A stretch of 64,000 nucleotides of DNA, from the sequence record OZ195934.1; one strand, given 5' to 3'. How positions within the stretch are numbered: the first letter of the stretch is position 1; each line of letters begins with the position of its first letter. The notes beneath the pieces were generated by a model. The model did not search any database, was not told where the DNA came from, and was given only the letters and a program-made list of their open reading frames with translations. A program made the position numbers and the translations under genes. Below are positions 1 to 64,000 of this stretch, piece after piece.

Positions 1-858
1 AGTGTTGCGCATAGCAGGTGCCATACGACTAGCAATAGTTTGCAAGTCAATTGGGATATCTAATGTACCAAGCGCGATACGAGCAACGTCAGCCACTTCA
101 GGCACACTATGATTCGCAGCGCCTTGCAAGCGTTCACGATATACACCGCGAGTTGCAGGGGTTAGAGCAGGCATCACCATTGGCGTGTTCGGAACACGTT
201 TCGCTGGTTTGTCTTCGATCCATTCAGCTTTCACTTCGTCGTGAAACTCTTCAAATCCCGGTACCATATCAGCCGTAACGATAATCGAGCGTGCAGTCGC
301 GATGTCTGGTTCTTTAGACATTTGAGCAGCTAGAATATTGATAGTCTTTTCTTCAGACTCAAGTAGCTTATCGGTATTGTATCCCGGTTTGTTGATAACG
401 AAGAAGCTGAAATCTTCAGCCATTTCATGATCGCCAACGTTTAGAATCTTAGTTGTTTCACAGCCGTAGCGTAGTTTCTTGAATAGCGTTTTGATACGCA
501 TATCGAACATCTTGCCACTGCCTTTCTTTTGTACGCGCATTGATACAGCGTTTGCACGAACTTTCAGCATGAATTCTTGAACAAGTTTAACCAACGTTTC
601 TTGGAACTTTTGTTGATCACCCATATCACGAATAGTTAATCCGCCTTTTTTACCGCGCATTGCAGTAACAGTACAGAACCAAGCGCGTTTAGTACGGTCG
701 CCTAGCCCCGATTTTGTTTTACTTGTAAACGTGACAACGACATCTTTGGTCTCACCAGCCATATCGATGACAAAGTAACGATTGACTTTGGTCGAGCGAG
801 CCGGGTAGTAGTTATAAGTTGAAGTTGCTGTCTCATTTAATTCTTGAAATCCAATCAT
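1..858 (-). CDS. Alt-like virion-packaged protein, N-terminal part (runs off the window)
   Basis: Open frame from ATG at 858 to the window edge (MIGFQELNE TATSTYNYYPARSTKVNRYFVDM...NAVSMRVQKKGSGK); absent from the ORF track because truncated. Late promoter upstream. Weak resemblance to the T4 Alt N-terminus (from memory); no catalytic ART domain visible. Confidence 0.5.
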   Translation of the reverse strand, partial: MIGFQELNETATSTYNYYPARSTKVNRYFVIDMAGETKDVVVTFTSKTKSGLGDRTKRAWFCTVTAMRGKKGGLTIRDMGDQQKFQETLVKLVQEFMLKVRANAVSMRVQKKGSGKMFDMRIKTLFKKLRYGCETTKILNVGDHEMAEDFSFFVINKPGYNTDKLLESEEKTINILAAQMSKEPDIATARSIIVTADMVPGFEEFHDEVKAEWIEDKPAKRVPNTPMVMPALTPATRGVYRERLQGAANHSVPEVADVARIALGTLDIPIDLQTIASRMAPAMRNT

Positions 859-890
859 TTTTTAGACTCGCCTTATTGAAAATATACCTG

Positions 891-898
891 TATTTATG
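891..898 (-). promoter_or_regulatory. T4-type late promoter (CATAAATA)
   Basis: + strand tatttatg, 33 nt upstream of the ATG at 858. Confidence 0.6.
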
Positions 899-950
899 AG
901 AGTGCATTAACACCCATCTAGAACTATTTAAACTTTTTTTACGAAAGTGG

Positions 951-979
951 TTGCATCGAATTCAAAATACGCCTAATAT
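951..979 (+). promoter_or_regulatory. Early sigma70-type promoter, class A
   Basis: TTGCAT-17-TAATAT, followed by ATCGAAACGAAAC at 986-998. Confidence 0.75.
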
Positions 980-1022
980 CTCTACATCGAAACGAAACAC
1001 ACTAATCACAAGAGAGAAAATT

Positions 1023-1541
1023 ATGACTAAACTTAACGCTCAGACTGCTACTAACGCTCAAATCGCTGAATTCTACGGTATGACTCTTGATCCGTCGGGT
1101 ATGCCTTACGCACTTGACGCGAAATCACGTCGTCATTACATCACTGATTTGCGTTCAAAGTTTCGTAAAGAAGCAGCTAAGAAGACTTCACGCAAAGTAG
1201 CTACTGCGACTCGTAAAATTGAATTACCAAGCGCAGAAGAGCATTTAGCGATGCTGAACACTGATTTCACTGAACATCAATGGTTCATTCGCGAATCTCA
1301 GCCGGGTCTTGATATCTCAGAACTTGGTTTACGCTTCTACTTCATCGGCGGTGCTAACATTCATCAACTGAACATTCGCACAAAACACTTCTCAAACAAA
1401 GAGTTAGAGAATTTCTATGCGAACAAGAAGATTCTGAAAGGTCACAAGGGTACTGGTTCAGTCACAATTGGCTCTCTTTCATACGAAGAAGTTGTTCAAA
1501 TCGCACAAGATATGATTGAAAAGTCAGAAAGTGTGATTTAA
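1023..1541 (+). CDS. Early protein, possible remote MotA-CTD-like DNA-binding protein
   Basis: Real start probably ATG 1023 after GAGAG RBS. Basic linker KKTSRKVATATRK, then an alpha/beta domain; see findings. Confidence 0.8.
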   Translation: MTKLNAQTATNAQIAEFYGMTLDPSGMPYALDAKSRRHYITDLRSKFRKEAAKKTSRKVATATRKIELPSAEEHLAMLNTDFTEHQWFIRESQPGLDISELGLRFYFIGGANIHQLNIRTKHFSNKELENFYANKKILKGHKGTGSVTIGSLSYEEVVQIAQDMIEKSESVI

Positions 1542-1566
1542 GTCACGAAAAAGTAGTGTTCGGGTA

Positions 1567-1595
1567 TTGACAGTAACATCGAAATACCCGATAAT
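1567..1595 (+). promoter_or_regulatory. Early promoter inside an inverted repeat
   Basis: TTGACA-17-GATAAT flanked by TCGGGTATT...AATACCCGA. Confidence 0.65.
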
Positions 1596-1640
1596 AAACA
1601 CATCAAGACGACATAGACAACTACTTAAAGAGAGAACATT

Positions 1641-2459
1641 ATGACTATCACTAAAATTCAAATCGAAACTATCGCACAAGACTTAATGAGCGGCAACAAC
1701 GCAATGGGACGCGACCTTATTTCTGAAGGTTGGACATTCGGTTGGTCAACTCGTAAAGCTGCACTTGGTGATTGTTCTTACCGTGACCGTCATCTTCGTC
1801 TTTCTTCAGTGTTTCTAAATGCACGTACGCTAGATGAGCAAATCAACACAATCACACACGAAATGGCTCACGCTATCGCATGGACTGATTTCAACGAGCG
1901 TGGTCACGGTGCAACTTGGAAACGTGTTCATCGTCAACTAGGTGGTACTGCGGAACGTTGTTCTTCAGTTTCTAACCCTGACGCTCTTCCTGATGCAAAA
2001 TACACTGTGTTTTTCATCAACGCAAACGACGAAATCGAAGTTGTTCAAACTACAGACCGTCGCACTAAGAAATTTCAACCACAATACATCAAGTCAATCT
2101 ACTTGCGTGGTCGTAAGTCTGAGACTGAAGGTAAAATTCGTTGTGTAGCAACTGCGACATTCAACGCAATCAAAGCTGACTTAGAAGCTTCTAAAGAGCC
2201 TAAAGCTGAAGTTGCACCTGCTCCAGTAGCTGCTCCTAAGAAAGAAGAGAAAGCAGCACCTGCACCTGCTAAGAAAGTAACTGCACGTGGTGAAGCAGCT
2301 CGTGGTCAAATCGCTGCTAAAGCAATCGCAACGCTTGATTTCACTGACGTATCATTTGAACAACGTGGCAAATACAAAGACTGGTACATTCTTGCAACTG
2401 TTAAAGGCGAGAAATTCGAACAGCGTCTAGACAGCTTCAAAAAGAAAAACAACTTTTAA
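1641..2459 (+). CDS. SprT-like zinc metalloprotease domain protein
   Basis: LGDCSY...IxLS...TITHEMAHA (HExxH)...GHGATWK, typical of SprT; Ala/Pro/Lys linker and small C-terminal domain. Confidence 0.8.
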   Translation: MTITKIQIETIAQDLMSGNNAMGRDLISEGWTFGWSTRKAALGDCSYRDRHLRLSSVFLNARTLDEQINTITHEMAHAIAWTDFNERGHGATWKRVHRQLGGTAERCSSVSNPDALPDAKYTVFFINANDEIEVVQTTDRRTKKFQPQYIKSIYLRGRKSETEGKIRCVATATFNAIKADLEASKEPKAEVAPAPVAAPKKEEKAAPAPAKKVTARGEAARGQIAAKAIATLDFTDVSFEQRGKYKDWYILATVKGEKFEQRLDSFKKKNNF

Positions 2460-2477
2460 GATTTACGAGTAGAGCAT

Positions 2478-2499
2478 AGCCCCGAAAGGGGCTTTTTTT
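2478..2499 (+). terminator. Rho-independent terminator
   Basis: AGCCCC-GAAA-GGGGCT + T7. Confidence 0.9.
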
Positions 2500-2508
2500 A
2501 GGTTTGAG

Positions 2509-2582
2509 CGGAATTATTCCGTCTCATCTTAGTAGTATTAGTGACTTTAGTGATATTAGAGTAATTAGGGGTATTAGTTTAG
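2509..2582. repeat. Palindrome plus six 9-bp TTAG-N5 direct repeats (copy 1)
   Basis: CGGAA-TTA-TTCCG TCTCATC, then TTAG at 2529, 2538, 2547, 2556, 2565, 2574. Confidence 0.9.
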
Positions 2583-2606
2583 AACCACCGCGAATCGTCG
2601 TATAAT
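2577..2606 (+). promoter_or_regulatory. Class B promoter
   Basis: GTTTAGA-17-TATAAT upstream of glutaredoxin. Confidence 0.7.
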
Positions 2607-2624
2607 ACACGTCGAGGTGATGAA

Positions 2625-2867
2625 ATGATAACAATCTACACAATTCCTAACTGTGACGGTTGCCGACATGCAATCGCACTCTGTAAGTTCAAGAAAATCC
2701 CTTTCGAAGAAATCTCGCTTGATTCTGAAGCTAAAATAGCTGCACTCCATAAACGTCTCGGTGGTAATCGTAACATTCGAGTACCGTTAGCTGTTGACTC
2801 TGACGACACGTATATCGGTCACTTACCAGAGCTTAAACAGTACGTTGATAGCAAGCTGTATAAATAG
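2625..2867 (+). CDS. Glutaredoxin (NrdC/NrdH-like)
   Basis: 80 aa, IYTIPNCDGC (CxxC), VP motif, YIG. Confidence 0.85.
   Translation: MITIYTIPNCDGCRHAIALCKFKKIPFEEISLDSEAKIAALHKRLGGNRNIRVPLAVDSDDTYIGHLPELKQYVDSKLYK
2859..2866 (+). promoter_or_regulatory. T4 late promoter
   Basis: Exact TATAAATA upstream of gene 24. Confidence 0.85.
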
Positions 2868-2924
2868 AAGAAACACGCAAATACTCTCCGCTGAAATGCG
2901 GCAATAAATTAAAGGAACGAACAA

Positions 2925-3824
2925 ATGACTGTATCTATCGGTAACGGTTTACCAGACATTGTTACAGTTCAGAAACGACTATATCCGCTTATCTTTACGG
3001 AAATTGTGTCTGAACAACCAACAAAACAGCCAATCGCGACTGCGTACGGCTTTAAAGCTATCAAAGACACTGACGATTCAAGTGGCTGGGGGCAGTGGAA
3101 ATTCTCGCTTGACCGTTGGTCTGCGACTGCCGAAGCAACAAAGCTAAAAACTGATATCTCTCTTGAAGCTATTCAAGACATGGAAGCACTTGGGCTCGGC
3201 ACTGACTTAATCGTTGACTCACTAGCTGATCAAGCGGCAGATGACATCAACACGAATATCATCACTGCACTGAACGCGATTTCAACACTTGGTACTGCGA
3301 TTGACGTTAGCTCAATCACTGGCAAATTCAACAAAGGCCGTGAGTTGTATGCTCTTGCACACGTCGAAGCTTCTAAACTTGAAAAAGAGTCTGGTTGTCA
3401 GGGTTCGTACATCGTAGCAGGCAGCGAGACATTTGGTCTAATCGTTGGTTCTGGTATGGCAAAACGCATTGGTGAATCGAACGTTTATAAATTAGACTCT
3501 GGTCTTAAACTTGTCCATGACAAGTACGCAACGACTGAATACTTCACAGTTGGCGTTAAGAAAGAAATGTCTGATTTCGAAATCTCAAGTCTGATCTTCA
3601 GTCCGTACAATTTCGATGGCGAAACTGGTGGCGGTATTGCTTATCAGCACGAAGGGCAAGACCCTAAGACATTCAACCCAATCTTTGCGATTATCGCACG
3701 ATACGCACTGACAGTTGCACCGCTTGAATCTGATCAAACGGGCGCTAGTGATATCGATTGGGACGATCTTGGTGACAAGGCTAACAGTTCTAAGCTATCA
3801 GCAACATTTGCCGTAACGCTATAG
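2925..3824 (+). CDS. 24: Capsid vertex protein gp24
   Basis: IFTEIVSEQPTKQPIATAYG, KLKTDISLEAIQD, SLIFSPY, IIARYAL: gp23/gp24 family, 299 aa, late promoter. Confidence 0.8.
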   Translation: MTVSIGNGLPDIVTVQKRLYPLIFTEIVSEQPTKQPIATAYGFKAIKDTDDSSGWGQWKFSLDRWSATAEATKLKTDISLEAIQDMEALGLGTDLIVDSLADQAADDINTNIITALNAISTLGTAIDVSSITGKFNKGRELYALAHVEASKLEKESGCQGSYIVAGSETFGLIVGSGMAKRIGESNVYKLDSGLKLVHDKYATTEYFTVGVKKEMSDFEISSLIFSPYNFDGETGGGIAYQHEGQDPKTFNPIFAIIARYALTVAPLESDQTGASDIDWDDLGDKANSSKLSATFAVTL

Positions 3825-3832
3825 GGTGACAC

Positions 3833-4354
3833 ATGAAAACACATTATGTAGATAATAAAGCTCTATACGCATCGATTTGCGAATGGAAAGAAGAAATGAA
3901 GAACGCTGAAGAAGGCGTTTTCGTGCCAGTCCCTGATTTCGTGGCAATTAGTATCATGAAAATCAGCGAGAACTTGACTCGTCGTTACAACTTTAGCAAT
4001 TACACGCAGCCGTGGAAAGAAGAAATGGTTGGTGATGCGATTGAGCATTGCTTACGCTACGTGAAGAACTTCGACACTGAGCGATTCAAAAACCCACACG
4101 CGTATATCACTCGTATCTGTTTCAATGCATTCGTGCAGCGTATTAAGAAAGAACGCCAAGATACAGCGATTAAATATAAAGTATTCTTGTCAGATTCGTC
4201 AAACTACACCGTTGAGGGTGAAGACGTTGATTTCGACTTCATGCAGCAAATGCTAGAACGCGTGAACTCATTCGACGAATCTCGCAAATCAAACAAATCT
4301 GAATCTGCCCCTAGCAAGAAAGACGATTCGAACTTACAAAAATTTTACGATTAA
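3833..4354 (+). CDS. 55: Late-transcription sigma factor gp55
   Basis: HYVDNKALY, NFSNYT, WKEEMVGDAIE, NPHAYITRICFNAFVQRIKKE. Confidence 0.95.
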   Translation: MKTHYVDNKALYASICEWKEEMKNAEEGVFVPVPDFVAISIMKISENLTRRYNFSNYTQPWKEEMVGDAIEHCLRYVKNFDTERFKNPHAYITRICFNAFVQRIKKERQDTAIKYKVFLSDSSNYTVEGEDVDFDFMQQMLERVNSFDESRKSNKSESAPSKKDDSNLQKFYD

Positions 4355-4363
4355 GGAATTAAC

Positions 4364-5800
4364 ATGTTAGGTACCTTTGACTCATTTCTGAGTGAAAATC
4401 GCCGTCAAACTCAGGGTGGTAAAATCTACCCTAAGTTTGGTCAAGTATTTGTTGAGCTAGGCACAGCTTCTACCGACTTCAGCAAAGAAAAAGGCGTTGA
4501 AACAACTATCGGTATGATGGAAAAAGCGAATGAGCTTAAATCTATCATGCAATCTAAACTATTCGAAGACAGCAACGTTGATCACACTAAATTCGACATG
4601 AATCTAAGTGAAAACGTTTCAGTTATCAACTTGCTAATGGAAGAAGAATTCCTAGCATGTAAGCCGACTGAACTTGCGCAACTAAAGTCGATGACCACTG
4701 TGTCTGAAGCTCGTATGCCAAGTCTTGTCGTGAAAGGCGGTGAACTTACGACTATCGTTAGCGAAGCAACTAAGCTTGGTTACAAAAAGTCTGATATTCA
4801 CGTGATCTTCCCGATGGCTGAAATGAAAATCGAACTTGCTGACAGCGACAAGCTAGTGGTTGAAGCACTATCGTTTGATGGACGTACAGCTACTGAAATT
4901 CTGGCAATGGGTTCTCGCATTCAACTTGGCGACGTTTACGTAGTGAGCGAGTCCGTTGAGTCGAACGCTGACGTGCTAGGTCTTGAAGAGATTCGCATCA
5001 ATCGCATGACGCTTGGCGCTCTTAACCGTCACGTTATGAACTGCTTTGTTGTTAAAGAAGCGGCTGAAACGTCATACGCGCACGCTGCGGTTAAAGAAAT
5101 CACTGATCGCCCTGCGCTATCAGGCTTCAAAGCATACGATTTGAAACCAAACGTGACTATGCTTGAACATGCACAAAACGCATTCTCAAAAGACATTGCT
5201 AAAGCTCCGCTTTCTGCAACTGCATGGGAAAAGCTTGTTGATGTGAAAGAAGTGTATTTCGACAATGGTTGGAAACTGAAGCACAACAACACAAGTCTTG
5301 TTCTAACAAACGCTGAAAACGCTATGCGTCATGGTCGTGTTTGTGAAGAATATCGTGTTGAACTGTCTGAAGCAGGTTATCCGCTTCTTGATATGATCGC
5401 GATGATGGAACGCAACGAAGAAATTCGTTGGGACTGTGCTTCGTTTGCTAAACACATGATGAAATTCGACGGTGCTATCACCCCAGAACGTCAATCTGTG
5501 ACAGCATTTACGACTGAATCATCTTCTAATCGCGTATTCCACCCGCATGTGATGTCTGACCTACGTCCAGTTACTGAAGCGGCAGACGACGTTGACAGCT
5601 TGATTCGTGCTATCGCGAATGATCAGTTCAGTTCATTCAAGATCAGTCAAGCATTCTCTGAGCAGATGCTAGATCAAGAAACGCTTTACTCTATGATGGA
5701 ATCAATCGTTTCTGAAGGTATCGACGTTGACGCTGATGGTGATTTGATTACTTTCAAAGTTAATGCGACTCAGTACCACATTCAACTAGACATTAAGTAG
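4364..5800 (+). CDS. Hypothetical 478-aa protein, likely head-internal; degenerate P-loop-like N-domain
   Basis: Starts MLGTFDSFLSE; several (V/L)xE-A/S sites; see findings. Confidence 0.85.
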   Translation: MLGTFDSFLSENRRQTQGGKIYPKFGQVFVELGTASTDFSKEKGVETTIGMMEKANELKSIMQSKLFEDSNVDHTKFDMNLSENVSVINLLMEEEFLACKPTELAQLKSMTTVSEARMPSLVVKGGELTTIVSEATKLGYKKSDIHVIFPMAEMKIELADSDKLVVEALSFDGRTATEILAMGSRIQLGDVYVVSESVESNADVLGLEEIRINRMTLGALNRHVMNCFVVKEAAETSYAHAAVKEITDRPALSGFKAYDLKPNVTMLEHAQNAFSKDIAKAPLSATAWEKLVDVKEVYFDNGWKLKHNNTSLVLTNAENAMRHGRVCEEYRVELSEAGYPLLDMIAMMERNEEIRWDCASFAKHMMKFDGAITPERQSVTAFTTESSSNRVFHPHVMSDLRPVTEAADDVDSLIRAIANDQFSSFKISQAFSEQMLDQETLYSMMESIVSEGIDVDADGDLITFKVNATQYHIQLDIK

Positions 5801-5806
5801 GGTCAA

Positions 5807-6457
5807 ATGGCTAAATCATTAAACGATTTTCTGACTGAAGTTCAGAAATATAGCTCGGCAGCTACATCTATTCGCGGTAAAGAAGTTGCCGCGTTGGTTA
5901 AACTGTTCAAAGCGGGCATGTTTGTACCGGGTGGCACTGCGCTAGATTACGGTGCGGGTAAGTACGGTCGTAATGCTGAATACTTACGTGGCGAGGGTGT
6001 TCGCACTTACGCATACGACAAGTTCAACGGTACATCGGCAGACGGTTGGGTTGACGTGAGTCTAACAATCCCAGCGGGTCAAATGTTCGATACGTCGTTC
6101 ACGTCGTACGTTCTGAACGTAGTTCCACAAGAAGTCGAAGCTGAAATCATTCGCGAGATTGAATCACTTACGACTGGTAAAGTGTTCCACATTACACGTG
6201 GTTCTGACATCACTCAAACGGTATTCAACGTTATCAGTGGTAAGTCTAAGAACGCAGTGATGATGGAATTCCTTGAAACTGAGCAACCAGATTTGTACGC
6301 TCAAGTTCAAGCAGGTGAAAACTTGAAAGCAGTAGCTAAAGAGATCGCGACTCGCGGTGTCGTTACAGCTAAAGACAGTTTCCAACGCATTCCTGACCTT
6401 TCTCAGTACGGTTACAAACGTTCTGGTTCTGGTGCATCGATGGTGTGGACAAAATAA
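5807..6457 (+). CDS. Class I SAM-dependent methyltransferase
   Basis: ALDYGAGKYGRN (motif I), AYD, FDTSFTSYVLNVV; N-terminus MAKSLNDFLTE. Confidence 0.8.
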   Translation: MAKSLNDFLTEVQKYSSAATSIRGKEVAALVKLFKAGMFVPGGTALDYGAGKYGRNAEYLRGEGVRTYAYDKFNGTSADGWVDVSLTIPAGQMFDTSFTSYVLNVVPQEVEAEIIREIESLTTGKVFHITRGSDITQTVFNVISGKSKNAVMMEFLETEQPDLYAQVQAGENLKAVAKEIATRGVVTAKDSFQRIPDLSQYGYKRSGSGASMVWTK

Positions 6458-6474
6458 TTTCGATTATTTCAATA

Positions 6475-6528
6475 AAAGGGTTGCTTCGGCAACCCTTTTT
6501 GCGTATTATAGCTCTATCGAAACGAAAC
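6475..6528 (+). promoter_or_regulatory. Fused terminator / early promoter cassette (PeSL-like)
   Basis: AAAAGGGTTG-CTTCGG-CAACCCTTTTT hairpin with TTGCTT(6481)-17-TATTAT and ATCGAAACGAAAC. Confidence 0.85.
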
Positions 6529-6532
6529 GACT

Positions 6533-6562
6533 GTTTAATACGTCATCAATCTGTTTTATACT
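6533..6562 (+). promoter_or_regulatory. Class B promoter
   Basis: GTTTAAT-17-TATACT in tandem with the class A promoter. Confidence 0.7.
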
Positions 6563-6588
6563 ATGAATCTACTTGAGAGAACAATATT

Positions 6589-7035
6589 ATGATCTATATT
6601 CAAACTAGCAACATCCTATCTGACGACACTCTTGGCTTTGCGCTTGGTGGTGCCCCTCGTCTCGATACTTTGCCAGAAAAAGAACGCAATAATGTTCTTC
6701 TCAAAGCACTCGAAATCAAACTATATGAACGTCTGCCGTCAACTGCTGTATTCGATCATCTACTTCAAAACTCTATCCCGTTCATCGCGATTCTGAGCGA
6801 TATCGAAGAAATTGCTATGCAGCAATCGATTTGGTTCGAAGCAATTTCGAAGAACAAAGGTATCGATATCATGTACACTGCGATGTCTGACGTTGAACAC
6901 AGCGAAGACACGATGCTAATTGCTGAAGATCGCGACGCTCTAATTCGTCAAGGTCAAGCAGGTGGTCGTATTCTACCATTTAGCACAGAAACGCAGATGC
7001 CATTCATCATCGAGACGCTTAACTTACCTCAATAA
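6589..7035 (+). CDS. Hypothetical protein
   Basis: 148 aa ORF with GAGAG RBS. Confidence 0.8.
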   Translation: MIYIQTSNILSDDTLGFALGGAPRLDTLPEKERNNVLLKALEIKLYERLPSTAVFDHLLQNSIPFIAILSDIEEIAMQQSIWFEAISKNKGIDIMYTAMSDVEHSEDTMLIAEDRDALIRQGQAGGRILPFSTETQMPFIIETLNLPQ

Positions 7036-7044
7036 GGAATCATA

Positions 7045-7419
7045 ATGCAAGAACAGACACCATTAGCTCAAGACACTGACATCGGCGAAGCAGTCGCTGA
7101 CCCTGAAGTTCTTGAGTATCTTGAAAAGCTAAAGCAGCATCGCCAAGAAACTATCGAACGCGAAGCTAATCGTCGCATCAAGAAAAACAAGCGTGAGATT
7201 AAACGTCTGCACAAACACGCTCAGGAATGTCTAATCAATGACAATAAAGACGGTTACATTTATGCTATCGGTAAGCTGCGTAAACTAACTGGTCATGTTG
7301 TCGGTGATGATGTGCTTGAAACTCTATGGCAAACAAGTCGTGAGCAAGTACAAAAGATCGCTGCTTCATTCGCTGAAGCTCAAGCAAACTTGCCTGAAGG
7401 GCAAAATTTCAGTCAATAG
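7045..7419 (+). CDS. a-gt.4: T4 a-gt.4-like conserved protein
   Basis: EANRRIKKNKREIKRLHKHA...YIYAIGKLR. Confidence 0.75.
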   Translation: MQEQTPLAQDTDIGEAVADPEVLEYLEKLKQHRQETIEREANRRIKKNKREIKRLHKHAQECLINDNKDGYIYAIGKLRKLTGHVVGDDVLETLWQTSREQVQKIAASFAEAQANLPEGQNFSQ

Positions 7420-7426
7420 GTGATAC

Positions 7427-7882
7427 ATGAACATCAAGTCAGGCGCTGGTTATCCAGCCAGTGCTTTGTCTAACTTCGCACCTCATTCATTCACACTGGA
7501 TGGGGTTGAATGCGCGTCTATGGAAGGGTTTCTTCAGTCTTTGAAGTTCAAAAACCCTGATATGCAACGTGAAGTCTGCAAATTAGTAGGCAAAGTTGCT
7601 AAAGCACGCGGTGCAAAGAAGAACTGGCAACGCACTCAAACTCTATATTGGCAAGGTGTGCCGATTCAACGTGCTTCTGATGGCTATCAGACGTTGCTTG
7701 ATGATGCATACGCTGCATTAGCTCAGAACGAGAAATTCAAGCGTGCATTACTCGCGACTGGTAAAGCTACTCTTACTCACTCTATCGGGCGTAAGAAGCA
7801 ATCTGAGACGGTTCTAACGGTACAAGAGTTCTGTAGTCGTCTAACTGACATTCGCGACTTTCTTCAAGGGGTAGAATCATGA
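7427..7882 (+). CDS. 30.3: NADAR-family ADP-ribosylhydrolase (T4 gp30.3-like)
   Basis: YPASALSNFAPHSF, SMEGFLQSLKF, FKRALLATG, LTHSIG. Confidence 0.85.
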   Translation: MNIKSGAGYPASALSNFAPHSFTLDGVECASMEGFLQSLKFKNPDMQREVCKLVGKVAKARGAKKNWQRTQTLYWQGVPIQRASDGYQTLLDDAYAALAQNEKFKRALLATGKATLTHSIGRKKQSETVLTVQEFCSRLTDIRDFLQGVES

Positions 7883-8385
7883 GAATGACAAATCTTCGAT
7901 TAGCCTTGAATTCAGTGTTTAAATCGCGTAAAGAAAAGCCTATTCTATATCTCGACATGGACAATGTACTCGTTGATTTTCAGAGTGGTATTGATTCTCT
8001 CTCAATGTGGGAAAAGCATCAATATGATGGCAAATACGACGAATGTCCGGGAATCTTCGCGAACATGAAACCGTATGCAGGTGCTGTTGCAGCGTTTCTA
8101 GCACTGTCTGATCACTTTGACGTGTATATTCTGTCAACTGCTCCGTGGGAAAACCCGGGTGCATGGCAAGATAAGCGCAATTGGGTTCAGCGTTATCTAG
8201 GTGAACGCGCTCATAAGCGTTTGATTCTGTCGCATAACAAAAATCTGAACTTCGGTCATTATCTCGTCGATGATCGCACCGCGAATGGTGCAGGCGAGTT
8301 CATGGGCGAACATATTCACTTTGGCACTGACAAATACCCTGATTGGTCGTCTGTTGTGTCATATCTTTTGAAGGAAATAGAATGA
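7879..8385 (+). CDS. 5'(3')-deoxyribonucleotidase (HAD)
   Basis: LYLDMDNVLVDF, ILSTAPW, LVDDR. Confidence 0.9.
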   Translation: MRMTNLRLALNSVFKSRKEKPILYLDMDNVLVDFQSGIDSLSMWEKHQYDGKYDECPGIFANMKPYAGAVAAFLALSDHFDVYILSTAPWENPGAWQDKRNWVQRYLGERAHKRLILSHNKNLNFGHYLVDDRTANGAGEFMGEHIHFGTDKYPDWSSVVSYLLKEIE

Positions 8386-9422
8386 AAGTAGCACTTTTAG
8401 GCGATTTGCATATCGGGGTGCGCGATGATGACTTGTGGATTCAAGATTATCAACGTAAATTCTTTGACTTTATGTTTGCTGAACTTGAGCATCGCGGTGT
8501 TAAAGATCTCGTCCAACTAGGTGACTGGTTTGACGTGCGTCGTGGCGCGACTCAAGAAACATTGATGTTTCAACGAACGTATCTTAACGACATGTTAGCA
8601 GGCATCAATACGCACGTACTTGTTGGTAACCATGACATGCACTTACGTGAGCGCATCGTACCGAACACGCCATACGAAGTATTGAGCATCGTTCCTGACG
8701 TTACGATTTACGAACACCCGCGAACCGTTGTGTTTGGTGATGTTGCAATCGACATTATCCCGTGGATTTGTAAAGAGAATGAAGCTGAAATCGCTGAGTT
8801 CATCGAGAACACGACAAGCGAATACTGCGTTGGTCACTTTGAGCTGAACGGCTTTGAGTTCCACAAGGGTCAGAAAGCAACGGGCTGTCTTGATTCGAGC
8901 TTCTTGAAAGGTTACAAGCAAGTTTGGTCTGGTCACTTTCACACGCAATCTGAAGCGGGTAATATCAAGTATCTTGGTACACCGTACACGCTGACGCTTG
9001 CAGATGCTGATGATAAGCGCGGATTCTTCTTGTTTGACACAGAAACGCACGAAATGGAGTTCATTGAGAACCCAGATTGTTGGCACACTAAGCTGTACTA
9101 CGACGCGAACACGTTCGACACGAAGACGATTGACAGCTACGCGAACAAGAACGTTAAGATCATCGTTGAACGTCGCTCTAGTGACTCACGTGACTTGTCG
9201 TTTGATGTAGTCGAAGATCGTATCGCGAACATTGCTCATGCTTGTGACACGCTCGATGAGCTTGAAATCAAGAAAGACATGGCAGAAGACTTCAAAGACA
9301 TCAAAGATATCGACGATTATGTTGGCGATTACGCTGACACGCTTGAAGAATCGACTGAAGTCAAGAACAAGGTCAAGGCGATCTTTAGTTCTCTGCGTGC
9401 TGAAGCGATGGAGAATGCTTGA
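8382..9422 (+). CDS. 47: Recombination endonuclease subunit gp47 (Mre11-like)
   Basis: GDLHIG, QLGDWFD, GNHD, GHFE, SGHFH, GTPY; true start ATG 8382. Confidence 0.95.
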   Translation: MKVALLGDLHIGVRDDDLWIQDYQRKFFDFMFAELEHRGVKDLVQLGDWFDVRRGATQETLMFQRTYLNDMLAGINTHVLVGNHDMHLRERIVPNTPYEVLSIVPDVTIYEHPRTVVFGDVAIDIIPWICKENEAEIAEFIENTTSEYCVGHFELNGFEFHKGQKATGCLDSSFLKGYKQVWSGHFHTQSEAGNIKYLGTPYTLTLADADDKRGFFLFDTETHEMEFIENPDCWHTKLYYDANTFDTKTIDSYANKNVKIIVERRSSDSRDLSFDVVEDRIANIAHACDTLDELEIKKDMAEDFKDIKDIDDYVGDYADTLEESTEVKNKVKAIFSSLRAEAMENA

Positions 9423-9649
9423 TGTCTGACTTAAAACCATGTAAAGTATGTGGCTGCAAGCCGTATGTGCATGAGACGAATATCCATGCACATGGCACAG
9501 CATTTCGCGGGTGGGTTGTTGAGTGTACTTTTGACGAAGAAGACTATCGCAATCCACCAAAAGTACCGCCGTATGTCGACCATACGTTGGAGATTTACGG
9601 TGCGACTCAAGAAGAAGCAACCGAACGTTGGGAGCAGCTAAATGATTAA
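9422..9649 (+). CDS. Small Cys-motif hypothetical (Lar-like LKPCxxCG start)
   Basis: MSDLKPCKVCGCKP; ATG overlaps the gp47 stop. Confidence 0.7.
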   Translation: MSDLKPCKVCGCKPYVHETNIHAHGTAFRGWVVECTFDEEDYRNPPKVPPYVDHTLEIYGATQEEATERWEQLND

Positions 9650-11879
9650 ATTCAAAAGCGTCACTTACAGCAACATTATGTCAGTCGGTAATACGCCGAT
9701 TACAGTTGAGTTGGACAAGTTCAACAAGACACTGATCACTGGTACTAATGGTGCGGGTAAATCGACGTACATCGAAGCAGTTTGTTTTGCGTTATACGGC
9801 AAGCCGTTTCGTAACATCAAAAAGACTCAGATTGTCAATGCAGTCAACAAGAAAAAGCTTCTTGTTGAGATTGAGTTTCAAGATAAAAAGCACTTGTACA
9901 AAATCGTGCGTGGCATCAAGCCGAACAAATTCGAAATCTACAAAGATGGCGATTTGATTCCGCAAGAAGCTGCGGTCGCTGATTACCAAGATATGCTTGA
10001 AAAGAACATCTTGCAGATGAGTTTGAGCACATTCAAACAAATCGCTGTGCTAGGTACGGCTGGTTTCACGCCATTCATGCTTTTACCCGCTGCGAAGCGT
10101 CGTGAAATCGTGGAAGACTTGCTTGATATCGGTATCTTCAGTGACATGGCATCGTTGAACAAAGTCGCGTTGAAAGACTTGAACACGAAGATCACTGACA
10201 TCGAAGCAGATATCGAACGTCGCATGGGCGAACTTCGTCTACACGTCGAATTCCAGAAAGAGCAGAAAGACAATCGCGATGGTGATTTGGCTCAACTGGT
10301 TAGTCGTAAAGCTGAAGCTGAGACGCAAATTGCTCCACTAGCGTCTGCTATGTCTCATCTTGAAGACCAGATCAGCGGTGATAGCACGATTCTTCGTGAC
10401 TTGAAAACCAAGCTTGCTGAAGCTCTTGAAACTGCGAGTGCAGAACAAGCGAAAGAACTGTCCGAACTTGATGCTGAACATCGTTCGAATAAGGCTGAGA
10501 TCCATGCGGGCTTTGAAAAAGAAGTGTCTGAGCTGAAAGCCAAGCATACGTCTGAGCAAGATGCAACTGATGCACTACACGAATCTGACTTACTTGAGTT
10601 TGACCGTGTTCAAGCGGAAGCATTGTCTACATTTGACGGTGAAACTGAAAAGAACACACCAGAAGACGCAGACACTGATCAGATTGCGGCTGACACATCA
10701 ATGATGTTCAGCAACAAAAAAGAGATCGATCAGCTCAAGACGAACAAAAAATTCTTCGAAGAGAACGGTGACTGCGAGTGTTCAACTTGTAAGCAAACAA
10801 TCTCGTCTGATTTCGCTCAGAATGTCATCGACATGGCAGATCAGCGCATTGAAACGCTGACAGCCGAGACGAAAGCACTTGTAGACGCGATTCGCACCGC
10901 TCAAGACAAAGCTAAAGCACGTAAAGCGTACTTAACGGATCGTTCGACTGAACGTTCGGGTTTAGAAGCAACGCAGCGTACAGAGCGTTCTACGTTCGTT
11001 AACGAACAGTCAACTGAACGTCAGACAATCGCACGTAAGCAGCAAGAAGAAATGAACACCTTTGTTGGTGATGTGCAGAACCCTGCAATTCGTCTTCTGA
11101 ATGAGACACAATCGAAAGCGCGTGCTGACATTGTAGCTCAACATGCTGAGTTCAACGCGAATATCACTAAAGGTGATGCGTCTGCGCGTGAAGAACTGAC
11201 CGCGAACATCGGTAAAGACAAAGCTGAACTTGCTACTATTGTCGCAAAAGAAGAGGCTTTGAACAAAGCAATTGCTACTATTGTCGCAGATATTGCAGAT
11301 GTTGAGGCGAAAGCAGCAACTGAAGACCGTTCTGAGCTTATCAAAGAGCAAACGTCTGAGATTAAGCGTGTTAAAGCGGGTCTAGCTGTAGATCTTCAGA
11401 CTAAACACTGTCGCGGTATCGTGGCAACGTTGTTGAAAGACGATGGCGTGAAGTCGATGATTGTTAAACAGTACATCCCGATGATTAACAAGTACATCAA
11501 CGAATACTTGAAGACTATGAACGCGAACTACAACTTCGTTCTAGACGAAGAGTTCAACGAGACTATCAAATCTCGTGGTCGTGATGACTTCAGTTACACG
11601 TCGTTTTCTCAAGGTGAGCGATGCCGTATTGACTTAGCGTTACTATTCGCGTTCCGTGACTTGGTAAGCGCACGTACGGGTTCAATGACCAACTTGCTTG
11701 TACTCGATGAGGTGTTCGATTCTGCTGCTGATACAGATGGCGTAGATTCAATTAACCAGATTCTTAGCACAATCAAAGACAACGTGTTTATTATCTCACA
11801 CAGTGAGAAGCATGAGCAAAGCATGTTCGATAAGCACATTCGATTCACCAAGAAAGGCAACTTCACTAAGGAAGTCTAA
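9642..11879 (+). CDS. 46: Recombination endonuclease subunit gp46 (Rad50-like)
   Basis: GTNGAGKS, CSTC hook, FSQGE signature, LLVLDEVFD. Confidence 0.95.
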   Translation: MIKFKSVTYSNIMSVGNTPITVELDKFNKTLITGTNGAGKSTYIEAVCFALYGKPFRNIKKTQIVNAVNKKKLLVEIEFQDKKHLYKIVRGIKPNKFEIYKDGDLIPQEAAVADYQDMLEKNILQMSLSTFKQIAVLGTAGFTPFMLLPAAKRREIVEDLLDIGIFSDMASLNKVALKDLNTKITDIEADIERRMGELRLHVEFQKEQKDNRDGDLAQLVSRKAEAETQIAPLASAMSHLEDQISGDSTILRDLKTKLAEALETASAEQAKELSELDAEHRSNKAEIHAGFEKEVSELKAKHTSEQDATDALHESDLLEFDRVQAEALSTFDGETEKNTPEDADTDQIAADTSMMFSNKKEIDQLKTNKKFFEENGDCECSTCKQTISSDFAQNVIDMADQRIETLTAETKALVDAIRTAQDKAKARKAYLTDRSTERSGLEATQRTERSTFVNEQSTERQTIARKQQEEMNTFVGDVQNPAIRLLNETQSKARADIVAQHAEFNANITKGDASAREELTANIGKDKAELATIVAKEEALNKAIATIVADIADVEAKAATEDRSELIKEQTSEIKRVKAGLAVDLQTKHCRGIVATLLKDDGVKSMIVKQYIPMINKYINEYLKTMNANYNFVLDEEFNETIKSRGRDDFSYTSFSQGERCRIDLALLFAFRDLVSARTGSMTNLLVLDEVFDSAADTDGVDSINQILSTIKDNVFIISHSEKHEQSMFDKHIRFTKKGNFTKEV

Positions 11880-12352
11880 TGAAACTGATACCGGTTCAAA
11901 TCGACTATCAAGACGATATTTACAAAATGGCGAAATATCTCTTGGCTAACGATGGTCATCCGGATTCACTTGAGACGAAGATCGGGCGCTTTATGCTCGG
12001 TCGAGCGACTGGTCACACTTCAGCAATGCAAGCAACTGCTAGTCGCTTGCGTGCTGAGGGCTATCGCGTCACTGAAGTGTATCTGAATCAGCATATGATG
12101 ACGGATTCTATTCGAAATTCGCATCACCCACACCCTGATATGTGTATGACATATGGTCATTTAATTGACCGTGGCTTTTCGGCTTCGGCTTTACGTAGTC
12201 GATGCTCACATGATATTTCCGATATCATCTTGTTTGACACATATTCATTTGCAGAACAACGCATTCCGAATCTGTCGGCAAAGGTGGAAGAATTCATGTA
12301 CATCTTGCACAGACATTATCATAAAAGAACTGCGTTTTTCTTCATTCAGTAA
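11879..12352 (+). CDS. Hypothetical protein
   Basis: 157 aa, translationally coupled to gp46. Confidence 0.7.
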   Translation: MKLIPVQIDYQDDIYKMAKYLLANDGHPDSLETKIGRFMLGRATGHTSAMQATASRLRAEGYRVTEVYLNQHMMTDSIRNSHHPHPDMCMTYGHLIDRGFSASALRSRCSHDISDIILFDTYSFAEQRIPNLSAKVEEFMYILHRHYHKRTAFFFIQ

Positions 12353-12382
12353 GTTTAGACACTTAAATAGCTGTGTTATTAT
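12353..12382 (+). promoter_or_regulatory. Class B promoter
   Basis: GTTTAGA-17-TATTAT; -10 lies in the loop of a TAGCTGTG/CGCAGCTA inverted repeat. Confidence 0.7.
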
Positions 12383-12407
12383 AGCGCAGCTACTGAGGAA
12401 ACAACGC

Positions 12408-12620
12408 ATGACTACTTTAGATAATCATATTACAACGCCCGACATTAAACATTGGGTGATAATTGATAACTTCCGTGGTGAAGAAAAGATCTTGCCCGAA
12501 GTGCAATTAATCGAAGCTTTCGGCGAAGAACGTTGGCGAAAGATTACGTCTGGTTTAGACGACTATTTCAAAGCATACGAGTATAACTACGAATATACTG
12601 AGCGTGGCTTTAAACTCTAA
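12408..12620 (+). CDS. 45.2: T4 gp45.2-like protein
   Basis: 70 aa from ATG 12408 (GAGG RBS), syntenic position before gene 45. Confidence 0.6.
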   Translation: MTTLDNHITTPDIKHWVIIDNFRGEEKILPEVQLIEAFGEERWRKITSGLDDYFKAYEYNYEYTERGFKL

Positions 12621-12654
12621 TTGAACAAAACATCATACATTTGAAGGTAAAATA

Positions 12655-13320
12655 ATGAAACTTAACAAATCTACAATTGAAGTGCTAAAAAACTTTGCTG
12701 GCATCAACAACGGCATGGTTATCCACGCGGGCACTCGTCTACGTACTCAAGATAACTTGAACAAGCAAATCGCTTATGCAGACATCGAAGACACGTTCCC
12801 TGCTGAATTTGCAGTATACGATCTTGGTGAGTTTCTAAGCGCAATCAACTTGCTTGATAACGCTGAACTTGACTTCCAAGAAAAATACGTTGTCGTTACT
12901 GGCGATGGTGGCACGAAACTGACGTTCCAATATGCAAACGCTGAGTTTGTAACTGAAGCACCAGAGAAAGTGAACTTCCCTGATGATCTTACTGGCGGTG
13001 CTGAGTTTGACCTTAAAGGTGAAGATCTACAGCGCGTTAAGAAAGCATCGGCAACACTTGGTCTGTCTGATATCTGTGTACGCACGACTGCGGGTTCAAC
13101 TGCGGTTACTCTATCTGCGACTGACGCGCAAGGTTCGAGCAAGCACAAATTCGAAATCAACGTTGGTACTGCTGACGAGGCAATCGAATACGAGTTCTTC
13201 TTCAAATCTGAGCGACTAAACATCGTTGACCAAGACTACAAAGTGTCTATTCACCCAGCGGGTATTTCTCGCTTCTTGGGTCTATCGCTTGAATACTTCA
13301 TTGCTACTGAAGCACTGTAA
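12655..13320 (+). CDS. 45: Sliding clamp gp45
   Basis: MKLNKSTIEVLKNFAGIN, FAVYDLGEFL. Confidence 0.95.
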   Translation: MKLNKSTIEVLKNFAGINNGMVIHAGTRLRTQDNLNKQIAYADIEDTFPAEFAVYDLGEFLSAINLLDNAELDFQEKYVVVTGDGGTKLTFQYANAEFVTEAPEKVNFPDDLTGGAEFDLKGEDLQRVKKASATLGLSDICVRTTAGSTAVTLSATDAQGSSKHKFEINVGTADEAIEYEFFFKSERLNIVDQDYKVSIHPAGISRFLGLSLEYFIATEAL

Positions 13321-13335
13321 TTTAAGTTAAGTGTC

Positions 13336-13357
13336 GGGGCTTAATCGCCCCTTTTTT
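13336..13357 (+). terminator. Rho-independent terminator
   Basis: GGGGC-TTAATC-GCCCC + T6. Confidence 0.85.
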
Positions 13358-13383
13358 GAAAATTTTATTATGGGAAACAAGCA

Positions 13384-14334
13384 ATGAATTTTGATGCAAA
13401 AGAGCTACTTTGGGAACAAAAATACCGTCCACAAACAATCAAAGAGTGTGTTTTACCAGAACGCGTTCGTGAACACTTCACGACAATGATTGAGAAGAAC
13501 GAACTTCCGAACATGCTTCTAGCGAGTTCTTCACCGGGTACTGGTAAGACTACAGTAGCGCGTGCATTACTTGCCGATTTGGGTTACGATGTTCTATTCG
13601 TTAACGCGTCGTCAAGTCGTGGTATTGGTCTAGTTCAGACTGATTTACCGGCGTTCTGTTCAACTGTTTCATTCTCGGGCAAGCCTAAAGCGGTAATTCT
13701 TGATGAGGCAGATAACTTGACTGCTGATGCACAGAAAGCATTACGTGGTTTGATTGAGCAGTTCAGCAAAAACGTACGTTTTGTTCTAACGTGTAACTAC
13801 CCACAGAAAATCATCACACCGATTCGTTCGCGTCTACAGACTTTCGAGTTTGTCTATGACAAGACCGAGCAGCTATCGTGTGTCAAGCAGATGATTATCC
13901 GCTCTATGGGTATTTGTAAAAACGAAGGCATCACTGTAACGAACGCTGCTGTGCTTAAAGAGCTAGTTAAGCGTAACTACCCTGATAACCGTGCAACCGT
14001 CGTAGCGTTGCAGAACTACGCACGTAAAGGTGTGATTGATGAGGGTATCTTGTCTGAAATCACAGCGAACGACGATATTTCAGAAATGATTGCAGCACTG
14101 AAATCGAAAGACTTCAAATCTGTGCGTGGTCTGATTCCGAAATACTCTGGTGACATCGCGGGCTTCTTGCACAATCTTTACAAAGCGGCTTACACTGATC
14201 TTGATGGTAACAGCATTGCGATGTTCATTCAGATTGTCGGTGAAGCGAACAACAACGCGACCACGTGTGTTGATACTGAAATTTTGCTTGCGTACACGCT
14301 TGTGCAAATCATGCTTGAATGTACTTTCGTATAG
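13384..14334 (+). CDS. 44: Clamp loader large subunit gp44
   Basis: LWEQKYRP, SPGTGKTT, ILDEAD, SRL. Confidence 0.95.
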   Translation: MNFDAKELLWEQKYRPQTIKECVLPERVREHFTTMIEKNELPNMLLASSSPGTGKTTVARALLADLGYDVLFVNASSSRGIGLVQTDLPAFCSTVSFSGKPKAVILDEADNLTADAQKALRGLIEQFSKNVRFVLTCNYPQKIITPIRSRLQTFEFVYDKTEQLSCVKQMIIRSMGICKNEGITVTNAAVLKELVKRNYPDNRATVVALQNYARKGVIDEGILSEITANDDISEMIAALKSKDFKSVRGLIPKYSGDIAGFLHNLYKAAYTDLDGNSIAMFIQIVGEANNNATTCVDTEILLAYTLVQIMLECTFV

Positions 14335-14343
14335 GGAATTATC

Positions 14344-14829
14344 ATGGACATCTTTGAACTATTAGCGAAAGGCGAAGAAGCTGAAGCGAAACAAGCCGAA
14401 GATGACGCAGCATACGAAGCAGAAATGAAAGCGGCGAAAGTGAAAAAGCTATCGCCATTTGATTTTCTGAACAGCATTTACATGAAAGAGCGCATCGGTG
14501 ACGATCAGGTATCGCAGTATCAACCATTCATGGTGAATCGCGGTATGTCTAACGGCATCGATACGATTGTACACGCGTATATCATGGATCAATGCGGTAG
14601 TAAGCTACCGAAAGATATGCAGTACGACTACATGTATCACGCAGTTCGTAAAGGCAAGCGTTACAACAAGTGGGCGAAAGAAACGAAGTACGATTCAGTT
14701 GACATGATCATGGAAGTCTATGATTTGAACAAACAGAAAGCAATCGACGTGCTTCATCGACTAACAGAACAAGAACTATTGGATTTGACTGAATGGTTTG
14801 AGTCACGAACCGGGGGCTTAACTCGCTAA
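14344..14829 (+). CDS. 62: Clamp loader small subunit gp62
   Basis: LSPFDFLNSI, YQPFMVNRGMS, KGKRYNKWAK. Confidence 0.9.
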   Translation: MDIFELLAKGEEAEAKQAEDDAAYEAEMKAAKVKKLSPFDFLNSIYMKERIGDDQVSQYQPFMVNRGMSNGIDTIVHAYIMDQCGSKLPKDMQYDYMYHAVRKGKRYNKWAKETKYDSVDMIMEVYDLNKQKAIDVLHRLTEQELLDLTEWFESRTGGLTR

Positions 14830-14835
14830 TAAATA
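14828..14835 (+). promoter_or_regulatory. Possible late promoter for regA
   Basis: AATAAATA 29 nt upstream of the regA ATG. Confidence 0.45.
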
Positions 14836-14863
14836 TGTTTTTATTATGCAGTTGAGACTACAC

Positions 14864-15244
14864 ATGGACATTATTAACAAACTTGAAATCAAATTGCCAG
14901 ATGATGATGCATTCTTGAAGATTCGCGAGACTCTTACAAGAATCGGCATCGCAAACAACAAAACCAACACGCTGTACCAATCGTGTCATATTCTTCAGAA
15001 ACGCGGTGTTTACTATCTCGTACACTTCAAAGAGCTTCTAGCTCTTGACGGTCGATGCGTAGAAATCACGGCTGAAGACATTGAGCGTCGTAATAACATT
15101 GCGAAGCTACTTGAAGACTGGAGCTTGTGCAGCATCGCACATCCCGAGTCTCACGAGTTCACGGGCGACAACAAATTCCGTGTGATCTCGTATCGTGATT
15201 CGAAAAACTGGGAATTGCGTTACAAGTACAAAATCGGAGCGTAA
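14864..15244 (+). CDS. regA: Translational repressor RegA
   Basis: FLKIRETLTRIGIAN, LYQSCHILQKRG, YLVHFKEL. Confidence 0.97.
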   Translation: MDIINKLEIKLPDDDAFLKIRETLTRIGIANNKTNTLYQSCHILQKRGVYYLVHFKELLALDGRCVEITAEDIERRNNIAKLLEDWSLCSIAHPESHEFTGDNKFRVISYRDSKNWELRYKYKIGA

Positions 15245-15245
15245 C

Positions 15246-15296
15246 ATGCGCGAAGAAGATTGGGGTTTAGAGTCTGAAGAAGACTGGTTAATCTAA
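15246..15296 (+). CDS. Putative 16-aa acidic microprotein MREEDWGLESEEDWLI
   Basis: GGAG 6 nt upstream of ATG; fills the gap between regA and a terminator. Confidence 0.45.
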   Translation: MREEDWGLESEEDWLI

Positions 15297-15300
15297 TATA

Positions 15301-15321
15301 GGGGCTACACGCCCCTTTTTT
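15301..15321 (+). terminator. Rho-independent terminator
   Basis: GGGGC-TACAC-GCCCC + T6. Confidence 0.85.
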
Positions 15322-15332
15322 GTGAGGAATAT

Positions 15333-15860
15333 ATGAACAACGAACGTTTTCAAGAACTATTACAATTCGGTGGCGAATTCGAAGCTGCCGTAGAGCCGAA
15401 GATCGCGAGGGTATTCTGTCATGCAGACCCGATGGCGATGCTTATCAATACGGCTACATCAAAAACAGATGACAAGCATGGGCGTGGTCAACGTCTGATG
15501 TTCTGTCAAGACACATCCGCAAGCTATATGCTACCAGACGTATTTGTTTTCAGTAAAGGAAAGCAGTTCTGCGTCGAAATCAAGTGTAAAAATCGATTCT
15601 TCCGACATAGTGACGGTAAATTGTATGCTGTCATTGACACATATAAGATCAAAGACTACGAAGAAGCGGTTGAGAAGATGAACTTTGACGGCATTTACTA
15701 CGTATTTGGTGATAAGCAGACTCGTTCTGTCTATTTTGCCACTCCCGAACAAGCCAAAGAGATCGTCATTCGACTGGACTCGTTTGTCAGCAAGAAAAAT
15801 CCGAAAGGTCAGTTTCATGCATGGGCAATCGACGAATTACATTCTCTAGGGAAATGGTAG
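15333..15860 (+). CDS. PD-(D/E)XK nuclease-fold protein
   Basis: MLPDVFVF...VEIKCK catalytic motif. Confidence 0.75.
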   Translation: MNNERFQELLQFGGEFEAAVEPKIARVFCHADPMAMLINTATSKTDDKHGRGQRLMFCQDTSASYMLPDVFVFSKGKQFCVEIKCKNRFFRHSDGKLYAVIDTYKIKDYEEAVEKMNFDGIYYVFGDKQTRSVYFATPEQAKEIVIRLDSFVSKKNPKGQFHAWAIDELHSLGKW

Positions 15861-15889
15861 TTTAACAGCTAAACAACGCGTGATAGCAT
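15860..15889 (+). promoter_or_regulatory. Class B promoter for gene 43
   Basis: GTTTAAC-17-TAGCAT. Confidence 0.65.
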
Positions 15890-15919
15890 ACATACATCAA
15901 ACACTTGTGAAGGAATAAT

Positions 15920-18469
15920 ATGTTTTACACATCTATCGAACGAATCGGCTCTAATCTCTGCGAACGCTACATCGATGACGACGGGCTAGAACATGCTCGT
16001 AAAGTCAAGTATGAACCGACTCTGTTCATTCACTGTAACGAAGACACTGGTTACAAAGACATCTATGGTCGTCACTGTCGTCCTAAGCTATTCGACACAA
16101 TGGGCGATGCAAGTAAGTACATCAAAGAAACCAAACAATTCAACGAAGTGTTAGGCATGGACGATTTCGTCGTGACTTACATTTCAGACCAGTACAAAAC
16201 ACGTGAATTCGACATGAATCGCATTCGCATCGCGAATATCGATATCGAAACACCGTCTGTTGAGTTCCCAGAAGCTGCGCACGCACCTGTGCCAATTACT
16301 TCAATCGGTCACTACGATAACATCGACGACAAGTTCTACGTTTACGGCATTCCGTCGAACACTGAATGGTCACGCGAGAGTTCAATCGTTAAGCCCGAGT
16401 TGCTTGAAAAGACTGTGTACATTCGCTGTGCGACTGAGAAAGAGCTACTAATCAAGTATCTTCAGTTCTGGCGTGAGAAAACACCTGCAATCGTGACTGG
16501 CTGGAACATCGAATCGTTCGATATGCCGTACATCGTGAATCGTTACAAGAAAGTTCTCGGTGAAAAAGCGATGCGTGCTCTATCACCATGGGGTAAAGTG
16601 AACATCACGAACACCGTGAACGATTACGGTCAAGAAATCTGTAAAGTGAACATTCTTGGCGTGTCTGAACTCGATTATCTTCAACTGTACAAGAAATTCA
16701 CGTATACAACTCGCCCGTCGTATCGTCTAGATTACATCGGTGAAGTTGAGTTGAAAGAAAACAAGGTTGAATTCGAACAAGCGAACTATCTTGAGTTTTA
16801 CGAGCAAGATTACCAGAACTTCATCGACTATCAGATTCAAGATGTTAACTTGGTTAAGCGTCTCGACGAGAAGCTTCAACTGATGCTTTTGACAATCTCA
16901 CTTGCGTACTACGCGGGCATCAACTATCAGACGGTACTTGGTACAATCAAGCCGTGGGATGCAATCATTTTCAACTCGCTTAAAGCTGAGAAGAAAGTAG
17001 TTCCGATGATGCGCTCACACGAGGGCGGTCGATTCATGGGTGCATTCGTTAAAGCTCCGCAGATTGGTTATCATCGCGGCATTGGCTCTTTCGATTTAAC
17101 GTCACTTTACCCGTCGATCATTCGTGAATGTAACATTTCACCAGAGACAATTGTCGGTCAGCTTGACTACAACGGTACTCTTGAAGATCGCATCGACAAG
17201 ATTGTTGATTACGCAGTGTCTTTCCCTGCTGATAATCTGTCGAACAGCGCGAACGGTATGCAATATCGCAAAGACGTGCGTGGTGTAATCCCAGTCGAAA
17301 TCGAAAAAGTATTCTTTCAGCGTAAAGCGAACAAGAAGAAGTCATTCGAGTTCGAGCAGCTTGCGATGGACATTCAGAAGAAAATCGACGAAGAGGGCGG
17401 TGATGATGCACTAATCTCTGAACTAGCTGAAGCGAAACACCAAGCGAAGATCTACGACGTACAGCAAATGGCTCGTAAGATTCTTATCAACTCACTTTAT
17501 GGTGCGTTAGGTAACGAATACTTCCGATTCTACGACTTGCGCAATGCCGAAGCTGTAACAGCATACGGTCAGCTTTCAATCAAATGGGTAGCGCGTGACG
17601 TGAACATTTGGCTGAACAAGATGTGTAAGACGACTGACAAAGATTACGTGATTTACGGTGATACCGATTCAATTTACGTTAACTTCGATCCGCTGCTTGA
17701 GATTCTTGGAATCAATAAGCTTGAGGGTGACGCGTACACTGACAAGTTCAGCAAAGTGTGTGAGACAGTCGAAGCGAAAGTTATCAACCCGTCTTACGAT
17801 GCACTGCACAAGTACATGAACACGTATGAACGTCAGATGTTCATGGATCGCGAAGTTCTAGCACGTACTGGCTTCTTTATCGCGAAAAAGCGTTACGCGC
17901 TTGACGTACAAGATAATGAGGGCATTCGTAAGCCGAAGCTGAAGATCATGGGTATCGAGACTCAACGTAGTTCAACGCCACCGCTTGCTCAGAAAGGTCT
18001 TAAAGAGTCGATTCGTTTGATTCTTCAAGATGGTCAAGACGCGTTGCAAGCATACGTGAAAACGTATGAGACTGAGTTCAAGAAAGCTCCGTATCAAGAA
18101 ATCTCGTTCGTGTCTAGTGCAAACAACATGGCGAAATACTCAGATACGAAAGGTAACCCAGGTAAGGGCTGTCCGGGTCACGTTAAAGGCGCGTTGTACT
18201 ACAACAAACTCGCTGAAGAGCATGGCTTTGACAAGATCAACGAGGGCGACAAAATCGCTGTTGTGTTCTTGACGCGTAACAAGCACGGCATTGACCGTAT
18301 CGCTTACCCGTCTGGTGGTCGTTTGCCTGATGCACTTGAATATCTAACTGCGCACATCGATTACAATCGACTGTACGACGACAAGTTTGTGAAACCACTG
18401 AACGCGATTTCTGAAGCGATCAAGTGGGACTACAAGAAAACGATAACTTTGGAGAGTTTCTTTGGGTAA
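15920..18469 (+). CDS. 43: B-family DNA polymerase gp43
   Basis: DIET exonuclease, [25 protein letters not shown]; clamp-binding tail TLESFFG; uninterrupted. Confidence 0.98.
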
Positions 18470-18746
18470 TGTAGACGGCATCGCGTTTGACGAAGACACG
18501 CGAATCATAGACATCGAGGACGGGGCTTTGCCCGTCTTCGTGACCGAAACACCGGTAACGCAAATCAACGAATACAAAGTATGCAACGATTGGGTGTTAG
18601 ATATCGAGTCGTGGCATGTAGGCGATGAAGTTGTGAAGATTACGCTTGGTAATAAAAAGGCAACGTACATGGGAATCGAGCATCCCGCGAATGTTCTCAT
18701 CGACAAAGCGCAACTGAAATCATTCTTGCAAGATTTGTTGAAATAA
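18462..18746 (+). CDS. Hypothetical protein (TTG start)
   Basis: 94 aa, GGAG upstream, overlaps the gene 43 stop. Confidence 0.65.
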
Positions 18747-18749
18747 CGA

Positions 18750-18780
18750 TTGACAGTGTATAGTTTCGGCTATACACTGT
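18750..18780 (+). promoter_or_regulatory. Promoter inside an 11-bp perfect inverted repeat
   Basis: TTGACA-17-TACACT; ACAGTGTATAG-TTTCGG-CTATACACTGT. Confidence 0.8.
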
Positions 18781-18807
18781 TATTAACTTAATTGAGAGGA
18801 TAAAATC

Positions 18808-19968
18808 ATGAAACAACTGACTACTACAAAATTATATGCTGCGCTAGTAGCACTTTCTGCGGGTGATGCGGAAGGCAAGTTCTTTTACAATGACTTCGTG
18901 ACACCGCTTGGTGAGCACATGCGTGTATTCAGCTACCACATTGCATCGTACAGCGATTGGCTATTAGATGGTGCTATCGAATCACGCGGTATCGTGTTTC
19001 AACACGATGGTGCAGGTAACATGATTCGTATCGTATCTCGTCCGATGGAGAAGTTCTTCAACTTGTTCGAGAACCCGTTTACGATGGGACTTGACTTGAC
19101 CACGACTGAATCGTTGTTCGATAAAGCCGATGGTTCACTGATCAGCACGTACTTGACTGGTGAAAACTTCGCGTTGAAGTCGAAAACGTCGATTTTCTCT
19201 GAGCAAGCAGTCGCGGCGAATCGCTATATCAAGCAACCAGAGAACCGCGATCTGTGGGAATTCTGTGATGATTTATCTCAAGCAGGTTACACAGTGAACA
19301 TGGAATGGGTTGCACCGAACAACCGAATCGTACTTGAGTACCCAGAAGCACGCTTGATCATCTTGAACATTCGTGACAATGAAACTGGTGAGTACATGGC
19401 ATTTGCTGACATCCCCGTTGTTGCGTTTCAGCGCATTGCACGATGGGTTGTTGACGAATATGACCCTGCTCAAGCACATGCACCAGACTTCGTTGAGAAG
19501 TTGAAAGCTCAGAAAGGCATCGAAGGCATGATCGGTCGTCTTGCGTCTGGTCAGTCATACAAAATCAAAACTCAATGGTACGTTGATCTGCACTCGCAGA
19601 AAGACTCAGTGAATGTTCCGAAGAAGTTGGTAACGACTATCTTGAACAACAATCATGATGATCTGTATGCATTGTTCGCAGATGACAAGCCGACTATCGA
19701 GCGCATTCGCGAGTTCGAATCGCATGTTGTTCAGCTTGTGCGTTCATCATGGGACTCTGTTCGTGAGTTTTACGTCGCGAATCGTGGTGCTGAACGTAAA
19801 GACTTTGCCATCGCGGGTCAGAAAGCACTTAAACCGTGGGAATTTGGTGTGGCTATGAAAGCATATCAGAATCAAACGATGGAAGGCGTACACGAAATGC
19901 TAATCGATGTTTACTTGCGTAAGCCAGAGTTAGCAGTACCAGAGAAATACTTGAACGAGGGTAAGTAA
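18808..19968 (+). CDS. rnlA: RNA ligase 1
   Basis: ESRGI, SRPMEKFFN, KADGSLI, EW..P.NRIV, EG, YKIKT.WY. Confidence 0.95.
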   Translation: MKQLTTTKLYAALVALSAGDAEGKFFYNDFVTPLGEHMRVFSYHIASYSDWLLDGAIESRGIVFQHDGAGNMIRIVSRPMEKFFNLFENPFTMGLDLTTTESLFDKADGSLISTYLTGENFALKSKTSIFSEQAVAANRYIKQPENRDLWEFCDDLSQAGYTVNMEWVAPNNRIVLEYPEARLIILNIRDNETGEYMAFADIPVVAFQRIARWVVDEYDPAQAHAPDFVEKLKAQKGIEGMIGRLASGQSYKIKTQWYVDLHSQKDSVNVPKKLVTTILNNNHDDLYALFADDKPTIERIREFESHVVQLVRSSWDSVREFYVANRGAERKDFAIAGQKALKPWEFGVAMKAYQNQTMEGVHEMLIDVYLRKPELAVPEKYLNEGK

Positions 19969-20228
19969 TGCAACACTTTGTTTTTCAAAACGGCAAGCCT
20001 GTGCAAACAGGCGACCCGAACGAATTCATGAGTAAGATGCCTGCATTCTTAAAAGAATTGCAGAAGCGTTTAGACGCAGACCCACGCGGTGGTAAAATCA
20101 TCTACGCGGGTCCGGCTAAAGCTGATAACTTGACTGGTATCGACGTTGAGATTGAAGACAAGAACGGGAAAGTGTCTAAGTTCTTCATCAATCCGTATCA
20201 GCAATCGTTTTACACTGTGTTCGGGTAG
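19968..20228 (+). CDS. Hypothetical protein
   Basis: 86 aa, coupled to rnlA. Confidence 0.75.
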   Translation: MQHFVFQNGKPVQTGDPNEFMSKMPAFLKELQKRLDADPRGGKIIYAGPAKADNLTGIDVEIEDKNGKVSKFFINPYQQSFYTVFG

Positions 20229-20229
20229 C

Positions 20230-20263
20230 AATAAATACTCCTGTATTATTTGATATGGGAGTA
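20230..20263 (+). promoter_or_regulatory. Late promoter overlapping an RBS-occluding hairpin
   Basis: AATAAATA (20230-37); stem TACTCCTGTATT / GATATGGGAGTA contains the SD. Confidence 0.7.
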
Positions 20264-20267
20264 AAAC

Positions 20268-20651
20268 ATGTTTGCAAAATACAAAATCTACATTGGCTTT
20301 GCTGCTATACTCGTCGCAGTATTGACCATCGGGTATCTAAAACTCGAAAACTCAAGTCTTGAGAAGAGCATTGCGGAGCAAACAGCCACGATAGAGCGAC
20401 TAACTGACGATAAAACTCGCTTAGAGCACGTCATTTCTGATAAGGATGACACTATTGATCAGTGGCAATCTGTCTATCTTGAACAGTCTGTTTACCGCAA
20501 AGCACTTCAGACGGAGCTTGATGAAAAGACTGGCGAACTGAGACGATATCGTGATCGTCAAGATGTCGTGTTTCAAAAGCCAGGTTTAGTTCAGATCAAA
20601 GAGCAAAAAGCCCTTGATAAGTTCTTCAACGAGGTGCGCAGTGAAAAGTAG
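20268..20651 (+). CDS. pseT.3: Inner-membrane spanin (i-spanin)
   Basis: N-terminal TM segment, coiled coil, KPGLV motif; T4 synteny. Confidence 0.8.
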   Translation: MFAKYKIYIGFAAILVAVLTIGYLKLENSSLEKSIAEQTATIERLTDDKTRLEHVISDKDDTIDQWQSVYLEQSVYRKALQTELDEKTGELRRYRDRQDVVFQKPGLVQIKEQKALDKFFNEVRSEK

Positions 20652-20976
20652 ACTACTAATAATCATCATTGCGGTCATGGCGCTAGTTGGATGTGGCTCG
20701 ACACCCGACCCCGTGATAGTTTACGAAACCAATGAAATCGTGCATCCCTCAATGCCATCCCCTCCGCCAAATCCCGGTGTTAGAATTCTCGTTTTGACTA
20801 CTGAGACTATCGAAGACAAGCAAGCATATATCGGCTTTACGTATAACGAATGGTTGAAATTTGCCGAATGGATGCACACGTACAAGACTTACAACAAAGA
20901 TTTACGTCATGTGATTGAGTTGTATAAAGGTCAAGACCAATCTCTACAGGAAGAAGAGGTGAAAGAAAGTGATTGA
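20641..20976 (+). CDS. pseT.2: Outer-membrane spanin lipoprotein (o-spanin)
   Basis: GTG start with GAGGTG RBS, lipobox LVGC, Pro-rich segment, overlaps the i-spanin. Confidence 0.8.
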   Translation: MKSRLLIIIIAVMALVGCGSTPDPVIVYETNEIVHPSMPSPPPNPGVRILVLTTETIEDKQAYIGFTYNEWLKFAEWMHTYKTYNKDLRHVIELYKGQDQSLQEEEVKESD

Positions 20977-21110
20977 GTTGTTTTATGTCATAATGTTGAT
21001 TGTGGCAATACTCGGATTATTCGCTTTCGGGTATATGATCGAAGCATGTATTCAACGTGCGGCTGATTCGTATAATCGAGTGCTACAAGAGTTAAATAAA
21101 AAATAATCAT

Positions 21111-21165
21111 AAAAGGGTTGCTTCGGCAGCCCTTTTTGCGTATTATAGCTCTATCGAAACGAAAC
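21111..21165 (+). promoter_or_regulatory. Fused terminator / early promoter cassette (PeSL-like)
   Basis: Near-identical to 6475; TTGCTT(21118)-17-TATTAT; ATCGAAACGAAAC. Confidence 0.85.
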
Positions 21166-21188
21166 GACGAAAACAAAGAGAGGACATT

Positions 21189-21497
21189 ATGATTGAATTT
21201 AAGCGCGTTAACATGGGTTCTAATCAATATCCACTTTACGTATACGATTCAATTGATGAGTGTGCGTCTGAAGACGTGTTAGACGCTCTGACTGATACAA
21301 ACTTCAAAGACCGTCTAACTGGCAAACGTTTTCATAAGTTTCGTGTTGCAAAAACACACATTGAATCTGGTTGGTGCATTCGAGTAAGTGATCCCGAGAA
21401 CTTCTGCAAATTCATCATCACTGATACTGGCTTCAAAACCAAGAAAGCAGCTATTTCATACATCAATCTATGGTACGTAAACGTGAGAGAAGCATAA
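21189..21497 (+). CDS. Hypothetical early protein
   Basis: 102 aa, GAGGA RBS. Confidence 0.8.
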   Translation: MIEFKRVNMGSNQYPLYVYDSIDECASEDVLDALTDTNFKDRLTGKRFHKFRVAKTHIESGWCIRVSDPENFCKFIITDTGFKTKKAAISYINLWYVNVREA

Positions 21498-21922
21498 TGA
21501 ACGAACTAAAACAACTAACCCAAGAAGCACGCATTCAATTTGACCAATACGGTATGATTCATACCGAGCTTACAAGCGATTTGATTGACGCAATCGAGAA
21601 CGTATGCGCTACAGCACCGATTATTCGCTCTGTACGTCAAACTATCGAGTCTTTCGGTGCTGTAACAGCAACTGTGGTGCGTGAAGTGATTGAACTCTCC
21701 GAAGAGATTACAAGCGACTCTAGAAGCGTGCGCTATTTCGAGTCTGAGCGTATTGCGATGGCGTATGCTGAGATCGTTGAAGGGCTTACGCCAGTCGTGA
21801 CCGTAGCTGAAGTTGTTCAAAGCGAAGAAAACGATAAGTTTTTTATTCGTTTAAATGTTTATGGTACTATCTCTGATGTGCTAAAATCTTCTGACTTAAT
21901 GAAAACCGTAGAGGTAATATAA
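21497..21922 (+). CDS. Hypothetical protein
   Basis: Start ATG 21497, overlapping the previous stop. Confidence 0.75.
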   Translation: MNELKQLTQEARIQFDQYGMIHTELTSDLIDAIENVCATAPIIRSVRQTIESFGAVTATVVREVIELSEEITSDSRSVRYFESERIAMAYAEIVEGLTPVVTVAEVVQSEENDKFFIRLNVYGTISDVLKSSDLMKTVEVI

Positions 21923-22824
21923 TGAAAGTGATTGTAACAGTTGGTGTACCTGCTTCGGGTAAAACAACATGGGCAGAACAGTTCTGTGCAAAAACTGGCG
22001 CAGTGAACGTGAACCGTGATGACGCTCGTCAAGAGCTATTCGGTCCCTTCAAATGGGGTGAATACACGTTCAAAAAAGCTCAAGAAGAGCTTGTGACTAA
22101 AGTCAACAAAGACAAAGCATTGCTTGCACTGAGCAAAGGCAAGAGCGTCGTGATCTCTGATACGAACTTGAACCCTGAGTATCGTCAAGTGTGGAAGTCT
22201 ATCGCTGACCAATTTGATGCTGAATATGAAGAAAAGCTTTTTCATATCAACTTCGACGAAGCACATAAGCGCGATGAAGCACGTGAAATGACGGTTGGTA
22301 AGAAAATTCTAACTAACATGCTTCAAAACTACCATCGCATGAACCGCGACTTAATCATTGCACACTTCAAAGAATTGCTTGAGAAGCAGTGGGCTATGTG
22401 TGATCAGCTTGTTGTACTGAGCGATATCGATGGTACAGTAGCTGAAATGCACAAAGGCGTTAAAGGCAAGCGTTCACCGTTTGAGTGGAAGCGTGTTGGT
22501 GAAGATACACCACGTAAAAACGTGCTGTACGCACTAGACTCATTGGCAAAAGACTACGCTGTGTGGTTCATGAGCGGTCGTGACGGTTCATGTGAGCCAG
22601 AGACAGAAGAATGGTTACAAGAACATGCACCGTTCTACACGGGTCTTGTGATGCGTGCTCCTAGCGATTCACGCCCAGATTGGGTAATCAAACTAGAATT
22701 GATGTACGATCTTGCACTACACGGTATCAAGCCGCTTGTTATGTTCGATGATCGTGATCAAGTAGTAAACACTTTGCGCGAAGTTGGCGTTGAAGTATGG
22801 CAAGTTCAACCAGGTAATTTTTAG
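21922..22824 (+). CDS. pseT: Polynucleotide 5'-kinase / 3'-phosphatase
   Basis: GVPASGKTT, NRDD, SDTNLN; HAD DIDGT, SGR, FDDR. Confidence 0.95.
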   Translation: MKVIVTVGVPASGKTTWAEQFCAKTGAVNVNRDDARQELFGPFKWGEYTFKKAQEELVTKVNKDKALLALSKGKSVVISDTNLNPEYRQVWKSIADQFDAEYEEKLFHINFDEAHKRDEAREMTVGKKILTNMLQNYHRMNRDLIIAHFKELLEKQWAMCDQLVVLSDIDGTVAEMHKGVKGKRSPFEWKRVGEDTPRKNVLYALDSLAKDYAVWFMSGRDGSCEPETEEWLQEHAPFYTGLVMRAPSDSRPDWVIKLELMYDLALHGIKPLVMFDDRDQVVNTLREVGVEVWQVQPGNF

Positions 22825-22833
22825 AGGTAAAAC

Positions 22834-23211
22834 ATGGAATTAGCGTTAATTGTAACATTCATCGTTGTGTGTGCTGTAATCGTGATGGTCGCAAAGCGCC
22901 CGACGAAATCTAAACTATCAGCGGGTCGTCCTGCCCCAGACTTGCGCTCACTGAAACAACGTGAGCAAGCAGAATCGATTCGCATGATGTCGAATGCGCC
23001 TCATCGCCCGAGCAATCGCCAATCGATGGGTCGTCAGTCGCGACGTGACAACACAGATGACGCGCTATCTGCTGCAATCTTTGTTGATTCGATTACTCGC
23101 TCAGAGCCAACGCGTACTGAAACGTCGTTCCCGTCTAGCACTGGCTCGTACAGCTACAGTGGTGATTCTGGCTCTAGCTCAAGTGACTCTAGCTCAGGTG
23201 GTGGTGACTAA
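22834..23211 (+). CDS. Membrane-anchored protein with Ser/Gly-rich tail
   Basis: N-terminal TM; tail SGDSGSSSSDSSSGGGD. Confidence 0.75.
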   Translation: MELALIVTFIVVCAVIVMVAKRPTKSKLSAGRPAPDLRSLKQREQAESIRMMSNAPHRPSNRQSMGRQSRRDNTDDALSAAIFVDSITRSEPTRTETSFPSSTGSYSYSGDSGSSSSDSSSGGGD

Positions 23212-23705
23212 TGATTGTATCTGAACTTCGTGGTGACTTAGTTGCCACGTTAAAGAAAGCGATTGACACAGATGTTAGTCGCCCGTTTTTCATGGCTCAG
23301 GGCTGTAACTGCTTTGTGACGCAAGGTAGCGGCATCGCGGGTCAACTGCGCTCTGTTCCTGCTGTGTATCAAGCTGACGTTGACTACGGTCGCGAGGGTG
23401 ACATCACGAAGCTCGGTGAAATGTCTGTTGCGGTATGGGAAGAACGTGCTGCTGTATTCAACTTGTATACTCAGTACCACTATGGTGCGGGTGTTCGTCA
23501 AGTCGATTACTGTGCAGTGAAAGAATCTGTGCGTGAAATGTGTCGTTATCTTGAAGGCGTGAACGCACCTGTATTCGTTCCGTTGATTGGTGCAGGTCTT
23601 GCAGGTGGTGAATGGGATTTGATTCGCGCTTGTATTGACAAAGCAAGCGGCAAGACGCGTATTATCGTTGTTCACTTTGAACAAGACAAAATCCTAGACT
23701 GGTGA
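23211..23705 (+). CDS. Macro-domain ADP-ribose processing protein (T4 tk.4-like)
   Basis: QGCNCFVTQGSGIAGQL, FNLYTQ, PLIGAGLAGGEW. Confidence 0.9.
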   Translation: MIVSELRGDLVATLKKAIDTDVSRPFFMAQGCNCFVTQGSGIAGQLRSVPAVYQADVDYGREGDITKLGEMSVAVWEERAAVFNLYTQYHYGAGVRQVDYCAVKESVREMCRYLEGVNAPVFVPLIGAGLAGGEWDLIRACIDKASGKTRIIVVHFEQDKILDW

Positions 23706-23709
23706 TAAA

Positions 23710-23859
23710 ATGGAAGCGTACGTTGTATTAGGTATCTGCGTCGTTATTGCGATTGTTGCTGCTAATTCTCTCATGAAAATGATTGACAGACACGAGCAAA
23801 TGCGTGTTAAGATGATGCATAAAGCAATTCAAGCACGAGCGAGGAAGAGACTGCCATGA
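23710..23859 (+). CDS. Small single-TM protein (49 aa)
   Basis: MEAYVVLGICVVIAIVAANSLMKMIDRH..., GGTG RBS; below the ORF-track cutoff. Confidence 0.65.
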   Translation: MEAYVVLGICVVIAIVAANSLMKMIDRHEQMRVKMMHKAIQARARKRLP

Positions 23860-24080
23860 GCTTTGAAACCAACAAGAAATTAGCTGAAGCGTTTGACGCT
23901 TGGCGTGTGGTGCCGAGATTATTGGTTGCAATGTACTGCTACTTGCTGTATTTTACTGCTATGTGGTTCATGGGTCTACCAGATCCAAGTGGCACGCAAT
24001 CTGCATTTGTATCGACGATTGTCGGTGCAGGTGCTGCAATTTTCGGCTTATATACTAAGTCTGGTAAGAATCAAGAATAG
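23856..24080 (+). CDS. Small two-TM membrane protein
   Basis: FDAWRVVPRLLV...FVSTIVGAGAAIFGLY. Confidence 0.75.
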   Translation: MSFETNKKLAEAFDAWRVVPRLLVAMYCYLLYFTAMWFMGLPDPSGTQSAFVSTIVGAGAAIFGLYTKSGKNQE

Positions 24081-24089
24081 GAACATAGC

Positions 24090-24470
24090 ATGATTAACAA
24101 CGAAATTTTAAAGCCAGTTTTCGAAACAATCGATATTACTGACCCGAACAACGTAATCTCAATTGAGGTTATGAACGACGAGATTAGCAGCGACGACTTC
24201 GACAACTTCATCGAATACTGCGTTGAAGCTGAAATCAACGAACGCAAAACACAGTTCGCGGGCTACTTTAGCGGTGACTTTCTAGTTCTAGGTATTGCAG
24301 AAGAGCGTTTTAGCTTCTTTCAAACACTAGACACCGAAACTCTATTGAACGAAGACGCAGCAAACAACGCGTTTGACGCGCACATCGAAGCATTTGTTCA
24401 ATGGTACACTGAGAAAGTGTCTGAGTTCTTTGTAATTAAAGACGTTGAGTTGAATGTCGAAACTGTCTAA
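24090..24470 (+). CDS. Acidic hypothetical protein
   Basis: 126 aa, AGGA RBS. Confidence 0.75.
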   Translation: MINNEILKPVFETIDITDPNNVISIEVMNDEISSDDFDNFIEYCVEAEINERKTQFAGYFSGDFLVLGIAEERFSFFQTLDTETLLNEDAANNAFDAHIEAFVQWYTEKVSEFFVIKDVELNVETV

Positions 24471-24473
24471 ATA
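24467..24473 (+). promoter_or_regulatory. Late promoter variant (CTAAATA)
   Basis: 32 nt upstream of ATG 24505. Confidence 0.55.
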
Positions 24474-24504
24474 ACAGAATGACACACAACAAAATGGTAA
24501 ACTA

Positions 24505-26193
24505 ATGAAACTTAAACTTTTTGAGAATTTTTATCAAGAAGTGCGACTTGATGAGATTAGCGACCGCGCTAACATCGACATCGATTGGGATTTCGGTGAC
24601 GAGAACGGTAGCACCGATTCGACTGCAAACTTCACCGCGGGTGGCGAGAAATTCGACGTTAGTGTTGATGAGAGCAATCCTGGGTACTTCACCGTAACGT
24701 TCCAAAACTCTGGCGGTTATTCGCAAACTGGTAAGCAAGGGCATGGCGCTGCTGCTGTTTTCTCTGGCGTATTGACGTGTTTACGTGAATTCACCGAGCA
24801 TTACGAATCAGTAATGGACAAGAAGCCGTATAGCTTTGACTTCTCTGCCGCGTATGAGCTACCACAGAATCACCCACAAGCACGTCTTGCAGGTCGTCGC
24901 CAAGAAGCGTTTGAACTTCCGCTTGATGAGAAGAAAAAGCTATTGAAAGACTTGATCAGTCGCCCGATGCTTTACTACTCTCTATCGCTGACGTTTGGTA
25001 AAGAACAAGGTTATTCTACGCATATGCATGACCGACTGTTGACTCATTTGGCAGGTAACGCCAACGATTTCCGTTCAGTTCGTAAGAACGTGACGCGCAA
25101 TATCGTAGCAATGGACGACGCTCAAGTTGACAAAGCACTGCGCGAAGCAAGTGGCTCAGTGTCGTTCACTCTAACGAATGATCATGAACGACCAAGCGAC
25201 TATGACTCACCATTTGGTCAAGCGTCACTTGAAGACCACATTGATGACGCAAGTCAATATGAAGTCGAAGAGTGGATTAACGAGGGTCGTGAAGACGAAA
25301 TCATTGAGCACGCAGACTGGCAGACGCTTGTTCGTATCGCTACGTGGGGTTTGATGCACGATGAGCTGATTTACCACGATGATTCAGACGTTCGTTGGGC
25401 TGTGGTTAAAGCAGATCACGAGTACGGTGATAAACTAGCCGAATCACCAGAATGGGAGCATCGTAAAGAAGCTGCTGAAAATGGCTTTATGATCTATCAA
25501 CTTGTAGTCGATGACGACGAAGATGTTCGTGAAGCAGCATGGGATTGGGCGTTTGAAAGCGACGACTCTGATCAGCGCATTGAATATGCGAAGAACGTTG
25601 ACTCTACGCTTGGTCGCTCACATCTTGAAGACGTAATGGATCGCATGATTGACGACTCAGACGACTACGAAGACCATGTTTTTGTAGCTGAACACGGTTG
25701 GAGACTTGAAGAACTGGTCGATAACGGTGATGAAGATGTTCGTGAAGCTGCGATGAGCTGGTACTTCAACAACGAAGATTCAACCGATGCGGTAAGCAAC
25801 ATCATGAGTCACAGCGACGTGTTCGGTGACGAGAACTTGAAATACATCATGGACGGCAACTTCGGCCCATACGCTGAAGAAAAGGCGATTGAAATGGCGA
25901 AAGAAGCTGACTTAGATGTTTCTGAGTGGGTGACTGAAGCAATAATCACTGATTACACGCTGCATGATGAAGTAGACGAAGCAACTTCCGTAGATGTTGA
26001 GGTAATCGACTCTGATGGCAGTGAGTTTGAAGTCACAGTGACATACGAAGCTGACACGACGTACACAGTGAACGACACCACACGCGGTAAAGTCGAGACA
26101 TTCGACGAGTTCAGCGGTGTGTTTGAGTTCTTCAAAGACGAATATGGCATTGAGCTAGACGACCACAGTGAAGTCTACGATCATTTGACATAA
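24505..26193 (+). CDS. Acidic HEAT-like repeat protein, likely head-internal
   Basis: MKLKLFENF...LDE start; repeats LxxDxDxDVRxAA. Confidence 0.85.
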   Translation: MKLKLFENFYQEVRLDEISDRANIDIDWDFGDENGSTDSTANFTAGGEKFDVSVDESNPGYFTVTFQNSGGYSQTGKQGHGAAAVFSGVLTCLREFTEHYESVMDKKPYSFDFSAAYELPQNHPQARLAGRRQEAFELPLDEKKKLLKDLISRPMLYYSLSLTFGKEQGYSTHMHDRLLTHLAGNANDFRSVRKNVTRNIVAMDDAQVDKALREASGSVSFTLTNDHERPSDYDSPFGQASLEDHIDDASQYEVEEWINEGREDEIIEHADWQTLVRIATWGLMHDELIYHDDSDVRWAVVKADHEYGDKLAESPEWEHRKEAAENGFMIYQLVVDDDEDVREAAWDWAFESDDSDQRIEYAKNVDSTLGRSHLEDVMDRMIDDSDDYEDHVFVAEHGWRLEELVDNGDEDVREAAMSWYFNNEDSTDAVSNIMSHSDVFGDENLKYIMDGNFGPYAEEKAIEMAKEADLDVSEWVTEAIITDYTLHDEVDEATSVDVEVIDSDGSEFEVTVTYEADTTYTVNDTTRGKVETFDEFSGVFEFFKDEYGIELDDHSEVYDHLT

Positions 26194-26196
26194 AGA

Positions 26197-26232
26197 AAAG
26201 GGTTGACTTCGGTCAGCCCTTTCGTGTATTCT
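26197..26232 (+). promoter_or_regulatory. Fused terminator / early promoter
   Basis: AAAAGGGTTGAC-TTCG-GTCAGCCCTTT with TTGACT-18-TATTCT. Confidence 0.75.
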
Positions 26233-26261
26233 ACGTATAGAAATTCAAAAGAGAGAAAATT

Positions 26262-26522
26262 ATGATTACTGATTTGACTGAAATCTTCATCAACATGAAT
26301 GATGAAAACTACGATGCAGATACAACACTTGACATCGTGAAGAAAGCAATCGACCGCGACGATGTTGACGGTGTGATGTTAGCATTCACTCAAGGTGTAT
26401 CTGTGTTTATTGAAGAAATCACCAACCCTGAACTTGATCTAGCGCAATACGAAGAATTCGTCGTGTCTAATCTTGAGAAAGTGCTTGGCGATAAAATGGG
26501 CGAGATTGAATTCATTTTCTAA
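26262..26522 (+). CDS. Acidic hypothetical early protein
   Basis: 86 aa, GAGAG RBS. Confidence 0.8.
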   Translation: MITDLTEIFINMNDENYDADTTLDIVKKAIDRDDVDGVMLAFTQGVSVFIEEITNPELDLAQYEEFVVSNLEKVLGDKMGEIEFIF

Positions 26523-26530
26523 GGTAAATT

Positions 26531-27184
26531 ATGCTACTTGAAAACTACATTAAACGAGCAATGCAAGAGTATTGCTCCATCTTTCCGACACGTTTTTCAG
26601 TGCTTGACCATCTATTTGCTGTCAACGGCAATGGTATTCGTTTAGACGAAGATGGTTTTATGGCTGAACGCGATGACACGCTACTTGCTGACGACTTGAT
26701 CATAGAAGCCGTGAACGACCATCACAGTCACGCGATTGATGTGACTGAAAAGATGATCAATTCACTCGAAGAAGAACACCCTGATGGTGAGTTCAGTGTC
26801 GCAATCGAGAAGATGCGCAGACGTGTAGACGTGCGCAAAGAAAAGCGTGCAGCACAGTTAGAGCGTCTACGTGACATTGACAGCGCGTACAAAGAAGATC
26901 CCGATTTTAGCGACATTCACGTATATGGTTGGGGTAGCGACAAGCAATTCATACCATTTTACATGATGCTTGACTCGAAGTATGACGATCTCATTGAACA
27001 GCTTGAATACTTCAGCGAATGCATCAAGAAAGCTGAGATTCCGCCAGAAGTTGATTCAGATGACTTGATGGCGAATTATCAGCACGATTCTATCGTTGGT
27101 TGGAAACAAGTCGGCGTTGAGCACCTTGATGTCGAGATTTACAAGCTGAAACAAGCAAAAATCAAAGAAAAATATCATCAATAG
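26531..27184 (+). CDS. Hypothetical protein
   Basis: 217 aa, AAGG RBS. Confidence 0.8.
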   Translation: MLLENYIKRAMQEYCSIFPTRFSVLDHLFAVNGNGIRLDEDGFMAERDDTLLADDLIIEAVNDHHSHAIDVTEKMINSLEEEHPDGEFSVAIEKMRRRVDVRKEKRAAQLERLRDIDSAYKEDPDFSDIHVYGWGSDKQFIPFYMMLDSKYDDLIEQLEYFSECIKKAEIPPEVDSDDLMANYQHDSIVGWKQVGVEHLDVEIYKLKQAKIKEKYHQ

Positions 27185-27185
27185 T

Positions 27186-27215
27186 GTTTAATCTCATGTG
27201 TTCTGTGCATATAAT
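27186..27215 (+). promoter_or_regulatory. Class B promoter
   Basis: GTTTAAT-17-TATAAT. Confidence 0.7.
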
Positions 27216-27243
27216 GTACAAAACACAACGAGAGAGATTAACA

Positions 27244-27459
27244 ATGGCACATTATGATTGCAGACACTGTGGCGAGTTTGGTTGCTTCGGTGAGTGTAAA
27301 ACTGAAGAAAACCAAGCAGCGAAACGCGCAGAAGAAGCACGCCTTGCACTTGCTAATAAATGGAAAGCTGTCTTGCAAAAAGAAGAAAAGCGTATCTCTG
27401 ACTTAGAAAAAGCGCGTGCATTTTTCTTACTACATGATGAAAAAGGCAACATGAAATGA
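27244..27459 (+). CDS. Small Cys-rich (putative Zn-binding) protein
   Basis: MAHYDCRHCGEFGCFGEC; true start ATG 27244. Confidence 0.7.
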   Translation: MAHYDCRHCGEFGCFGECKTEENQAAKRAEEARLALANKWKAVLQKEEKRISDLEKARAFFLLHDEKGNMK

Positions 27460-27833
27460 GACACAAGCATTCAGTTCATGCGATGATGAACATGATCAAC
27501 TACATGAGTTCACAATTTGTACCAGGTTCTACTTTTCTGGGGTTCTTGCCAGTCACGGCAGCCAACGATTCTTGGGGCACTGTTGTTCCCGGGAGTGACC
27601 ATCGTTGGTGTGCCGTTCATTTTTTTGAAGAAATGCAATTAGAAACGCGTTCAGATGAAGAAGAAACAGAACAAAAGCGTATTGACAAAGGTCTTACGTG
27701 GTTGATGGTGTTTTATGGCGTTGATAACACATCGTACATGAAAAGATTCAAAACACGTAAACATTTGCTTGACTGGTGGTACAGTCATGATGTATTATTC
27801 AGCACAGATGGATTACTTTACTACAATAGCTGA
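27456..27833 (+). CDS. Hypothetical protein
   Basis: 125 aa. Confidence 0.75.
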   Translation: MRHKHSVHAMMNMINYMSSQFVPGSTFLGFLPVTAANDSWGTVVPGSDHRWCAVHFFEEMQLETRSDEEETEQKRIDKGLTWLMVFYGVDNTSYMKRFKTRKHLLDWWYSHDVLFSTDGLLYYNS

Positions 27834-27842
27834 GAACATATT

Positions 27843-28451
27843 ATGAACGTTGATGAAGCACTACGATCTTTGAATCTACTGAACAACAAAGTCTACACTG
27901 AAATCGTGAATAACGACATGAAGCCGAACATTCTTTCAGTGTACAAAGAAATGAAAAAGATTACCGAATACGGTAATGAAGTGTGGTATGGTGATGCTGA
28001 CGTGTACGTGAGCATTGAAGAAGCATACGAAGCGTATGGTGACAAGTACGACGTGCTTATCATTCGTAACGTAGTGTCATGCTGTGACATGCCGTATGTT
28101 ATTGCTATCATCAACACTGAGACGAATTACATCCCGATTTGTAAAGTTGTTGCACCACGCGGCAAGAAAAACAACTTTACATTTGGTGATCATCGCGATT
28201 GGGACGAGCACGGACTTGACACGCTACGAGATCACAACTGGTCATTCGGTTATGAAGATCTGCGCGATGACGGTCTAGTGTTTCAACTAGATTCGATTTG
28301 GGCTGAAATCAAGAGAGATAAAGCGTACAACGGTTGGTCTCAGTACAGTTATGGTTGTGGTTTTCATGTTGAATACTTGCTGTACGCACAGCGTGAGATT
28401 CAATACGCATTTCAGATGATTTGTGATATGAAAGATTACACGATTGAATAG
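27843..28451 (+). CDS. Hypothetical protein
   Basis: 202 aa. Confidence 0.8.
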   Translation: MNVDEALRSLNLLNNKVYTEIVNNDMKPNILSVYKEMKKITEYGNEVWYGDADVYVSIEEAYEAYGDKYDVLIIRNVVSCCDMPYVIAIINTETNYIPICKVVAPRGKKNNFTFGDHRDWDEHGLDTLRDHNWSFGYEDLRDDGLVFQLDSIWAEIKRDKAYNGWSQYSYGCGFHVEYLLYAQREIQYAFQMICDMKDYTIE

Positions 28452-28455
28452 ACCT

Positions 28456-28481
28456 AAAAAAGCCCCTTAATCGGGGCTTTT
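28456..28481. terminator. Bidirectional terminator
   Basis: A6-GCCCC-TTAATC-GGGGC-T4 between convergent genes. Confidence 0.9.
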
Positions 28482-28486
28482 GTCGT

Positions 28487-29542
28487 TTATGAGCGGTAGA
28501 TTACGTGATCTCGTCCCATCGCATCCCATGTACCAAGATGCATTCCGTTCTTGATCGCGTCCATGAGCGATGCATTGTCACGAATTGCTTCTTTCGGTAA
28601 GCACACTAGACCGCTTGTCTTCAGTGCAAGAAGTTCAAGCTCTTCCACCAATTCTTCGCCACGATTACCACTGTATTCAAAATGGCTAAACCAAAAGCCA
28701 ATTTTGCTATATTTGCTATCAAGAACATAGTCAACATCAAAACCGCGCAACGCTCTTTTAAGGTCGCTCGGCTTGCCATTAAACTTGCGCTTCGTCTCGC
28801 TATGTTCAGCACCAGCCCTTGAAATAAGTCGTTTCTTCTCTGCATCGCTAATATCATCCCATCCCACAAAGTTCTTCTTGAACTGATTCATCCATGCTTC
28901 ACCAGTCATCGGGCTACTATGGAACTTTTTCTTCGTATCTGCGATTGCTTGTGCATATCTCGCGTTAATCTCATGCGAATAGTTCTGATATTCCGCGTGT
29001 GTAGCTCTGTGACCGCTTTTAGCGTGATTAATGAAGTCTTTATCGATGTAAGCACGTTTGCGCCCTGAGTGGTCATACGTCCCGTCTGCGTCGCTCGTGC
29101 TAAAGTCTTCAATATCGCCAGAACGCCAGTTATCATACGCATGTTGCAGTTCGTGAATGGCAGTTGAGATAATTGATTCTTTCTGCACTCCGAATTTCGG
29201 CATGACTTGTTCGACGCTAGTTATGCCAGTCAAGTTCACCACAAGCTCCAAATGCCCTGCTTCGTTCGCTGTTGGGTCATGCAAAGCACCATTCCATACG
29301 CCAAGCGTTGTTGGTGATGCGTTATCAAGCTTCAGATAAGCTATGATGCCCGCTTTTAGCAGTTCGTTGAACTCATCTTCGTCGGTGTGAATGCGAAGGT
29401 CTTTGGTATTGACTGCTAAGTTGTTCGGGTTGAACGGCTTGGTGTGTAAAGCGCGTTCAAGTTTGCGTTCTAGGTCATCAACGATTACCCTCGCTGCTTG
29501 TTCTAGCGCACGTTGTGAGGTAACACTTTCAATAATAATCAT
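28487..29542 (-). CDS. Zn metallopeptidase-like protein (HExxH...HE), late
   Basis: STAIHELQHAYD...YSHEINARYAQ. Confidence 0.75.
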   Translation of the reverse strand: MIIIESVTSQRALEQAARVIVDDLERKLERALHTKPFNPNNLAVNTKDLRIHTDEDEFNELLKAGIIAYLKLDNASPTTLGVWNGALHDPTANEAGHLELVVNLTGITSVEQVMPKFGVQKESIISTAIHELQHAYDNWRSGDIEDFSTSDADGTYDHSGRKRAYIDKDFINHAKSGHRATHAEYQNYSHEINARYAQAIADTKKKFHSSPMTGEAWMNQFKKNFVGWDDISDAEKKRLISRAGAEHSETKRKFNGKPSDLKRALRGFDVDYVLDSKYSKIGFWFSHFEYSGNRGEELVEELELLALKTSGLVCLPKEAIRDNASLMDAIKNGMHLGTWDAMGRDHVIYRS

Positions 29543-29559
29543 CTTTTTTCTCGTAATGG

Positions 29560-29608
29560 TTGACTGTATTCTGTATTTAGGTTAGTATCTATCTCATCGA
29601 AACGAAAC
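29560..29608 (+). promoter_or_regulatory. Class A early promoter containing an opposite-strand late promoter
   Basis: TTGACT-17-TAGTAT + ATCGAAACGAAAC; minus-strand CTAAATA at 29574-29580 in the spacer. Confidence 0.75.
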
Positions 29609-29620
29609 ACGGAAAACATT

Positions 29621-30280
29621 ATGAAAAACTTAGAAGCACGCAAGATGATTCACAACACGTTCTACGAACAGCCATTTCAGTGTACAGTTGATATGGAAGT
29701 GATGCGCGATAAAAAACAACCAATTGTTTTGCGCAAAGAGACTCCATACACGTTGTTCTTATTCAACGCAGAAAAGCGTGGTATGCGTTATCACTTTGGC
29801 GATAGAGACCCGCAATACATATGTGACGTTGAACATGAGCCACGCGACATCATGGCACGTTTAATCATCGAAAAGCGTCGTCAATATGCTGCTTTGATTT
29901 CAATCCCATGGGACAAACACGAATATGACGTGCATGAGCCTGCAATTGCAATCATTCAGAAGATGATCACTAAGCCTAAACGCTTTCATGTTGCTGCTGC
30001 TATTAACGAAACTATGTGTATCAGCCCAGCAAACTGCAAGATTGTGTTAGTTGACAAAGACACAGATGTGAAATTTGTCGCTGAGTATAATGGTCGTACT
30101 GGTTTTAGACTTTTACAACCAAGTGTATTTACAAGCGACGAAGCAACTGTTATAGTGAATTGCATGAACAAACTCATTAGTGATTCGCAAAAAGCGCGAT
30201 GGGAACTTGAACAATCACGCAAAGAAGCACGCAAAAACAAACATCGTAACGAATTAATGCAACAATACTGCGGAGAATAA
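29621..30280 (+). CDS. Hypothetical early protein
   Basis: 219 aa. Confidence 0.8.
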   Translation: MKNLEARKMIHNTFYEQPFQCTVDMEVMRDKKQPIVLRKETPYTLFLFNAEKRGMRYHFGDRDPQYICDVEHEPRDIMARLIIEKRRQYAALISIPWDKHEYDVHEPAIAIIQKMITKPKRFHVAAAINETMCISPANCKIVLVDKDTDVKFVAEYNGRTGFRLLQPSVFTSDEATVIVNCMNKLISDSQKARWELEQSRKEARKNKHRNELMQQYCGE

Positions 30281-30283
30281 GAC

Positions 30284-30676
30284 ATGGCTTACCAAGTAAT
30301 CAACGGCAAACTACAGAAAATCAAGAAAGATAAACCACGCGACTACGACAAAGAGTGGAACAAGATGCAAGAAGTGTCGAAAGCGCAAGTTGAAATTCTT
30401 AACCGCATTCGTGAGCGTGATGAAATCAACTCACTCGATACACGCCAACGCCATGAAGCGATGATTGAACTTGCTAAACGCAACGAGCGCAAAGGTAAGA
30501 AAGGCGGTGACTGTAACGTAACTCAGTGTCAAAACCCAGGTGCAAGCTCTTACAACACTGCTATGAGAGCGTATTACTGCGAGTCTTGTGCTCATGACAT
30601 TTGGCAAGCAGGTCAACGTGACGGTCGCGACTTCATTCGCCCGACGCCTGATTACACTTACAAGTACGAGGGTTAA
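30284..30676 (+). CDS. Protein with C-terminal Cys4 Zn-finger-like motif
   Basis: GDCNVTQCQ...YYCESCA. Confidence 0.75.
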   Translation: MAYQVINGKLQKIKKDKPRDYDKEWNKMQEVSKAQVEILNRIRERDEINSLDTRQRHEAMIELAKRNERKGKKGGDCNVTQCQNPGASSYNTAMRAYYCESCAHDIWQAGQRDGRDFIRPTPDYTYKYEG

Positions 30677-30679
30677 GCT

Positions 30680-30931
30680 ATGTGGGGAGATTTTGGAAAT
30701 TTCTTATTGTTCATACTGTCATTGATGTACGTCATCTTTAACGTGATGGCGGGTGGTGCAGTAGTAATCACACTACTCGACCGTGAATGGTCTATCAAGC
30801 GAGTCTTGATGATGATTCTCGCGCCTATCGGTGCAGTTGGTGGGTTTTGTGTGGGGTTGATACTCGTAGCGGCTGGTTTTGTGTTTGACAAGCTTGTTGC
30901 TGTCGATTGGGATAAAAAGAGGAAGTTCTAA
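30680..30931 (+). CDS. Two-TM membrane protein
   Basis: Two hydrophobic segments, basic C-tail. Confidence 0.75.
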   Translation: MWGDFGNFLLFILSLMYVIFNVMAGGAVVITLLDREWSIKRVLMMILAPIGAVGGFCVGLILVAAGFVFDKLVAVDWDKKRKF

Positions 30932-31173
30932 TGAATGATTTTCTAATTGTAGTGTTTGTTATGTCACAAATATTTGCTACTGTAGGTGCTGCTATTATGT
31001 TCACTATGGCACTTCACAGACGCGAATACTCTATCTTAACTGTGGTCGTGTGCGTGTATGGCATCATTGGCACAGTATTAATGACGCTTGTGTTCTCGCT
31101 CACCGCACTGTCAATCAAAATCGAAGAGTCTCGATTCTGGGAATTTATAACTAAACCAAGGAACATCAAATGA
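30931..31173 (+). CDS. Two-TM membrane protein
   Basis: Two hydrophobic segments. Confidence 0.75.
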   Translation: MNDFLIVVFVMSQIFATVGAAIMFTMALHRREYSILTVVVCVYGIIGTVLMTLVFSLTALSIKIEESRFWEFITKPRNIK

Positions 31174-31505
31174 TGCACGCAATTCTGCTAGATCACTTAA
31201 CACCGGGTGTTGTGACTGTACTCGAATACGTATATCGACCAGGGTTTCATGATCACCCGTCGCTTGTTGACACTAATATTCCGATAAGACGAATCTACAG
31301 CGCGAACATGATTGCCATTCTAGTTGACGGTAAGTATAAGCTTGTGAAGAATCGCTACGCAATCAACGCTGAACACGAAGCTATGCGATTCAGTAATATT
31401 ACTGCGATGATTCATTACATGAATGCATTTCTCGCAGAAGCTGAACAGCCATTAATCAAGCACATTGATTTCACGTGTACAACTACAGTAAGGGTACCGC
31501 TATGA
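31170..31505 (+). CDS. Hypothetical protein
   Basis: 111 aa, coupled. Confidence 0.7.
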   Translation: MMHAILLDHLTPGVVTVLEYVYRPGFHDHPSLVDTNIPIRRIYSANMIAILVDGKYKLVKNRYAINAEHEAMRFSNITAMIHYMNAFLAEAEQPLIKHIDFTCTTTVRVPL

Positions 31506-31786
31506 GCTTTGAACAAGTAACAGTAATCTATGCAGCTCACGTAACAGAGTGGGAAGCAGGGTGGGGAACACGTCCAGATGGCGTTGTTCTTGGTAAAACA
31601 GCGGCAGCCGTTGTTGCATGTGGTCAGCGAATGGAGGCAAATAAGTCGCCGTCTGGCTATGAGTACATCGGTGAAGTATTCGCACTGAAAGCAAACGAAG
31701 AAGGCATCAAGTTGCTGACTGACAAAACAGAAACTGAATCCGTATGGACTCAAGGGTCTGCAAGCAAATACGGCTCAAAACTATAG
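31502..31786 (+). CDS. Hypothetical protein
   Basis: Start ATG 31502; EWEAGWGTRPDG. Confidence 0.75.
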   Translation: MSFEQVTVIYAAHVTEWEAGWGTRPDGVVLGKTAAAVVACGQRMEANKSPSGYEYIGEVFALKANEEGIKLLTDKTETESVWTQGSASKYGSKL

Positions 31787-31793
31787 GTGAAAT

Positions 31794-32039
31794 ATGCGTA
31801 TTTCGACTATTCTGTTGATGTACACGCTAACAGCATGTACAATCGTAGATGAAGAGCTACGCATTGCAAACGAGCTTATTATCATTCGTATGGAAAACGA
31901 TAAGCCGAAAGTGCGTGTCGCTACTGGTCTGGAAGACTGCAAGTGGCGCGCAAAGGTCGAAGTTAACGATCTGAGTGATGGTGAACATGAGCTTCATCTT
32001 CAATGCGCAGTATCAACAAATTTAATCAAACCATATTAG
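31794..32039 (+). CDS. Putative lipoprotein
   Basis: MRISTILLMYTLTAC lipobox-like. Confidence 0.65.
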   Translation: MRISTILLMYTLTACTIVDEELRIANELIIIRMENDKPKVRVATGLEDCKWRAKVEVNDLSDGEHELHLQCAVSTNLIKPY

Positions 32040-32048
32040 GAAAATATC

Positions 32049-32291
32049 ATGGAACTACTATCATTTATCTTCGCAGCATCATTCTTTTTGGGCTTAGGCA
32101 TCATGGCGCGCTTGCCAATCAGTCTACGCTACAAGGCGGCTAAATTTCGCACGCTATGGGATGCAGCACCACGCCTATCACAACTAGGGTTTGTCATTGG
32201 CTTTGTCGGTGTGATTGCATACTACATTGTGTTTTTTGTAGTATGTCAATGGACTAAGTTCTCTAACTCAGACTGGAATAACAAGCGATGA
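32049..32291 (+). CDS. Two-TM membrane protein
   Basis: Two hydrophobic segments. Confidence 0.75.
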   Translation: MELLSFIFAASFFLGLGIMARLPISLRYKAAKFRTLWDAAPRLSQLGFVIGFVGVIAYYIVFFVVCQWTKFSNSDWNNKR

Positions 32292-32479
32292 GACAGCACG
32301 AATTGCAAGAGTTGGTCGAGAAGCACAACTTCGATTTCGACATCGCGTGCAATGAGTATAACGAGACACGCTACCAAGTAGTGTGTCAAGGTAACGTTAT
32401 ATTCGAATCATACAACGAATACTGCGTCGTATCGTTCTTAGAGGGCGTTCAGTGGGTACGTAAGGGTTTCGAACTATGA
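32288..32479 (+). CDS. Hypothetical protein
   Basis: 63 aa, coupled. Confidence 0.65.
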   Translation: MRQHELQELVEKHNFDFDIACNEYNETRYQVVCQGNVIFESYNEYCVVSFLEGVQWVRKGFEL

Positions 32480-32643
32480 TTCTATTGTATTGCGAAGACG
32501 AAAATCAGTACATCGTACAAGTCGGGTGTGATGTGTGTATGCACCCGCGCAAAGATAAAGCAACTGACTTCAAGACTCGCGAGTGTGCGCAAGCATATCT
32601 TGACAAGTGGGACTTGTGGGAATGGGAGATTGTAGAATGTTGA
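32476..32643 (+). CDS. Hypothetical protein (55 aa)
   Basis: MILLYCEDENQYIVQVGCDVCMHP..., overlaps both neighbours; not in the ORF track. Confidence 0.6.
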   Translation: MILLYCEDENQYIVQVGCDVCMHPRKDKATDFKTRECAQAYLDKWDLWEWEIVEC

Positions 32644-32936
32644 TCAATAAACGCATTGAGCAGCGACAAGCAAGCGATGCAGAGTTCGAGCAATACAGAC
32701 GCGGTCAAGCTGCGAGAAAGATCAGCGGTGAACTGATTCGCAACTTGTCTGATGAAAAAGACACGTTCTTGGTCGCCACTTATGTGCTGTACAAAGAGCA
32801 CGATGTCGATATCGTTCGCAAGTTGCTACGTTACAATGGCATCAATGCGACCGTTAAAGTAGTGCCAGTTGTTGGTCAGTTGATGGACTGTTTGAACAAA
32901 ATTCATGGAATCGGGTTTAGCGTCTGGGTTAAATAA
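32637..32936 (+). CDS. Hypothetical protein
   Basis: Start ATG 32637. Confidence 0.7.
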   Translation: MLINKRIEQRQASDAEFEQYRRGQAARKISGELIRNLSDEKDTFLVATYVLYKEHDVDIVRKLLRYNGINATVKVVPVVGQLMDCLNKIHGIGFSVWVK

Positions 32937-33220
32937 TGATAGTTAATATTACTCATTCATCATTTGACATCTACATCGGACGCGGAACGCCATTCGGGAA
33001 TCCATTCAAAAGTGGGAAAGACGGCACTCGCAGCGAAGTTATTGCGCTTTATCGCGAGTGGTTACGCTTACAACTGCAAGACGACGAATTCAAAGCAATG
33101 TTTTTGAAGCTAAGAGGCAAGACATTGGGTTGTCATTGTAAACCCAAAGCGTGTCACGGCGATGTGATTTTAGAAGAACTTGATCGATTGAGTAGCCCAT
33201 TGAACAACTTTATAGGTTAA
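32936..33220 (+). CDS. DUF4326-like protein
   Basis: YIGRGTPFGNPF...LRGKTLGCHCKPKACHGDVI. Confidence 0.9.
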   Translation: MIVNITHSSFDIYIGRGTPFGNPFKSGKDGTRSEVIALYREWLRLQLQDDEFKAMFLKLRGKTLGCHCKPKACHGDVILEELDRLSSPLNNFIG

Positions 33221-33223
33221 ACT

Positions 33224-33517
33224 ATGAGAGAAGCAATCAACTTAATCAAAAACACCAAAATGAGCTACACAGACATAAGCCCATTTGGTGAACCATCGCT
33301 GTACGTACACGCAGGTCATGATACTGTATTGAAAGTGACGTACACAGAAGACTGTTATTCGTTTTACGACTATCGCAGTCAATACTTGTATGAAGATCAA
33401 GACCTAGAAGATCTTGAGATTCACTTAAAATCAATCAATGTAGGTCTTGATGACGACTTGCCACTAAACGGCTTTGTTGACGAAGATACTATACCAGACG
33501 GAGTATTTCTTCAATGA
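33224..33517 (+). CDS. Hypothetical protein
   Basis: 97 aa. Confidence 0.7.
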   Translation: MREAINLIKNTKMSYTDISPFGEPSLYVHAGHDTVLKVTYTEDCYSFYDYRSQYLYEDQDLEDLEIHLKSINVGLDDDLPLNGFVDEDTIPDGVFLQ

Positions 33518-34380
33518 AATTTAGCGAATATCAAACCGAGTTGAACGAAGCATTTGATCGCCCTGCACAAATCACAAAGCGAGACATGCAAGGGTCGCAT
33601 TTCACACTTGGTGACACGCAATATCTAATCGAAATCTACCCAACGAGCGCACATGGAAATCAGAAAGCACTCGATGTATCGTTTCGCTCGAAGAAAGCAG
33701 GCGAACATCGCTACACATACGGATTGACTGGTGGCGACCCCAAAGATGCAATGACTGTATTTGCGACTGTAATCTCTGAGATTAAGCGCGAAGTTGAGTT
33801 GCACCCTGAAATCGCAAAGGTCAAGTTCAGTGCATTCGAAGATTCGAATCGCGAAGACGCGGCGAAACGAGCACGATTGTACAAACGCATGGCCGAGAAG
33901 TTTGCAAAGCAACTTGGCTATAAGCTGAACGTGTACGGTAGTGGCTCTGGTCAAGCGTATGTCATGGAAAAGATCGTAGAACTACCTGAACCGACTGGAT
34001 ATTCAAAACAATGGGGTCAAGAAGAACTCGATTTGTATGAAATCAACGACTCTGCGGTCTGCAAAGTTATCGGGGCTGATACTGGTCAATGGTCACTTGC
34101 AAACGGAGCGAAGCTGATTCTTGCGCGTGGTAAAGTAACACTCACAACGGGTCCGATTCAGTCGGTTGATAGTTGGTGGGATGCGTTTCATGAGCTTGAG
34201 TGGTACAACGACGAAGAAGGCGAACAGTTCTACGACGATGAACAACGTATTTGCGAAGTCGCAGGTAAAATCTGGGTAATTGGTGATATGACTATCACGA
34301 TATGGCCTAATGCATCAACATTAGAGCGTGATGCTGAATTAGAGTTGACTAGCGCAACGCGAATGGCACTTGAATTCTAA
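33514..34380 (+). CDS. Likely head-internal protein, paralogous N-domain to 24505
   Basis: MKFSEYQTELNEA start; YGLTGG...VFATV...FSA...RARLYKR. Confidence 0.85.
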   Translation: MKFSEYQTELNEAFDRPAQITKRDMQGSHFTLGDTQYLIEIYPTSAHGNQKALDVSFRSKKAGEHRYTYGLTGGDPKDAMTVFATVISEIKREVELHPEIAKVKFSAFEDSNREDAAKRARLYKRMAEKFAKQLGYKLNVYGSGSGQAYVMEKIVELPEPTGYSKQWGQEELDLYEINDSAVCKVIGADTGQWSLANGAKLILARGKVTLTTGPIQSVDSWWDAFHELEWYNDEEGEQFYDDEQRICEVAGKIWVIGDMTITIWPNASTLERDAELELTSATRMALEF

Positions 34381-34381
34381 T

Positions 34382-34405
34382 AAAAACCCCGAAAGGGGTT
34401 TTTTT
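34382..34405. terminator. Bidirectional terminator
   Basis: AAAAACCCC-GAAA-GGGGTTTTTTT. Confidence 0.9.
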
Positions 34406-34427
34406 AGGGCTGAATGAAAGAAAGTGG

Positions 34428-34475
34428 TTGCACGTAACTGATAAAATGCCTATTATAGCTCTATCGAAACGAAAC
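34428..34475 (+). promoter_or_regulatory. Class A early promoter
   Basis: TTGCAC-17-TATTAT + ATCGAAACGAAAC. Confidence 0.8.
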
Positions 34476-34495
34476 AACGACCTCAAGGGGAAGTA

Positions 34496-34813
34496 ATGAA
34501 CATCACTGGTAAAATGCACATCGAATGCACAGCGTTTGTATCTCTGCCGTGGAACAGTCGCAAAACGCACTGTCTTGTTGGTAAGATGTCAGAACACATG
34601 AACGAATCGTTCAACAATCGCGATGACGGTACAATTGAAACAAGCAACATCAATTACATTGACATCGTAGATGGCGTCGTGTACGCTATAACTCACTCAA
34701 AGAGTCGTTACGAGCTAACAAACGTAACGGTCGAGCAAATCACCGAAATGGTTGAACGTCACAACTCACGTGACCAAGCACCAGTCATCGGTCTATTCAC
34801 AAACGAATTTTAA
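34496..34813 (+). CDS. Hypothetical early protein
   Basis: 105 aa; IETS...DGVVYAITHSKSRY. Confidence 0.8.
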   Translation: MNITGKMHIECTAFVSLPWNSRKTHCLVGKMSEHMNESFNNRDDGTIETSNINYIDIVDGVVYAITHSKSRYELTNVTVEQITEMVERHNSRDQAPVIGLFTNEF

Positions 34814-34840
34814 TCACATTACTTTATTGAGAGAATTATT

Positions 34841-35173
34841 ATGAAAACACTAGTTAACTACACTGCTGCAATCGAACTAACTACTAAAACTTTCGCTGAG
34901 AACGGTCGTCTAAAAGGTCGCTTCTATGCGTCTCGTGTTGGTCACGAAGCTGGTGTCGAAGACAAGACCGCTCCTGTTAAGTCTTTCAAAGTGATTGACA
35001 ATAAAGTATACGCTGAGACAGCATCAAGCGTGTTCCACGTTCGCAATCTGAACGGCACGTCGCTTGCTGAGTTCAACACACTGAATCTGCCAGTGTACGT
35101 GAAGAAAGCTGATCCGGTAATGGACGAGCTAATCAACACGATTGCAATGTCTAACGCGGCTGAACAGTCGTAA
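34841..35173 (+). CDS. Hypothetical early protein (possible paralog of 34496)
   Basis: 110 aa; DKTA...DNKVYAETASSVF. Confidence 0.8.
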   Translation: MKTLVNYTAAIELTTKTFAENGRLKGRFYASRVGHEAGVEDKTAPVKSFKVIDNKVYAETASSVFHVRNLNGTSLAEFNTLNLPVYVKKADPVMDELINTIAMSNAAEQS

Positions 35174-35628
35174 TGTTCCCGAAGAACTCGCAATACTATG
35201 ACTTGGTGTACCTAGAAATCGCCAAGACATTTGCAAAGAAGAGCACTTGCAGACAGAAGTCTGTAGGTGCGGTCATTGTCAAAAATGACAGAATCATTTC
35301 ACACGGTTACAATGGTGTTCCTGCGGGTATGACACATTGTAATCAAACAGAAGACTATGATGGTTTAACTCATCGACAATGGTCTGAAATTCACGAAATA
35401 CACGCTGAACAGAACGCGCTTTGCTATGCAGCACGCGCAGGTATATCGACTGAGGGCGCAACGATGTATTGCACAGCGTCTCCGTGTCATAACTGCGCAA
35501 AACTGATTGTCGCTTCTGGTATCAAGATCTTAATTGTTGGCTCTGTCTATAGTGGTTCGCAAAAAGACTGGCATGTTTGGTTAGAACAGCGTGGCGTCAC
35601 CGTAATTACTTTTGACGAATTTGTTTAA
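35173..35628 (+). CDS. cd: dCMP deaminase
   Basis: VGAVIV, GYNG, IHAEQNAL, SPCHNC. Confidence 0.95.
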   Translation: MFPKNSQYYDLVYLEIAKTFAKKSTCRQKSVGAVIVKNDRIISHGYNGVPAGMTHCNQTEDYDGLTHRQWSEIHEIHAEQNALCYAARAGISTEGATMYCTASPCHNCAKLIVASGIKILIVGSVYSGSQKDWHVWLEQRGVTVITFDEFV

Positions 35629-35651
35629 TATAAGTAATTCGGAATTACAAT
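35623..35651 (+). promoter_or_regulatory. Class B promoter (16-bp spacer) for queD
   Basis: GTTTAAT-16-TACAAT with a GTAATT/AATTAC inverted repeat. Confidence 0.55.
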
Positions 35652-35675
35652 AGAGACTCAACAAGAGAGATTATT

Positions 35676-36611
35676 ATGAAAAGTACAATGTTTTTGAATA
35701 ACATCACGTGCATCGATCATGCGTACGTAGATGAAAATGGTAAGATTAACGGCATGAGCTACAACTTGTGCGTAGAAATCGTTGGTGAAGTAGATGAAAC
35801 CGAGCAAGTCGTTATCGACTTCAGCGGCTGCAAGAAAGCTATCAAGCATCTTGTCGATGAGTCCGAGCACGCGATTGATCACAGACTCGTGCTGATCAAC
35901 GGCTACAGCGAATACGTAATGGGTGAAGTTGAGAATCGCGCACGCGTTCAAATCGATACACCGATCTTTGGTGCTGTTGCTACAGTTGACGACTGGTATC
36001 AAGAAATCACTGACGTGACGCTGTTTGAAAATGAGCTGAACATCCCGTCAGATACGAAGTACATGAACTATGTCACCGAGTATCTTGAAGAAATGCTGCT
36101 AACACAGCTCAAGAAGCTTGGTTATCCAGTCACACACGTCGCTGTAGAGCTTTCAGAGAGCTTTGACTTGCCATCTTGGGCAAACACTCACGTTGAGTTC
36201 AATTACGCTCACGGCTTGCGTTCTAGCTCGTCATACGGCTGTCAGAACATTGCACACGGTCACCGTTCGTTCATCGCAGTTGATTCGATGCTGAACAGTC
36301 GCGGTCGCAAGGTACTGAAGCAAATCGCTGAAGAAATGAGCGGCTACATCGTGTGGAATGAGAACTTGCAAAGCGAACACGAATTATCATACACGTCTGG
36401 GCGTGGTAACTTCTACATGTGTATTGACCCAGAAGAAATGGTCGTTATTCCAACTGAAACGACTGTTGAAAATCTAGCAGAATACATCAAGAACACGTAT
36501 CTTGATGAGCTTCAAAAGATTGGTGTTACTCGTATGTGGGTATCAGAGGGTCTTTCTAAAGGCGCTGTTGTAGATATTCAGCTTAACAAAGCTCTATATA
36601 CAAAGCAGTAA
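35676..36611 (+). CDS. queD: Two-domain QueD-like (6-carboxytetrahydropterin synthase)
   Basis: VIDFS..KK...DHR; FNYAHGL...CQNIAHGH; TTVENLA. Confidence 0.85.
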   Translation: MKSTMFLNNITCIDHAYVDENGKINGMSYNLCVEIVGEVDETEQVVIDFSGCKKAIKHLVDESEHAIDHRLVLINGYSEYVMGEVENRARVQIDTPIFGAVATVDDWYQEITDVTLFENELNIPSDTKYMNYVTEYLEEMLLTQLKKLGYPVTHVAVELSESFDLPSWANTHVEFNYAHGLRSSSSYGCQNIAHGHRSFIAVDSMLNSRGRKVLKQIAEEMSGYIVWNENLQSEHELSYTSGRGNFYMCIDPEEMVVIPTETTVENLAEYIKNTYLDELQKIGVTRMWVSEGLSKGAVVDIQLNKALYTKQ

Positions 36612-36617
36612 TTAAAA

Positions 36618-36647
36618 GTTTAATAGCACGCACCGTCGTGCTATTAT
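36618..36647 (+). promoter_or_regulatory. Class B promoter for folE
   Basis: GTTTAAT-17-TATTAT inside TAATAGCACG/CGTGCTATTA. Confidence 0.7.
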
Positions 36648-36672
36648 CGTTTTTCACTAACAAGGAGCTACA

Positions 36673-37341
36673 ATGCTAGACAGAAACAAAACAAATCCCG
36701 AGCTAGGTGCTCAGGTCGAAGCGCATCTTAAATCTATCGGGATGCACACGCCGACTGTTGATAACGGTTTATCTGACGAACAGAAGCGTGTACTGCTTGA
36801 GAAACACTTCACAACAATCATGGAAACTCTAGGTCTCGACTTGAGCGACGATTCGCTACAAGACACACCGAACCGATGGGCTAAAATGATGGTCAACGAC
36901 TTAATGGCTGGTCTTTCACCGGATTTATTCCCGAAATGTACTGCTGTTGACAACAAAATGAACTACGATCAGATGGTTTGTGAAAAAGGCATTAGCGTTC
37001 TATCGCAGTGTGAACATCACATTCAGACTATCGACGGGTTCGCGACTGTTGCTTACATTCCAAAACAGAAAGTTCTTGGTCTATCTAAAATGAATCGCAT
37101 CGTTGAGTATTTCGCTCGTCGTCCGCAGATTCAAGAGCGTCTTACTGTTCAAATCGCTGAAGCACTCAAGTTCATTCTTGAAACTGACGACGTAGCGGTA
37201 TTGATTGATGCTCGACACTACTGTGTGAAAGCACGTGGCGTTGAAGATAGCGGCTCAAGCACTGTCACAAGTCATCTATCAGGCGCATTTCGTAACGAGC
37301 CAGAAGCACGTGCGGAATTTATGTCTCTTTCACGAGGTTAA
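36673..37341 (+). CDS. folE: GTP cyclohydrolase I
   Basis: SLQDTPNR, SQCEHH, GLSKMNR, RPQIQERLT, HYCVKARGV. Confidence 0.97.
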   Translation: MLDRNKTNPELGAQVEAHLKSIGMHTPTVDNGLSDEQKRVLLEKHFTTIMETLGLDLSDDSLQDTPNRWAKMMVNDLMAGLSPDLFPKCTAVDNKMNYDQMVCEKGISVLSQCEHHIQTIDGFATVAYIPKQKVLGLSKMNRIVEYFARRPQIQERLTVQIAEALKFILETDDVAVLIDARHYCVKARGVEDSGSSTVTSHLSGAFRNEPEARAEFMSLSRG

Positions 37342-37344
37342 TGA

Positions 37345-38721
37345 ATGATCATTGAATACGTTATGTCTGCTACTGGTCACGCTCGACTAGGCGCAGCACA
37401 TAAACTAATGGATAAGGTCGATACGACTTATCTTCGTGACATTCTGAACGCTGCACAGAATCAAGACGGTGTACACAAAATCAGTATGCTATACAACGCA
37501 TACACTGAAAAGAAAGTTGGTCATCAAATCAACGATCTCTTTGGCGATGCTGTGTACAAAGTTCACGTCGATTCTGGTGGTCTACAGATTGTCAACTTGG
37601 GTTTAGAAAATACGCCCGATATTCGCAAAGCAGTATACGAGAATCAAGCAGAGTCTGGTGATATCGGCATGTGCTTTGATGAAATCCCGCTGCATAATGA
37701 AGCGATAGGTGGTGGAGCTGCTCGTATCAACACGAAAGACAAAGTATTCATGACTGATTTAGCTTATGATTACGGTGTCAAGACTGGTAAGAACATTCGA
37801 GAACAGATCGAGACATACATCGAAACTGGCAGTAAGTGCAAACCATACATCATTCTTCAAGGTAACTCAGACGAAGACTTCTTGAACTTCAGTGACGGCA
37901 TTATGTCACAACTTGAGGGTGTTGAAGACTATATCGCGGGCTGTGCTGCTGCCGATACATGTATTGGTAATGGCGTCCGTGAGTCTATCGACATGATGAG
38001 CGTCATTCGTAAGCTGAATATCCCAGAAAAAGCCAAGAAATCAGTGCATATGCTTGGGGTTGGCTCTGTTAAGCGTCTATTACCCGCAGTTGCTCTTATT
38101 CGAAGCGGTTACTTCGGTGATGACTTTCATATCAGTTACGATTCGAGCACGCACACTGGTTGTTTGACGAATCGTGAGTACACGGACAAGCTTGGTCGAC
38201 GCAAGAAGATCAGTGGTCACGGCATCATGAAAGGTGACGTTAAGCAGCGTTCACGTGAGCTTGATGACATGCTCGATGAAGTGTACGGTCGTTTCGGTCA
38301 CGTGTTACCGCGTGATAAAGAAGAGTTCAAAGAGTTCGCAACTCGCTTGTGGCTAAAAGAACTCAACAAAGAAACGATGACTGACGAAGATATCGTGTTT
38401 GAAGTTGCGTGTAACTTGTGTATAATCTTATCTCAAGTGAACAACTTCCAAGCTATCATTTCTGAGACGTTTGATCTAAACACACCGAAAGTCGCTGACT
38501 TAACAGCATTCTTCGGTGGCACAGTTGAAGAGAAAGCACCGCAGAGTGGATTCATGCACTGGTCAAGCATTCGCAGACTAACAGTGCTTGATAGACTGCT
38601 TGATGTTGACACAATCGAAGAGTATGATCGCTGGCACGCGTCGTACGTTGATCGACTACCGTCGATGCGTATTCGTCGTGGCGTGACTACTGACTATCCC
38701 GATTTTCAGATTCAAGAATAA
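37345..38721 (+). CDS. dpdA: TGT-fold guanine transglycosylase, probably DNA-acting (DpdA-like)
   Basis: VDSGGLQ, ILQG, VHMLGVG, ISYDSST; embedded in the que cluster. Confidence 0.8.
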   Translation: MIIEYVMSATGHARLGAAHKLMDKVDTTYLRDILNAAQNQDGVHKISMLYNAYTEKKVGHQINDLFGDAVYKVHVDSGGLQIVNLGLENTPDIRKAVYENQAESGDIGMCFDEIPLHNEAIGGGAARINTKDKVFMTDLAYDYGVKTGKNIREQIETYIETGSKCKPYIILQGNSDEDFLNFSDGIMSQLEGVEDYIAGCAAADTCIGNGVRESIDMMSVIRKLNIPEKAKKSVHMLGVGSVKRLLPAVALIRSGYFGDDFHISYDSSTHTGCLTNREYTDKLGRRKKISGHGIMKGDVKQRSRELDDMLDEVYGRFGHVLPRDKEEFKEFATRLWLKELNKETMTDEDIVFEVACNLCIILSQVNNFQAIISETFDLNTPKVADLTAFFGGTVEEKAPQSGFMHWSSIRRLTVLDRLLDVDTIEEYDRWHASYVDRLPSMRIRRGVTTDYPDFQIQE

Positions 38722-38736
38722 GCGCCTACGGGCGCT
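38721..38736 (+). other. Stable UACG-tetraloop hairpin without a U tract
   Basis: AGCGCC-TACG-GGCGCT, identical to the 55465 terminator stem. Confidence 0.7.
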
Positions 38737-38750
38737 CTTATGAGGTAAAC

Positions 38751-39662
38751 ATGAGTTCAAATTATGATCAAGTGTCGGCTATTGCTGCTGAACACTTAGG
38801 TAAAAAAGCAGGCGATTACAGTGATTTCGTCGATATTGATACAGTCCGCCCCGATTTGCTAGTGCCAATCCCGCGTGAGCTGAATCGTACTGACTACGAC
38901 ATCACTAATGAAACGTTCGTCGGCTTTGATACATGGCATGGCTTTGAAGTGTCAGCACTGACAGAACAAGGTCTACCTGTCTCTGGTATGGCGAAAGTCG
39001 TATATCCGAGCGATAGTCCGAACATCGTTGAAAGTAAGTCGATGAAATTGTACTGGAATAGCTTCAACATGGCTAAGATTGGTACTGATCGCAATGGCGT
39101 TATGCACGCTATTCAGGTTATTGCATCACGCGACTTGTCAACTATCATCGGTGCACCAGTTCAAGTTACGTTCTTCACTGAGCGCAACACGCATCCGCAT
39201 GGCATGACTGGTTATGCTGAACTTGACAAGTACGTTTCTGATGAAGCAGTGTTCGATTCTGAGCAAGGTGCTGATGCTGATATTCTTGTCGCGTCGCACG
39301 TTAAGCGCATGAACGTGTTCACTCCGAATCTGCGTAGTAACTGTCGTGTTACACATCAACCCGATTTCGGTGATTTGTACATCTTCATGCAAGGTGAATC
39401 AACACCAACGGTTGATAGCTTAATGCAATACATCGTGTCTTTCCGTAAAGAGAATCACTTTCACGAAGAATGTGTGGAAATGATCTACAAAGCGTTGCAA
39501 GACAAGTTCAATCCAGACGATCTAATGGTCACAGCGTTGTATACGCGTCGTGGTGGTTGGAATATCTGTCCCGCTCGTGCGTCAAGCATTGAGCTGTTAC
39601 CGTCGGCTCTAAGTAGTTCTGCGGTCTCGCACACTAACGGTTCTTGTTTATTCCGTCAGTAA
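38751..39662 (+). CDS. queF: Bimodular preQ0 reductase QueF
   Basis: PNIVESKSMKLYWNSFN, LRSNCRVTHQPDFG, FHEECVE, YTRRGG. Confidence 0.92.
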   Translation: MSSNYDQVSAIAAEHLGKKAGDYSDFVDIDTVRPDLLVPIPRELNRTDYDITNETFVGFDTWHGFEVSALTEQGLPVSGMAKVVYPSDSPNIVESKSMKLYWNSFNMAKIGTDRNGVMHAIQVIASRDLSTIIGAPVQVTFFTERNTHPHGMTGYAELDKYVSDEAVFDSEQGADADILVASHVKRMNVFTPNLRSNCRVTHQPDFGDLYIFMQGESTPTVDSLMQYIVSFRKENHFHEECVEMIYKALQDKFNPDDLMVTALYTRRGGWNICPARASSIELLPSALSSSAVSHTNGSCLFRQ

Positions 39663-39673
39663 TAAGAGATATA

Positions 39674-39699
39674 ATGAGCATTCAATAGTGAGTGCTCAT
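39674..39699 (+). other. 11-bp hairpin between queF and queC
   Basis: ATGAGCATTCA-ATAG-TGAGTGCTCAT. Confidence 0.6.
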
Positions 39700-39718
39700 A
39701 TACTTGAGAGGTTATAAA

Positions 39719-40435
39719 ATGAAAGTAGTATCAGTTCTAAGCGGTGGCTTAGACTCAACAATCCTTACATACAAATTAGTAGACGAATACGGTGCCGACA
39801 ATGTGTTTGCATTATCGTTCTTCTATGGTCAAAAGCAGTCAATTGAGCTAGAAAAAGCTAAGTTGACCTGTCAAAAGCTCGGTATCGAGCATCGTCTAAT
39901 CGACATTTCATTTCTAGGTGATGTAGTTGCTCCAGTGTGTGCAAACATTGTCGGTAGTGATTTAGCAATGCCGACTATTCAAGACGTTCTAGGCGACCCT
40001 CAGCCGCCAACTGAAGTCCCATATCGTAACATGCTGTTGAACACAGTAGCATTCAGCTTTGCGCAAGCTAACGGCTGTCAAGCTGTGTACACTGGTATTC
40101 AAGTGCATGACGCATACGGTTACTGGGATTGCACGCAAGACTTCTTAGATGGTATGAATCAGATTTCAAGTCTGAATCGTCAGCATGAGATTGCGCTTGT
40201 TGCACCATTCGCTCAGATGTCAAAAGCAGATGAAATCGCAATTGGTGTTAAGCTTGGCGTGCCGTTTGAAGATAGCTTAACGTGCTATGACCCGAACGAT
40301 GCAGGTGAAAGCTGCGGCAAATGCCCGTCATGTGCTGAACGCATCATGAACTTCGGCAAAGCAGGTATCAAAGACCCTGCACCGTACTCAGTAGACGTGC
40401 CATGGGATCAAGTGTTCGCTAAGGCAGGTGTTTAA
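39719..40435 (+). CDS. queC: 7-cyano-7-deazaguanine synthase QueC
   Basis: SGGLDS, YGQKQ, VPYRN, YWDC, TCY...CGKCPSC; true start ATG 39719. Confidence 0.95.
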   Translation: MKVVSVLSGGLDSTILTYKLVDEYGADNVFALSFFYGQKQSIELEKAKLTCQKLGIEHRLIDISFLGDVVAPVCANIVGSDLAMPTIQDVLGDPQPPTEVPYRNMLLNTVAFSFAQANGCQAVYTGIQVHDAYGYWDCTQDFLDGMNQISSLNRQHEIALVAPFAQMSKADEIAIGVKLGVPFEDSLTCYDPNDAGESCGKCPSCAERIMNFGKAGIKDPAPYSVDVPWDQVFAKAGV

Positions 40436-41040
40436 TGTGCGGTCTATTCGCTGCAAAGACTAAAAAGGCGCTAGTTGAACTAGCGCAACATAACATGCAT
40501 CGTGGTTCGCGTACGCACTCAGTGACTGGCATTAAAGGCGGTCAGTTGTATGTCAATCGATACGACGGTGAGTTCAGTGCTGACAATGTACCAGACGGGT
40601 ATGACTTCTATATCTGTCACGTGCAAGCACCGACTAGTGCTCACGCAAAGTCACATCCCGCAGTTGTTGTACGCTCAGAGGGCAGACGTAACTTTGCATC
40701 ATGCGTATGGCACAATGGCATTCTGAAAGACGACTACATGAAAAAGCAGCGATATGATTGGGACACCCGGCACATCGCAGACACGTTCCCGCAATCGCTC
40801 GACGAGTACGATGGTACGTTTGCTTGTTTTTACTACGCACTGCGCGAATTAAGCGTGTTTCGTAATGAGATCAGTCCACTGTTCATGAGCGAAGATGGCG
40901 ATGCTTTCAGTAGCACACGAACAATCATAACTCCCGACGCACTTGAACCAAATAAAGTGTTTAACATCGACCTAACGTCGTTTAAAATGTCGCTTGTTAG
41001 AGAGTTCAAAACAGTAGAAAATCCATATTTCTTTTTATGA
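40435..41040 (+). CDS. Free-standing class II (Ntn) glutamine amidotransferase
   Basis: N-terminal MCGLF, HRG, CHVQAPT, WHNGIL, DT, GTFAC; coupled to queC. Confidence 0.85.
   Translation: MCGLFAAKTKKALVELAQHNMHRGSRTHSVTGIKGGQLYVNRYDGEFSADNVPDGYDFYICHVQAPTSAHAKSHPAVVVRSEGRRNFASCVWHNGILKDDYMKKQRYDWDTRHIADTFPQSLDEYDGTFACFYYALRELSVFRNEISPLFMSEDGDAFSSTRTIITPDALEPNKVFNIDLTSFKMSLVREFKTVENPYFFL
40959..40988 (+). promoter_or_regulatory. Class B promoter for the gene 31 operon
   Basis: GTTTAAC-17-TAAAAT inside the 3' end of the GATase gene. Confidence 0.6.
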
Positions 41041-41049
41041 GGTAACATC

Positions 41050-41337
41050 ATGATTGATACAAACATCGACGACTTGCTGAAGACTGGCATTGTCGAATTC
41101 GAATTTGAAAAGGCTGATGGATCAGTCAAGACCGTGAAAGGCACGCGTGACTTGTCGTGTATCGCGGAAGAATTTCATCCGAAACCACGTCCAGTTAAGC
41201 TAGACGAAGACGGTAACGAAATCAAGTACGAAAAGACCGAGAAGCAGAAAGCGACTTGTGGTTACTTTGACGTTGACGCGCAAGGCTGGCGTTCGTTCAA
41301 GCGTGCAAATCTAATCAAAGTTGTTTCGTATGACTAA
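41050..41337 (+). CDS. WYL/SH3-fold protein (DUF2693-like)
   Basis: VEFEFEKADGS...GTR...YFDVDAQGWRSF. Confidence 0.8.
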   Translation: MIDTNIDDLLKTGIVEFEFEKADGSVKTVKGTRDLSCIAEEFHPKPRPVKLDEDGNEIKYEKTEKQKATCGYFDVDAQGWRSFKRANLIKVVSYD

Positions 41338-41536
41338 CGCATCACTCGGTGCGTTTGCTAGAGTCGGCACTGCAATTATTCACGTCAAATCTGGCGGCGA
41401 ATATGTAGTATTGCACGTCGGCAAAGCGAAAGTAAACGGTGAGTGGGTAGAAGCGATTACGTACACGAATCAAAACGGTGAAGTATTCACACGAACAGTC
41501 GATGACTTTCGTGGATTCGAATTAGCACTAATCTAA
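41330..41536 (+). CDS. DUF1653-like small protein
   Basis: HVKSGGEYVV...VFTRTVDDF. Confidence 0.7.
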   Translation: MTNASLGAFARVGTAIIHVKSGGEYVVLHVGKAKVNGEWVEAITYTNQNGEVFTRTVDDFRGFELALI

Positions 41537-41551
41537 TGTGAGAAATATATA

Positions 41552-41758
41552 ATGGCTACAGACAAAGAACTTGTTGATGAAGTAAACGACTACTGGATTG
41601 GTTGGGATGGTCGTGGTGACAATCCCGTTGAGTACGATCTGGAACACGGTCCCATGCGTAAGAAAATGCGTGACTTCATCGAACGCAAGAAAGTAACTGA
41701 CCAACGCACGGCTGAATTTGAAGAAGTGCGCAACAAATATAAAAGGCGTGAAAAATGA
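41552..41758 (+). CDS. Hypothetical protein
   Basis: 68 aa. Confidence 0.7.
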   Translation: MATDKELVDEVNDYWIGWDGRGDNPVEYDLEHGPMRKKMRDFIERKKVTDQRTAEFEEVRNKYKRREK

Positions 41759-42090
41759 CATTACAAGCATTTGCTCAAGGTGAGCAAGTTATTATCGATA
41801 CTAAAGCAGTACGTGAGGGTGAAGAACTATTCTCCGCAGGTGGTATCGCACTAGGTCGAGCAACACAAGGTGAAGTGCCGCTACACGGTCGCGTTATCTC
41901 TGTGGGTGATGAAGTAGACACAGATGTTATTGACGTTGGTGATTCAGTTCTGTTGCCTCAAGGCAATATGAAAAACGTTCCCGACCCACGTATCATCAAG
42001 GGTGAAATCAAGCCAGATGCTGATGATCGCGAACTGTGGGTTCATACACACTACAAAAACATCGCAGTTGTATACCGCGACGAGGGCTAA
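41755..42090 (+). CDS. 31: Co-chaperonin gp31 (GroES-like)
   Basis: LQAFAQGEQVII, SAGGIALG, GRVISVG, VPDP, HYKNIAVVY. Confidence 0.93.
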   Translation: MTLQAFAQGEQVIIDTKAVREGEELFSAGGIALGRATQGEVPLHGRVISVGDEVDTDVIDVGDSVLLPQGNMKNVPDPRIIKGEIKPDADDRELWVHTHYKNIAVVYRDEG

Positions 42091-42092
42091 CA

Positions 42093-42497
42093 ATGAACGA
42101 CAATACACGTCTTATCGAAGTGACCGCAACTGGTCACTATAGCAACGCAACTGAGACACAAACGTGTTTCGTGACTACCGAGTTCATCGAGAAGTACAGC
42201 GATGCAATCGACACATTCACATACTCGTTCCATGAGCTTGACGGCAAGCATTCAGAGACTGAAGCCGATATTCATATCGTTGAAGAAGTTAAAGAAATGG
42301 CGCTATCATGGGCTGATTCACGCGGTGAGCATTGGGCGATTACTGAAGTAATGTTCGATCACATTCGCGGCTATGCTGATGAAGTTGATGAAGAAGATTT
42401 CGCAGCGATGATTTCACTGAACGAAGACATGAACAACACGATTGAAGTACGCACGCGCACTGAAATCACAATCGGTACTGAAACAATTACCGTATAA
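42093..42497 (+). CDS. Acidic hypothetical protein
   Basis: Start ATG 42093. Confidence 0.75.
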   Translation: MNDNTRLIEVTATGHYSNATETQTCFVTTEFIEKYSDAIDTFTYSFHELDGKHSETEADIHIVEEVKEMALSWADSRGEHWAITEVMFDHIRGYADEVDEEDFAAMISLNEDMNNTIEVRTRTEITIGTETITV

Positions 42498-42503
42498 AAC
42501 GAC

Positions 42504-42530
42504 AAAAGGGAGCTAATTGCTCCCTTTTTT
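42504..42530. terminator. Bidirectional terminator
   Basis: AAAAGGGAGC-TAATT-GCTCCCTTTTTT. Confidence 0.9.
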
Positions 42531-42534
42531 AGGT

Positions 42535-43515
42535 CTATTGTGACTGCTCTTCTGCAAGCCTCGCTTGATAATCAGCTTTCGATTCTGCTTCAATCATGCT
42601 GTAGCCATTCAAACCCTCTGCACAATAACGTCTAAACGTCTCATGATTCAGACCCGCACCGTCAGACTTCGCACACGCTTGTACCGTTCCTGTGTGTTCT
42701 CTACCGTCAGGCGAGACATAACGACGAGGTCGTTTAGTGTTTTCAAGTGTCCACTTACCATCAATCTTGAGAATGTCACCTGAACGCAATCGCGATAAGT
42801 GACTCGGGAAAAGCCCAAGTTCGATTGCCTGTTGATTCTGATTTGTAATCACTACCGTTTCATTAGTCTCAGTGTTCAGAATCGTGTACGGCTTCACTAC
42901 TCGATGCGCTTGACCTCTACGATGCGCTTCGCGTCGTTCTTCTGTCCATTCTGCCGGAGAGCGACCAATCTCCCAGCCACTGTCTAGATATTCTTGCACA
43001 TCGTCAGGCGCAACATATTTGGTTCGTTGCCCGAGTTTATACATCACTTGATGGTCGACTGTGTGTTCGTTGTGAATGAAGTTGCTCTCCATTTCAAATC
43101 TGACCGCGTCTGACACATCTTCCCAACACGCGGCAGTGAAGTTACCACCACACTGTTTGTTCAGATACACGTCACTGCGAACAGCATCAAGTTCGATTTG
43201 AAGCATCGCTTCAGCAAACAACGTCTTGCCCCATGAATCATGACAAGACACGATTCGAAACTCATCAATCACAATACCCTGTGCGTGCATTTCATTAACG
43301 TGCTTTGAACTACTAGTGTACGATCTCCAATTAGACTCGCGAAACGGCTTCTTTGGTAGCTTCTTGTATGATGCAGGCGTTCTCTTCATAGACACCCATA
43401 TTTTCTTAGCACCTATATACTTTTTACCGTTACTCATTGTCAGTACATAGACAAAGCCTAGATATTGTTTAGGGTCGATTTCAAATTCACATACCCAATG
43501 ACCATATTCAAACAT
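42535..43515 (-). mobile_element. Free-standing GIY-YIG homing endonuclease (Seg-like)
   Basis: GFVYVLT...KKYIGAKK; NUMOD-like repeats (YLDSGWEIGRS, WTEERREAH); own late promoter; opposite strand to neighbours. Confidence 0.85.
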
Positions 43516-43545
43516 TTTCTTTCTCTTGTGTTATTTGTGTAATAG

Positions 43546-43553
43546 TATTTATA
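43546..43553 (-). promoter_or_regulatory. T4 late promoter
   Basis: Exact TATAAATA on the minus strand. Confidence 0.85.
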
Positions 43554-43569
43554 ATTATGTATTTCATGT

Positions 43570-43598
43570 TTGACACAATACAGAAAGTATGTAATAAT
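43570..43598 (+). promoter_or_regulatory. Early promoter
   Basis: TTGACA with TAATAAT 16-17 nt downstream. Confidence 0.55.
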
Positions 43599-43624
43599 TC
43601 AGAAGCACTTTGAAAGAGGAACGC

Positions 43625-43888
43625 ATGATGAAAACAACACAGTATCATCGAATATTGCTTGAAACACTCGCGATTGACTTTTTTAGCAACGTTGAAGTCT
43701 CGTACAGTGAAGACGGCAGCGAAACGTACACGTCTGAAACTACTAAGTTTCAGTTCAACGACGCGGTCGAAATCTGCATTATGACTAAAGCAGGTACACC
43801 ACTCAACACCACAGATGAGACGAAAATCGAAGTCGTCATCAATTCGTTATTAGAAAAAGCTCGTGAAGAGCGTTACATGGGAATTTAG
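43625..43888 (+). CDS. Hypothetical protein
   Basis: GAGGA RBS, ATG 43625. Confidence 0.75.
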   Translation: MMKTTQYHRILLETLAIDFFSNVEVSYSEDGSETYTSETTKFQFNDAVEICIMTKAGTPLNTTDETKIEVVINSLLEKAREERYMGI

Positions 43889-43892
43889 AAAC

Positions 43893-44879
43893 ATGTTTGT
43901 GAAATACAGATCATTGGAAAACAGCTACCGCCAGAAGTTCGTTGACAAATGTGCCGAGCTTGGCATCGATGAGTGGGTAGCACTTGAGAAACTACACGGT
44001 GCGAACTTTGGTTTCATCGTAGCTGTAGACGAAACGGAACTCACTGTAGAAGCGTTCAAACGCACGTCAACGCTCGAAGCGAATGCGACGGGTGATTACG
44101 ACTTCTACGGCTGTACAGCTCTTGTAGAAGCACACAAGAGCAAAATGAAGCTAATCAGCGATTGGGTTTGGGGTCACTTGATGATTGAAGACGGTGAACC
44201 AGTCATCGTGTACGGTGAGCTTGCAGGTAAAGGCGTGCAGAAAGAAGTGAACTACGGTGAAAAAGACTTCTACGCGTTCGATATCTACTTGCCGAAGCGT
44301 GATCGCTATCTCGATTGGGATGACGTTCAAGCAGCATGTAAGTTCGCTGAAGTGAATACCACCAACGAAATCGCTCGTGGTAAACTTGACAAGCTACTTG
44401 GCATCGACCCGCTGTTCCGTTCAACTCACACGCCGAAAGGTATCGAGGGTGAGAACTGGGCTGAGGGCTTCGTCGTTAAGCAACTGAAAAACGAAAAGCT
44501 ATTCTCTACTGGTCAGCGTGCTATCTTGAAAGTGAAGAACGAACGCTTCAAAGAGAAGAAGAACAAAGCAGGCAAAGTACCAAAGGCACCTGTTCAATAC
44601 ACTGAAGAGCAAGCGAAATTACACGCTGAAATGAGCCTGTATCTTACTGAAAATCGTCTGAAAAACGTTCTAAGTAAGTTAGAGACTGTTACACAGAAAC
44701 AGTTCGGGATGGTCAGTGGATTGCTTCTAAAAGACGCGAAAGATGAGTTCGAGCGCGATGAGCGTGATGAAGTCTCTATCGTGCGCGACGATTGGGATGT
44801 GATCAGACGTTCGTTGTCTAATCTAGCTAATGAAATCGTGAGAAAGAATTGGCTAAACATTCTCGATGGTGAGTTCTAG
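43893..44879 (+). CDS. rnlB: RNA ligase 2
   Basis: FVKYRSLEN, EKLHGANF, YGELAG, AFDI, EGFVVK, KVKNERFKE. Confidence 0.95.
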   Translation: MFVKYRSLENSYRQKFVDKCAELGIDEWVALEKLHGANFGFIVAVDETELTVEAFKRTSTLEANATGDYDFYGCTALVEAHKSKMKLISDWVWGHLMIEDGEPVIVYGELAGKGVQKEVNYGEKDFYAFDIYLPKRDRYLDWDDVQAACKFAEVNTTNEIARGKLDKLLGIDPLFRSTHTPKGIEGENWAEGFVVKQLKNEKLFSTGQRAILKVKNERFKEKKNKAGKVPKAPVQYTEEQAKLHAEMSLYLTENRLKNVLSKLETVTQKQFGMVSGLLLKDAKDEFERDERDEVSIVRDDWDVIRRSLSNLANEIVRKNWLNILDGEF

Positions 44880-44899
44880 CACCCGAGAAAGGGGTTGCC

Positions 44900-45088
44900 T
44901 TGAAAAAGCGTCATATATTTCTATTGACGTGCGTGTGTGGAGCAATAGCATACTTCGCTGTGCTATTCTTCGCGGCATTATTGTACGCAGGTACAATAGA
45001 ATTTGCATTATCATTCGTGGTAATCGTATTCATCGCCTTGCTAAATATAGTAAGAGCTGAAATACAAAATAACGACAAAGCTCCGTAA
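44900..45088 (+). CDS. Small two-TM membrane protein (TTG start)
   Basis: KKRH then two hydrophobic segments; AAGGGG upstream. Confidence 0.6.
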   Translation: MKKRHIFLLTCVCGAIAYFAVLFFAALLYAGTIEFALSFVVIVFIALLNIVRAEIQNNDKAP

Positions 45089-45100
45089 GGGGCTTTTTTT
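45078..45100 (+). terminator. Rho-independent terminator
   Basis: AAAGCTCC-GTAA-GGGGCTTT + T. Confidence 0.8.
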
Positions 45101-45114
45101 ATGCGAGAAGTAAA

Positions 45115-45708
45115 ATGAAAAAATTCAACGAGTTCGCGAAAGAACTGGAAGAAGCAGCAACTGACATCGTGTATCACGGTACGTCACTGAGTCGAGCTAT
45201 TGAAATATTGTCTACTGACAAGTTCAGATTGAGTGATGCTAAAGGCAGTTGGTCAGATGACACAGACACTGAGATCAACCAGAAGCAAGGCAAAGACAAG
45301 CGATACTACTTGTCAACTGCACGTAGTGCAACTAGCCCGTACATCAATGACCTAGACACGATGATTGACTCGACCACGGCTGACGTTCTCTTTGTCATTG
45401 ATGGTCGCAAGATTAGCCACAACCACAGAACGAAAGCAGTTGACTACGGTCGCGGTGAATATGCATCGGACTATGGTAATGAGCTTGAAGATCGCGTGTT
45501 CAGCAAAAAGCCAGTGATTGATAATGCCTCTAAGTACATCAAAGAAGCACACGTATGGAAGAAATTCTCTAGCAGTTCGTCACACGGCGAGTCGATACTA
45601 GAGAAGTTCCTATCTCAAGCAAAGAGAAAAGGGATTCGCGTGTGGGTGTATGATAATCAACGCGATTGGCAGTCTATGAACAAGAAAAGGGCTGTCTTCA
45701 CTCAATAA
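45115..45708 (+). CDS. Putative ADP-ribosyltransferase-fold protein with capsid-targeting-like N-terminus
   Basis: MKKFNEFAKELEEA; VYHGTS; YLSTARS; NELEDRV. Confidence 0.6.
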   Translation: MKKFNEFAKELEEAATDIVYHGTSLSRAIEILSTDKFRLSDAKGSWSDDTDTEINQKQGKDKRYYLSTARSATSPYINDLDTMIDSTTADVLFVIDGRKISHNHRTKAVDYGRGEYASDYGNELEDRVFSKKPVIDNASKYIKEAHVWKKFSSSSSHGESILEKFLSQAKRKGIRVWVYDNQRDWQSMNKKRAVFTQ

Positions 45709-45717
45709 GAGAGCAAC

Positions 45718-46275
45718 ATGGCATTTTTGAATAGAAAAGAATTGGATACAAGTGAGATAACCGAAGCTGATATGCAATACGCGATTGCAGTGCAGAGTGT
45801 ATGGATCAACAAGCGATACACAGCGATGATACCGAACTGTTTCACCACAGTGACACACGACAACGAAGCTGACTTGTATGGCATTCGACCAAGTGGTCTA
45901 TGTGATGAGATTGAAATCAAGGTATCGAAAGCTGATTTCCGTATCGATGAGAAGAAAACAGTCAAAGTATTAGACGAAGCCGCACCAACACGTTGGAATC
46001 GATACACAGACGTTCTCAAACGCACAGCATTGACCGATGGCAACATGAGCAACTACTTCTGGTATGCTTTCCCTAAAGGGCTTGTAGACCACGCAGACGT
46101 TCCAGATTGGGCAGGCATCATTGAAGTAGATGGCTTACTGAATGCTCATGAAGTAAGAATGCCAAAGCGACTGCATGGTAGAAAGCTGTCAATCGAAGAA
46201 CAACTCAAGCAAATCAAGAAGCTTGGTTACCGATTCTGGAATCTAGTCAAGAAGAACAAATCAAAAGCCCCTTAA
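45718..46275 (+). CDS. MmcB-like PD-(D/E)XK nuclease
   Basis: EADLYG...EIEIKVSKADFRID...NYFWYAFP...WAGII. Confidence 0.8.
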   Translation: MAFLNRKELDTSEITEADMQYAIAVQSVWINKRYTAMIPNCFTTVTHDNEADLYGIRPSGLCDEIEIKVSKADFRIDEKKTVKVLDEAAPTRWNRYTDVLKRTALTDGNMSNYFWYAFPKGLVDHADVPDWAGIIEVDGLLNAHEVRMPKRLHGRKLSIEEQLKQIKKLGYRFWNLVKKNKSKAP

Positions 46276-46288
46276 ATGGGGTTTTTTT
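46264..46288 (+). terminator. Rho-independent terminator
   Basis: AAAAGCCCC-TTAAAT-GGGGTTTTTTT. Confidence 0.85.
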
Positions 46289-46320
46289 AGGTCTAGCGTT
46301 AGCGAAAGGAAATGGTGAGC

Positions 46321-46394
46321 CGGAAAAATTCCGTCTCATCTTAGTAGAATTAGTAGTTTTAGTGAAGTTAGTGGTATTAGAGATATTAGAAGTG
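46321..46394. repeat. Palindrome plus six 9-bp TTAG-N5 direct repeats (copy 2)
   Basis: CGGAA-AAA-TTCCG TCTCATC, then TTAG at 46341, 46350, 46359, 46368, 46377, 46386. Confidence 0.9.
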
Positions 46395-46413
46395 AATTAA
46401 TTCAACAAATTTG

Positions 46414-46443
46414 TTGACAACTCTGAATACTTGATGCTAATAT
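46414..46443 (+). promoter_or_regulatory. Class A early promoter
   Basis: TTGACA-18-TAATAT, then TTGAAACGAAG. Confidence 0.65.
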
Positions 46444-46482
46444 ACAGACTCTTGAAACGAAGAAGTATTTTTGTGAGGTTCT

Positions 46483-47016
46483 ATGAACATTAAAGAAGCT
46501 GAATCTGCACTGCAAGACATTGCACTGCTTTCTGCAAGCGAAGATGACGGTGATATTGCAGTTGTTGTATCTTGTGCGGGTATGAACAACTACTACACTG
46601 TGTGTCCGAGTGAGTTCAAGGACTTTTTGGACAACTATGAGGGCTTGAGTTATGTAGCTTTTGATTGGGTAGGCATCCCTGATGATCTGCAAGATGAAGA
46701 AATCGACTTTGACGGTCTACTAGCATGGTTCAATCTAGATGAATCGCAGCGTGAAATCTGCGAATGTCTCTACGATAACAACGTATGCATGTCTTATGAA
46801 GACGCAGCCGAGAAAGTTGATGAATGTAACATCTTCAACGGCTCTGAAGAAGAGTACGCACAAGAAGTTGTGACTGAATTGATGGGTATCAATCTTGATG
46901 ATATGCCAACAATAGTCAGCTCGAACATCAATTGGGGTGATGTGTTCATCGACTTAGACGCCGATGGTAATATTTACAAACTTGAACACGACAAGTTCTT
47001 AACGACGCAGTTCTAA
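46483..47016 (+). CDS. ardA: ArdA-like antirestriction (DNA mimic) protein
   Basis: Highly acidic; FNGSEEEYAQE...DMPTIVSSNINWGDVFIDL resembles the ArdA C-domain. Confidence 0.65.
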   Translation: MNIKEAESALQDIALLSASEDDGDIAVVVSCAGMNNYYTVCPSEFKDFLDNYEGLSYVAFDWVGIPDDLQDEEIDFDGLLAWFNLDESQREICECLYDNNVCMSYEDAAEKVDECNIFNGSEEEYAQEVVTELMGINLDDMPTIVSSNINWGDVFIDLDADGNIYKLEHDKFLTTQF

Positions 47017-47333
47017 TGTCTTTATTCGATGCAAATATGCGTGCTTTACCACAAGGCTATGAGTTCGTAGCGAACGTGCGCGGAACAGTTAAAGAGCTGT
47101 TGCCGCACGTTGAATCTGGTGATTACGTGCGCTGTAGAATGCTTGATGAGTGCGATAAAACGCCACGCGTTGAAATCATACTCAAATCAGGCAACGTTAT
47201 TCTGCAAGAGACGCTTGGGCGATTCGATGGTTGGTTGACGTACGAGGGTCATATTGACCTAGTGACTGACTATCCGTACGAGCATATTCGTGCAGAAGCT
47301 GTTGAGTTTTTTAAAAGGTACGACAATGAGTAG
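47016..47333 (+). CDS. Hypothetical protein
   Basis: 105 aa, coupled. Confidence 0.7.
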   Translation: MSLFDANMRALPQGYEFVANVRGTVKELLPHVESGDYVRCRMLDECDKTPRVEIILKSGNVILQETLGRFDGWLTYEGHIDLVTDYPYEHIRAEAVEFFKRYDNE

Positions 47334-47901
47334 TACAAGCGGTAACGTCAACAAAGACGATTACTACGCTACGCCTGACTGGTTAGTTACTGAGTTCTTA
47401 TTAGAATTCGAGACCAGAATACAACACGAACATGAGAAGAGCATGGCAGGAATGTATGTGCTTGACCCATCGTGTGGTGGCTGTAGCGAACATGACGCTG
47501 CTTACCCTGTTGCATACAAAGACTTGTATCATGTTGACATCGACACGATGGACATTCGTGAAGACTCGCACGCTCAACGCGTGTGTAACTATCTCGAAAC
47601 GCCAGTCGATATGAAGTATGATATGATCATGACTAATCCTCCATTTAGCTTATCAGTAGATTTTGCTGAAAAAGCGTTATCCGAAGTCGATGATGGTGGG
47701 TATGTCGTGATGTTGCAACGATTAAACTGGTTAGGTAGCATTAAGCGCAAGCCGTTCTGGGACGAAGCTCCGTTAAGAGCAGTGCTTGTGCATCACAGAC
47801 GCCCGAGCTTTCACGGTACGAAAGGCACTGACTCGATTGAGTACGCGCACTTTGTATTCCAGAAAGGTTACACGGGTATAGCAGAGTTGATGGTTATATA
47901 G
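47326..47901 (+). CDS. Amino (N6-adenine-type) DNA methyltransferase
   Basis: DYYATP, VLDPSCGG, MTNPPF, MLQRLNWL; true start ATG 47326. Confidence 0.85.
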   Translation: MSSTSGNVNKDDYYATPDWLVTEFLLEFETRIQHEHEKSMAGMYVLDPSCGGCSEHDAAYPVAYKDLYHVDIDTMDIREDSHAQRVCNYLETPVDMKYDMIMTNPPFSLSVDFAEKALSEVDDGGYVVMLQRLNWLGSIKRKPFWDEAPLRAVLVHHRRPSFHGTKGTDSIEYAHFVFQKGYTGIAELMVI

Positions 47902-47936
47902 CTATTACTCACATTGAAACGAACACGGACTAAACA

Positions 47937-48293
47937 ATGAACCAAGTGAATATTTCATCATGCAACGGCTCAGTAACAGTAAACGGGGTCAGTTACAAAG
48001 GTAACAACGTATCAGTCAGCAACGGCAAAGTCGTTATTGATGGCGTTGCTCAAGGCGACGTAGCCGAATCAAAGAACATCGTGATTACCGTACAAGGTAA
48101 CGTGGGTTCAGTTCAATCACCAGATGGTACTATCATCGTACACGGTGACGTATCTGGTGATGTTCAGTCAACTAATGGCGACATTGAAGCTGAGGGTGTG
48201 GGCGGTAACGTAACTACGACTAATGGCGATGTTGACTGTTGGGAAGTCGCAGGTGCTGTGACTACAACTAACGGTGATATCAATCACAAATAA
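47937..48293 (+). CDS. Beta-helix repeat protein (DUF4097-like)
   Basis: Repeats of G(D/N)V.(S/T)TNGD(I/V). Confidence 0.8.
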   Translation: MNQVNISSCNGSVTVNGVSYKGNNVSVSNGKVVIDGVAQGDVAESKNIVITVQGNVGSVQSPDGTIIVHGDVSGDVQSTNGDIEAEGVGGNVTTTNGDVDCWEVAGAVTTTNGDINHK

Positions 48294-48302
48294 GGAACGA
48301 AT

Positions 48303-48587
48303 ATGTCTGATAAAGACTTCTTTGGTCGCGTCATTAAAGACGGCGACTTTCTATACCGAGCGAAGAACGCAGGTCGTAGCTACACAACTGAGATCATTCT
48401 AGTTGTTGATTGCCCTGATGGTAAGCGTCGCTACGTGGCAGTGACTGGTTACGGCAGCAATGCCAAGCTACCAACGCCGAGTCGTGCAATGATCGTCGAT
48501 CCTAAACTAGTCGAGGTCAATTACAATCCAAATTACCTCAATGCGATTGAAAAAGCAATCACGATGAAAATTCAAAAAATCTCTTGA
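48303..48587 (+). CDS. Hypothetical protein
   Basis: 94 aa; KDFFGRVIKDGD. Confidence 0.75.
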   Translation: MSDKDFFGRVIKDGDFLYRAKNAGRSYTTEIILVVDCPDGKRRYVAVTGYGSNAKLPTPSRAMIVDPKLVEVNYNPNYLNAIEKAITMKIQKIS

Positions 48588-48612
48588 TCAACTGACTTGA
48601 ATAGTGTACACT
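48584..48612 (+). promoter_or_regulatory. Early promoter for the rII region
   Basis: TTGATC-17-TACACT. Confidence 0.65.
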
Positions 48613-48634
48613 GCTCGAAAAGAGGAGTGACACT

Positions 48635-48772
48635 ATGATAGAGAACATGATTCGAGATATGCTAGAGTCTGAAATTGATGTTGAAGACATTCTAGAAACC
48701 TTGACTGAAGAGTATGGCATGGACACTGCTGATGCAGTCGCAGCCATATGTGAAATAGATAATGAAACTTAG
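48635..48772 (+). CDS. Small acidic protein (45 aa) upstream of rIIA
   Basis: MIENMIRDMLESEIDVEDILETLTEEY..., GAGGAG RBS; not in the ORF track. Confidence 0.7.
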   Translation: MIENMIRDMLESEIDVEDILETLTEEYGMDTADAVAAICEIDNET

Positions 48773-48780
48773 AGACAAAT

Positions 48781-50892
48781 ATGATTATTCACACTCCTGA
48801 TTCAACCGTACAAACGTCTGGTAAGATGCGTACGGCTGGTTTTAATATGAAAGCAAGTGCCAAAGGCTTTCGCATCATTTCAACAACGCTTTACAAAGAT
48901 CCAATTCTAGCTATTGTGCGTGAGCTAACGTGTAATGGCTGGGATGCTCATCAAATGAATGGCAACAAAGACACGGCAATCGAAGTACACTTACCGAACC
49001 AGTTTGAACCTTGGTTCAGTGTGAAAGATTTCGGCTGTGGTATGTCTGATGATGATATCTTTGGCGTTTACACAACTGTTTTCGACTCAACGAAAGACGA
49101 CTCGAACGACGTTATTGGCGCAATGGGTCTTGGTTCAAAGACACCGTTCAGCTACAACAACGGTCAATCGTTTACTGTTAAGTCAGTCAAAGACGGTCTG
49201 AAAGCTGTGTACTCTGCATATCTTGATCGTGGTGAGCCTGCTATCACGTGTATGAACGAGCCTGCACCAACTGATGAACCAGATGGCGTAGAAGTTATCG
49301 TTCCTGTGCGTAAAGAAGACTTCAGTCGCTTCAAAGACGCTGCAAACAGTGTAATGCCGTACTTCAAGTCGCCTGTTGTTGACACCAATATCGCGCTAGA
49401 TAAACGCGAGTTCGTACACATGGATGGCTACTACACTGAGACGAAGACTTACCACTATCGTTCAACTAACGTGTACGCAGTGATGGGTAACGTTTGCTAT
49501 CCGCTGAACTCTGGTTACATTGAAGGCATCAATGATGTGCGTAGCTACTTCAAGTCAAGTGATCTATACATTGAATTCGCTATCGGTGAGCTAGATGTAA
49601 GTGCGTCACGTGAAGAGTTGCACTATGATGACCGTACAATCGAGAACATCAATACACGTGTCAATGAAATCAACGAAGGTTTCTTGAAACAGTCGCAAGA
49701 TTGGGTCGATGAGCAGAACTTTAAGCATATCAGTGAAGCATGGCGCGCTTGTGATAATCGCTTCAGTGACGTGATCATGGGTAAGATGATGTTTGGCGAT
49801 GTTAAAGTCAACACATATCGCGACCAAATTCAGCGTGAGTTCTTGATCGATGACAAGCGTGGGCTTGGTGGTAAGACAGTGATGTTCCGTCCAGAGTCAA
49901 TGAACAAAGAGGGCGTTGCGCGTCGTACTGATTATCATCGTGCGTCTGACATTCTTGATGTGCGTCGCGACTTCGAAGCTAAACCAATCATGGTTGTTCA
50001 CGATGACTTGAAGACTGGTGGTGTTAGCATTGTCAAAGAGTACGTTCGTCAAACTCGTAATGCTGTGTATTACCATCACGACGAGAAATACTCAACGACT
50101 GGTACGATTCTGCTGTTGAAAGCGCGTCTGCGTGACAGTGAATACGTTGTGCTTAAAACGTCTGACTTGAAAGCTGACTACACGCCAGAGAAGAAGCCGA
50201 AGAGCAAGAACGCCAAACCAGTAGCGCGTACTGTTCAACTGTATCGCGTGACGATTGGTGAAGACGACGTGCGCTCGATTGATGTTCATGAGCTTGATAA
50301 GAAAGTTCTACGTGAAGATGGTGTTCACTTCGTGAGCTTGTATCGTGACTACATCGAACGCAACATCGGTGATGAACATGGCATGGAATACAATCGCGGT
50401 GTTGGTCTTGTTGAAACGATCATGCGTCTGAAAAATCTTAAAGAAGTGTATATCGTGCGTCGTGGTGAGATTGAACACATCAAATCAAACAAGAACGCGA
50501 TTAATCTTTTCGATTTGAAGTTTAACAAGCGTGAAGTACGTAGTAAAATCGACTGGAAGACGTACACGATCACTGACAATCTACACGGGTGGCGTTGTGC
50601 GCTTAAATCTGCGTGGTACAATGATGCAGTGCGCGAGTGCTTCGGCTATGAACGTACCGAACACACATGCAACACAACTATCGACCGTTTGTGTTCTGAA
50701 TTCCCAGTTATCAAGCAAGTGCGCGAAGCTGAGAAAGAAAAGCATTTAGCGAAACTGATGAAGATTCAAGAGAATCCGCGCTATCAGTTAGCATGGAACT
50801 TGATTGACAACTGCACGTCTAATTCAGATGCGCAACAACTAATGACCCTATTGAGAGGAAAACGTAATGGTAAACTTACCAATCGAAACTAA
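48781..50892 (+). CDS. rIIA: rIIA protein
   Basis: LYKDPILAIVRELTCNGWDAH, VKDFGCGMS, STK, IGAMGLGSKTPFSY (GHKL). Confidence 0.95.
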   Translation: MIIHTPDSTVQTSGKMRTAGFNMKASAKGFRIISTTLYKDPILAIVRELTCNGWDAHQMNGNKDTAIEVHLPNQFEPWFSVKDFGCGMSDDDIFGVYTTVFDSTKDDSNDVIGAMGLGSKTPFSYNNGQSFTVKSVKDGLKAVYSAYLDRGEPAITCMNEPAPTDEPDGVEVIVPVRKEDFSRFKDAANSVMPYFKSPVVDTNIALDKREFVHMDGYYTETKTYHYRSTNVYAVMGNVCYPLNSGYIEGINDVRSYFKSSDLYIEFAIGELDVSASREELHYDDRTIENINTRVNEINEGFLKQSQDWVDEQNFKHISEAWRACDNRFSDVIMGKMMFGDVKVNTYRDQIQREFLIDDKRGLGGKTVMFRPESMNKEGVARRTDYHRASDILDVRRDFEAKPIMVVHDDLKTGGVSIVKEYVRQTRNAVYYHHDEKYSTTGTILLLKARLRDSEYVVLKTSDLKADYTPEKKPKSKNAKPVARTVQLYRVTIGEDDVRSIDVHELDKKVLREDGVHFVSLYRDYIERNIGDEHGMEYNRGVGLVETIMRLKNLKEVYIVRRGEIEHIKSNKNAINLFDLKFNKREVRSKIDWKTYTITDNLHGWRCALKSAWYNDAVRECFGYERTEHTCNTTIDRLCSEFPVIKQVREAEKEKHLAKLMKIQENPRYQLAWNLIDNCTSNSDAQQLMTLLRGKRNGKLTNRN
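50520..50549 (+). promoter_or_regulatory. Class B promoter inside rIIA (for rIIB)
   Basis: GTTTAAC-17-TAAAAT. Confidence 0.55.
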
Positions 50893-51952
50893 GCAGTCTA
50901 TTGTAAAAGCGTCAGCTAATGGCGTTACGCAGAAAGACAATGCAGCACAACACGGCACTTCGCCAACAACTCTTCGCCGTGTTCTCGCTGAACACCGCGA
51001 GGGTAAGTTTAGTCTTCAGACTGCGAAGAAAGTCGTTAAGCAACGCAAGCCGCGTAAAGAACAAACGCCAGATGAAGCAGCGGCATTCGCGAAGAATCTA
51101 AGCAAATTGCTTGGTACTGAAGTGAAAACTACTAAGAAAGCAGAGAAAACACCTGCGCAGCAAGTGAAAGCTGCTAAGGAACGCAAGCCGTTAGCTGAAG
51201 CACAGATGAACAACGTTGCTGAAGCTGAGTTCGCATACGTTATCACACCAGTGAACGTGTCATTCAGTTTTGAAGGCGAAGCATACTCTGCTGACTTCAC
51301 CGCGACGAACTACTCTAAGATTGTTGCAGCACTGATTGATAACGATGGTGCGAAAGCTGTATCGTTGCTTGATGTAGCGAAAGGCATCGAAGAGTTCATG
51401 CTTGGCAACGTAGTTGTTAAGGGTGGCGTTGTTAAGTATCGTGATCTAGACATCGACGGTGGCATGACTACTCGCATTCTAGAAGCGATGGAGCAAGGCG
51501 ACCAGAAGCAAGTCACTAAGCTTGTGAAGTTCTTCGAGAATCTAATCAACAACCCGTCTCGTCGTGCTGTTGAAGAGCTGTATGGCTTCCTAGAAGCTGC
51601 TGACATCGAGCTTACCGACGATGGTCACTTCTTAGCATACAAGAAGATTCGCGATAACTGGAAAGATGTACACAGCAACACTATGTACAACAAACCGGGC
51701 ATGACTGTGTGGATGCAACGTCATGACGTGAACGACGACAAAGACCAAACATGTTCTGCCGGTCTGCACGTGTGTTCTAAAGGTTATCTGAGCAGCTTTG
51801 GTGGTGCACGCACTATCATGTGTAAAGTGAACCCGCGTGATGTCGTGTCAGTACCGAGCGACTACAACAACACGAAACTTCGCTGTAATGAGTATCTGGT
51901 TCTGCATGAATTAGATCCAAATACACTGAAACCGCTCAAGGTTGAGAAGTAG
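50867..51952 (+). CDS. rIIB: rIIB protein
   Basis: N-terminal HTH; ELYGFL, DGHFLAYKK, CSAGLHVC, KVNPRDVVSVPSDYNNTKLRC. Confidence 0.95.
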   Translation: MVNLPIETKQSIVKASANGVTQKDNAAQHGTSPTTLRRVLAEHREGKFSLQTAKKVVKQRKPRKEQTPDEAAAFAKNLSKLLGTEVKTTKKAEKTPAQQVKAAKERKPLAEAQMNNVAEAEFAYVITPVNVSFSFEGEAYSADFTATNYSKIVAALIDNDGAKAVSLLDVAKGIEEFMLGNVVVKGGVVKYRDLDIDGGMTTRILEAMEQGDQKQVTKLVKFFENLINNPSRRAVEELYGFLEAADIELTDDGHFLAYKKIRDNWKDVHSNTMYNKPGMTVWMQRHDVNDDKDQTCSAGLHVCSKGYLSSFGGARTIMCKVNPRDVVSVPSDYNNTKLRCNEYLVLHELDPNTLKPLKVEK

Positions 51953-51969
51953 ATCACAAAAACTATCAC

Positions 51970-52023
51970 AAAAGGGTTGCTTTGGCAACCCTTTTTGCGT
52001 ATTATAGCTCTATCGAAACAAAC
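51970..52023 (+). promoter_or_regulatory. Fused terminator / early promoter cassette (PeSL-like)
   Basis: AAAAGGGTTGC-TTTG-GCAACCCTTTTT; TTGCTT-17-TATTAT; ATCGAAACAAAC. Confidence 0.85.
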
Positions 52024-52036
52024 AAGAGAGAACATT

Positions 52037-52360
52037 ATGAACATCATGAATGCACAAGACCTGCGAATCGTTGAAGAACTTATCGAGCAGAAAGACGCGA
52101 CTGTTGTCGAAAAGTCTGACTATCGCGCTGCAATGGCATTTGCTTATGGTAGTATGTCTGCACCACAACGCGAGATCTTCAAGACTTATCATAGCCCTTA
52201 CTTAGCTGAACGCTATGACATTGAATACTGCACTGATACGCAAGTAATCTTGCCGACTGGTCACTTGAAGACTGCAATCGCGTTCGTCAAAGACGTTCTA
52301 CCAACGCAAGAAATTGATATTTTGAAGCGTGACTTTCAATTTGACTTAGGGATACTGTAA
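52037..52360 (+). CDS. Hypothetical early protein
   Basis: True start ATG 52037. Confidence 0.8.
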   Translation: MNIMNAQDLRIVEELIEQKDATVVEKSDYRAAMAFAYGSMSAPQREIFKTYHSPYLAERYDIEYCTDTQVILPTGHLKTAIAFVKDVLPTQEIDILKRDFQFDLGIL

Positions 52361-52884
52361 TGAAACGAATACTAATAGCTGCGATGCTAGTTCTCGGACT
52401 AGCAGCGTGTGACAACAACACTGCAACGATACCGACTGCGTATCAAGAAGGCGTGCAGCCTATTGACAGTGAGTTTCCCGATAACTCTCTCGATGCTGGT
52501 GGTCTTGATTGGGCGCATGAAGCTGTAGAAGAGACTGATCATTCGTTTGATGAGTATGATGACAGTGATAGCGGATTTGATTGGGGCGACGCTGCGATTG
52601 GTTTTGTAGCTGCTGAAGTGATTGACGATGTGTTTGATTCGAGTAGCAGCAAGACAACGACTAAAACAGTCTACGTGCCAGTGTCTGATACTAAGAGTAC
52701 ACAGCCAAAAGCAGTAACGACTAGCACGAAGTCTGTTGCACCGACGACTAAGAAAGTAGTTAAGCCAAAAGCGAAGACTAAACAATCTAAGCCAAAAGCG
52801 AAGAAGAAGAAAAAGAAGAAGTCTAAGAGCAAGCCACCTAAGAAGAAAAAGAAGAAGAAAAAGAAGAAGAAAAAGAAACGTTAA
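52360..52884 (+). CDS. Lipoprotein with acidic core and poly-lysine tail
   Basis: Lipobox LAAC-D; C-terminus K7-SKSKPP-K13-R. Confidence 0.8.
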   Translation: MKRILIAAMLVLGLAACDNNTATIPTAYQEGVQPIDSEFPDNSLDAGGLDWAHEAVEETDHSFDEYDDSDSGFDWGDAAIGFVAAEVIDDVFDSSSSKTTTKTVYVPVSDTKSTQPKAVTTSTKSVAPTTKKVVKPKAKTKQSKPKAKKKKKKKSKSKPPKKKKKKKKKKKKKR

Positions 52885-52889
52885 GACCT

Positions 52890-52917
52890 AAAAAAGGGAG
52901 CTATATGCTCCCTTTTT
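52890..52917. terminator. Bidirectional terminator
   Basis: A6-GGGAGC-TATAT-GCTCCC-T5. Confidence 0.9.
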
Positions 52918-52918
52918 G

Positions 52919-53479
52919 CTATTTCTTTTTAGCTGCAAGCGTTTTAGCACGCTTAGTTGCTGTTGATATAGCTTTTAGTTCTTTTTCCATCTTGGCTAAG
53001 TCGCTGACAAACTTCTCTGAGTTCTTGATGTCGCTACGCAGTGCGCCTTTCGATGTCGCGATGTCTAAATCGCTATTCAAGCTCGTACGGAGCTTGTGAG
53101 TCAAGAATGTCGCACGCTCGATGTCTTGCTCGAACTTAGCTACTTTCTTCGGCGTCACTTCAGTGTCTTTGCTTACCGATTGGTACTTTTCAATGCGCTT
53201 CATTAGCTTTTTCAGCTCTTTGTAGTCTTTACGTGCTTGACCGCCTGCGAACAACGCACCACCAATCAAACCATTGATGCCCATACTAATTGCGCCCCAC
53301 GTTGCCAATGGAATTGCAAGAGCAAGACCGCCAGTAGCTGCACCTGCACCTGCTGCACCAAGAGCACCAATTGTTGCACCTGCAACTGCACCGGTAGCTG
53401 CTGCTCGTTTAGCCCATTGGCTGATTGTTGCCTCATCGAGTGGTTTTACTTCGAACTCGTCGAATGTTTTTAATTCCAT
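52919..53479 (-). CDS. Glycine-zipper membrane protein with capsid-targeting-like N-terminus
   Basis: MELKTFDEF...LDEA; GAVAGATIGALGAAGAGAATGG...GLIGG; basic helical C-terminus. Confidence 0.85.
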   Translation of the reverse strand: MELKTFDEFEVKPLDEATISQWAKRAAATGAVAGATIGALGAAGAGAATGGLALAIPLATWGAISMGINGLIGGALFAGGQARKDYKELKKLMKRIEKYQSVSKDTEVTPKKVAKFEQDIERATFLTHKLRTSLNSDLDIATSKGALRSDIKNSEKFVSDLAKMEKELKAISTATKRAKTLAAKKK

Positions 53480-53498
53480 GTGAATCCCTTATTAAAAG

Positions 53499-53566
53499 TG
53501 AGAGAGCGCGACCATCGAACCAATACTCGCAGTGACCGTGCGAAGAAACTCGGTCACACTCCCTCA
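53499..53566 (-). ncRNA. Candidate structured RNA leader (three-way junction)
   Basis: P1 TGAGGGAG/CTCTCTCA, P2 GTGACCG/CGGTCAC, P3 GCGA/TCGC with inner ATTG/CGAT; G-U pairs favour the minus strand. Confidence 0.5.
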
Positions 53567-53582
53567 AAACTGTGTTATATTA

Positions 53583-53589
53583 TATTTAG
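53583..53589 (-). promoter_or_regulatory. Late promoter variant (CTAAATA)
   Basis: + strand tatttag, about 17 nt upstream of the structured leader. Confidence 0.55.
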
Positions 53590-53642
53590 TGACAACTATT
53601 AATAAGAATGTCGTTTATAGCTCATTTAACTGAAAATAGTTG

Positions 53643-53671
53643 TTGATTAAAGTGTAAAAATGACGTACTAT
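53643..53671 (+). promoter_or_regulatory. Early promoter
   Basis: TTGATT-17-TACTAT. Confidence 0.65.
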
Positions 53672-53710
53672 GACGTAAATCAATATGAACTGCTTAAAAA
53701 GGACACAATC

Positions 53711-54139
53711 ATGACATCTACATCAATTATGCGCGGCGCTAACACAGTTGTACGTGAGCTACAAATCTTCTCTGGTGACACATCAACTGTTGTAATTGGT
53801 GCGCCTGCGAGTGGCAAGAATGCAATGCTGCTTGGTATGTTAGCTCAACGCGGTGCTGAGAACTGCACATTTATCTGTACAGAAATGTATGCGCGTAAAG
53901 CCATCAACATGCTACCGCCAAAAGGTTTAGCTGTTCAATCAAATGCATCATTTGAGTCAATTGTCGGTGCTGTGTCGCGTGCGACTGCAAGCGAACGCGA
54001 GTTCATTGTCATTGAACATTTACCATCCAACCCACAGTTCGACGCTGTTGACGTACTAGAGTCAATCGTTCGAGCACATAATAAAAAACTAATCATCGGC
54101 ATGCAAGCAGCACGCGATGGTATCACACGAGATCTATAA
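53711..54139 (+). CDS. Minimal, degenerate DnaB/RecA-like ATPase domain
   Basis: VIGAPASGKN, FICTEM, FIVIEHL, IGMQAARDG; start ATG 53711. Confidence 0.6.
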   Translation: MTSTSIMRGANTVVRELQIFSGDTSTVVIGAPASGKNAMLLGMLAQRGAENCTFICTEMYARKAINMLPPKGLAVQSNASFESIVGAVSRATASEREFIVIEHLPSNPQFDAVDVLESIVRAHNKKLIIGMQAARDGITRDL

Positions 54140-54140
54140 C

Positions 54141-55172
54141 ATGAATCAAGAACAAGTATTGTTTAAGAGTCTGTTCGGCTCTAGACTATATGGCACAGAC
54201 ACGCCAGAGTCAGACACTGACTACAAAGAAGTCTACATGCCATCCGTAAAACGATTGCTTCGCGGGTTGGCTATCAAAAACAGTGCAGAATCAACGGGCG
54301 ACGACTTCAGCACGAATGGCGCTGATGATGAAGACTACGAACGCATCCCTGTTCAAGTGTTCACTCGCGACTATCTAGCAGGTCAATCGTATGCATATGA
54401 GCTTGCTCACTACGCATTGCACGATGGCGTTGAAGTTGACCCAGCATTCCGTAAGCTATGTGCTGAACTTGTTGTGCGTTACTCTACTAGCAATGTGAAA
54501 GCAATGACTGGTTATGCAATGAGCCAAGCGCAGAAGTATGGCGTAAAAGGCACTCGACTGAACAGCATCATGCTATTTCAGAACGCGTTGCTGTATCATC
54601 ACACTGACGATAAGATGAAACTCGGTGACTGTCTTGAGCTATGTGAAGAGCTGTGGGCACTTGCTGCGAAAGACGAGAACATCGGTTTCGAATGGTATCG
54701 CGGTCCCACATCACGCACACCAGAGCAAGTGAAAGATCCTGCGTTCACTGTGTTAGGCAAAGTCAACGGTCTTGAAGTTACATTCGAAGAAGCGTTGCTG
54801 CGATGTGAGAAGCAAGCAGCCAAGTATGGTGCACGAGCTTATGCAGCACGAGCAGCGTCTGGCTCTGACTGGAAAGCTATCTCTCATGCTCTACGTGTGA
54901 TCGACCAAGCTATCGATATCTTGAACGGTAAGATGCTTGAGTTCCCACGCCCGTTAGCGTCGTTCTATCGCGATGTGAAAGCGGGTAAGTACAAATGGGA
55001 GTATGTGTCGAGCGTAATCACAGAACGATTAGAGACGCTTGCAGAAGCGCAAGAACGTACTGAATTGCAATCACACTCGCCGCAACTCGTTGAATCGTTC
55101 TATGAATGGCACGACGACTGGTTAGATGAGTTGTACTTTCCGTCAATTGAAAGCTTCAGCGACTTAGTATAA
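54141..55172 (+). CDS. Pol-beta-superfamily nucleotidyltransferase (RlaP / T4 nrdC.11-like)
   Basis: FGSRLYGTDTPESDTDY, YMSQAQKYG-like segment, DWKAISHALR. Confidence 0.85.
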   Translation: MNQEQVLFKSLFGSRLYGTDTPESDTDYKEVYMPSVKRLLRGLAIKNSAESTGDDFSTNGADDEDYERIPVQVFTRDYLAGQSYAYELAHYALHDGVEVDPAFRKLCAELVVRYSTSNVKAMTGYAMSQAQKYGVKGTRLNSIMLFQNALLYHHTDDKMKLGDCLELCEELWALAAKDENIGFEWYRGPTSRTPEQVKDPAFTVLGKVNGLEVTFEEALLRCEKQAAKYGARAYAARAASGSDWKAISHALRVIDQAIDILNGKMLEFPRPLASFYRDVKAGKYKWEYVSSVITERLETLAEAQERTELQSHSPQLVESFYEWHDDWLDELYFPSIESFSDLV

Positions 55173-55175
55173 ATA
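55168..55175 (+). promoter_or_regulatory. T4 late promoter
   Basis: Exact TATAAATA. Confidence 0.85.
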
Positions 55176-55203
55176 CAGTTAAACGAACAATGGAGTTTAA
55201 CAC

Positions 55204-55458
55204 ATGACAAAAGGTTTCAATGAATTTCACGCGAAAGGTGAAGTTAAGATTCAAGAGACTACACAAGAGTTCCACGAACGTGTAGTCAAGCACCGTAAAG
55301 TAGATGATGCACGCTACCCTGACCTATCTAAATCTGGTCTTGAGGGTCCGTACACAGACTTGAATGGTAAGGTATACTACTACGATTCTCGTGAGGGTAT
55401 GCATTACGATCCAGATACTGATCTCTACATTACAGCAAAAGACTTACGTTTACCGTAA
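55204..55458 (+). CDS. Small late protein with capsid-targeting-like N-terminus
   Basis: MTKGFNEF...IQE; GLEGPY...YYYDSREGMHYDPDTD. Confidence 0.8.
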   Translation: MTKGFNEFHAKGEVKIQETTQEFHERVVKHRKVDDARYPDLSKSGLEGPYTDLNGKVYYYDSREGMHYDPDTDLYITAKDLRLP

Positions 55459-55464
55459 TCAAAT

Positions 55465-55485
55465 AGCGCCTACGGGCGCTTTTTT
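55465..55485 (+). terminator. Rho-independent terminator
   Basis: AGCGCC-TACG-GGCGCT + T5. Confidence 0.9.
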
Positions 55486-55499
55486 ATGGGAGAAAGGAA

Positions 55500-55871
55500 A
55501 TGTTCAACCCACGCGTGCTCGTGACAGGCGGGCGAAAGTATTCTAATCGAAAACTTGTTTATGCTGCACTCGACAAGCTGTATAATACTGATTACATTGG
55601 ACGCATGACACTCATCGAGGGTGGTGCATTAGGTGCTGATAGACTTGCGCAAGATTGGGCTAATCAAGCGCACATCGATGTTGATCTCATGACGTGTGAA
55701 GCAGATTGGGATACACATGGGCTATCGGCTGGAATGCGTCGCAATACAGATATGGCAAAATTGAAACCCGACTTGTGTCTCGCGTTCTTGGGCGGACGTG
55801 GCACGCAGAATATGGTTGATATTTGTCGTGAGCGGCACATCAAAGTGCATATTATAGGCTGGAAATACTAA
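55500..55871 (+). CDS. SLOG-family (YspA/DUF2493-like) protein
   Basis: VLVTGGR, IEGGALGAD.LA, ADW..HG..AG..RN, GGRGT. Confidence 0.88.
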   Translation: MFNPRVLVTGGRKYSNRKLVYAALDKLYNTDYIGRMTLIEGGALGADRLAQDWANQAHIDVDLMTCEADWDTHGLSAGMRRNTDMAKLKPDLCLAFLGGRGTQNMVDICRERHIKVHIIGWKY

Positions 55872-55884
55872 TGAGGAACACATA

Positions 55885-57150
55885 ATGGGCTTGACATCAT
55901 GCCAACAAGGTGCACATGACAGATTTTTAGATGGTGAGGGTCACCTTACTATCTCAGGTCCCGCGGGCAGTGGTAAGACATTCTTAATGAAGAGTATTCT
56001 TGCATCGCTGAACGCAAAAGGCAAGAACGTTGCAATGGTAGCACCGACTCACCAAGCGAAGAACGTTCTGCATAAGATGACTGGTGAAGACGTTAGCACG
56101 ATTCACAGTCTATTGAAGATTCACCCAGACACATACGAAGACCAGAAGCATTTCAAACAAGCAGGTGAAGTTGAAGGTCTAGACGAAATCGATGTGCTTG
56201 TAGTTGAAGAAGCGAGTATGATCGACGATGATCTATACGACATCATGGGCAAGACGATGCCGCGCAAGTGTCGTATCTTAGGCGTTGGTGATAAGTTTCA
56301 GCTTCAACCAGTGAAACATGAGCCGGGAGTTATCTCACCGATGTTCACGCGCTTCGAAACATACGAAATGCATGAAGTTGTACGTCAAGCGAAAGACAAT
56401 CCACTGATTCAAGTAGCAACTGAAGTGCGAAATGGTCAATGGCTGCGTTCAAACTGGTCAAAAGAGCTTAAACAAGGTGTGCTTCGCGTGCCAAACGTGA
56501 ATAAGATGCTTGATACTTACTTGAGTAAGGTCGAAACTGCTGAAGATTTGCTCGACTATCGCATTCTCTCGTACACTAATGACTGCGTTGATACATTCAA
56601 TGGCATCATTCGCGAACACGTGTACAACACGTCTGAGCCATTCATTCCCGGTGAGTATCTTGTAACACAGATGCCTGTCATGCATTCGAATGGTAAGTAT
56701 CCCGTTTGTGTGATCGATAACGGTGAGGTCGTTAAGATCTTAGACGTTAGACAGATCACAATCGATGGTCAGCTACCCAAAGTAGAGAACGAATCGTTCG
56801 ACGTTGCGTGCTTGACTGTTGAGAAAGACGACGGCAATGTGTATGAGTTCAATGTCTTGTGGGATGACCTACAGAAAGAACGCTTTCAACGTTACTTGAT
56901 GGTCGCGGCTGGTCAGTACAAATCGATTCGTGGTAACACTAAACGATACTGGCGTGCGTTCTGGGGCTTAAAAGAGCAGATGATTGAAACTAAGTCTCTT
57001 GGTGCATCAACTGTGCATAAGTCACAAGGCACAACTGTGAAAGGCGTGTGTATCTACACGCAAGACATGGGCTACGCTGAACCAGAAATCGTACAGCAAC
57101 TTGCATATGTTGCACTGACTCGACCAACAAACTGGGCATTGTACAATTAA
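55885..57150 (+). CDS. dda: Dda SF1B DNA helicase
   Basis: GPAGSGKT, APTHQA, STIHS, VEEASM, VGDKFQL, TVHKSQG, YVALTR. Confidence 0.95.
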   Translation: MGLTSCQQGAHDRFLDGEGHLTISGPAGSGKTFLMKSILASLNAKGKNVAMVAPTHQAKNVLHKMTGEDVSTIHSLLKIHPDTYEDQKHFKQAGEVEGLDEIDVLVVEEASMIDDDLYDIMGKTMPRKCRILGVGDKFQLQPVKHEPGVISPMFTRFETYEMHEVVRQAKDNPLIQVATEVRNGQWLRSNWSKELKQGVLRVPNVNKMLDTYLSKVETAEDLLDYRILSYTNDCVDTFNGIIREHVYNTSEPFIPGEYLVTQMPVMHSNGKYPVCVIDNGEVVKILDVRQITIDGQLPKVENESFDVACLTVEKDDGNVYEFNVLWDDLQKERFQRYLMVAAGQYKSIRGNTKRYWRAFWGLKEQMIETKSLGASTVHKSQGTTVKGVCIYTQDMGYAEPEIVQQLAYVALTRPTNWALYN

Positions 57151-57163
57151 TTCAAGAAAGTTC

Positions 57164-57205
57164 TTGACGTGGCGTTGAGATAAGCGTAATATCTATCTCA
57201 ACGCC
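57164..57205 (+). promoter_or_regulatory. Early promoter with -10 inside a 12-bp inverted repeat
   Basis: TTGACG-17-TAATAT; GGCGTTGAGATA...TATCTCAACGCC. Confidence 0.75.
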
Positions 57206-57230
57206 TAACAACACAACAAGAGAACAGATT

Positions 57231-57542
57231 ATGAAATTCAAAATGCCAAACTGGTTAGATAACATCGTCATCTTAGCTCAAGAAGCAAAAGATCATCCGA
57301 AGATCGCTATCACTGCTCTAGTAGCTGCAATCGCTCTCGGTTATGCTACTTACACACGTGCTCCTGCTATTGCATCATGTACGTGGAAAGCAACTGTAAG
57401 TCAATCAGTCGATTGGGACTTGTGGCGTCATAACATGTGGACGAACGAGTGTCAATACTACAATGGTAAGCGTTGGATTGCTCTAGACAAAGTAATGGAC
57501 GTTGGTGCAGGTGGTGATGAGCTAGAGGAGCTGAGTCAATGA
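57231..57542 (+). CDS. Single-TM protein
   Basis: Hydrophobic segment, CTW...NECQYYNG. Confidence 0.75.
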   Translation: MKFKMPNWLDNIVILAQEAKDHPKIAITALVAAIALGYATYTRAPAIASCTWKATVSQSVDWDLWRHNMWTNECQYYNGKRWIALDKVMDVGAGGDELEELSQ

Positions 57543-57991
57543 GCAACTTAGTTCAACTCACTGAATCATATTCAATTGAAGAGATTGAAGAGCTATTGCG
57601 CGAACGTAAACGTATGTCTACGTTCGACACTAACACGCTGGAAGCGTTCCCTGATAAAGCAGCACGAGTGATTAAACGCGCTCATCAATGCGAGACAGGC
57701 AACACTGTTCCGTATCTCGAAGAGTTCTATTGTGACATCATGCGTTCAGCATATGGTCAAGACTACTTCGACAAGCTTGAAGCACTGCATGGTGCAGCAT
57801 ATCACTGTGGTCAACTGTCTAAGCAGACGTTGAAGCTTGTATCTGACTCTGACGTTGATGACATCACCGCTGAAGCTGAAGCATGGCTCAAGACACACTC
57901 AGGTGGCATGTTCAGCTCAACCAAGTCAGTTGCACGCAGTGCATACAAAGAAGCACTTGCAAACAAACGCGGACTCACGTTCTTTATGTGA
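57539..57991 (+). CDS. Hypothetical protein
   Basis: 150 aa, coupled. Confidence 0.75.
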   Translation: MSNLVQLTESYSIEEIEELLRERKRMSTFDTNTLEAFPDKAARVIKRAHQCETGNTVPYLEEFYCDIMRSAYGQDYFDKLEALHGAAYHCGQLSKQTLKLVSDSDVDDITAEAEAWLKTHSGGMFSSTKSVARSAYKEALANKRGLTFFM

Positions 57992-58002
57992 GAATCGCAA
58001 CA

Positions 58003-58027
58003 AAAATAGCACATTTTTGTGCTTTTT
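58003..58027. terminator. Probable terminator overlapping a promoter
   Basis: AAAAAT-AGCACA-TTTT-TGTGCT-TTTT; TATAAT at 58050. Confidence 0.55.
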
Positions 58028-58081
58028 GTAACAAATACACGCTATTCTGTATAATCATTAAACAAATAAGAGTAAATAATT

Positions 58082-58840
58082 ATGAGTATTGCAACAACTT
58101 CAGGACATCGCTTCGGTATGCTAGTTAAGTCAATCACGCAAGGTCTTGAAGGCACGGTGATTGGTATCACTCAATGTATCGCGGGCTGTGAGCTGCTAGA
58201 AGTTAACGTGCGTGATAAGAAAGGCGTAAGTCGCAATCATGTATTCAGTTCTAAGCTCGTTGAGATCATTAACAGCGACAAAGTATCTGAGTACGAAGCT
58301 ATCTTCGCCAAGACTAATCACGACATGCCGATTCGCTTAGGCGATGAAGTGCGTGACACTGTATCAGATGAGCAAGGCATTGTTACTGAAATTCAGTACC
58401 AAGTGAACACTGATCCAAACGTGCTAATGATCAAGAAGTGGAGCGAACACGAGACGAATCTTTATGCGTCTGCTCGTGTAGTGAGCTGTCACCCAACTGG
58501 TAAGTCTATTCATGACCAGATCATCAACAATCGCAACAAGCGTGAGCGTGATGAGCTGAAAGTGGAGCTTATGCAGAAAGCTGAGTGTCTAGCTACTGGT
58601 GCTACTGGTCTAGTGACTGCGATATTCAATCAGGCTAACGGAACAATCAGCGTTGGTATTCAGCCAGTGAGCCAAGAAGGCAAACTGCTTGATACGCATT
58701 ACACTGACATTGAATTAGTTCGTGTTGTCACTGAAGAGCCGAAAGAAACAGCTCCAACGAACGGTACGCACAAGAAGTCAGGTTGTATGCGTTCACATGA
58801 GCTATCTTCTTTGAAGAGCAGTGGCATACGCACTGCGTAA
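58082..58840 (+). CDS. Protein with three tandem SH3-like beta modules
   Basis: G.LV.S..QG..G.V / LGDEVRD.VS...GIV / L.QKA...TG..GLV. Confidence 0.8.
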   Translation: MSIATTSGHRFGMLVKSITQGLEGTVIGITQCIAGCELLEVNVRDKKGVSRNHVFSSKLVEIINSDKVSEYEAIFAKTNHDMPIRLGDEVRDTVSDEQGIVTEIQYQVNTDPNVLMIKKWSEHETNLYASARVVSCHPTGKSIHDQIINNRNKRERDELKVELMQKAECLATGATGLVTAIFNQANGTISVGIQPVSQEGKLLDTHYTDIELVRVVTEEPKETAPTNGTHKKSGCMRSHELSSLKSSGIRTA

Positions 58841-58872
58841 TAACATGTAGTGCGAACCCAAGAGGTAAGCAC

Positions 58873-59328
58873 ATGAAATACATACTACCCATTGTCTTAA
58901 CGTCGTTTGCGTGCGGTGCGCACGTTCACGATGACTGGACAACAATACATCAAGTACACCCTGATACACATGAGATTGTACATCTAGCATCATCGCATAG
59001 TAATAATCGTGACGCTATGTTGACAATTCAGTGTGATAGACGCTTGACGTTGTACGAACTCGGCACTAACTTAAAGGGAGTACGCATCGAGAATGTTGAG
59101 TATTCGCTTGACTACGGTGAGTACGTTGATGTAAAATCATATACTGAAATGCTTGGCTATCGCTCTGTGTTTGTTCATACAATCACTGAACGTTCGTACA
59201 GTCAAATCATTGCGCGTGATATACTCAGTTTCAAAGTGACAAGCGTCGAAGGCGAAACTGAAATATACACGTTTAGTCTCAATGGTGTTGATGAAGCATA
59301 TCATACGCTAATGGATCTATGTGAGTGA
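58873..59328 (+). CDS. Putative exported protein
   Basis: Signal-like MKYILPIVLTSFACGA. Confidence 0.7.
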   Translation: MKYILPIVLTSFACGAHVHDDWTTIHQVHPDTHEIVHLASSHSNNRDAMLTIQCDRRLTLYELGTNLKGVRIENVEYSLDYGEYVDVKSYTEMLGYRSVFVHTITERSYSQIIARDILSFKVTSVEGETEIYTFSLNGVDEAYHTLMDLCE

Positions 59329-59843
59329 AAATCATCTTCTTAGACATCGATGGCGTGTTGAACAACGCGCTTGATGCCGATGAACATAAAGATGTTGAGC
59401 TGCGCGGAGAGTATCAGGGATTTTACTCACCGCGCTGTGTCTTACTTCTTAATGAAATCGTACAGAAAACTAATGCCAAAATCGTGCTGAGTAGCACGTG
59501 GCGTCACGGATTAACAATCGATGACGTAAATGAGTTATTCACTAACATGAATATTCATGCAGAGTGTGTTGGCATCACTCGTGACTTTAGTGAGCACAAA
59601 TGGTCGTTTCGTGGTAATGAAATCATCGATTACATTCAACGACACAAAGACGATCAATGCAGTAGTGAGTTTGTTTATCGTGATTACGTCATTTTAGACG
59701 ACGATACCGACATGTTACTGTGGCAAAAGAACAATTACATCAACTGTGACCCAGAGATTGGACTAACTGATCGAACTGTGTCAAAAGCAATCGCAGTGCT
59801 GAACAATTCTATTTGTACAGACACTGGACAAGAGTTTGCATAA
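59325..59843 (+). CDS. HAD phosphatase (RNA-repair HAD_SAK-like)
   Basis: IIFLDIDGVLN, IVLSSTWR, RGNEI, YVILDDD, GLT. Confidence 0.88.
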   Translation: MKIIFLDIDGVLNNALDADEHKDVELRGEYQGFYSPRCVLLLNEIVQKTNAKIVLSSTWRHGLTIDDVNELFTNMNIHAECVGITRDFSEHKWSFRGNEIIDYIQRHKDDQCSSEFVYRDYVILDDDTDMLLWQKNNYINCDPEIGLTDRTVSKAIAVLNNSICTDTGQEFA

Positions 59844-59878
59844 CAATTCAACTAACGACAACATATAGGGAGCCTATA

Positions 59879-60907
59879 ATGTCACATGCTATCTACATCG
59901 GACGCTTTCGTCCATTCCATAATGGTCATCTTTCTTCAATCATCGAAGCGTTCAACGCACTCAATCTTGACAAAATGACTGTCCTCATCGGCTCGTGTAA
60001 TCGCCATCGCTCACCAAAGAATCCATTTGTATTCGAAGAAGTGCGCGAAATGATTCAACGCAGTCTACCAGAAGCTATCGCGAACAAAGTAGTAATCAAA
60101 TCACTGTACGATCATTCTAACAATGACGTATGGGCAACTGAAGTGCGCGAGAAAGCACGTGGTGCGACTCACATCGTCGGCTTCGACAAAGACGCATCAA
60201 GCTTCTACTTGAAGATGTTCCCTGAGCTTAAATCGTTTGAGCCAACACCAACGCAAATCGGTGATGGTGTTCTAAGCGCATCATTCATTCGTGACTTATA
60301 CTTCAGAGAAGTTCTGTTGCATAAAGCAAGAGCTACTACTATCTTACCAACTGGTACTATCGAAGTGCTCGACGAATGGACACTGACTGAAGCGTTCGCT
60401 GACATTCAAGCTGAGTACAACAAAGCCAACGAAGAAATCTTGAAGTTCGCTGACTACCCGTACAAAGATCACTTGAACATCGCGTGTGCTGATAACGTTG
60501 TGACGTGTGCAGGTCATGTGTTGCTTGGCGTTCGTAAGAACAACCCAGGTAAGGGCTGTCTTGCTATCCCGGGCGGTCATAAGTCTGAACACGAAACGTT
60601 CTTCGATGCTGCGTTGCGTGAACTCGATGAAGAAACAAACATCAAAGTACCTGAAAAGGTTCTGCGTGGCTCTCTCAAAGCTGAGAAGATGTTTGATGAC
60701 CCAACACGCTCTTACCCTCACACTCGTATCACAATGGCATATCATATCGATATCGAAACTGATGCGAATGGTAAGTTCCCACGCATCAAAGCAGGCGACG
60801 ATCTAGAGTCTGTGCATTGGGTACCACTGAGCGAAGTGCGTGAGCTACAACACAAAATGTATGATGATCACTACCAAATCATTCAACATTTCACTGGCAT
60901 TTACTAA
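59879..60907 (+). CDS. natV: Bifunctional NMN adenylyltransferase / Nudix ADP-ribose pyrophosphatase (NadM-Nudix, KVP40 NatV-like)
   Basis: YIGRFRPFHNGH, IGS, NPF; Nudix PGGH...AALRELDEET; true start ATG 59879. Confidence 0.92.
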   Translation: MSHAIYIGRFRPFHNGHLSSIIEAFNALNLDKMTVLIGSCNRHRSPKNPFVFEEVREMIQRSLPEAIANKVVIKSLYDHSNNDVWATEVREKARGATHIVGFDKDASSFYLKMFPELKSFEPTPTQIGDGVLSASFIRDLYFREVLLHKARATTILPTGTIEVLDEWTLTEAFADIQAEYNKANEEILKFADYPYKDHLNIACADNVVTCAGHVLLGVRKNNPGKGCLAIPGGHKSEHETFFDAALRELDEETNIKVPEKVLRGSLKAEKMFDDPTRSYPHTRITMAYHIDIETDANGKFPRIKAGDDLESVHWVPLSEVRELQHKMYDDHYQIIQHFTGIY

Positions 60908-60916
60908 AAATGCAAT

Positions 60917-60952
60917 AAAAGGGTTGCTTCGGCAATCCTTTTGTGTTTTAAT
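60917..60952 (+). promoter_or_regulatory. Fused terminator / early promoter (PeSL-like)
   Basis: AAAAGGGTTGC-TTCG-GCAATCCTTTT; TTGCTT-17-TTTAAT. Confidence 0.7.
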
Positions 60953-60978
60953 GAGTCATCAAACAAACGGAGCACATC

Positions 60979-61329
60979 ATGAACAATCACGCTTATCGCA
61001 TCAACACTGAAATCCCTATGCTTGCTATCGAAAAAGGCGATGTCTTTGTGCAATCACCTTTCAATGGCAATCGCTATCAGTTAGTGCGTCAACCAAATCG
61101 TCCAACAACTGATATCAGTCTCATTCAACAATTCAGTCACTTGTATGATGAAATCTATGTGCCAGACACTGATATCCCTGAAGTGATTGCTAATTGGAAA
61201 GAACACGCTCAAGCTGAACACGATGTTAATTTGAAGCTCGTCGATAAACTGTATGAGCAAATCGATTTCATTCAATCGCAAATCACAGTAGCTCAAGATA
61301 AAGCACACAAAATGGCAGATTACCTATGA
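60979..61329 (+). CDS. Hypothetical early protein
   Basis: 116 aa, GGAG RBS. Confidence 0.8.
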   Translation: MNNHAYRINTEIPMLAIEKGDVFVQSPFNGNRYQLVRQPNRPTTDISLIQQFSHLYDEIYVPDTDIPEVIANWKEHAQAEHDVNLKLVDKLYEQIDFIQSQITVAQDKAHKMADYL

Positions 61330-61595
61330 ACATAAAACTACTCATTCGAAACGAAATCAAGAACAGCACGCAGAACTATGCGACTGTGTACGACATCATG
61401 GACGCTATTGTAACTAAGTACCCGCAAGCAGCTATCAACGATAGAGGTAAGTCGCTTGCTAATAGCACTGTGCGTCGCGAGATCAGTCGATTGCTCGATG
61501 AATCATGCAACTGGGAACGCTGTGGCGTTACTAAAACTGGTCGCAAACTCTATGAGCGAATCAAATCAACTGACCTAAGCGAGTTCACACAATGA
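61326..61595 (+). CDS. Hypothetical protein (possible winged helix)
   Basis: TVYDIMDAI...NSTVRREISRL. Confidence 0.7.
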   Translation: MNIKLLIRNEIKNSTQNYATVYDIMDAIVTKYPQAAINDRGKSLANSTVRREISRLLDESCNWERCGVTKTGRKLYERIKSTDLSEFTQ

Positions 61596-62215
61596 AACCA
61601 TACGATTTAGTACACAAAATGCAGAAAGTTGTCAACTCATGTACGACTGTTGAACAACTGCGCAATGCTCGTAAGTATCTGCTGCGTTGCTATGACTATG
61701 CTAACACGCTCGATGACTCTGGCGCGTTCTTGACTGTGACTCTTGGTGCTGAAGAAATGGATGGCATCATTACTCAACGTCTGTGTGAACTGAGCGACAC
61801 GCGTGGCATGTTAGCTGTTGATACTGGCATAATCAAACTCGGTCTTGATATTCATGGCGTGATCGATAAAGCACCTGAGCTGTTCACGCTTATCAGCAAA
61901 CTACCAGTCGAAGTGCATATCATCACTGGCATTAAAGAAGAGCTTGACGACCAAGTACCTGATGAGCTAGAATACGACAAGTGGTTCAGTATTCATCAAC
62001 ACTTAGAAGACAAAGGCGTTGTATTCTCATACGACGAGAAAGGCAGACCTTGGTGCAATCCCAAACTATGGGACGATGCTAAAGCAGAATACTGCAAAGA
62101 GCATAACATCACAATGCTTATCGATGACTCACCGAACTACGTTGACTCATTCGCTGCTCTTGATACTCTGTATCTTCAGCTTACCAATACTAAACGTGAA
62201 GATTGGAGAAAGTAA
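61592..62215 (+). CDS. HAD-superfamily domain fused to a small N-terminal helical domain
   Basis: KLGLDIHGVID, IITG, KAEYC, LIDD. Confidence 0.75.
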   Translation: MKPYDLVHKMQKVVNSCTTVEQLRNARKYLLRCYDYANTLDDSGAFLTVTLGAEEMDGIITQRLCELSDTRGMLAVDTGIIKLGLDIHGVIDKAPELFTLISKLPVEVHIITGIKEELDDQVPDELEYDKWFSIHQHLEDKGVVFSYDEKGRPWCNPKLWDDAKAEYCKEHNITMLIDDSPNYVDSFAALDTLYLQLTNTKREDWRK

Positions 62216-62451
62216 TGTACGCTCTCAACCCTGACTTTATTAAACGTGCGATTCAACAAGGCGATGCATTCAAACGCGTCGCTGAGATAATCGGTCAAGC
62301 GCGTCACGATCACTCGCAACTGCAAAACTGTGTGATACTTGATACACGCGTTGTCGTTGTGCTGTTCGTTGCAGGTCATACTAAACGTGAGTTCGTTACG
62401 TACGAAGAGATCAGCGACTACATTCACGAACACGATGTTCAATTCACATAG
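62215..62451 (+). CDS. Hypothetical protein
   Basis: Start ATG 62215. Confidence 0.65.
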   Translation: MYALNPDFIKRAIQQGDAFKRVAEIIGQARHDHSQLQNCVILDTRVVVVLFVAGHTKREFVTYEEISDYIHEHDVQFT

Positions 62452-62459
62452 GCAATATC

Positions 62460-62720
62460 ATGACATTTGATCCTAAAATGAAATCAGCACGCATCATGCA
62501 AGAGTATGAACAACTCAAAGATGCTGTGACTCAATGCATTGACTTGCGTGATGATGAGTCTGTAACTCACGTTGAATACTGTAGACAAAGCAATGTGTTC
62601 ACTGCTGTTGTCGCTACTGATATGTGGCTCGACAATATACAAGTCGATGGCATTACTGTTGAAACTAAATTGAGAGAAATCGATGAGCTTGAACAAAACA
62701 TTCGCGAACAAAATCGCTAG
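62460..62720 (+). CDS. Hypothetical protein
   Basis: 86 aa. Confidence 0.7.
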   Translation: MTFDPKMKSARIMQEYEQLKDAVTQCIDLRDDESVTHVEYCRQSNVFTAVVATDMWLDNIQVDGITVETKLREIDELEQNIREQNR

Positions 62721-62877
62721 AAGCATCGTGCGTCTGTGTAATCTCAATGAACACGAACGCGTAACTGATATGAAACGTGATGAAGATATGATTATCGTCA
62801 CGACTAATCAACGCGATATCATTCTAGACGCTGACGAAATCGCTAAACTGTCTGCTGTAATTAAAGATTGGGAATAA
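62683..62877 (+). CDS. Hypothetical protein
   Basis: 64 aa, GAGA upstream, overlaps the previous gene. Confidence 0.55.
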   Translation: MSLNKTFANKIARSIVRLCNLNEHERVTDMKRDEDMIIVTTNQRDIILDADEIAKLSAVIKDWE

Positions 62878-62878
62878 C

Positions 62879-63175
62879 ATGAACGCACATGATACTGTTA
62901 AACATTACCAACGCATTAAACGAGCAATCGTTACCATCATCGATGAGAACTTCAAAGGCAACTTCACTATCATGGATGCTTTCTATGATGATGAACACAA
63001 GCATTGGGAAGTTAGCGTCTACGATAATGGCGAAACAGTTGAATACTTCATTACTTCGCATGAACTCGACTGCCGATTCGAATTCGAAGACATGAAACTG
63101 TCTGTTCCATTACCTGATGTGCTGTGCATGAACGACGACGTGCTCGACGAACTGAAGAGAAAGCTATGGACGTAA
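62879..63175 (+). CDS. Hypothetical protein
   Basis: 98 aa. Confidence 0.7.
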   Translation: MNAHDTVKHYQRIKRAIVTIIDENFKGNFTIMDAFYDDEHKHWEVSVYDNGETVEYFITSHELDCRFEFEDMKLSVPLPDVLCMNDDVLDELKRKLWT

Positions 63176-63390
63176 AAGAAACTGTCAATAGACACGCGTT
63201 CATCTTTAAGAAACTCGATGAACTGCTTGAACTAAGCGCGTGCCAATACACTGACCTTGTAGTATGGGATGATGAACGCGAACTGTTCGAAGTCTGCATC
63301 GTCACTGAATCAGAGAATGGCACTGAATATGATGACGTTGAAGTAACGCTCATCGCAATACAAAACTATATCGATAAGGAACTATCATGA
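63166..63390 (+). CDS. Acidic hypothetical protein
   Basis: Start ATG 63166. Confidence 0.65.
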   Translation: MDVKETVNRHAFIFKKLDELLELSACQYTDLVVWDDERELFEVCIVTESENGTEYDDVEVTLIAIQNYIDKELS

Positions 63391-63578
63391 ATAGCATGAG
63401 ACTAGCACTACCAACTTACCTGCAACATCTAACCGTTGTTGAGAACTCTATCACTGTTGATTCTGCACGCGATAAAGCATTGCTTGTTGAATGGCTGAAG
63501 TCAGCGAAAGCTAAGTTCACTATTGAACAAACAACTATCTCGCGCTGTGTCTATCACGTTAAACGTATCGAGGCGTAA
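63387..63578 (+). CDS. Hypothetical protein
   Basis: 63 aa, AAGGA RBS. Confidence 0.65.
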   Translation: MNSMRLALPTYLQHLTVVENSITVDSARDKALLVEWLKSAKAKFTIEQTTISRCVYHVKRIEA

Positions 63579-63579
63579 T

Positions 63580-63957
63580 ATGAGTCACACGATGAAAGCA
63601 ATGCTGCACACGCTTGAACAAACTGAAATGGCTATTGCACAAGAGTTTGATCTCGATGAACTGTGGCACGGACTGGTTGACTGCACTAACGATAACTTTG
63701 TGTTCTCTATCTGTACCGATGACGTGAAAGATGTCGAACAAGTGCTTGAACAAATACGTGAAGTAAGCTATCAGTTCGATACCATTGATGACCTCAACGA
63801 TGGCGATTGCTATGCCATTGAAGTATACGGCACTAGCGTATGGTTGAGCAAAGACAAACAGTATTGCTTAGTCGTTGGCTCTCAAAACAATCTCGACATG
63901 AACTTCTATCTGTTTGATATGAAGAACAATCGTAATAACGAATGGACTGACGAGTAA
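63580..63957 (+). CDS. Acidic hypothetical protein
   Basis: Start ATG 63580, GAGG RBS. Confidence 0.75.
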   Translation: MSHTMKAMLHTLEQTEMAIAQEFDLDELWHGLVDCTNDNFVFSICTDDVKDVEQVLEQIREVSYQFDTIDDLNDGDCYAIEVYGTSVWLSKDKQYCLVVGSQNNLDMNFYLFDMKNNRNNEWTDE

Positions 63958-64000
63958 TGCCGTACGCAATCATCTTGACTAATACTAATGGCGAAACATG
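63957..64000 (+). CDS. Truncated ORF start (runs off the window)
   Basis: ATG overlapping the previous stop; MPYAIILTNTNGET. Confidence 0.5.
   Translation, partial: MPYAIILTNTNGET

Follow-up and report, generated by a model that had tools for sequence, protein, structure and literature searches.

The GTTTA-type sites in the genome of this phage are, judged by their sequence and conservation, real promoters with the architecture of T4 "early" promoters, and we put at roughly 65% the probability that they are resident promoters read by the host sigma70 holoenzyme. The window that we analyzed, a 64,000-nucleotide stretch of record OZ195934.1, is identical to D483/6E35.1a, a schizoT4 Vibrio phage of the KVP40-like group. 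A preliminary description of the window had reported nine such sites and interpreted them as a delayed-early or middle regulon with its own recognition element. It had added the caveat that sigma70 alone may read the sites, and in our analysis that caveat appears to be the better reading.

All nine sites were found where they had been placed. At eight of them, a GTTTARN heptamer stands at the claimed 17-bp spacing from TAnnnT, the –35 hexamer being TTTARN behind a G at –36, and the 16-bp spacer described for the site at 35623 was borne out. The pattern GTTTAR-N18-TANNNT has 12 matches in the window against 1.03 expected, a count reached by none of 100 shuffles. On the + strand, GTTTAR occurs 34 times, in 11 cases exactly 18 nt ahead of TANNNT, with counts of 0 to 3 at other distances; on the – strand, one occurrence lies at 18 nt. 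The same distance scan of the window for [ACT]TTTAR showed no peak, and the G at –36 is therefore required. The preliminary description had proposed genome-wide motif enrichment as a check, and the top 5-mer/distance signal of the complete phage genome was GTTTA at 19 nt before TANNNT (53 vs. 9.4, z 13.8), making GTTTA the strongest upstream partner of TAnnnT. A generic TTGACA/TATAAT scan of the window found no enrichment (28 vs. 33.5), and "ordinary sigma70 promoter" alone therefore does not describe the signal. The conserved set contains about 30 promoters, 11 of them within the window (Table 1); two of these, before queC and dda and both reading GTTTAT, had been overlooked. The pattern matches at 7917, 15265, 42732, and 26526 (–) lack conservation and appear to be chance hits.

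Table 1. GTTTA promoters, class A promoters, and the Alt-like gene in the window. The glutaredoxin, PTPS/queD-like, and Alc labels were checked by Pfam, the remaining gene labels by the KVP40 annotation.
Feature	Coordinates	Strand	Sequence and context	Conservation; T4 counterpart
nrdH/glutaredoxin promoter	2577..2606	+	GTTTAG-N18-TATAAT, 19 nt upstream of gene; adjoins a hairpin and a 9-bp TTAG repeat array	KVP40, nt-1, 1.081.O, F86; spacer wholly different
Promoter of operon running into genes 47 and 46	6533..6562	+	GTTTAA-N18-TATACT; 53 bp behind class A/PeSL promoter	KVP40, F86; adjacent PeSL missing from KVP40 and nt-1
45.2-45-44-62 promoter	12353..12382	+	GTTTAG-N18-TATTAT, with TGn	Five genomes; P45.2 (position)
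Gene 43 (DNA polymerase) promoter	15860..15889	+	GTTTAA-N18-TAGCAT	KVP40, 1.081.O, F86, spacer unrelated; P43
Small-ORF promoter	27186..27215	+	GTTTAA-N18-TATAAT; likely ORF start is ATG at 27244	KVP40
PTPS/queD-like promoter	35623..35651	+	GTTTAA-N17-TACAAT, 16-bp spacer; PF01242 match in gene	16-bp geometry preserved in KVP40, nt-1, F86
folE promoter	36618..36647	+	GTTTAA-N18-TATTAT	KVP40, 1.081.O, F86
queC/exsB promoter	39646..39675	+	GTTTAT-N18-TATAAT	KVP40, 1.081.O, F86
31.1 ... 31 promoter	40959..40988	+	GTTTAA-N18-TAAAAT, within end of preceding gene	Five genomes; P31
rIIB promoter	50520..50549	+	GTTTAA-N18-TAAAAT, within rIIA, 318 nt upstream of rIIB	Five genomes; PrIIB1/PrIIB2, likewise within rIIA
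dda promoter	55557..55586	+	GTTTAT-N18-TATAAT, within preceding ORF, ~300 nt upstream	Five genomes; Pdda.1
Class A/PeSL-type promoter before alc	950..993	+	A-rich upstream, GGTTGC, TAATAT, leader ATCGAAAC	
Class A/PeSL cassette	6480..6523	+	Stem-loop overlaps –35	Absent here in KVP40, nt-1
Class A/PeSL cassette	21117..21160	+		
Class A promoter	29559..29603	+	GGTTGAC, TAGTAT, leader ATCGAAAC	
Class A promoter before ORFs leading into cd	34427..34470	+		Absent at equivalent KVP40 place
Class A/PeSL cassette after rIIB	51976..52019	+		
Alt-like ADP-ribosyltransferase gene	1..858	–		

We compared 29 promoters across five related phages, giving 112 orthologous sites. GTTTA was kept at 110 of these while the spacers diverged, and the distance from GTTTAN to the –10 was 18 at 90 sites and 17 at 20. 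In KVP40, the motif was retained without gaps at 24 of 39 aligned sites, whereas control spacings gave 10 of 69 (Fisher p 9e-7), and all nine sites originally reported have a KVP40 counterpart. The restriction of the sixth base to A or G did not hold, as the orthologues show A 54, G 27, T 24, and C 5 times. Position –31 varies freely between orthologues, and [A/G] in the motif thus really means "rarely C," C being the consensus base of sigma70 and T4 early promoters. C is depleted at this position (5/110 instances; in D483, one promoter out of 29, binomial p 0.009), which is a hint of selection for something besides the best sigma70 fit. The G at –36 and the T at –33 are invariant here, though outside the sigma70 consensus, with the T kept in 110 of 112 instances. 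The uvsY promoter has GTTTAN in four genomes and GTTGAT in F86. Two class A promoters show similar replacements: the one at 185258 reads GGTTTAC in D483 and F86 and GGTTGCG in KVP40, and the one at 137229 reads GGTTTAC in D483 and GGTTGCA in KVP40. Among these orthologues, GTTTA and GTTGC/GTTGA –35 boxes thus take each other's place, in both architectures.

The claim of two promoter types was supported in that two architectures are recognizable. By its sequence features, class A is the published PeSL cassette family, whose consensus in nt-1 and KVP40 is TTGYVH-N17-TAWWAT plus a stem-loop A3-4G3...C3T3-4 (Comeau, Arbiol & Krisch 2014, PMC4122927). It shares with the PeSLs of those phages the A-rich upstream region, the G3...C3T3-4 stem-loop, and the TTGYVH-N17-TAWWAT core, and like them, it is gained and lost among relatives. 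The GTTTA promoters, in contrast, have no stem-loop, no leader ATCGAAAC, and no A-tract, and their position is stable across the five genomes. The proposed split of genes between the two types stands as a general association but not as a clean partition: alc, the pseT operon, and cd are among the genes under class A, and ORFans and the tRNA cluster among those under the GTTTA type.

Taking the T4 middle-promoter positions from Hinton's table (Table 1 of PMC2988021), we found the GTTTA type to stand, as had been proposed, before genes that are MotA/AsiA middle-mode in T4, with 13 positional matches: rIIB, dda, 43, 45.2, 47/46, tRNA, 57A, 1, uvsY, 31, 32, dsbA, and 52. The presence of the promoter type at 7-deazaguanine synthesis genes also held, the queD-like gene, folE, queC, and queE having one GTTTA promoter each. 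The reported absence of a MotA box was confirmed, as TGCTT centered at –30, 11 to 13 bp from the –10, is not among the D483 or KVP40 signals; the same scan recovered it in T4 (z 4.5). Profile searches for the MotA domains PF09114 and PF09158 found neither in D483, KVP40, D479, or Aeh1, and the T4 positive control gave E-values of 3e-63 and 7e-71, respectively.

AsiA is encoded in D483 (PF09010, E 4.8e-36) and also in nt-1, 1.081.O, F86, and VH7D (PF09010). In T4, asiA is an early function. The 0359-asiA operon has a GTTTA promoter directly 3' of an intrinsic terminator in D483, KVP40, nt-1, and F86, and at least that copy must therefore fire before AsiA exists. A conserved 243-aa protein with an acidic tail, 86 to 88% identical across the KVP40-likes, is cotranscribed with asiA and has a 42% homologue near asiA in D479; gp0359 gave no Pfam match. 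KVP40 AsiA coactivates with T4 MotA in vitro (PMC2988021), and since AsiA has been kept without MotA, another AsiA partner is possible.

Base composition or coding constraint is hardly credible as the source of the motif. Several matches are indeed intragenic (rIIA, the ORF preceding dda, gene 59, and gene 1), and a few conserved ones are explained otherwise: the match at 1693(–) falls within the terminase gene, that at 63599(–) sits on a terminator hairpin, and that at 158284(–) is a PeSL leader in reverse. Such an origin is, however, contradicted by the excess of matches over shuffles, the single sharp distance peak, a strand bias that follows transcription, and the conservation of the motif (62% vs. 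14% for control spacings), and the intergenic copies keep their boxes while the spacers diverge. A quite unlikely alternative is a true middle class, in which AsiA would remodel sigma70 region 4 and a putative phage MotA analogue would bind (T)GTTTA at –37 to –32 and recruit the polymerase, so that the promoters would require phage protein synthesis. The 13 coincidences with MotA-dependent promoters, the presence of asiA without motA, the five consecutive invariant bases (two of them nonconsensus for sigma70) with C depleted at –31, the acidic-tailed protein with its D479 homologue, and the D479 genome, where our scan found no enrichment of GTTTA, are all consistent with this model. Nevertheless, the element occupies the canonical –35 position, 6 bp upstream of the MotA-box place, its 17-bp spacer is canonical as well, and GTTTA is the hallmark of T4 early promoters, which need no phage protein (PMC2988021, PMC1524935). 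The asiA operon itself uses such a promoter behind a terminator, GTTTA swaps with GTTGC/GTTGA at orthologous promoters, GTTTAC and GTTTAA are mixed within one tRNA-cluster promoter array, and no candidate activator is supported, gp0359 being without a Pfam match. It is distinctly improbable that AsiA has been kept for sigma appropriation with a nonhomologous phage partner reading (T)GTTTA at the –35 of some 30 promoters; the candidate partner would be the 243-aa product cotranscribed with asiA or another early protein.

The host holoenzyme might also read promoters tuned to a polymerase whose alpha is ADP-ribosylated by injected Alt, with the T at –33 marking those favored by the modified enzyme; firing would be immediate and independent of new protein synthesis, yet phage-specific. 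The Alt-like gene in the window and the retention of T at –33 in 110 of 112 instances fit this model, and in T4, –33 has been proposed as a contact preferred by Alt-modified alpha, with about twofold stimulation of some early promoters (PMC1524935, PMC2988021). The T4 effect is not accounted for by any single promoter position, however (PMC2988021), and the A-rich upstream region contacted by alpha is weak in the GTTTA promoters; we regard the model as unlikely. The notion of a distinct regulon that has a recognition element of its own is not supported: position and spacing are exactly those of T4 early GTTTAC, the –35 boxes swap with GTTGC/GTTGA, –31 is free, and the asiA operon uses the same promoter.

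The architecture of the GTTTA promoters consists of (T/A)GTTTA at –37 to –32, a base at –31 that is free but seldom C, a spacer of 17 bp (in some cases 16 bp), and TAnnnT. Under the preferred reading of resident promoters recognized by host sigma70, the GTTTA type would be resident at the conserved prereplicative genes of KVP40-likes, serving replication, recombination, nucleotide and 7-deazaguanine synthesis, tRNAs, and asiA, and the holoenzyme would act on these promoters directly as soon as infection begins, just as it does on T4 early promoters. PeSL cassettes would drive the variable early genes and are probably the stronger type, since the GTTTA promoters mostly lack the A-rich upstream element, the extended –10, and the consensus G at –33/C at –31. 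The "two classes" would then be two architectures read by a single machinery, one of plain resident promoters and the other of recombining terminator-promoter-leader cassettes. As the GTTTA promoters occupy the places of the T-even MotA/AsiA middle promoters, the same transcription-unit boundaries would have persisted in lineages that differ in how the promoters are recognized, which suggests that the boundaries of T4-like phages are older than the machinery reading them.

The KVP40 genome paper reportedly did not identify features of early- and middle-mode transcription. Our analysis delimits a conserved set, about 30 promoters at T4 middle-promoter positions, with base-by-base constraint over five genomes. 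Reviews still ask whether phages with AsiA but no MotA possess a MotA analogue or employ AsiA purely as an inhibitor (PMC2988021), and with a promoter set defined at those positions, this question becomes directly testable in vitro. Because the GTTTA promoters are positional counterparts of the MotA-dependent ones of T4, a nonhomologous AsiA partner, if real, would imply a second, independently evolved middle-transcription system. The annotation is also improved, as several small "hypothetical" ORFs overlie regulatory elements.

The T4 early –35 region is GTTTAC at –36 to –31 (PMC1524935), and in the same scan, GTTTA 19 nt before TANNNT was the top signal in D483, KVP40, and T4 alike, with 49 T4 matches on the early strand. 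The D483 promoters share with the T4 early ones the G at –36 followed by TTTA, the 17-bp spacer, TAnnnT, and a preference for T or A just 5' of GTTTA. They differ at –31, which is C in T4 (GTTTAC makes up 38 of 60 matches over both strands) and rarely C in KVP40-likes, and in the extended –10 (TGn), found in 4 of 26 GTTTA promoters as against 32 of 48 T4 ones (Fisher p 3e-5). Between –46 and –38, A makes up a fraction of 0.37 in GTTTA promoters (D483 genome 0.29) and 0.46 in the T4 early ones (T4 genome 0.32); class A and the tRNA promoters reach 0.57. As a class, the GTTTA promoters thus do not have the A-rich UP-like region (–40 to –60) and TGn that characterize T4 early promoters, and they serve genes that are under middle promoters in T4 rather than the host-takeover ORFans. 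With T4 middle promoters, they have in common the places on the gene map, a sigma70-type –10, and an encoded AsiA, but there is no TGCTT at –31 to –27 and no motA, and the conserved element lies 6 bp farther upstream than the MotA boxes, at the ordinary –35 position. The MotA-less phages RB49, RB43, and Aeh1 likewise have sigma70-like promoters before core and novel genes (Nolan et al. 2006). In Aeh1, which is AsiA-positive but MotA-negative, 45, 43, 52, and tk are preceded by TTGAC or GTTTAC promoters. Early promoters of these three phages prefer G at –33 (GTTGAC), as we confirmed for Aeh1, whereas the KVP40-likes have T at –33 for core genes and G solely in the PeSL cassettes.

The window spans positions 62001–126000 (+ strand) of OZ195934.1, the 253.9-kb genome of a KVP40-like schizoT4 phage; Vibrio phages D483, K575 and 6E35.1a (host V. 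crassostreae) are identical to the window, and KVP40 shows about 80% identity. We compared the full record (hereafter D483) with the complete genomes of KVP40, nt-1, 1.081.O, F86, the distant schizoT4 vibriophage D479, the Aeromonas phage Aeh1 and T4. All nine sites that the preliminary description had assigned to a GTTTA-type promoter (GTTTA −35 box, spacer of 17 or 16 bp, TAnnnT −10 box) read as described: the −35 hexamer is TTTARN with a G directly in front, and the spacer is 17 bp at eight of the nine and 16 bp at 35623. Where 1.03 occurrences of the pattern are expected, the window has 12, a count reached by no shuffle, and the distance to the −10 forms a single sharp peak there, found on the transcribed strand only and dependent on the G of GTTTA. 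Genome-wide motif enrichment, proposed earlier as a check, was clear: in an unbiased whole-genome scan covering all 5-mers and all distances from TANNNT, GTTTA 19 nt upstream of TANNNT was the top signal in D483 (53 vs. 9.4, z 13.8) and likewise in KVP40 (47 vs. 9.7), with GGTTG/GTTGC ranking second. A generic TTGACA/TATAAT scan of the window showed no enrichment (28 vs. 33.5), and the signal therefore resides in the phage-specific box.

Promoter calls were filtered by conservation tests across the relatives. Among the KVP40-alignable sites with a 17-bp spacer, 24/39 kept both boxes ungapped, compared with 10/69 at control spacings (p 9e-7). Tracing 29 curated promoters through five genomes (D483, KVP40, nt-1, 1.081.O and F86), we found GTTTA kept in 110 of the 112 orthologous instances, the distance to the −10 being 18 in 90 instances and 17 in 20, the base at −37 T in 76 and A in 34, and the −10 itself TATAAT or TAAAAT in most. 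The sixth base of the box (−31), earlier limited to A or G, was defined too narrowly, since it was A in 54, G in 27, T in 24 and C in 5 instances and is thus free, with C disfavored. The intergenic copies (nrdH, 43, gene 1, phoH and 0359-asiA) show a clean footprint, with the boxes fixed in place around spacers unrelated from one genome to the next. Conserved promoters before queC and dda add to the original list (see the table). The matches at 7917, 15265, 42732 and 26526 (− strand) are nonconserved and probably due to chance; the one at 15265–15294 (GTTTAG-N18-TAATCT), which has a strong intrinsic terminator (15300–15316) 5 nt downstream of it, is not kept in KVP40 and is probably no promoter. 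We also considered two subclasses, GTTTAR at core genes and GTTTAC as an early type, and rejected them as a rule: the base at −31 can be any of the four even between orthologous promoters (those of uvsY, phoH, dsbA and 52, for example), and what is left of the split is a depletion of C.

Coordinates of promoters and associated features (window positions unless marked "record")
Feature	Position	Remark
GTTTA promoters described originally	2577, 6533, 12353, 15860, 27186, 35623, 36618, 40959, 50520	
GTTTA promoter before queC	39646	conserved, absent from original list
GTTTA promoter before dda	55557	conserved, absent from original list
Class A start sequence	986-998, 6516-6528, 21153-21165, 29596-29608, 34463-34475, 52012-52019	
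Hairpin/TTAG copies, window	2500-2577, 46311-46389	
Hairpin/TTAG copies, record	record 64529, 108341, 159002, 247746 (+); 221811, 22624 (-); six in all, including the two in the window	
Ribosome sites with AGAGAGA context	1010-1022, 6575-6588, 35662-35675, 52024-52036	examples
asiA operon	record 193185-194512	three genes, outside window
asiA operon, first gene	record 193185-193916	gp0359, 243 aa, acidic C-terminal tail, phrog_15600
asiA operon, second gene		AsiA
asiA operon, third gene		Tad2-like (Thoeris anti-defence), PF11195, E 2e-25

The other promoter architecture described earlier, class A, has an A/T-rich upstream region, a GGTTGC or GGTTGAC −35, often a G3...C3T4 stem-loop spanning the −35, a TAWWAT −10 and the start region agctctATCGAAAC(GAAAC), and numbers about 14–15 copies in the genome. 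It is the PeSL family known from nt-1 and KVP40, with the consensus TTGYVH-N17-TAWWAT (PMC4122927). In most cases at least one flank lacks a counterpart in the relatives, and at syntenic places the cassette is present in some relatives and missing in others, the behavior expected of cassettes that recombine within variable regions. The start-of-transcript sequence ATCGAAAC(GAAAC) lies 6–8 nt past the −10 in about 14 copies genome-wide and may be a leader with a role in the stability, processing or translation of the RNA.

We did not retain the proposal that the GTTTA promoters form a regulon with its own recognition element: they share the geometry of T4 early promoters, the −35 flavors interchange, and the asiA operon itself uses a GTTTA box. 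In T4, GTTTA at the identical distance also tops the 5-mer scan, with 49 GTTTA-type matches on the early strand and GTTTAC making up 38/60 on both strands. The T4 early −35 region is GTTTAC, from −36 to −31 (PMC1524935), and host polymerase reads these promoters with no need of phage proteins (PMC2988021, PMC1524935). At the class A promoter at record position 185258, D483 and F86 have GGTTTAC and KVP40 has GGTTGCG; at 137229, GGTTTAC in D483 corresponds to GGTTGCA in KVP40; and for the uvsY promoter, four genomes carry GTTTAN and F86 carries GTTGAT. Aligned orthologous promoters thus show the GTTTA and GTTG flavors swapping. Within the tRNA cluster, GTTTAC and GTTTAA promoters occur together and have the same A-rich upstream regions, and Aeh1, which represents the other tested lineage with AsiA and no MotA, has TTGAC or GTTTAC promoters before its core genes. 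The absence of a MotA box held: the scan recovers TGCTT in T4, 6 bp downstream of GTTTA, and gives no such signal in D483 or KVP40. TGTTTA looks like the MotA box TGCTTTA; as evidence from position we rejected this likeness, the two being offset by 6 bp relative to the −10. Neither Pfam domain of MotA was found, with T4 as a positive control, and AsiA is retained (PF09010, E 5e-36).

In D483, KVP40, nt-1 and F86, an intrinsic terminator immediately precedes the GTTTAG-N18-TAAAAT promoter that opens the asiA operon, and therefore at least this copy must fire before AsiA exists. The first gene product of the operon, gp0359, which we considered as a candidate MotA analogue and partner of AsiA, is 86–88% identical across the KVP40-like phages and has a 42% homologue in D479; it gave no Pfam hit, the homologue search returned close homologues only, and its AlphaFold model has a mean pLDDT of 36, too low to use.

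The boxes, their spacing and conservation, their positions relative to genes, the lack of MotA and MotA boxes, and the −35 interchange are established. We propose that, as in T4 early promoters, the host holoenzyme binds the (T)GTTTA box through region 4 of its sigma70. Transcription would start about 7 nt past the −10, and the promoters would be weaker than PeSL promoters and active during the prereplicative period, up to the point at which control passes to AsiA and the late system. The 7-deazaguanine synthesis genes would be coexpressed with the replication genes, because each owns a GTTTA-type promoter. Less likely, a nonhomologous partner of AsiA reads the promoters, or they are tuned to Alt-modified polymerase, for which an Alt-like gene is present at window positions 1–858. 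Several features keep both of these readings in consideration. The G at −36 and the T at −33, neither of them part of the sigma70 consensus, are invariant, and C at −31, the consensus base in Escherichia coli and T4 early promoters, is depleted (1/29 D483 promoters, p 0.009). Most T4 early accessory elements are missing: TGn is found at 4/26 GTTTA promoters but at 32/48 T4 early promoters, and the A-tract is weak. AsiA is kept without MotA, and D479, which has asiA, shows no genome-wide GTTTA enrichment, with the box kept at some core genes. The best −35-like words of D479 are GTTGC, TTGCC and TTGTC, at a distance one base shorter, and it seems to use a different promoter code from the KVP40-like phages.

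A dispersed element with six copies each in D483 and KVP40 consists of a hairpin with a conserved 9-bp stem, GAGGCGGAA-AAA-TTCCGTCTC, followed directly by 5–6 tandem 9-bp units TTAG(T/A)(G/A)NNN. One KVP40 copy carries a compensatory stem change from GCGGAA/TTCCGC to GCCCAA/TTGGGC, and a regular-expression search of the D479 genome found no copy. Three copies adjoin GTTTA promoters (nrdH, uvsY and gene 1), a fourth stands in front of a TTGACA promoter, and a fifth lies beside a late promoter before wac. A coding reading was rejected: frames vary by copy, start codons are missing from the KVP40 copies, and the compensatory change is nonconservative for a peptide. The element may be a set of origin-like iterons or an array bound by a regulator. 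Three CDSs of the public record are likely annotation problems: for the CDS at 27196–27459, the start is probably the in-frame ATG at 27244, which follows the promoter and a GAGAG ribosome site, and the small "hypothetical" CDSs 2504–2605 and 6481–6576 overlie the TTAG array and promoter and a PeSL plus GTTTA promoter, respectively. An unusual ribosome-site context, (A)AGAGAGA(A/T)NATTATG, recurs at many early genes and replaces the classical AGGAGG.

GTTTA −35 promoters in T4 and its relatives and PeSLs in nt-1 and KVP40 are already known. The KVP40 genome paper is said not to have identified early and middle transcription features, and our literature search found no description of a conserved GTTTA promoter set in KVP40-like phages, of its base-by-base constraint or of its positional match to T4 middle promoters. 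Genome-wide, conserved GTTTA promoters serve uvsY, rnh, dsbA, 32 (two promoters), the ORF before ligase, nrdH, the 47 and 46 operon, 45.2-45-44-62, 43, the queD-like gene, folE, queC, 31.1-31, rIIB (within rIIA), dda, tk, NAPRTase, 52, queE, phoH, the 0359-asiA operon, 57A (within gene 1), gene 1 and the tRNA cluster. The association is nonexclusive, with class A serving alc (whose product was confirmed as Alc by a Pfam hit), the pseT operon and ORFs leading into cd, and GTTTA promoters also standing in front of genes without a T4 counterpart. Hinton's table of T4 middle promoters includes PrIIB1/2, Pdda.1, P43, P45.2, P46/P47, PtRNA, P57A, P1, PuvsY, P31, P32, PdsbA and P52 (PMC2988021). The match with this table, down to promoters inside upstream genes, means that the preliminary description was correct in associating the GTTTA promoters with T4 middle-mode genes and that the association is wider than it claimed.
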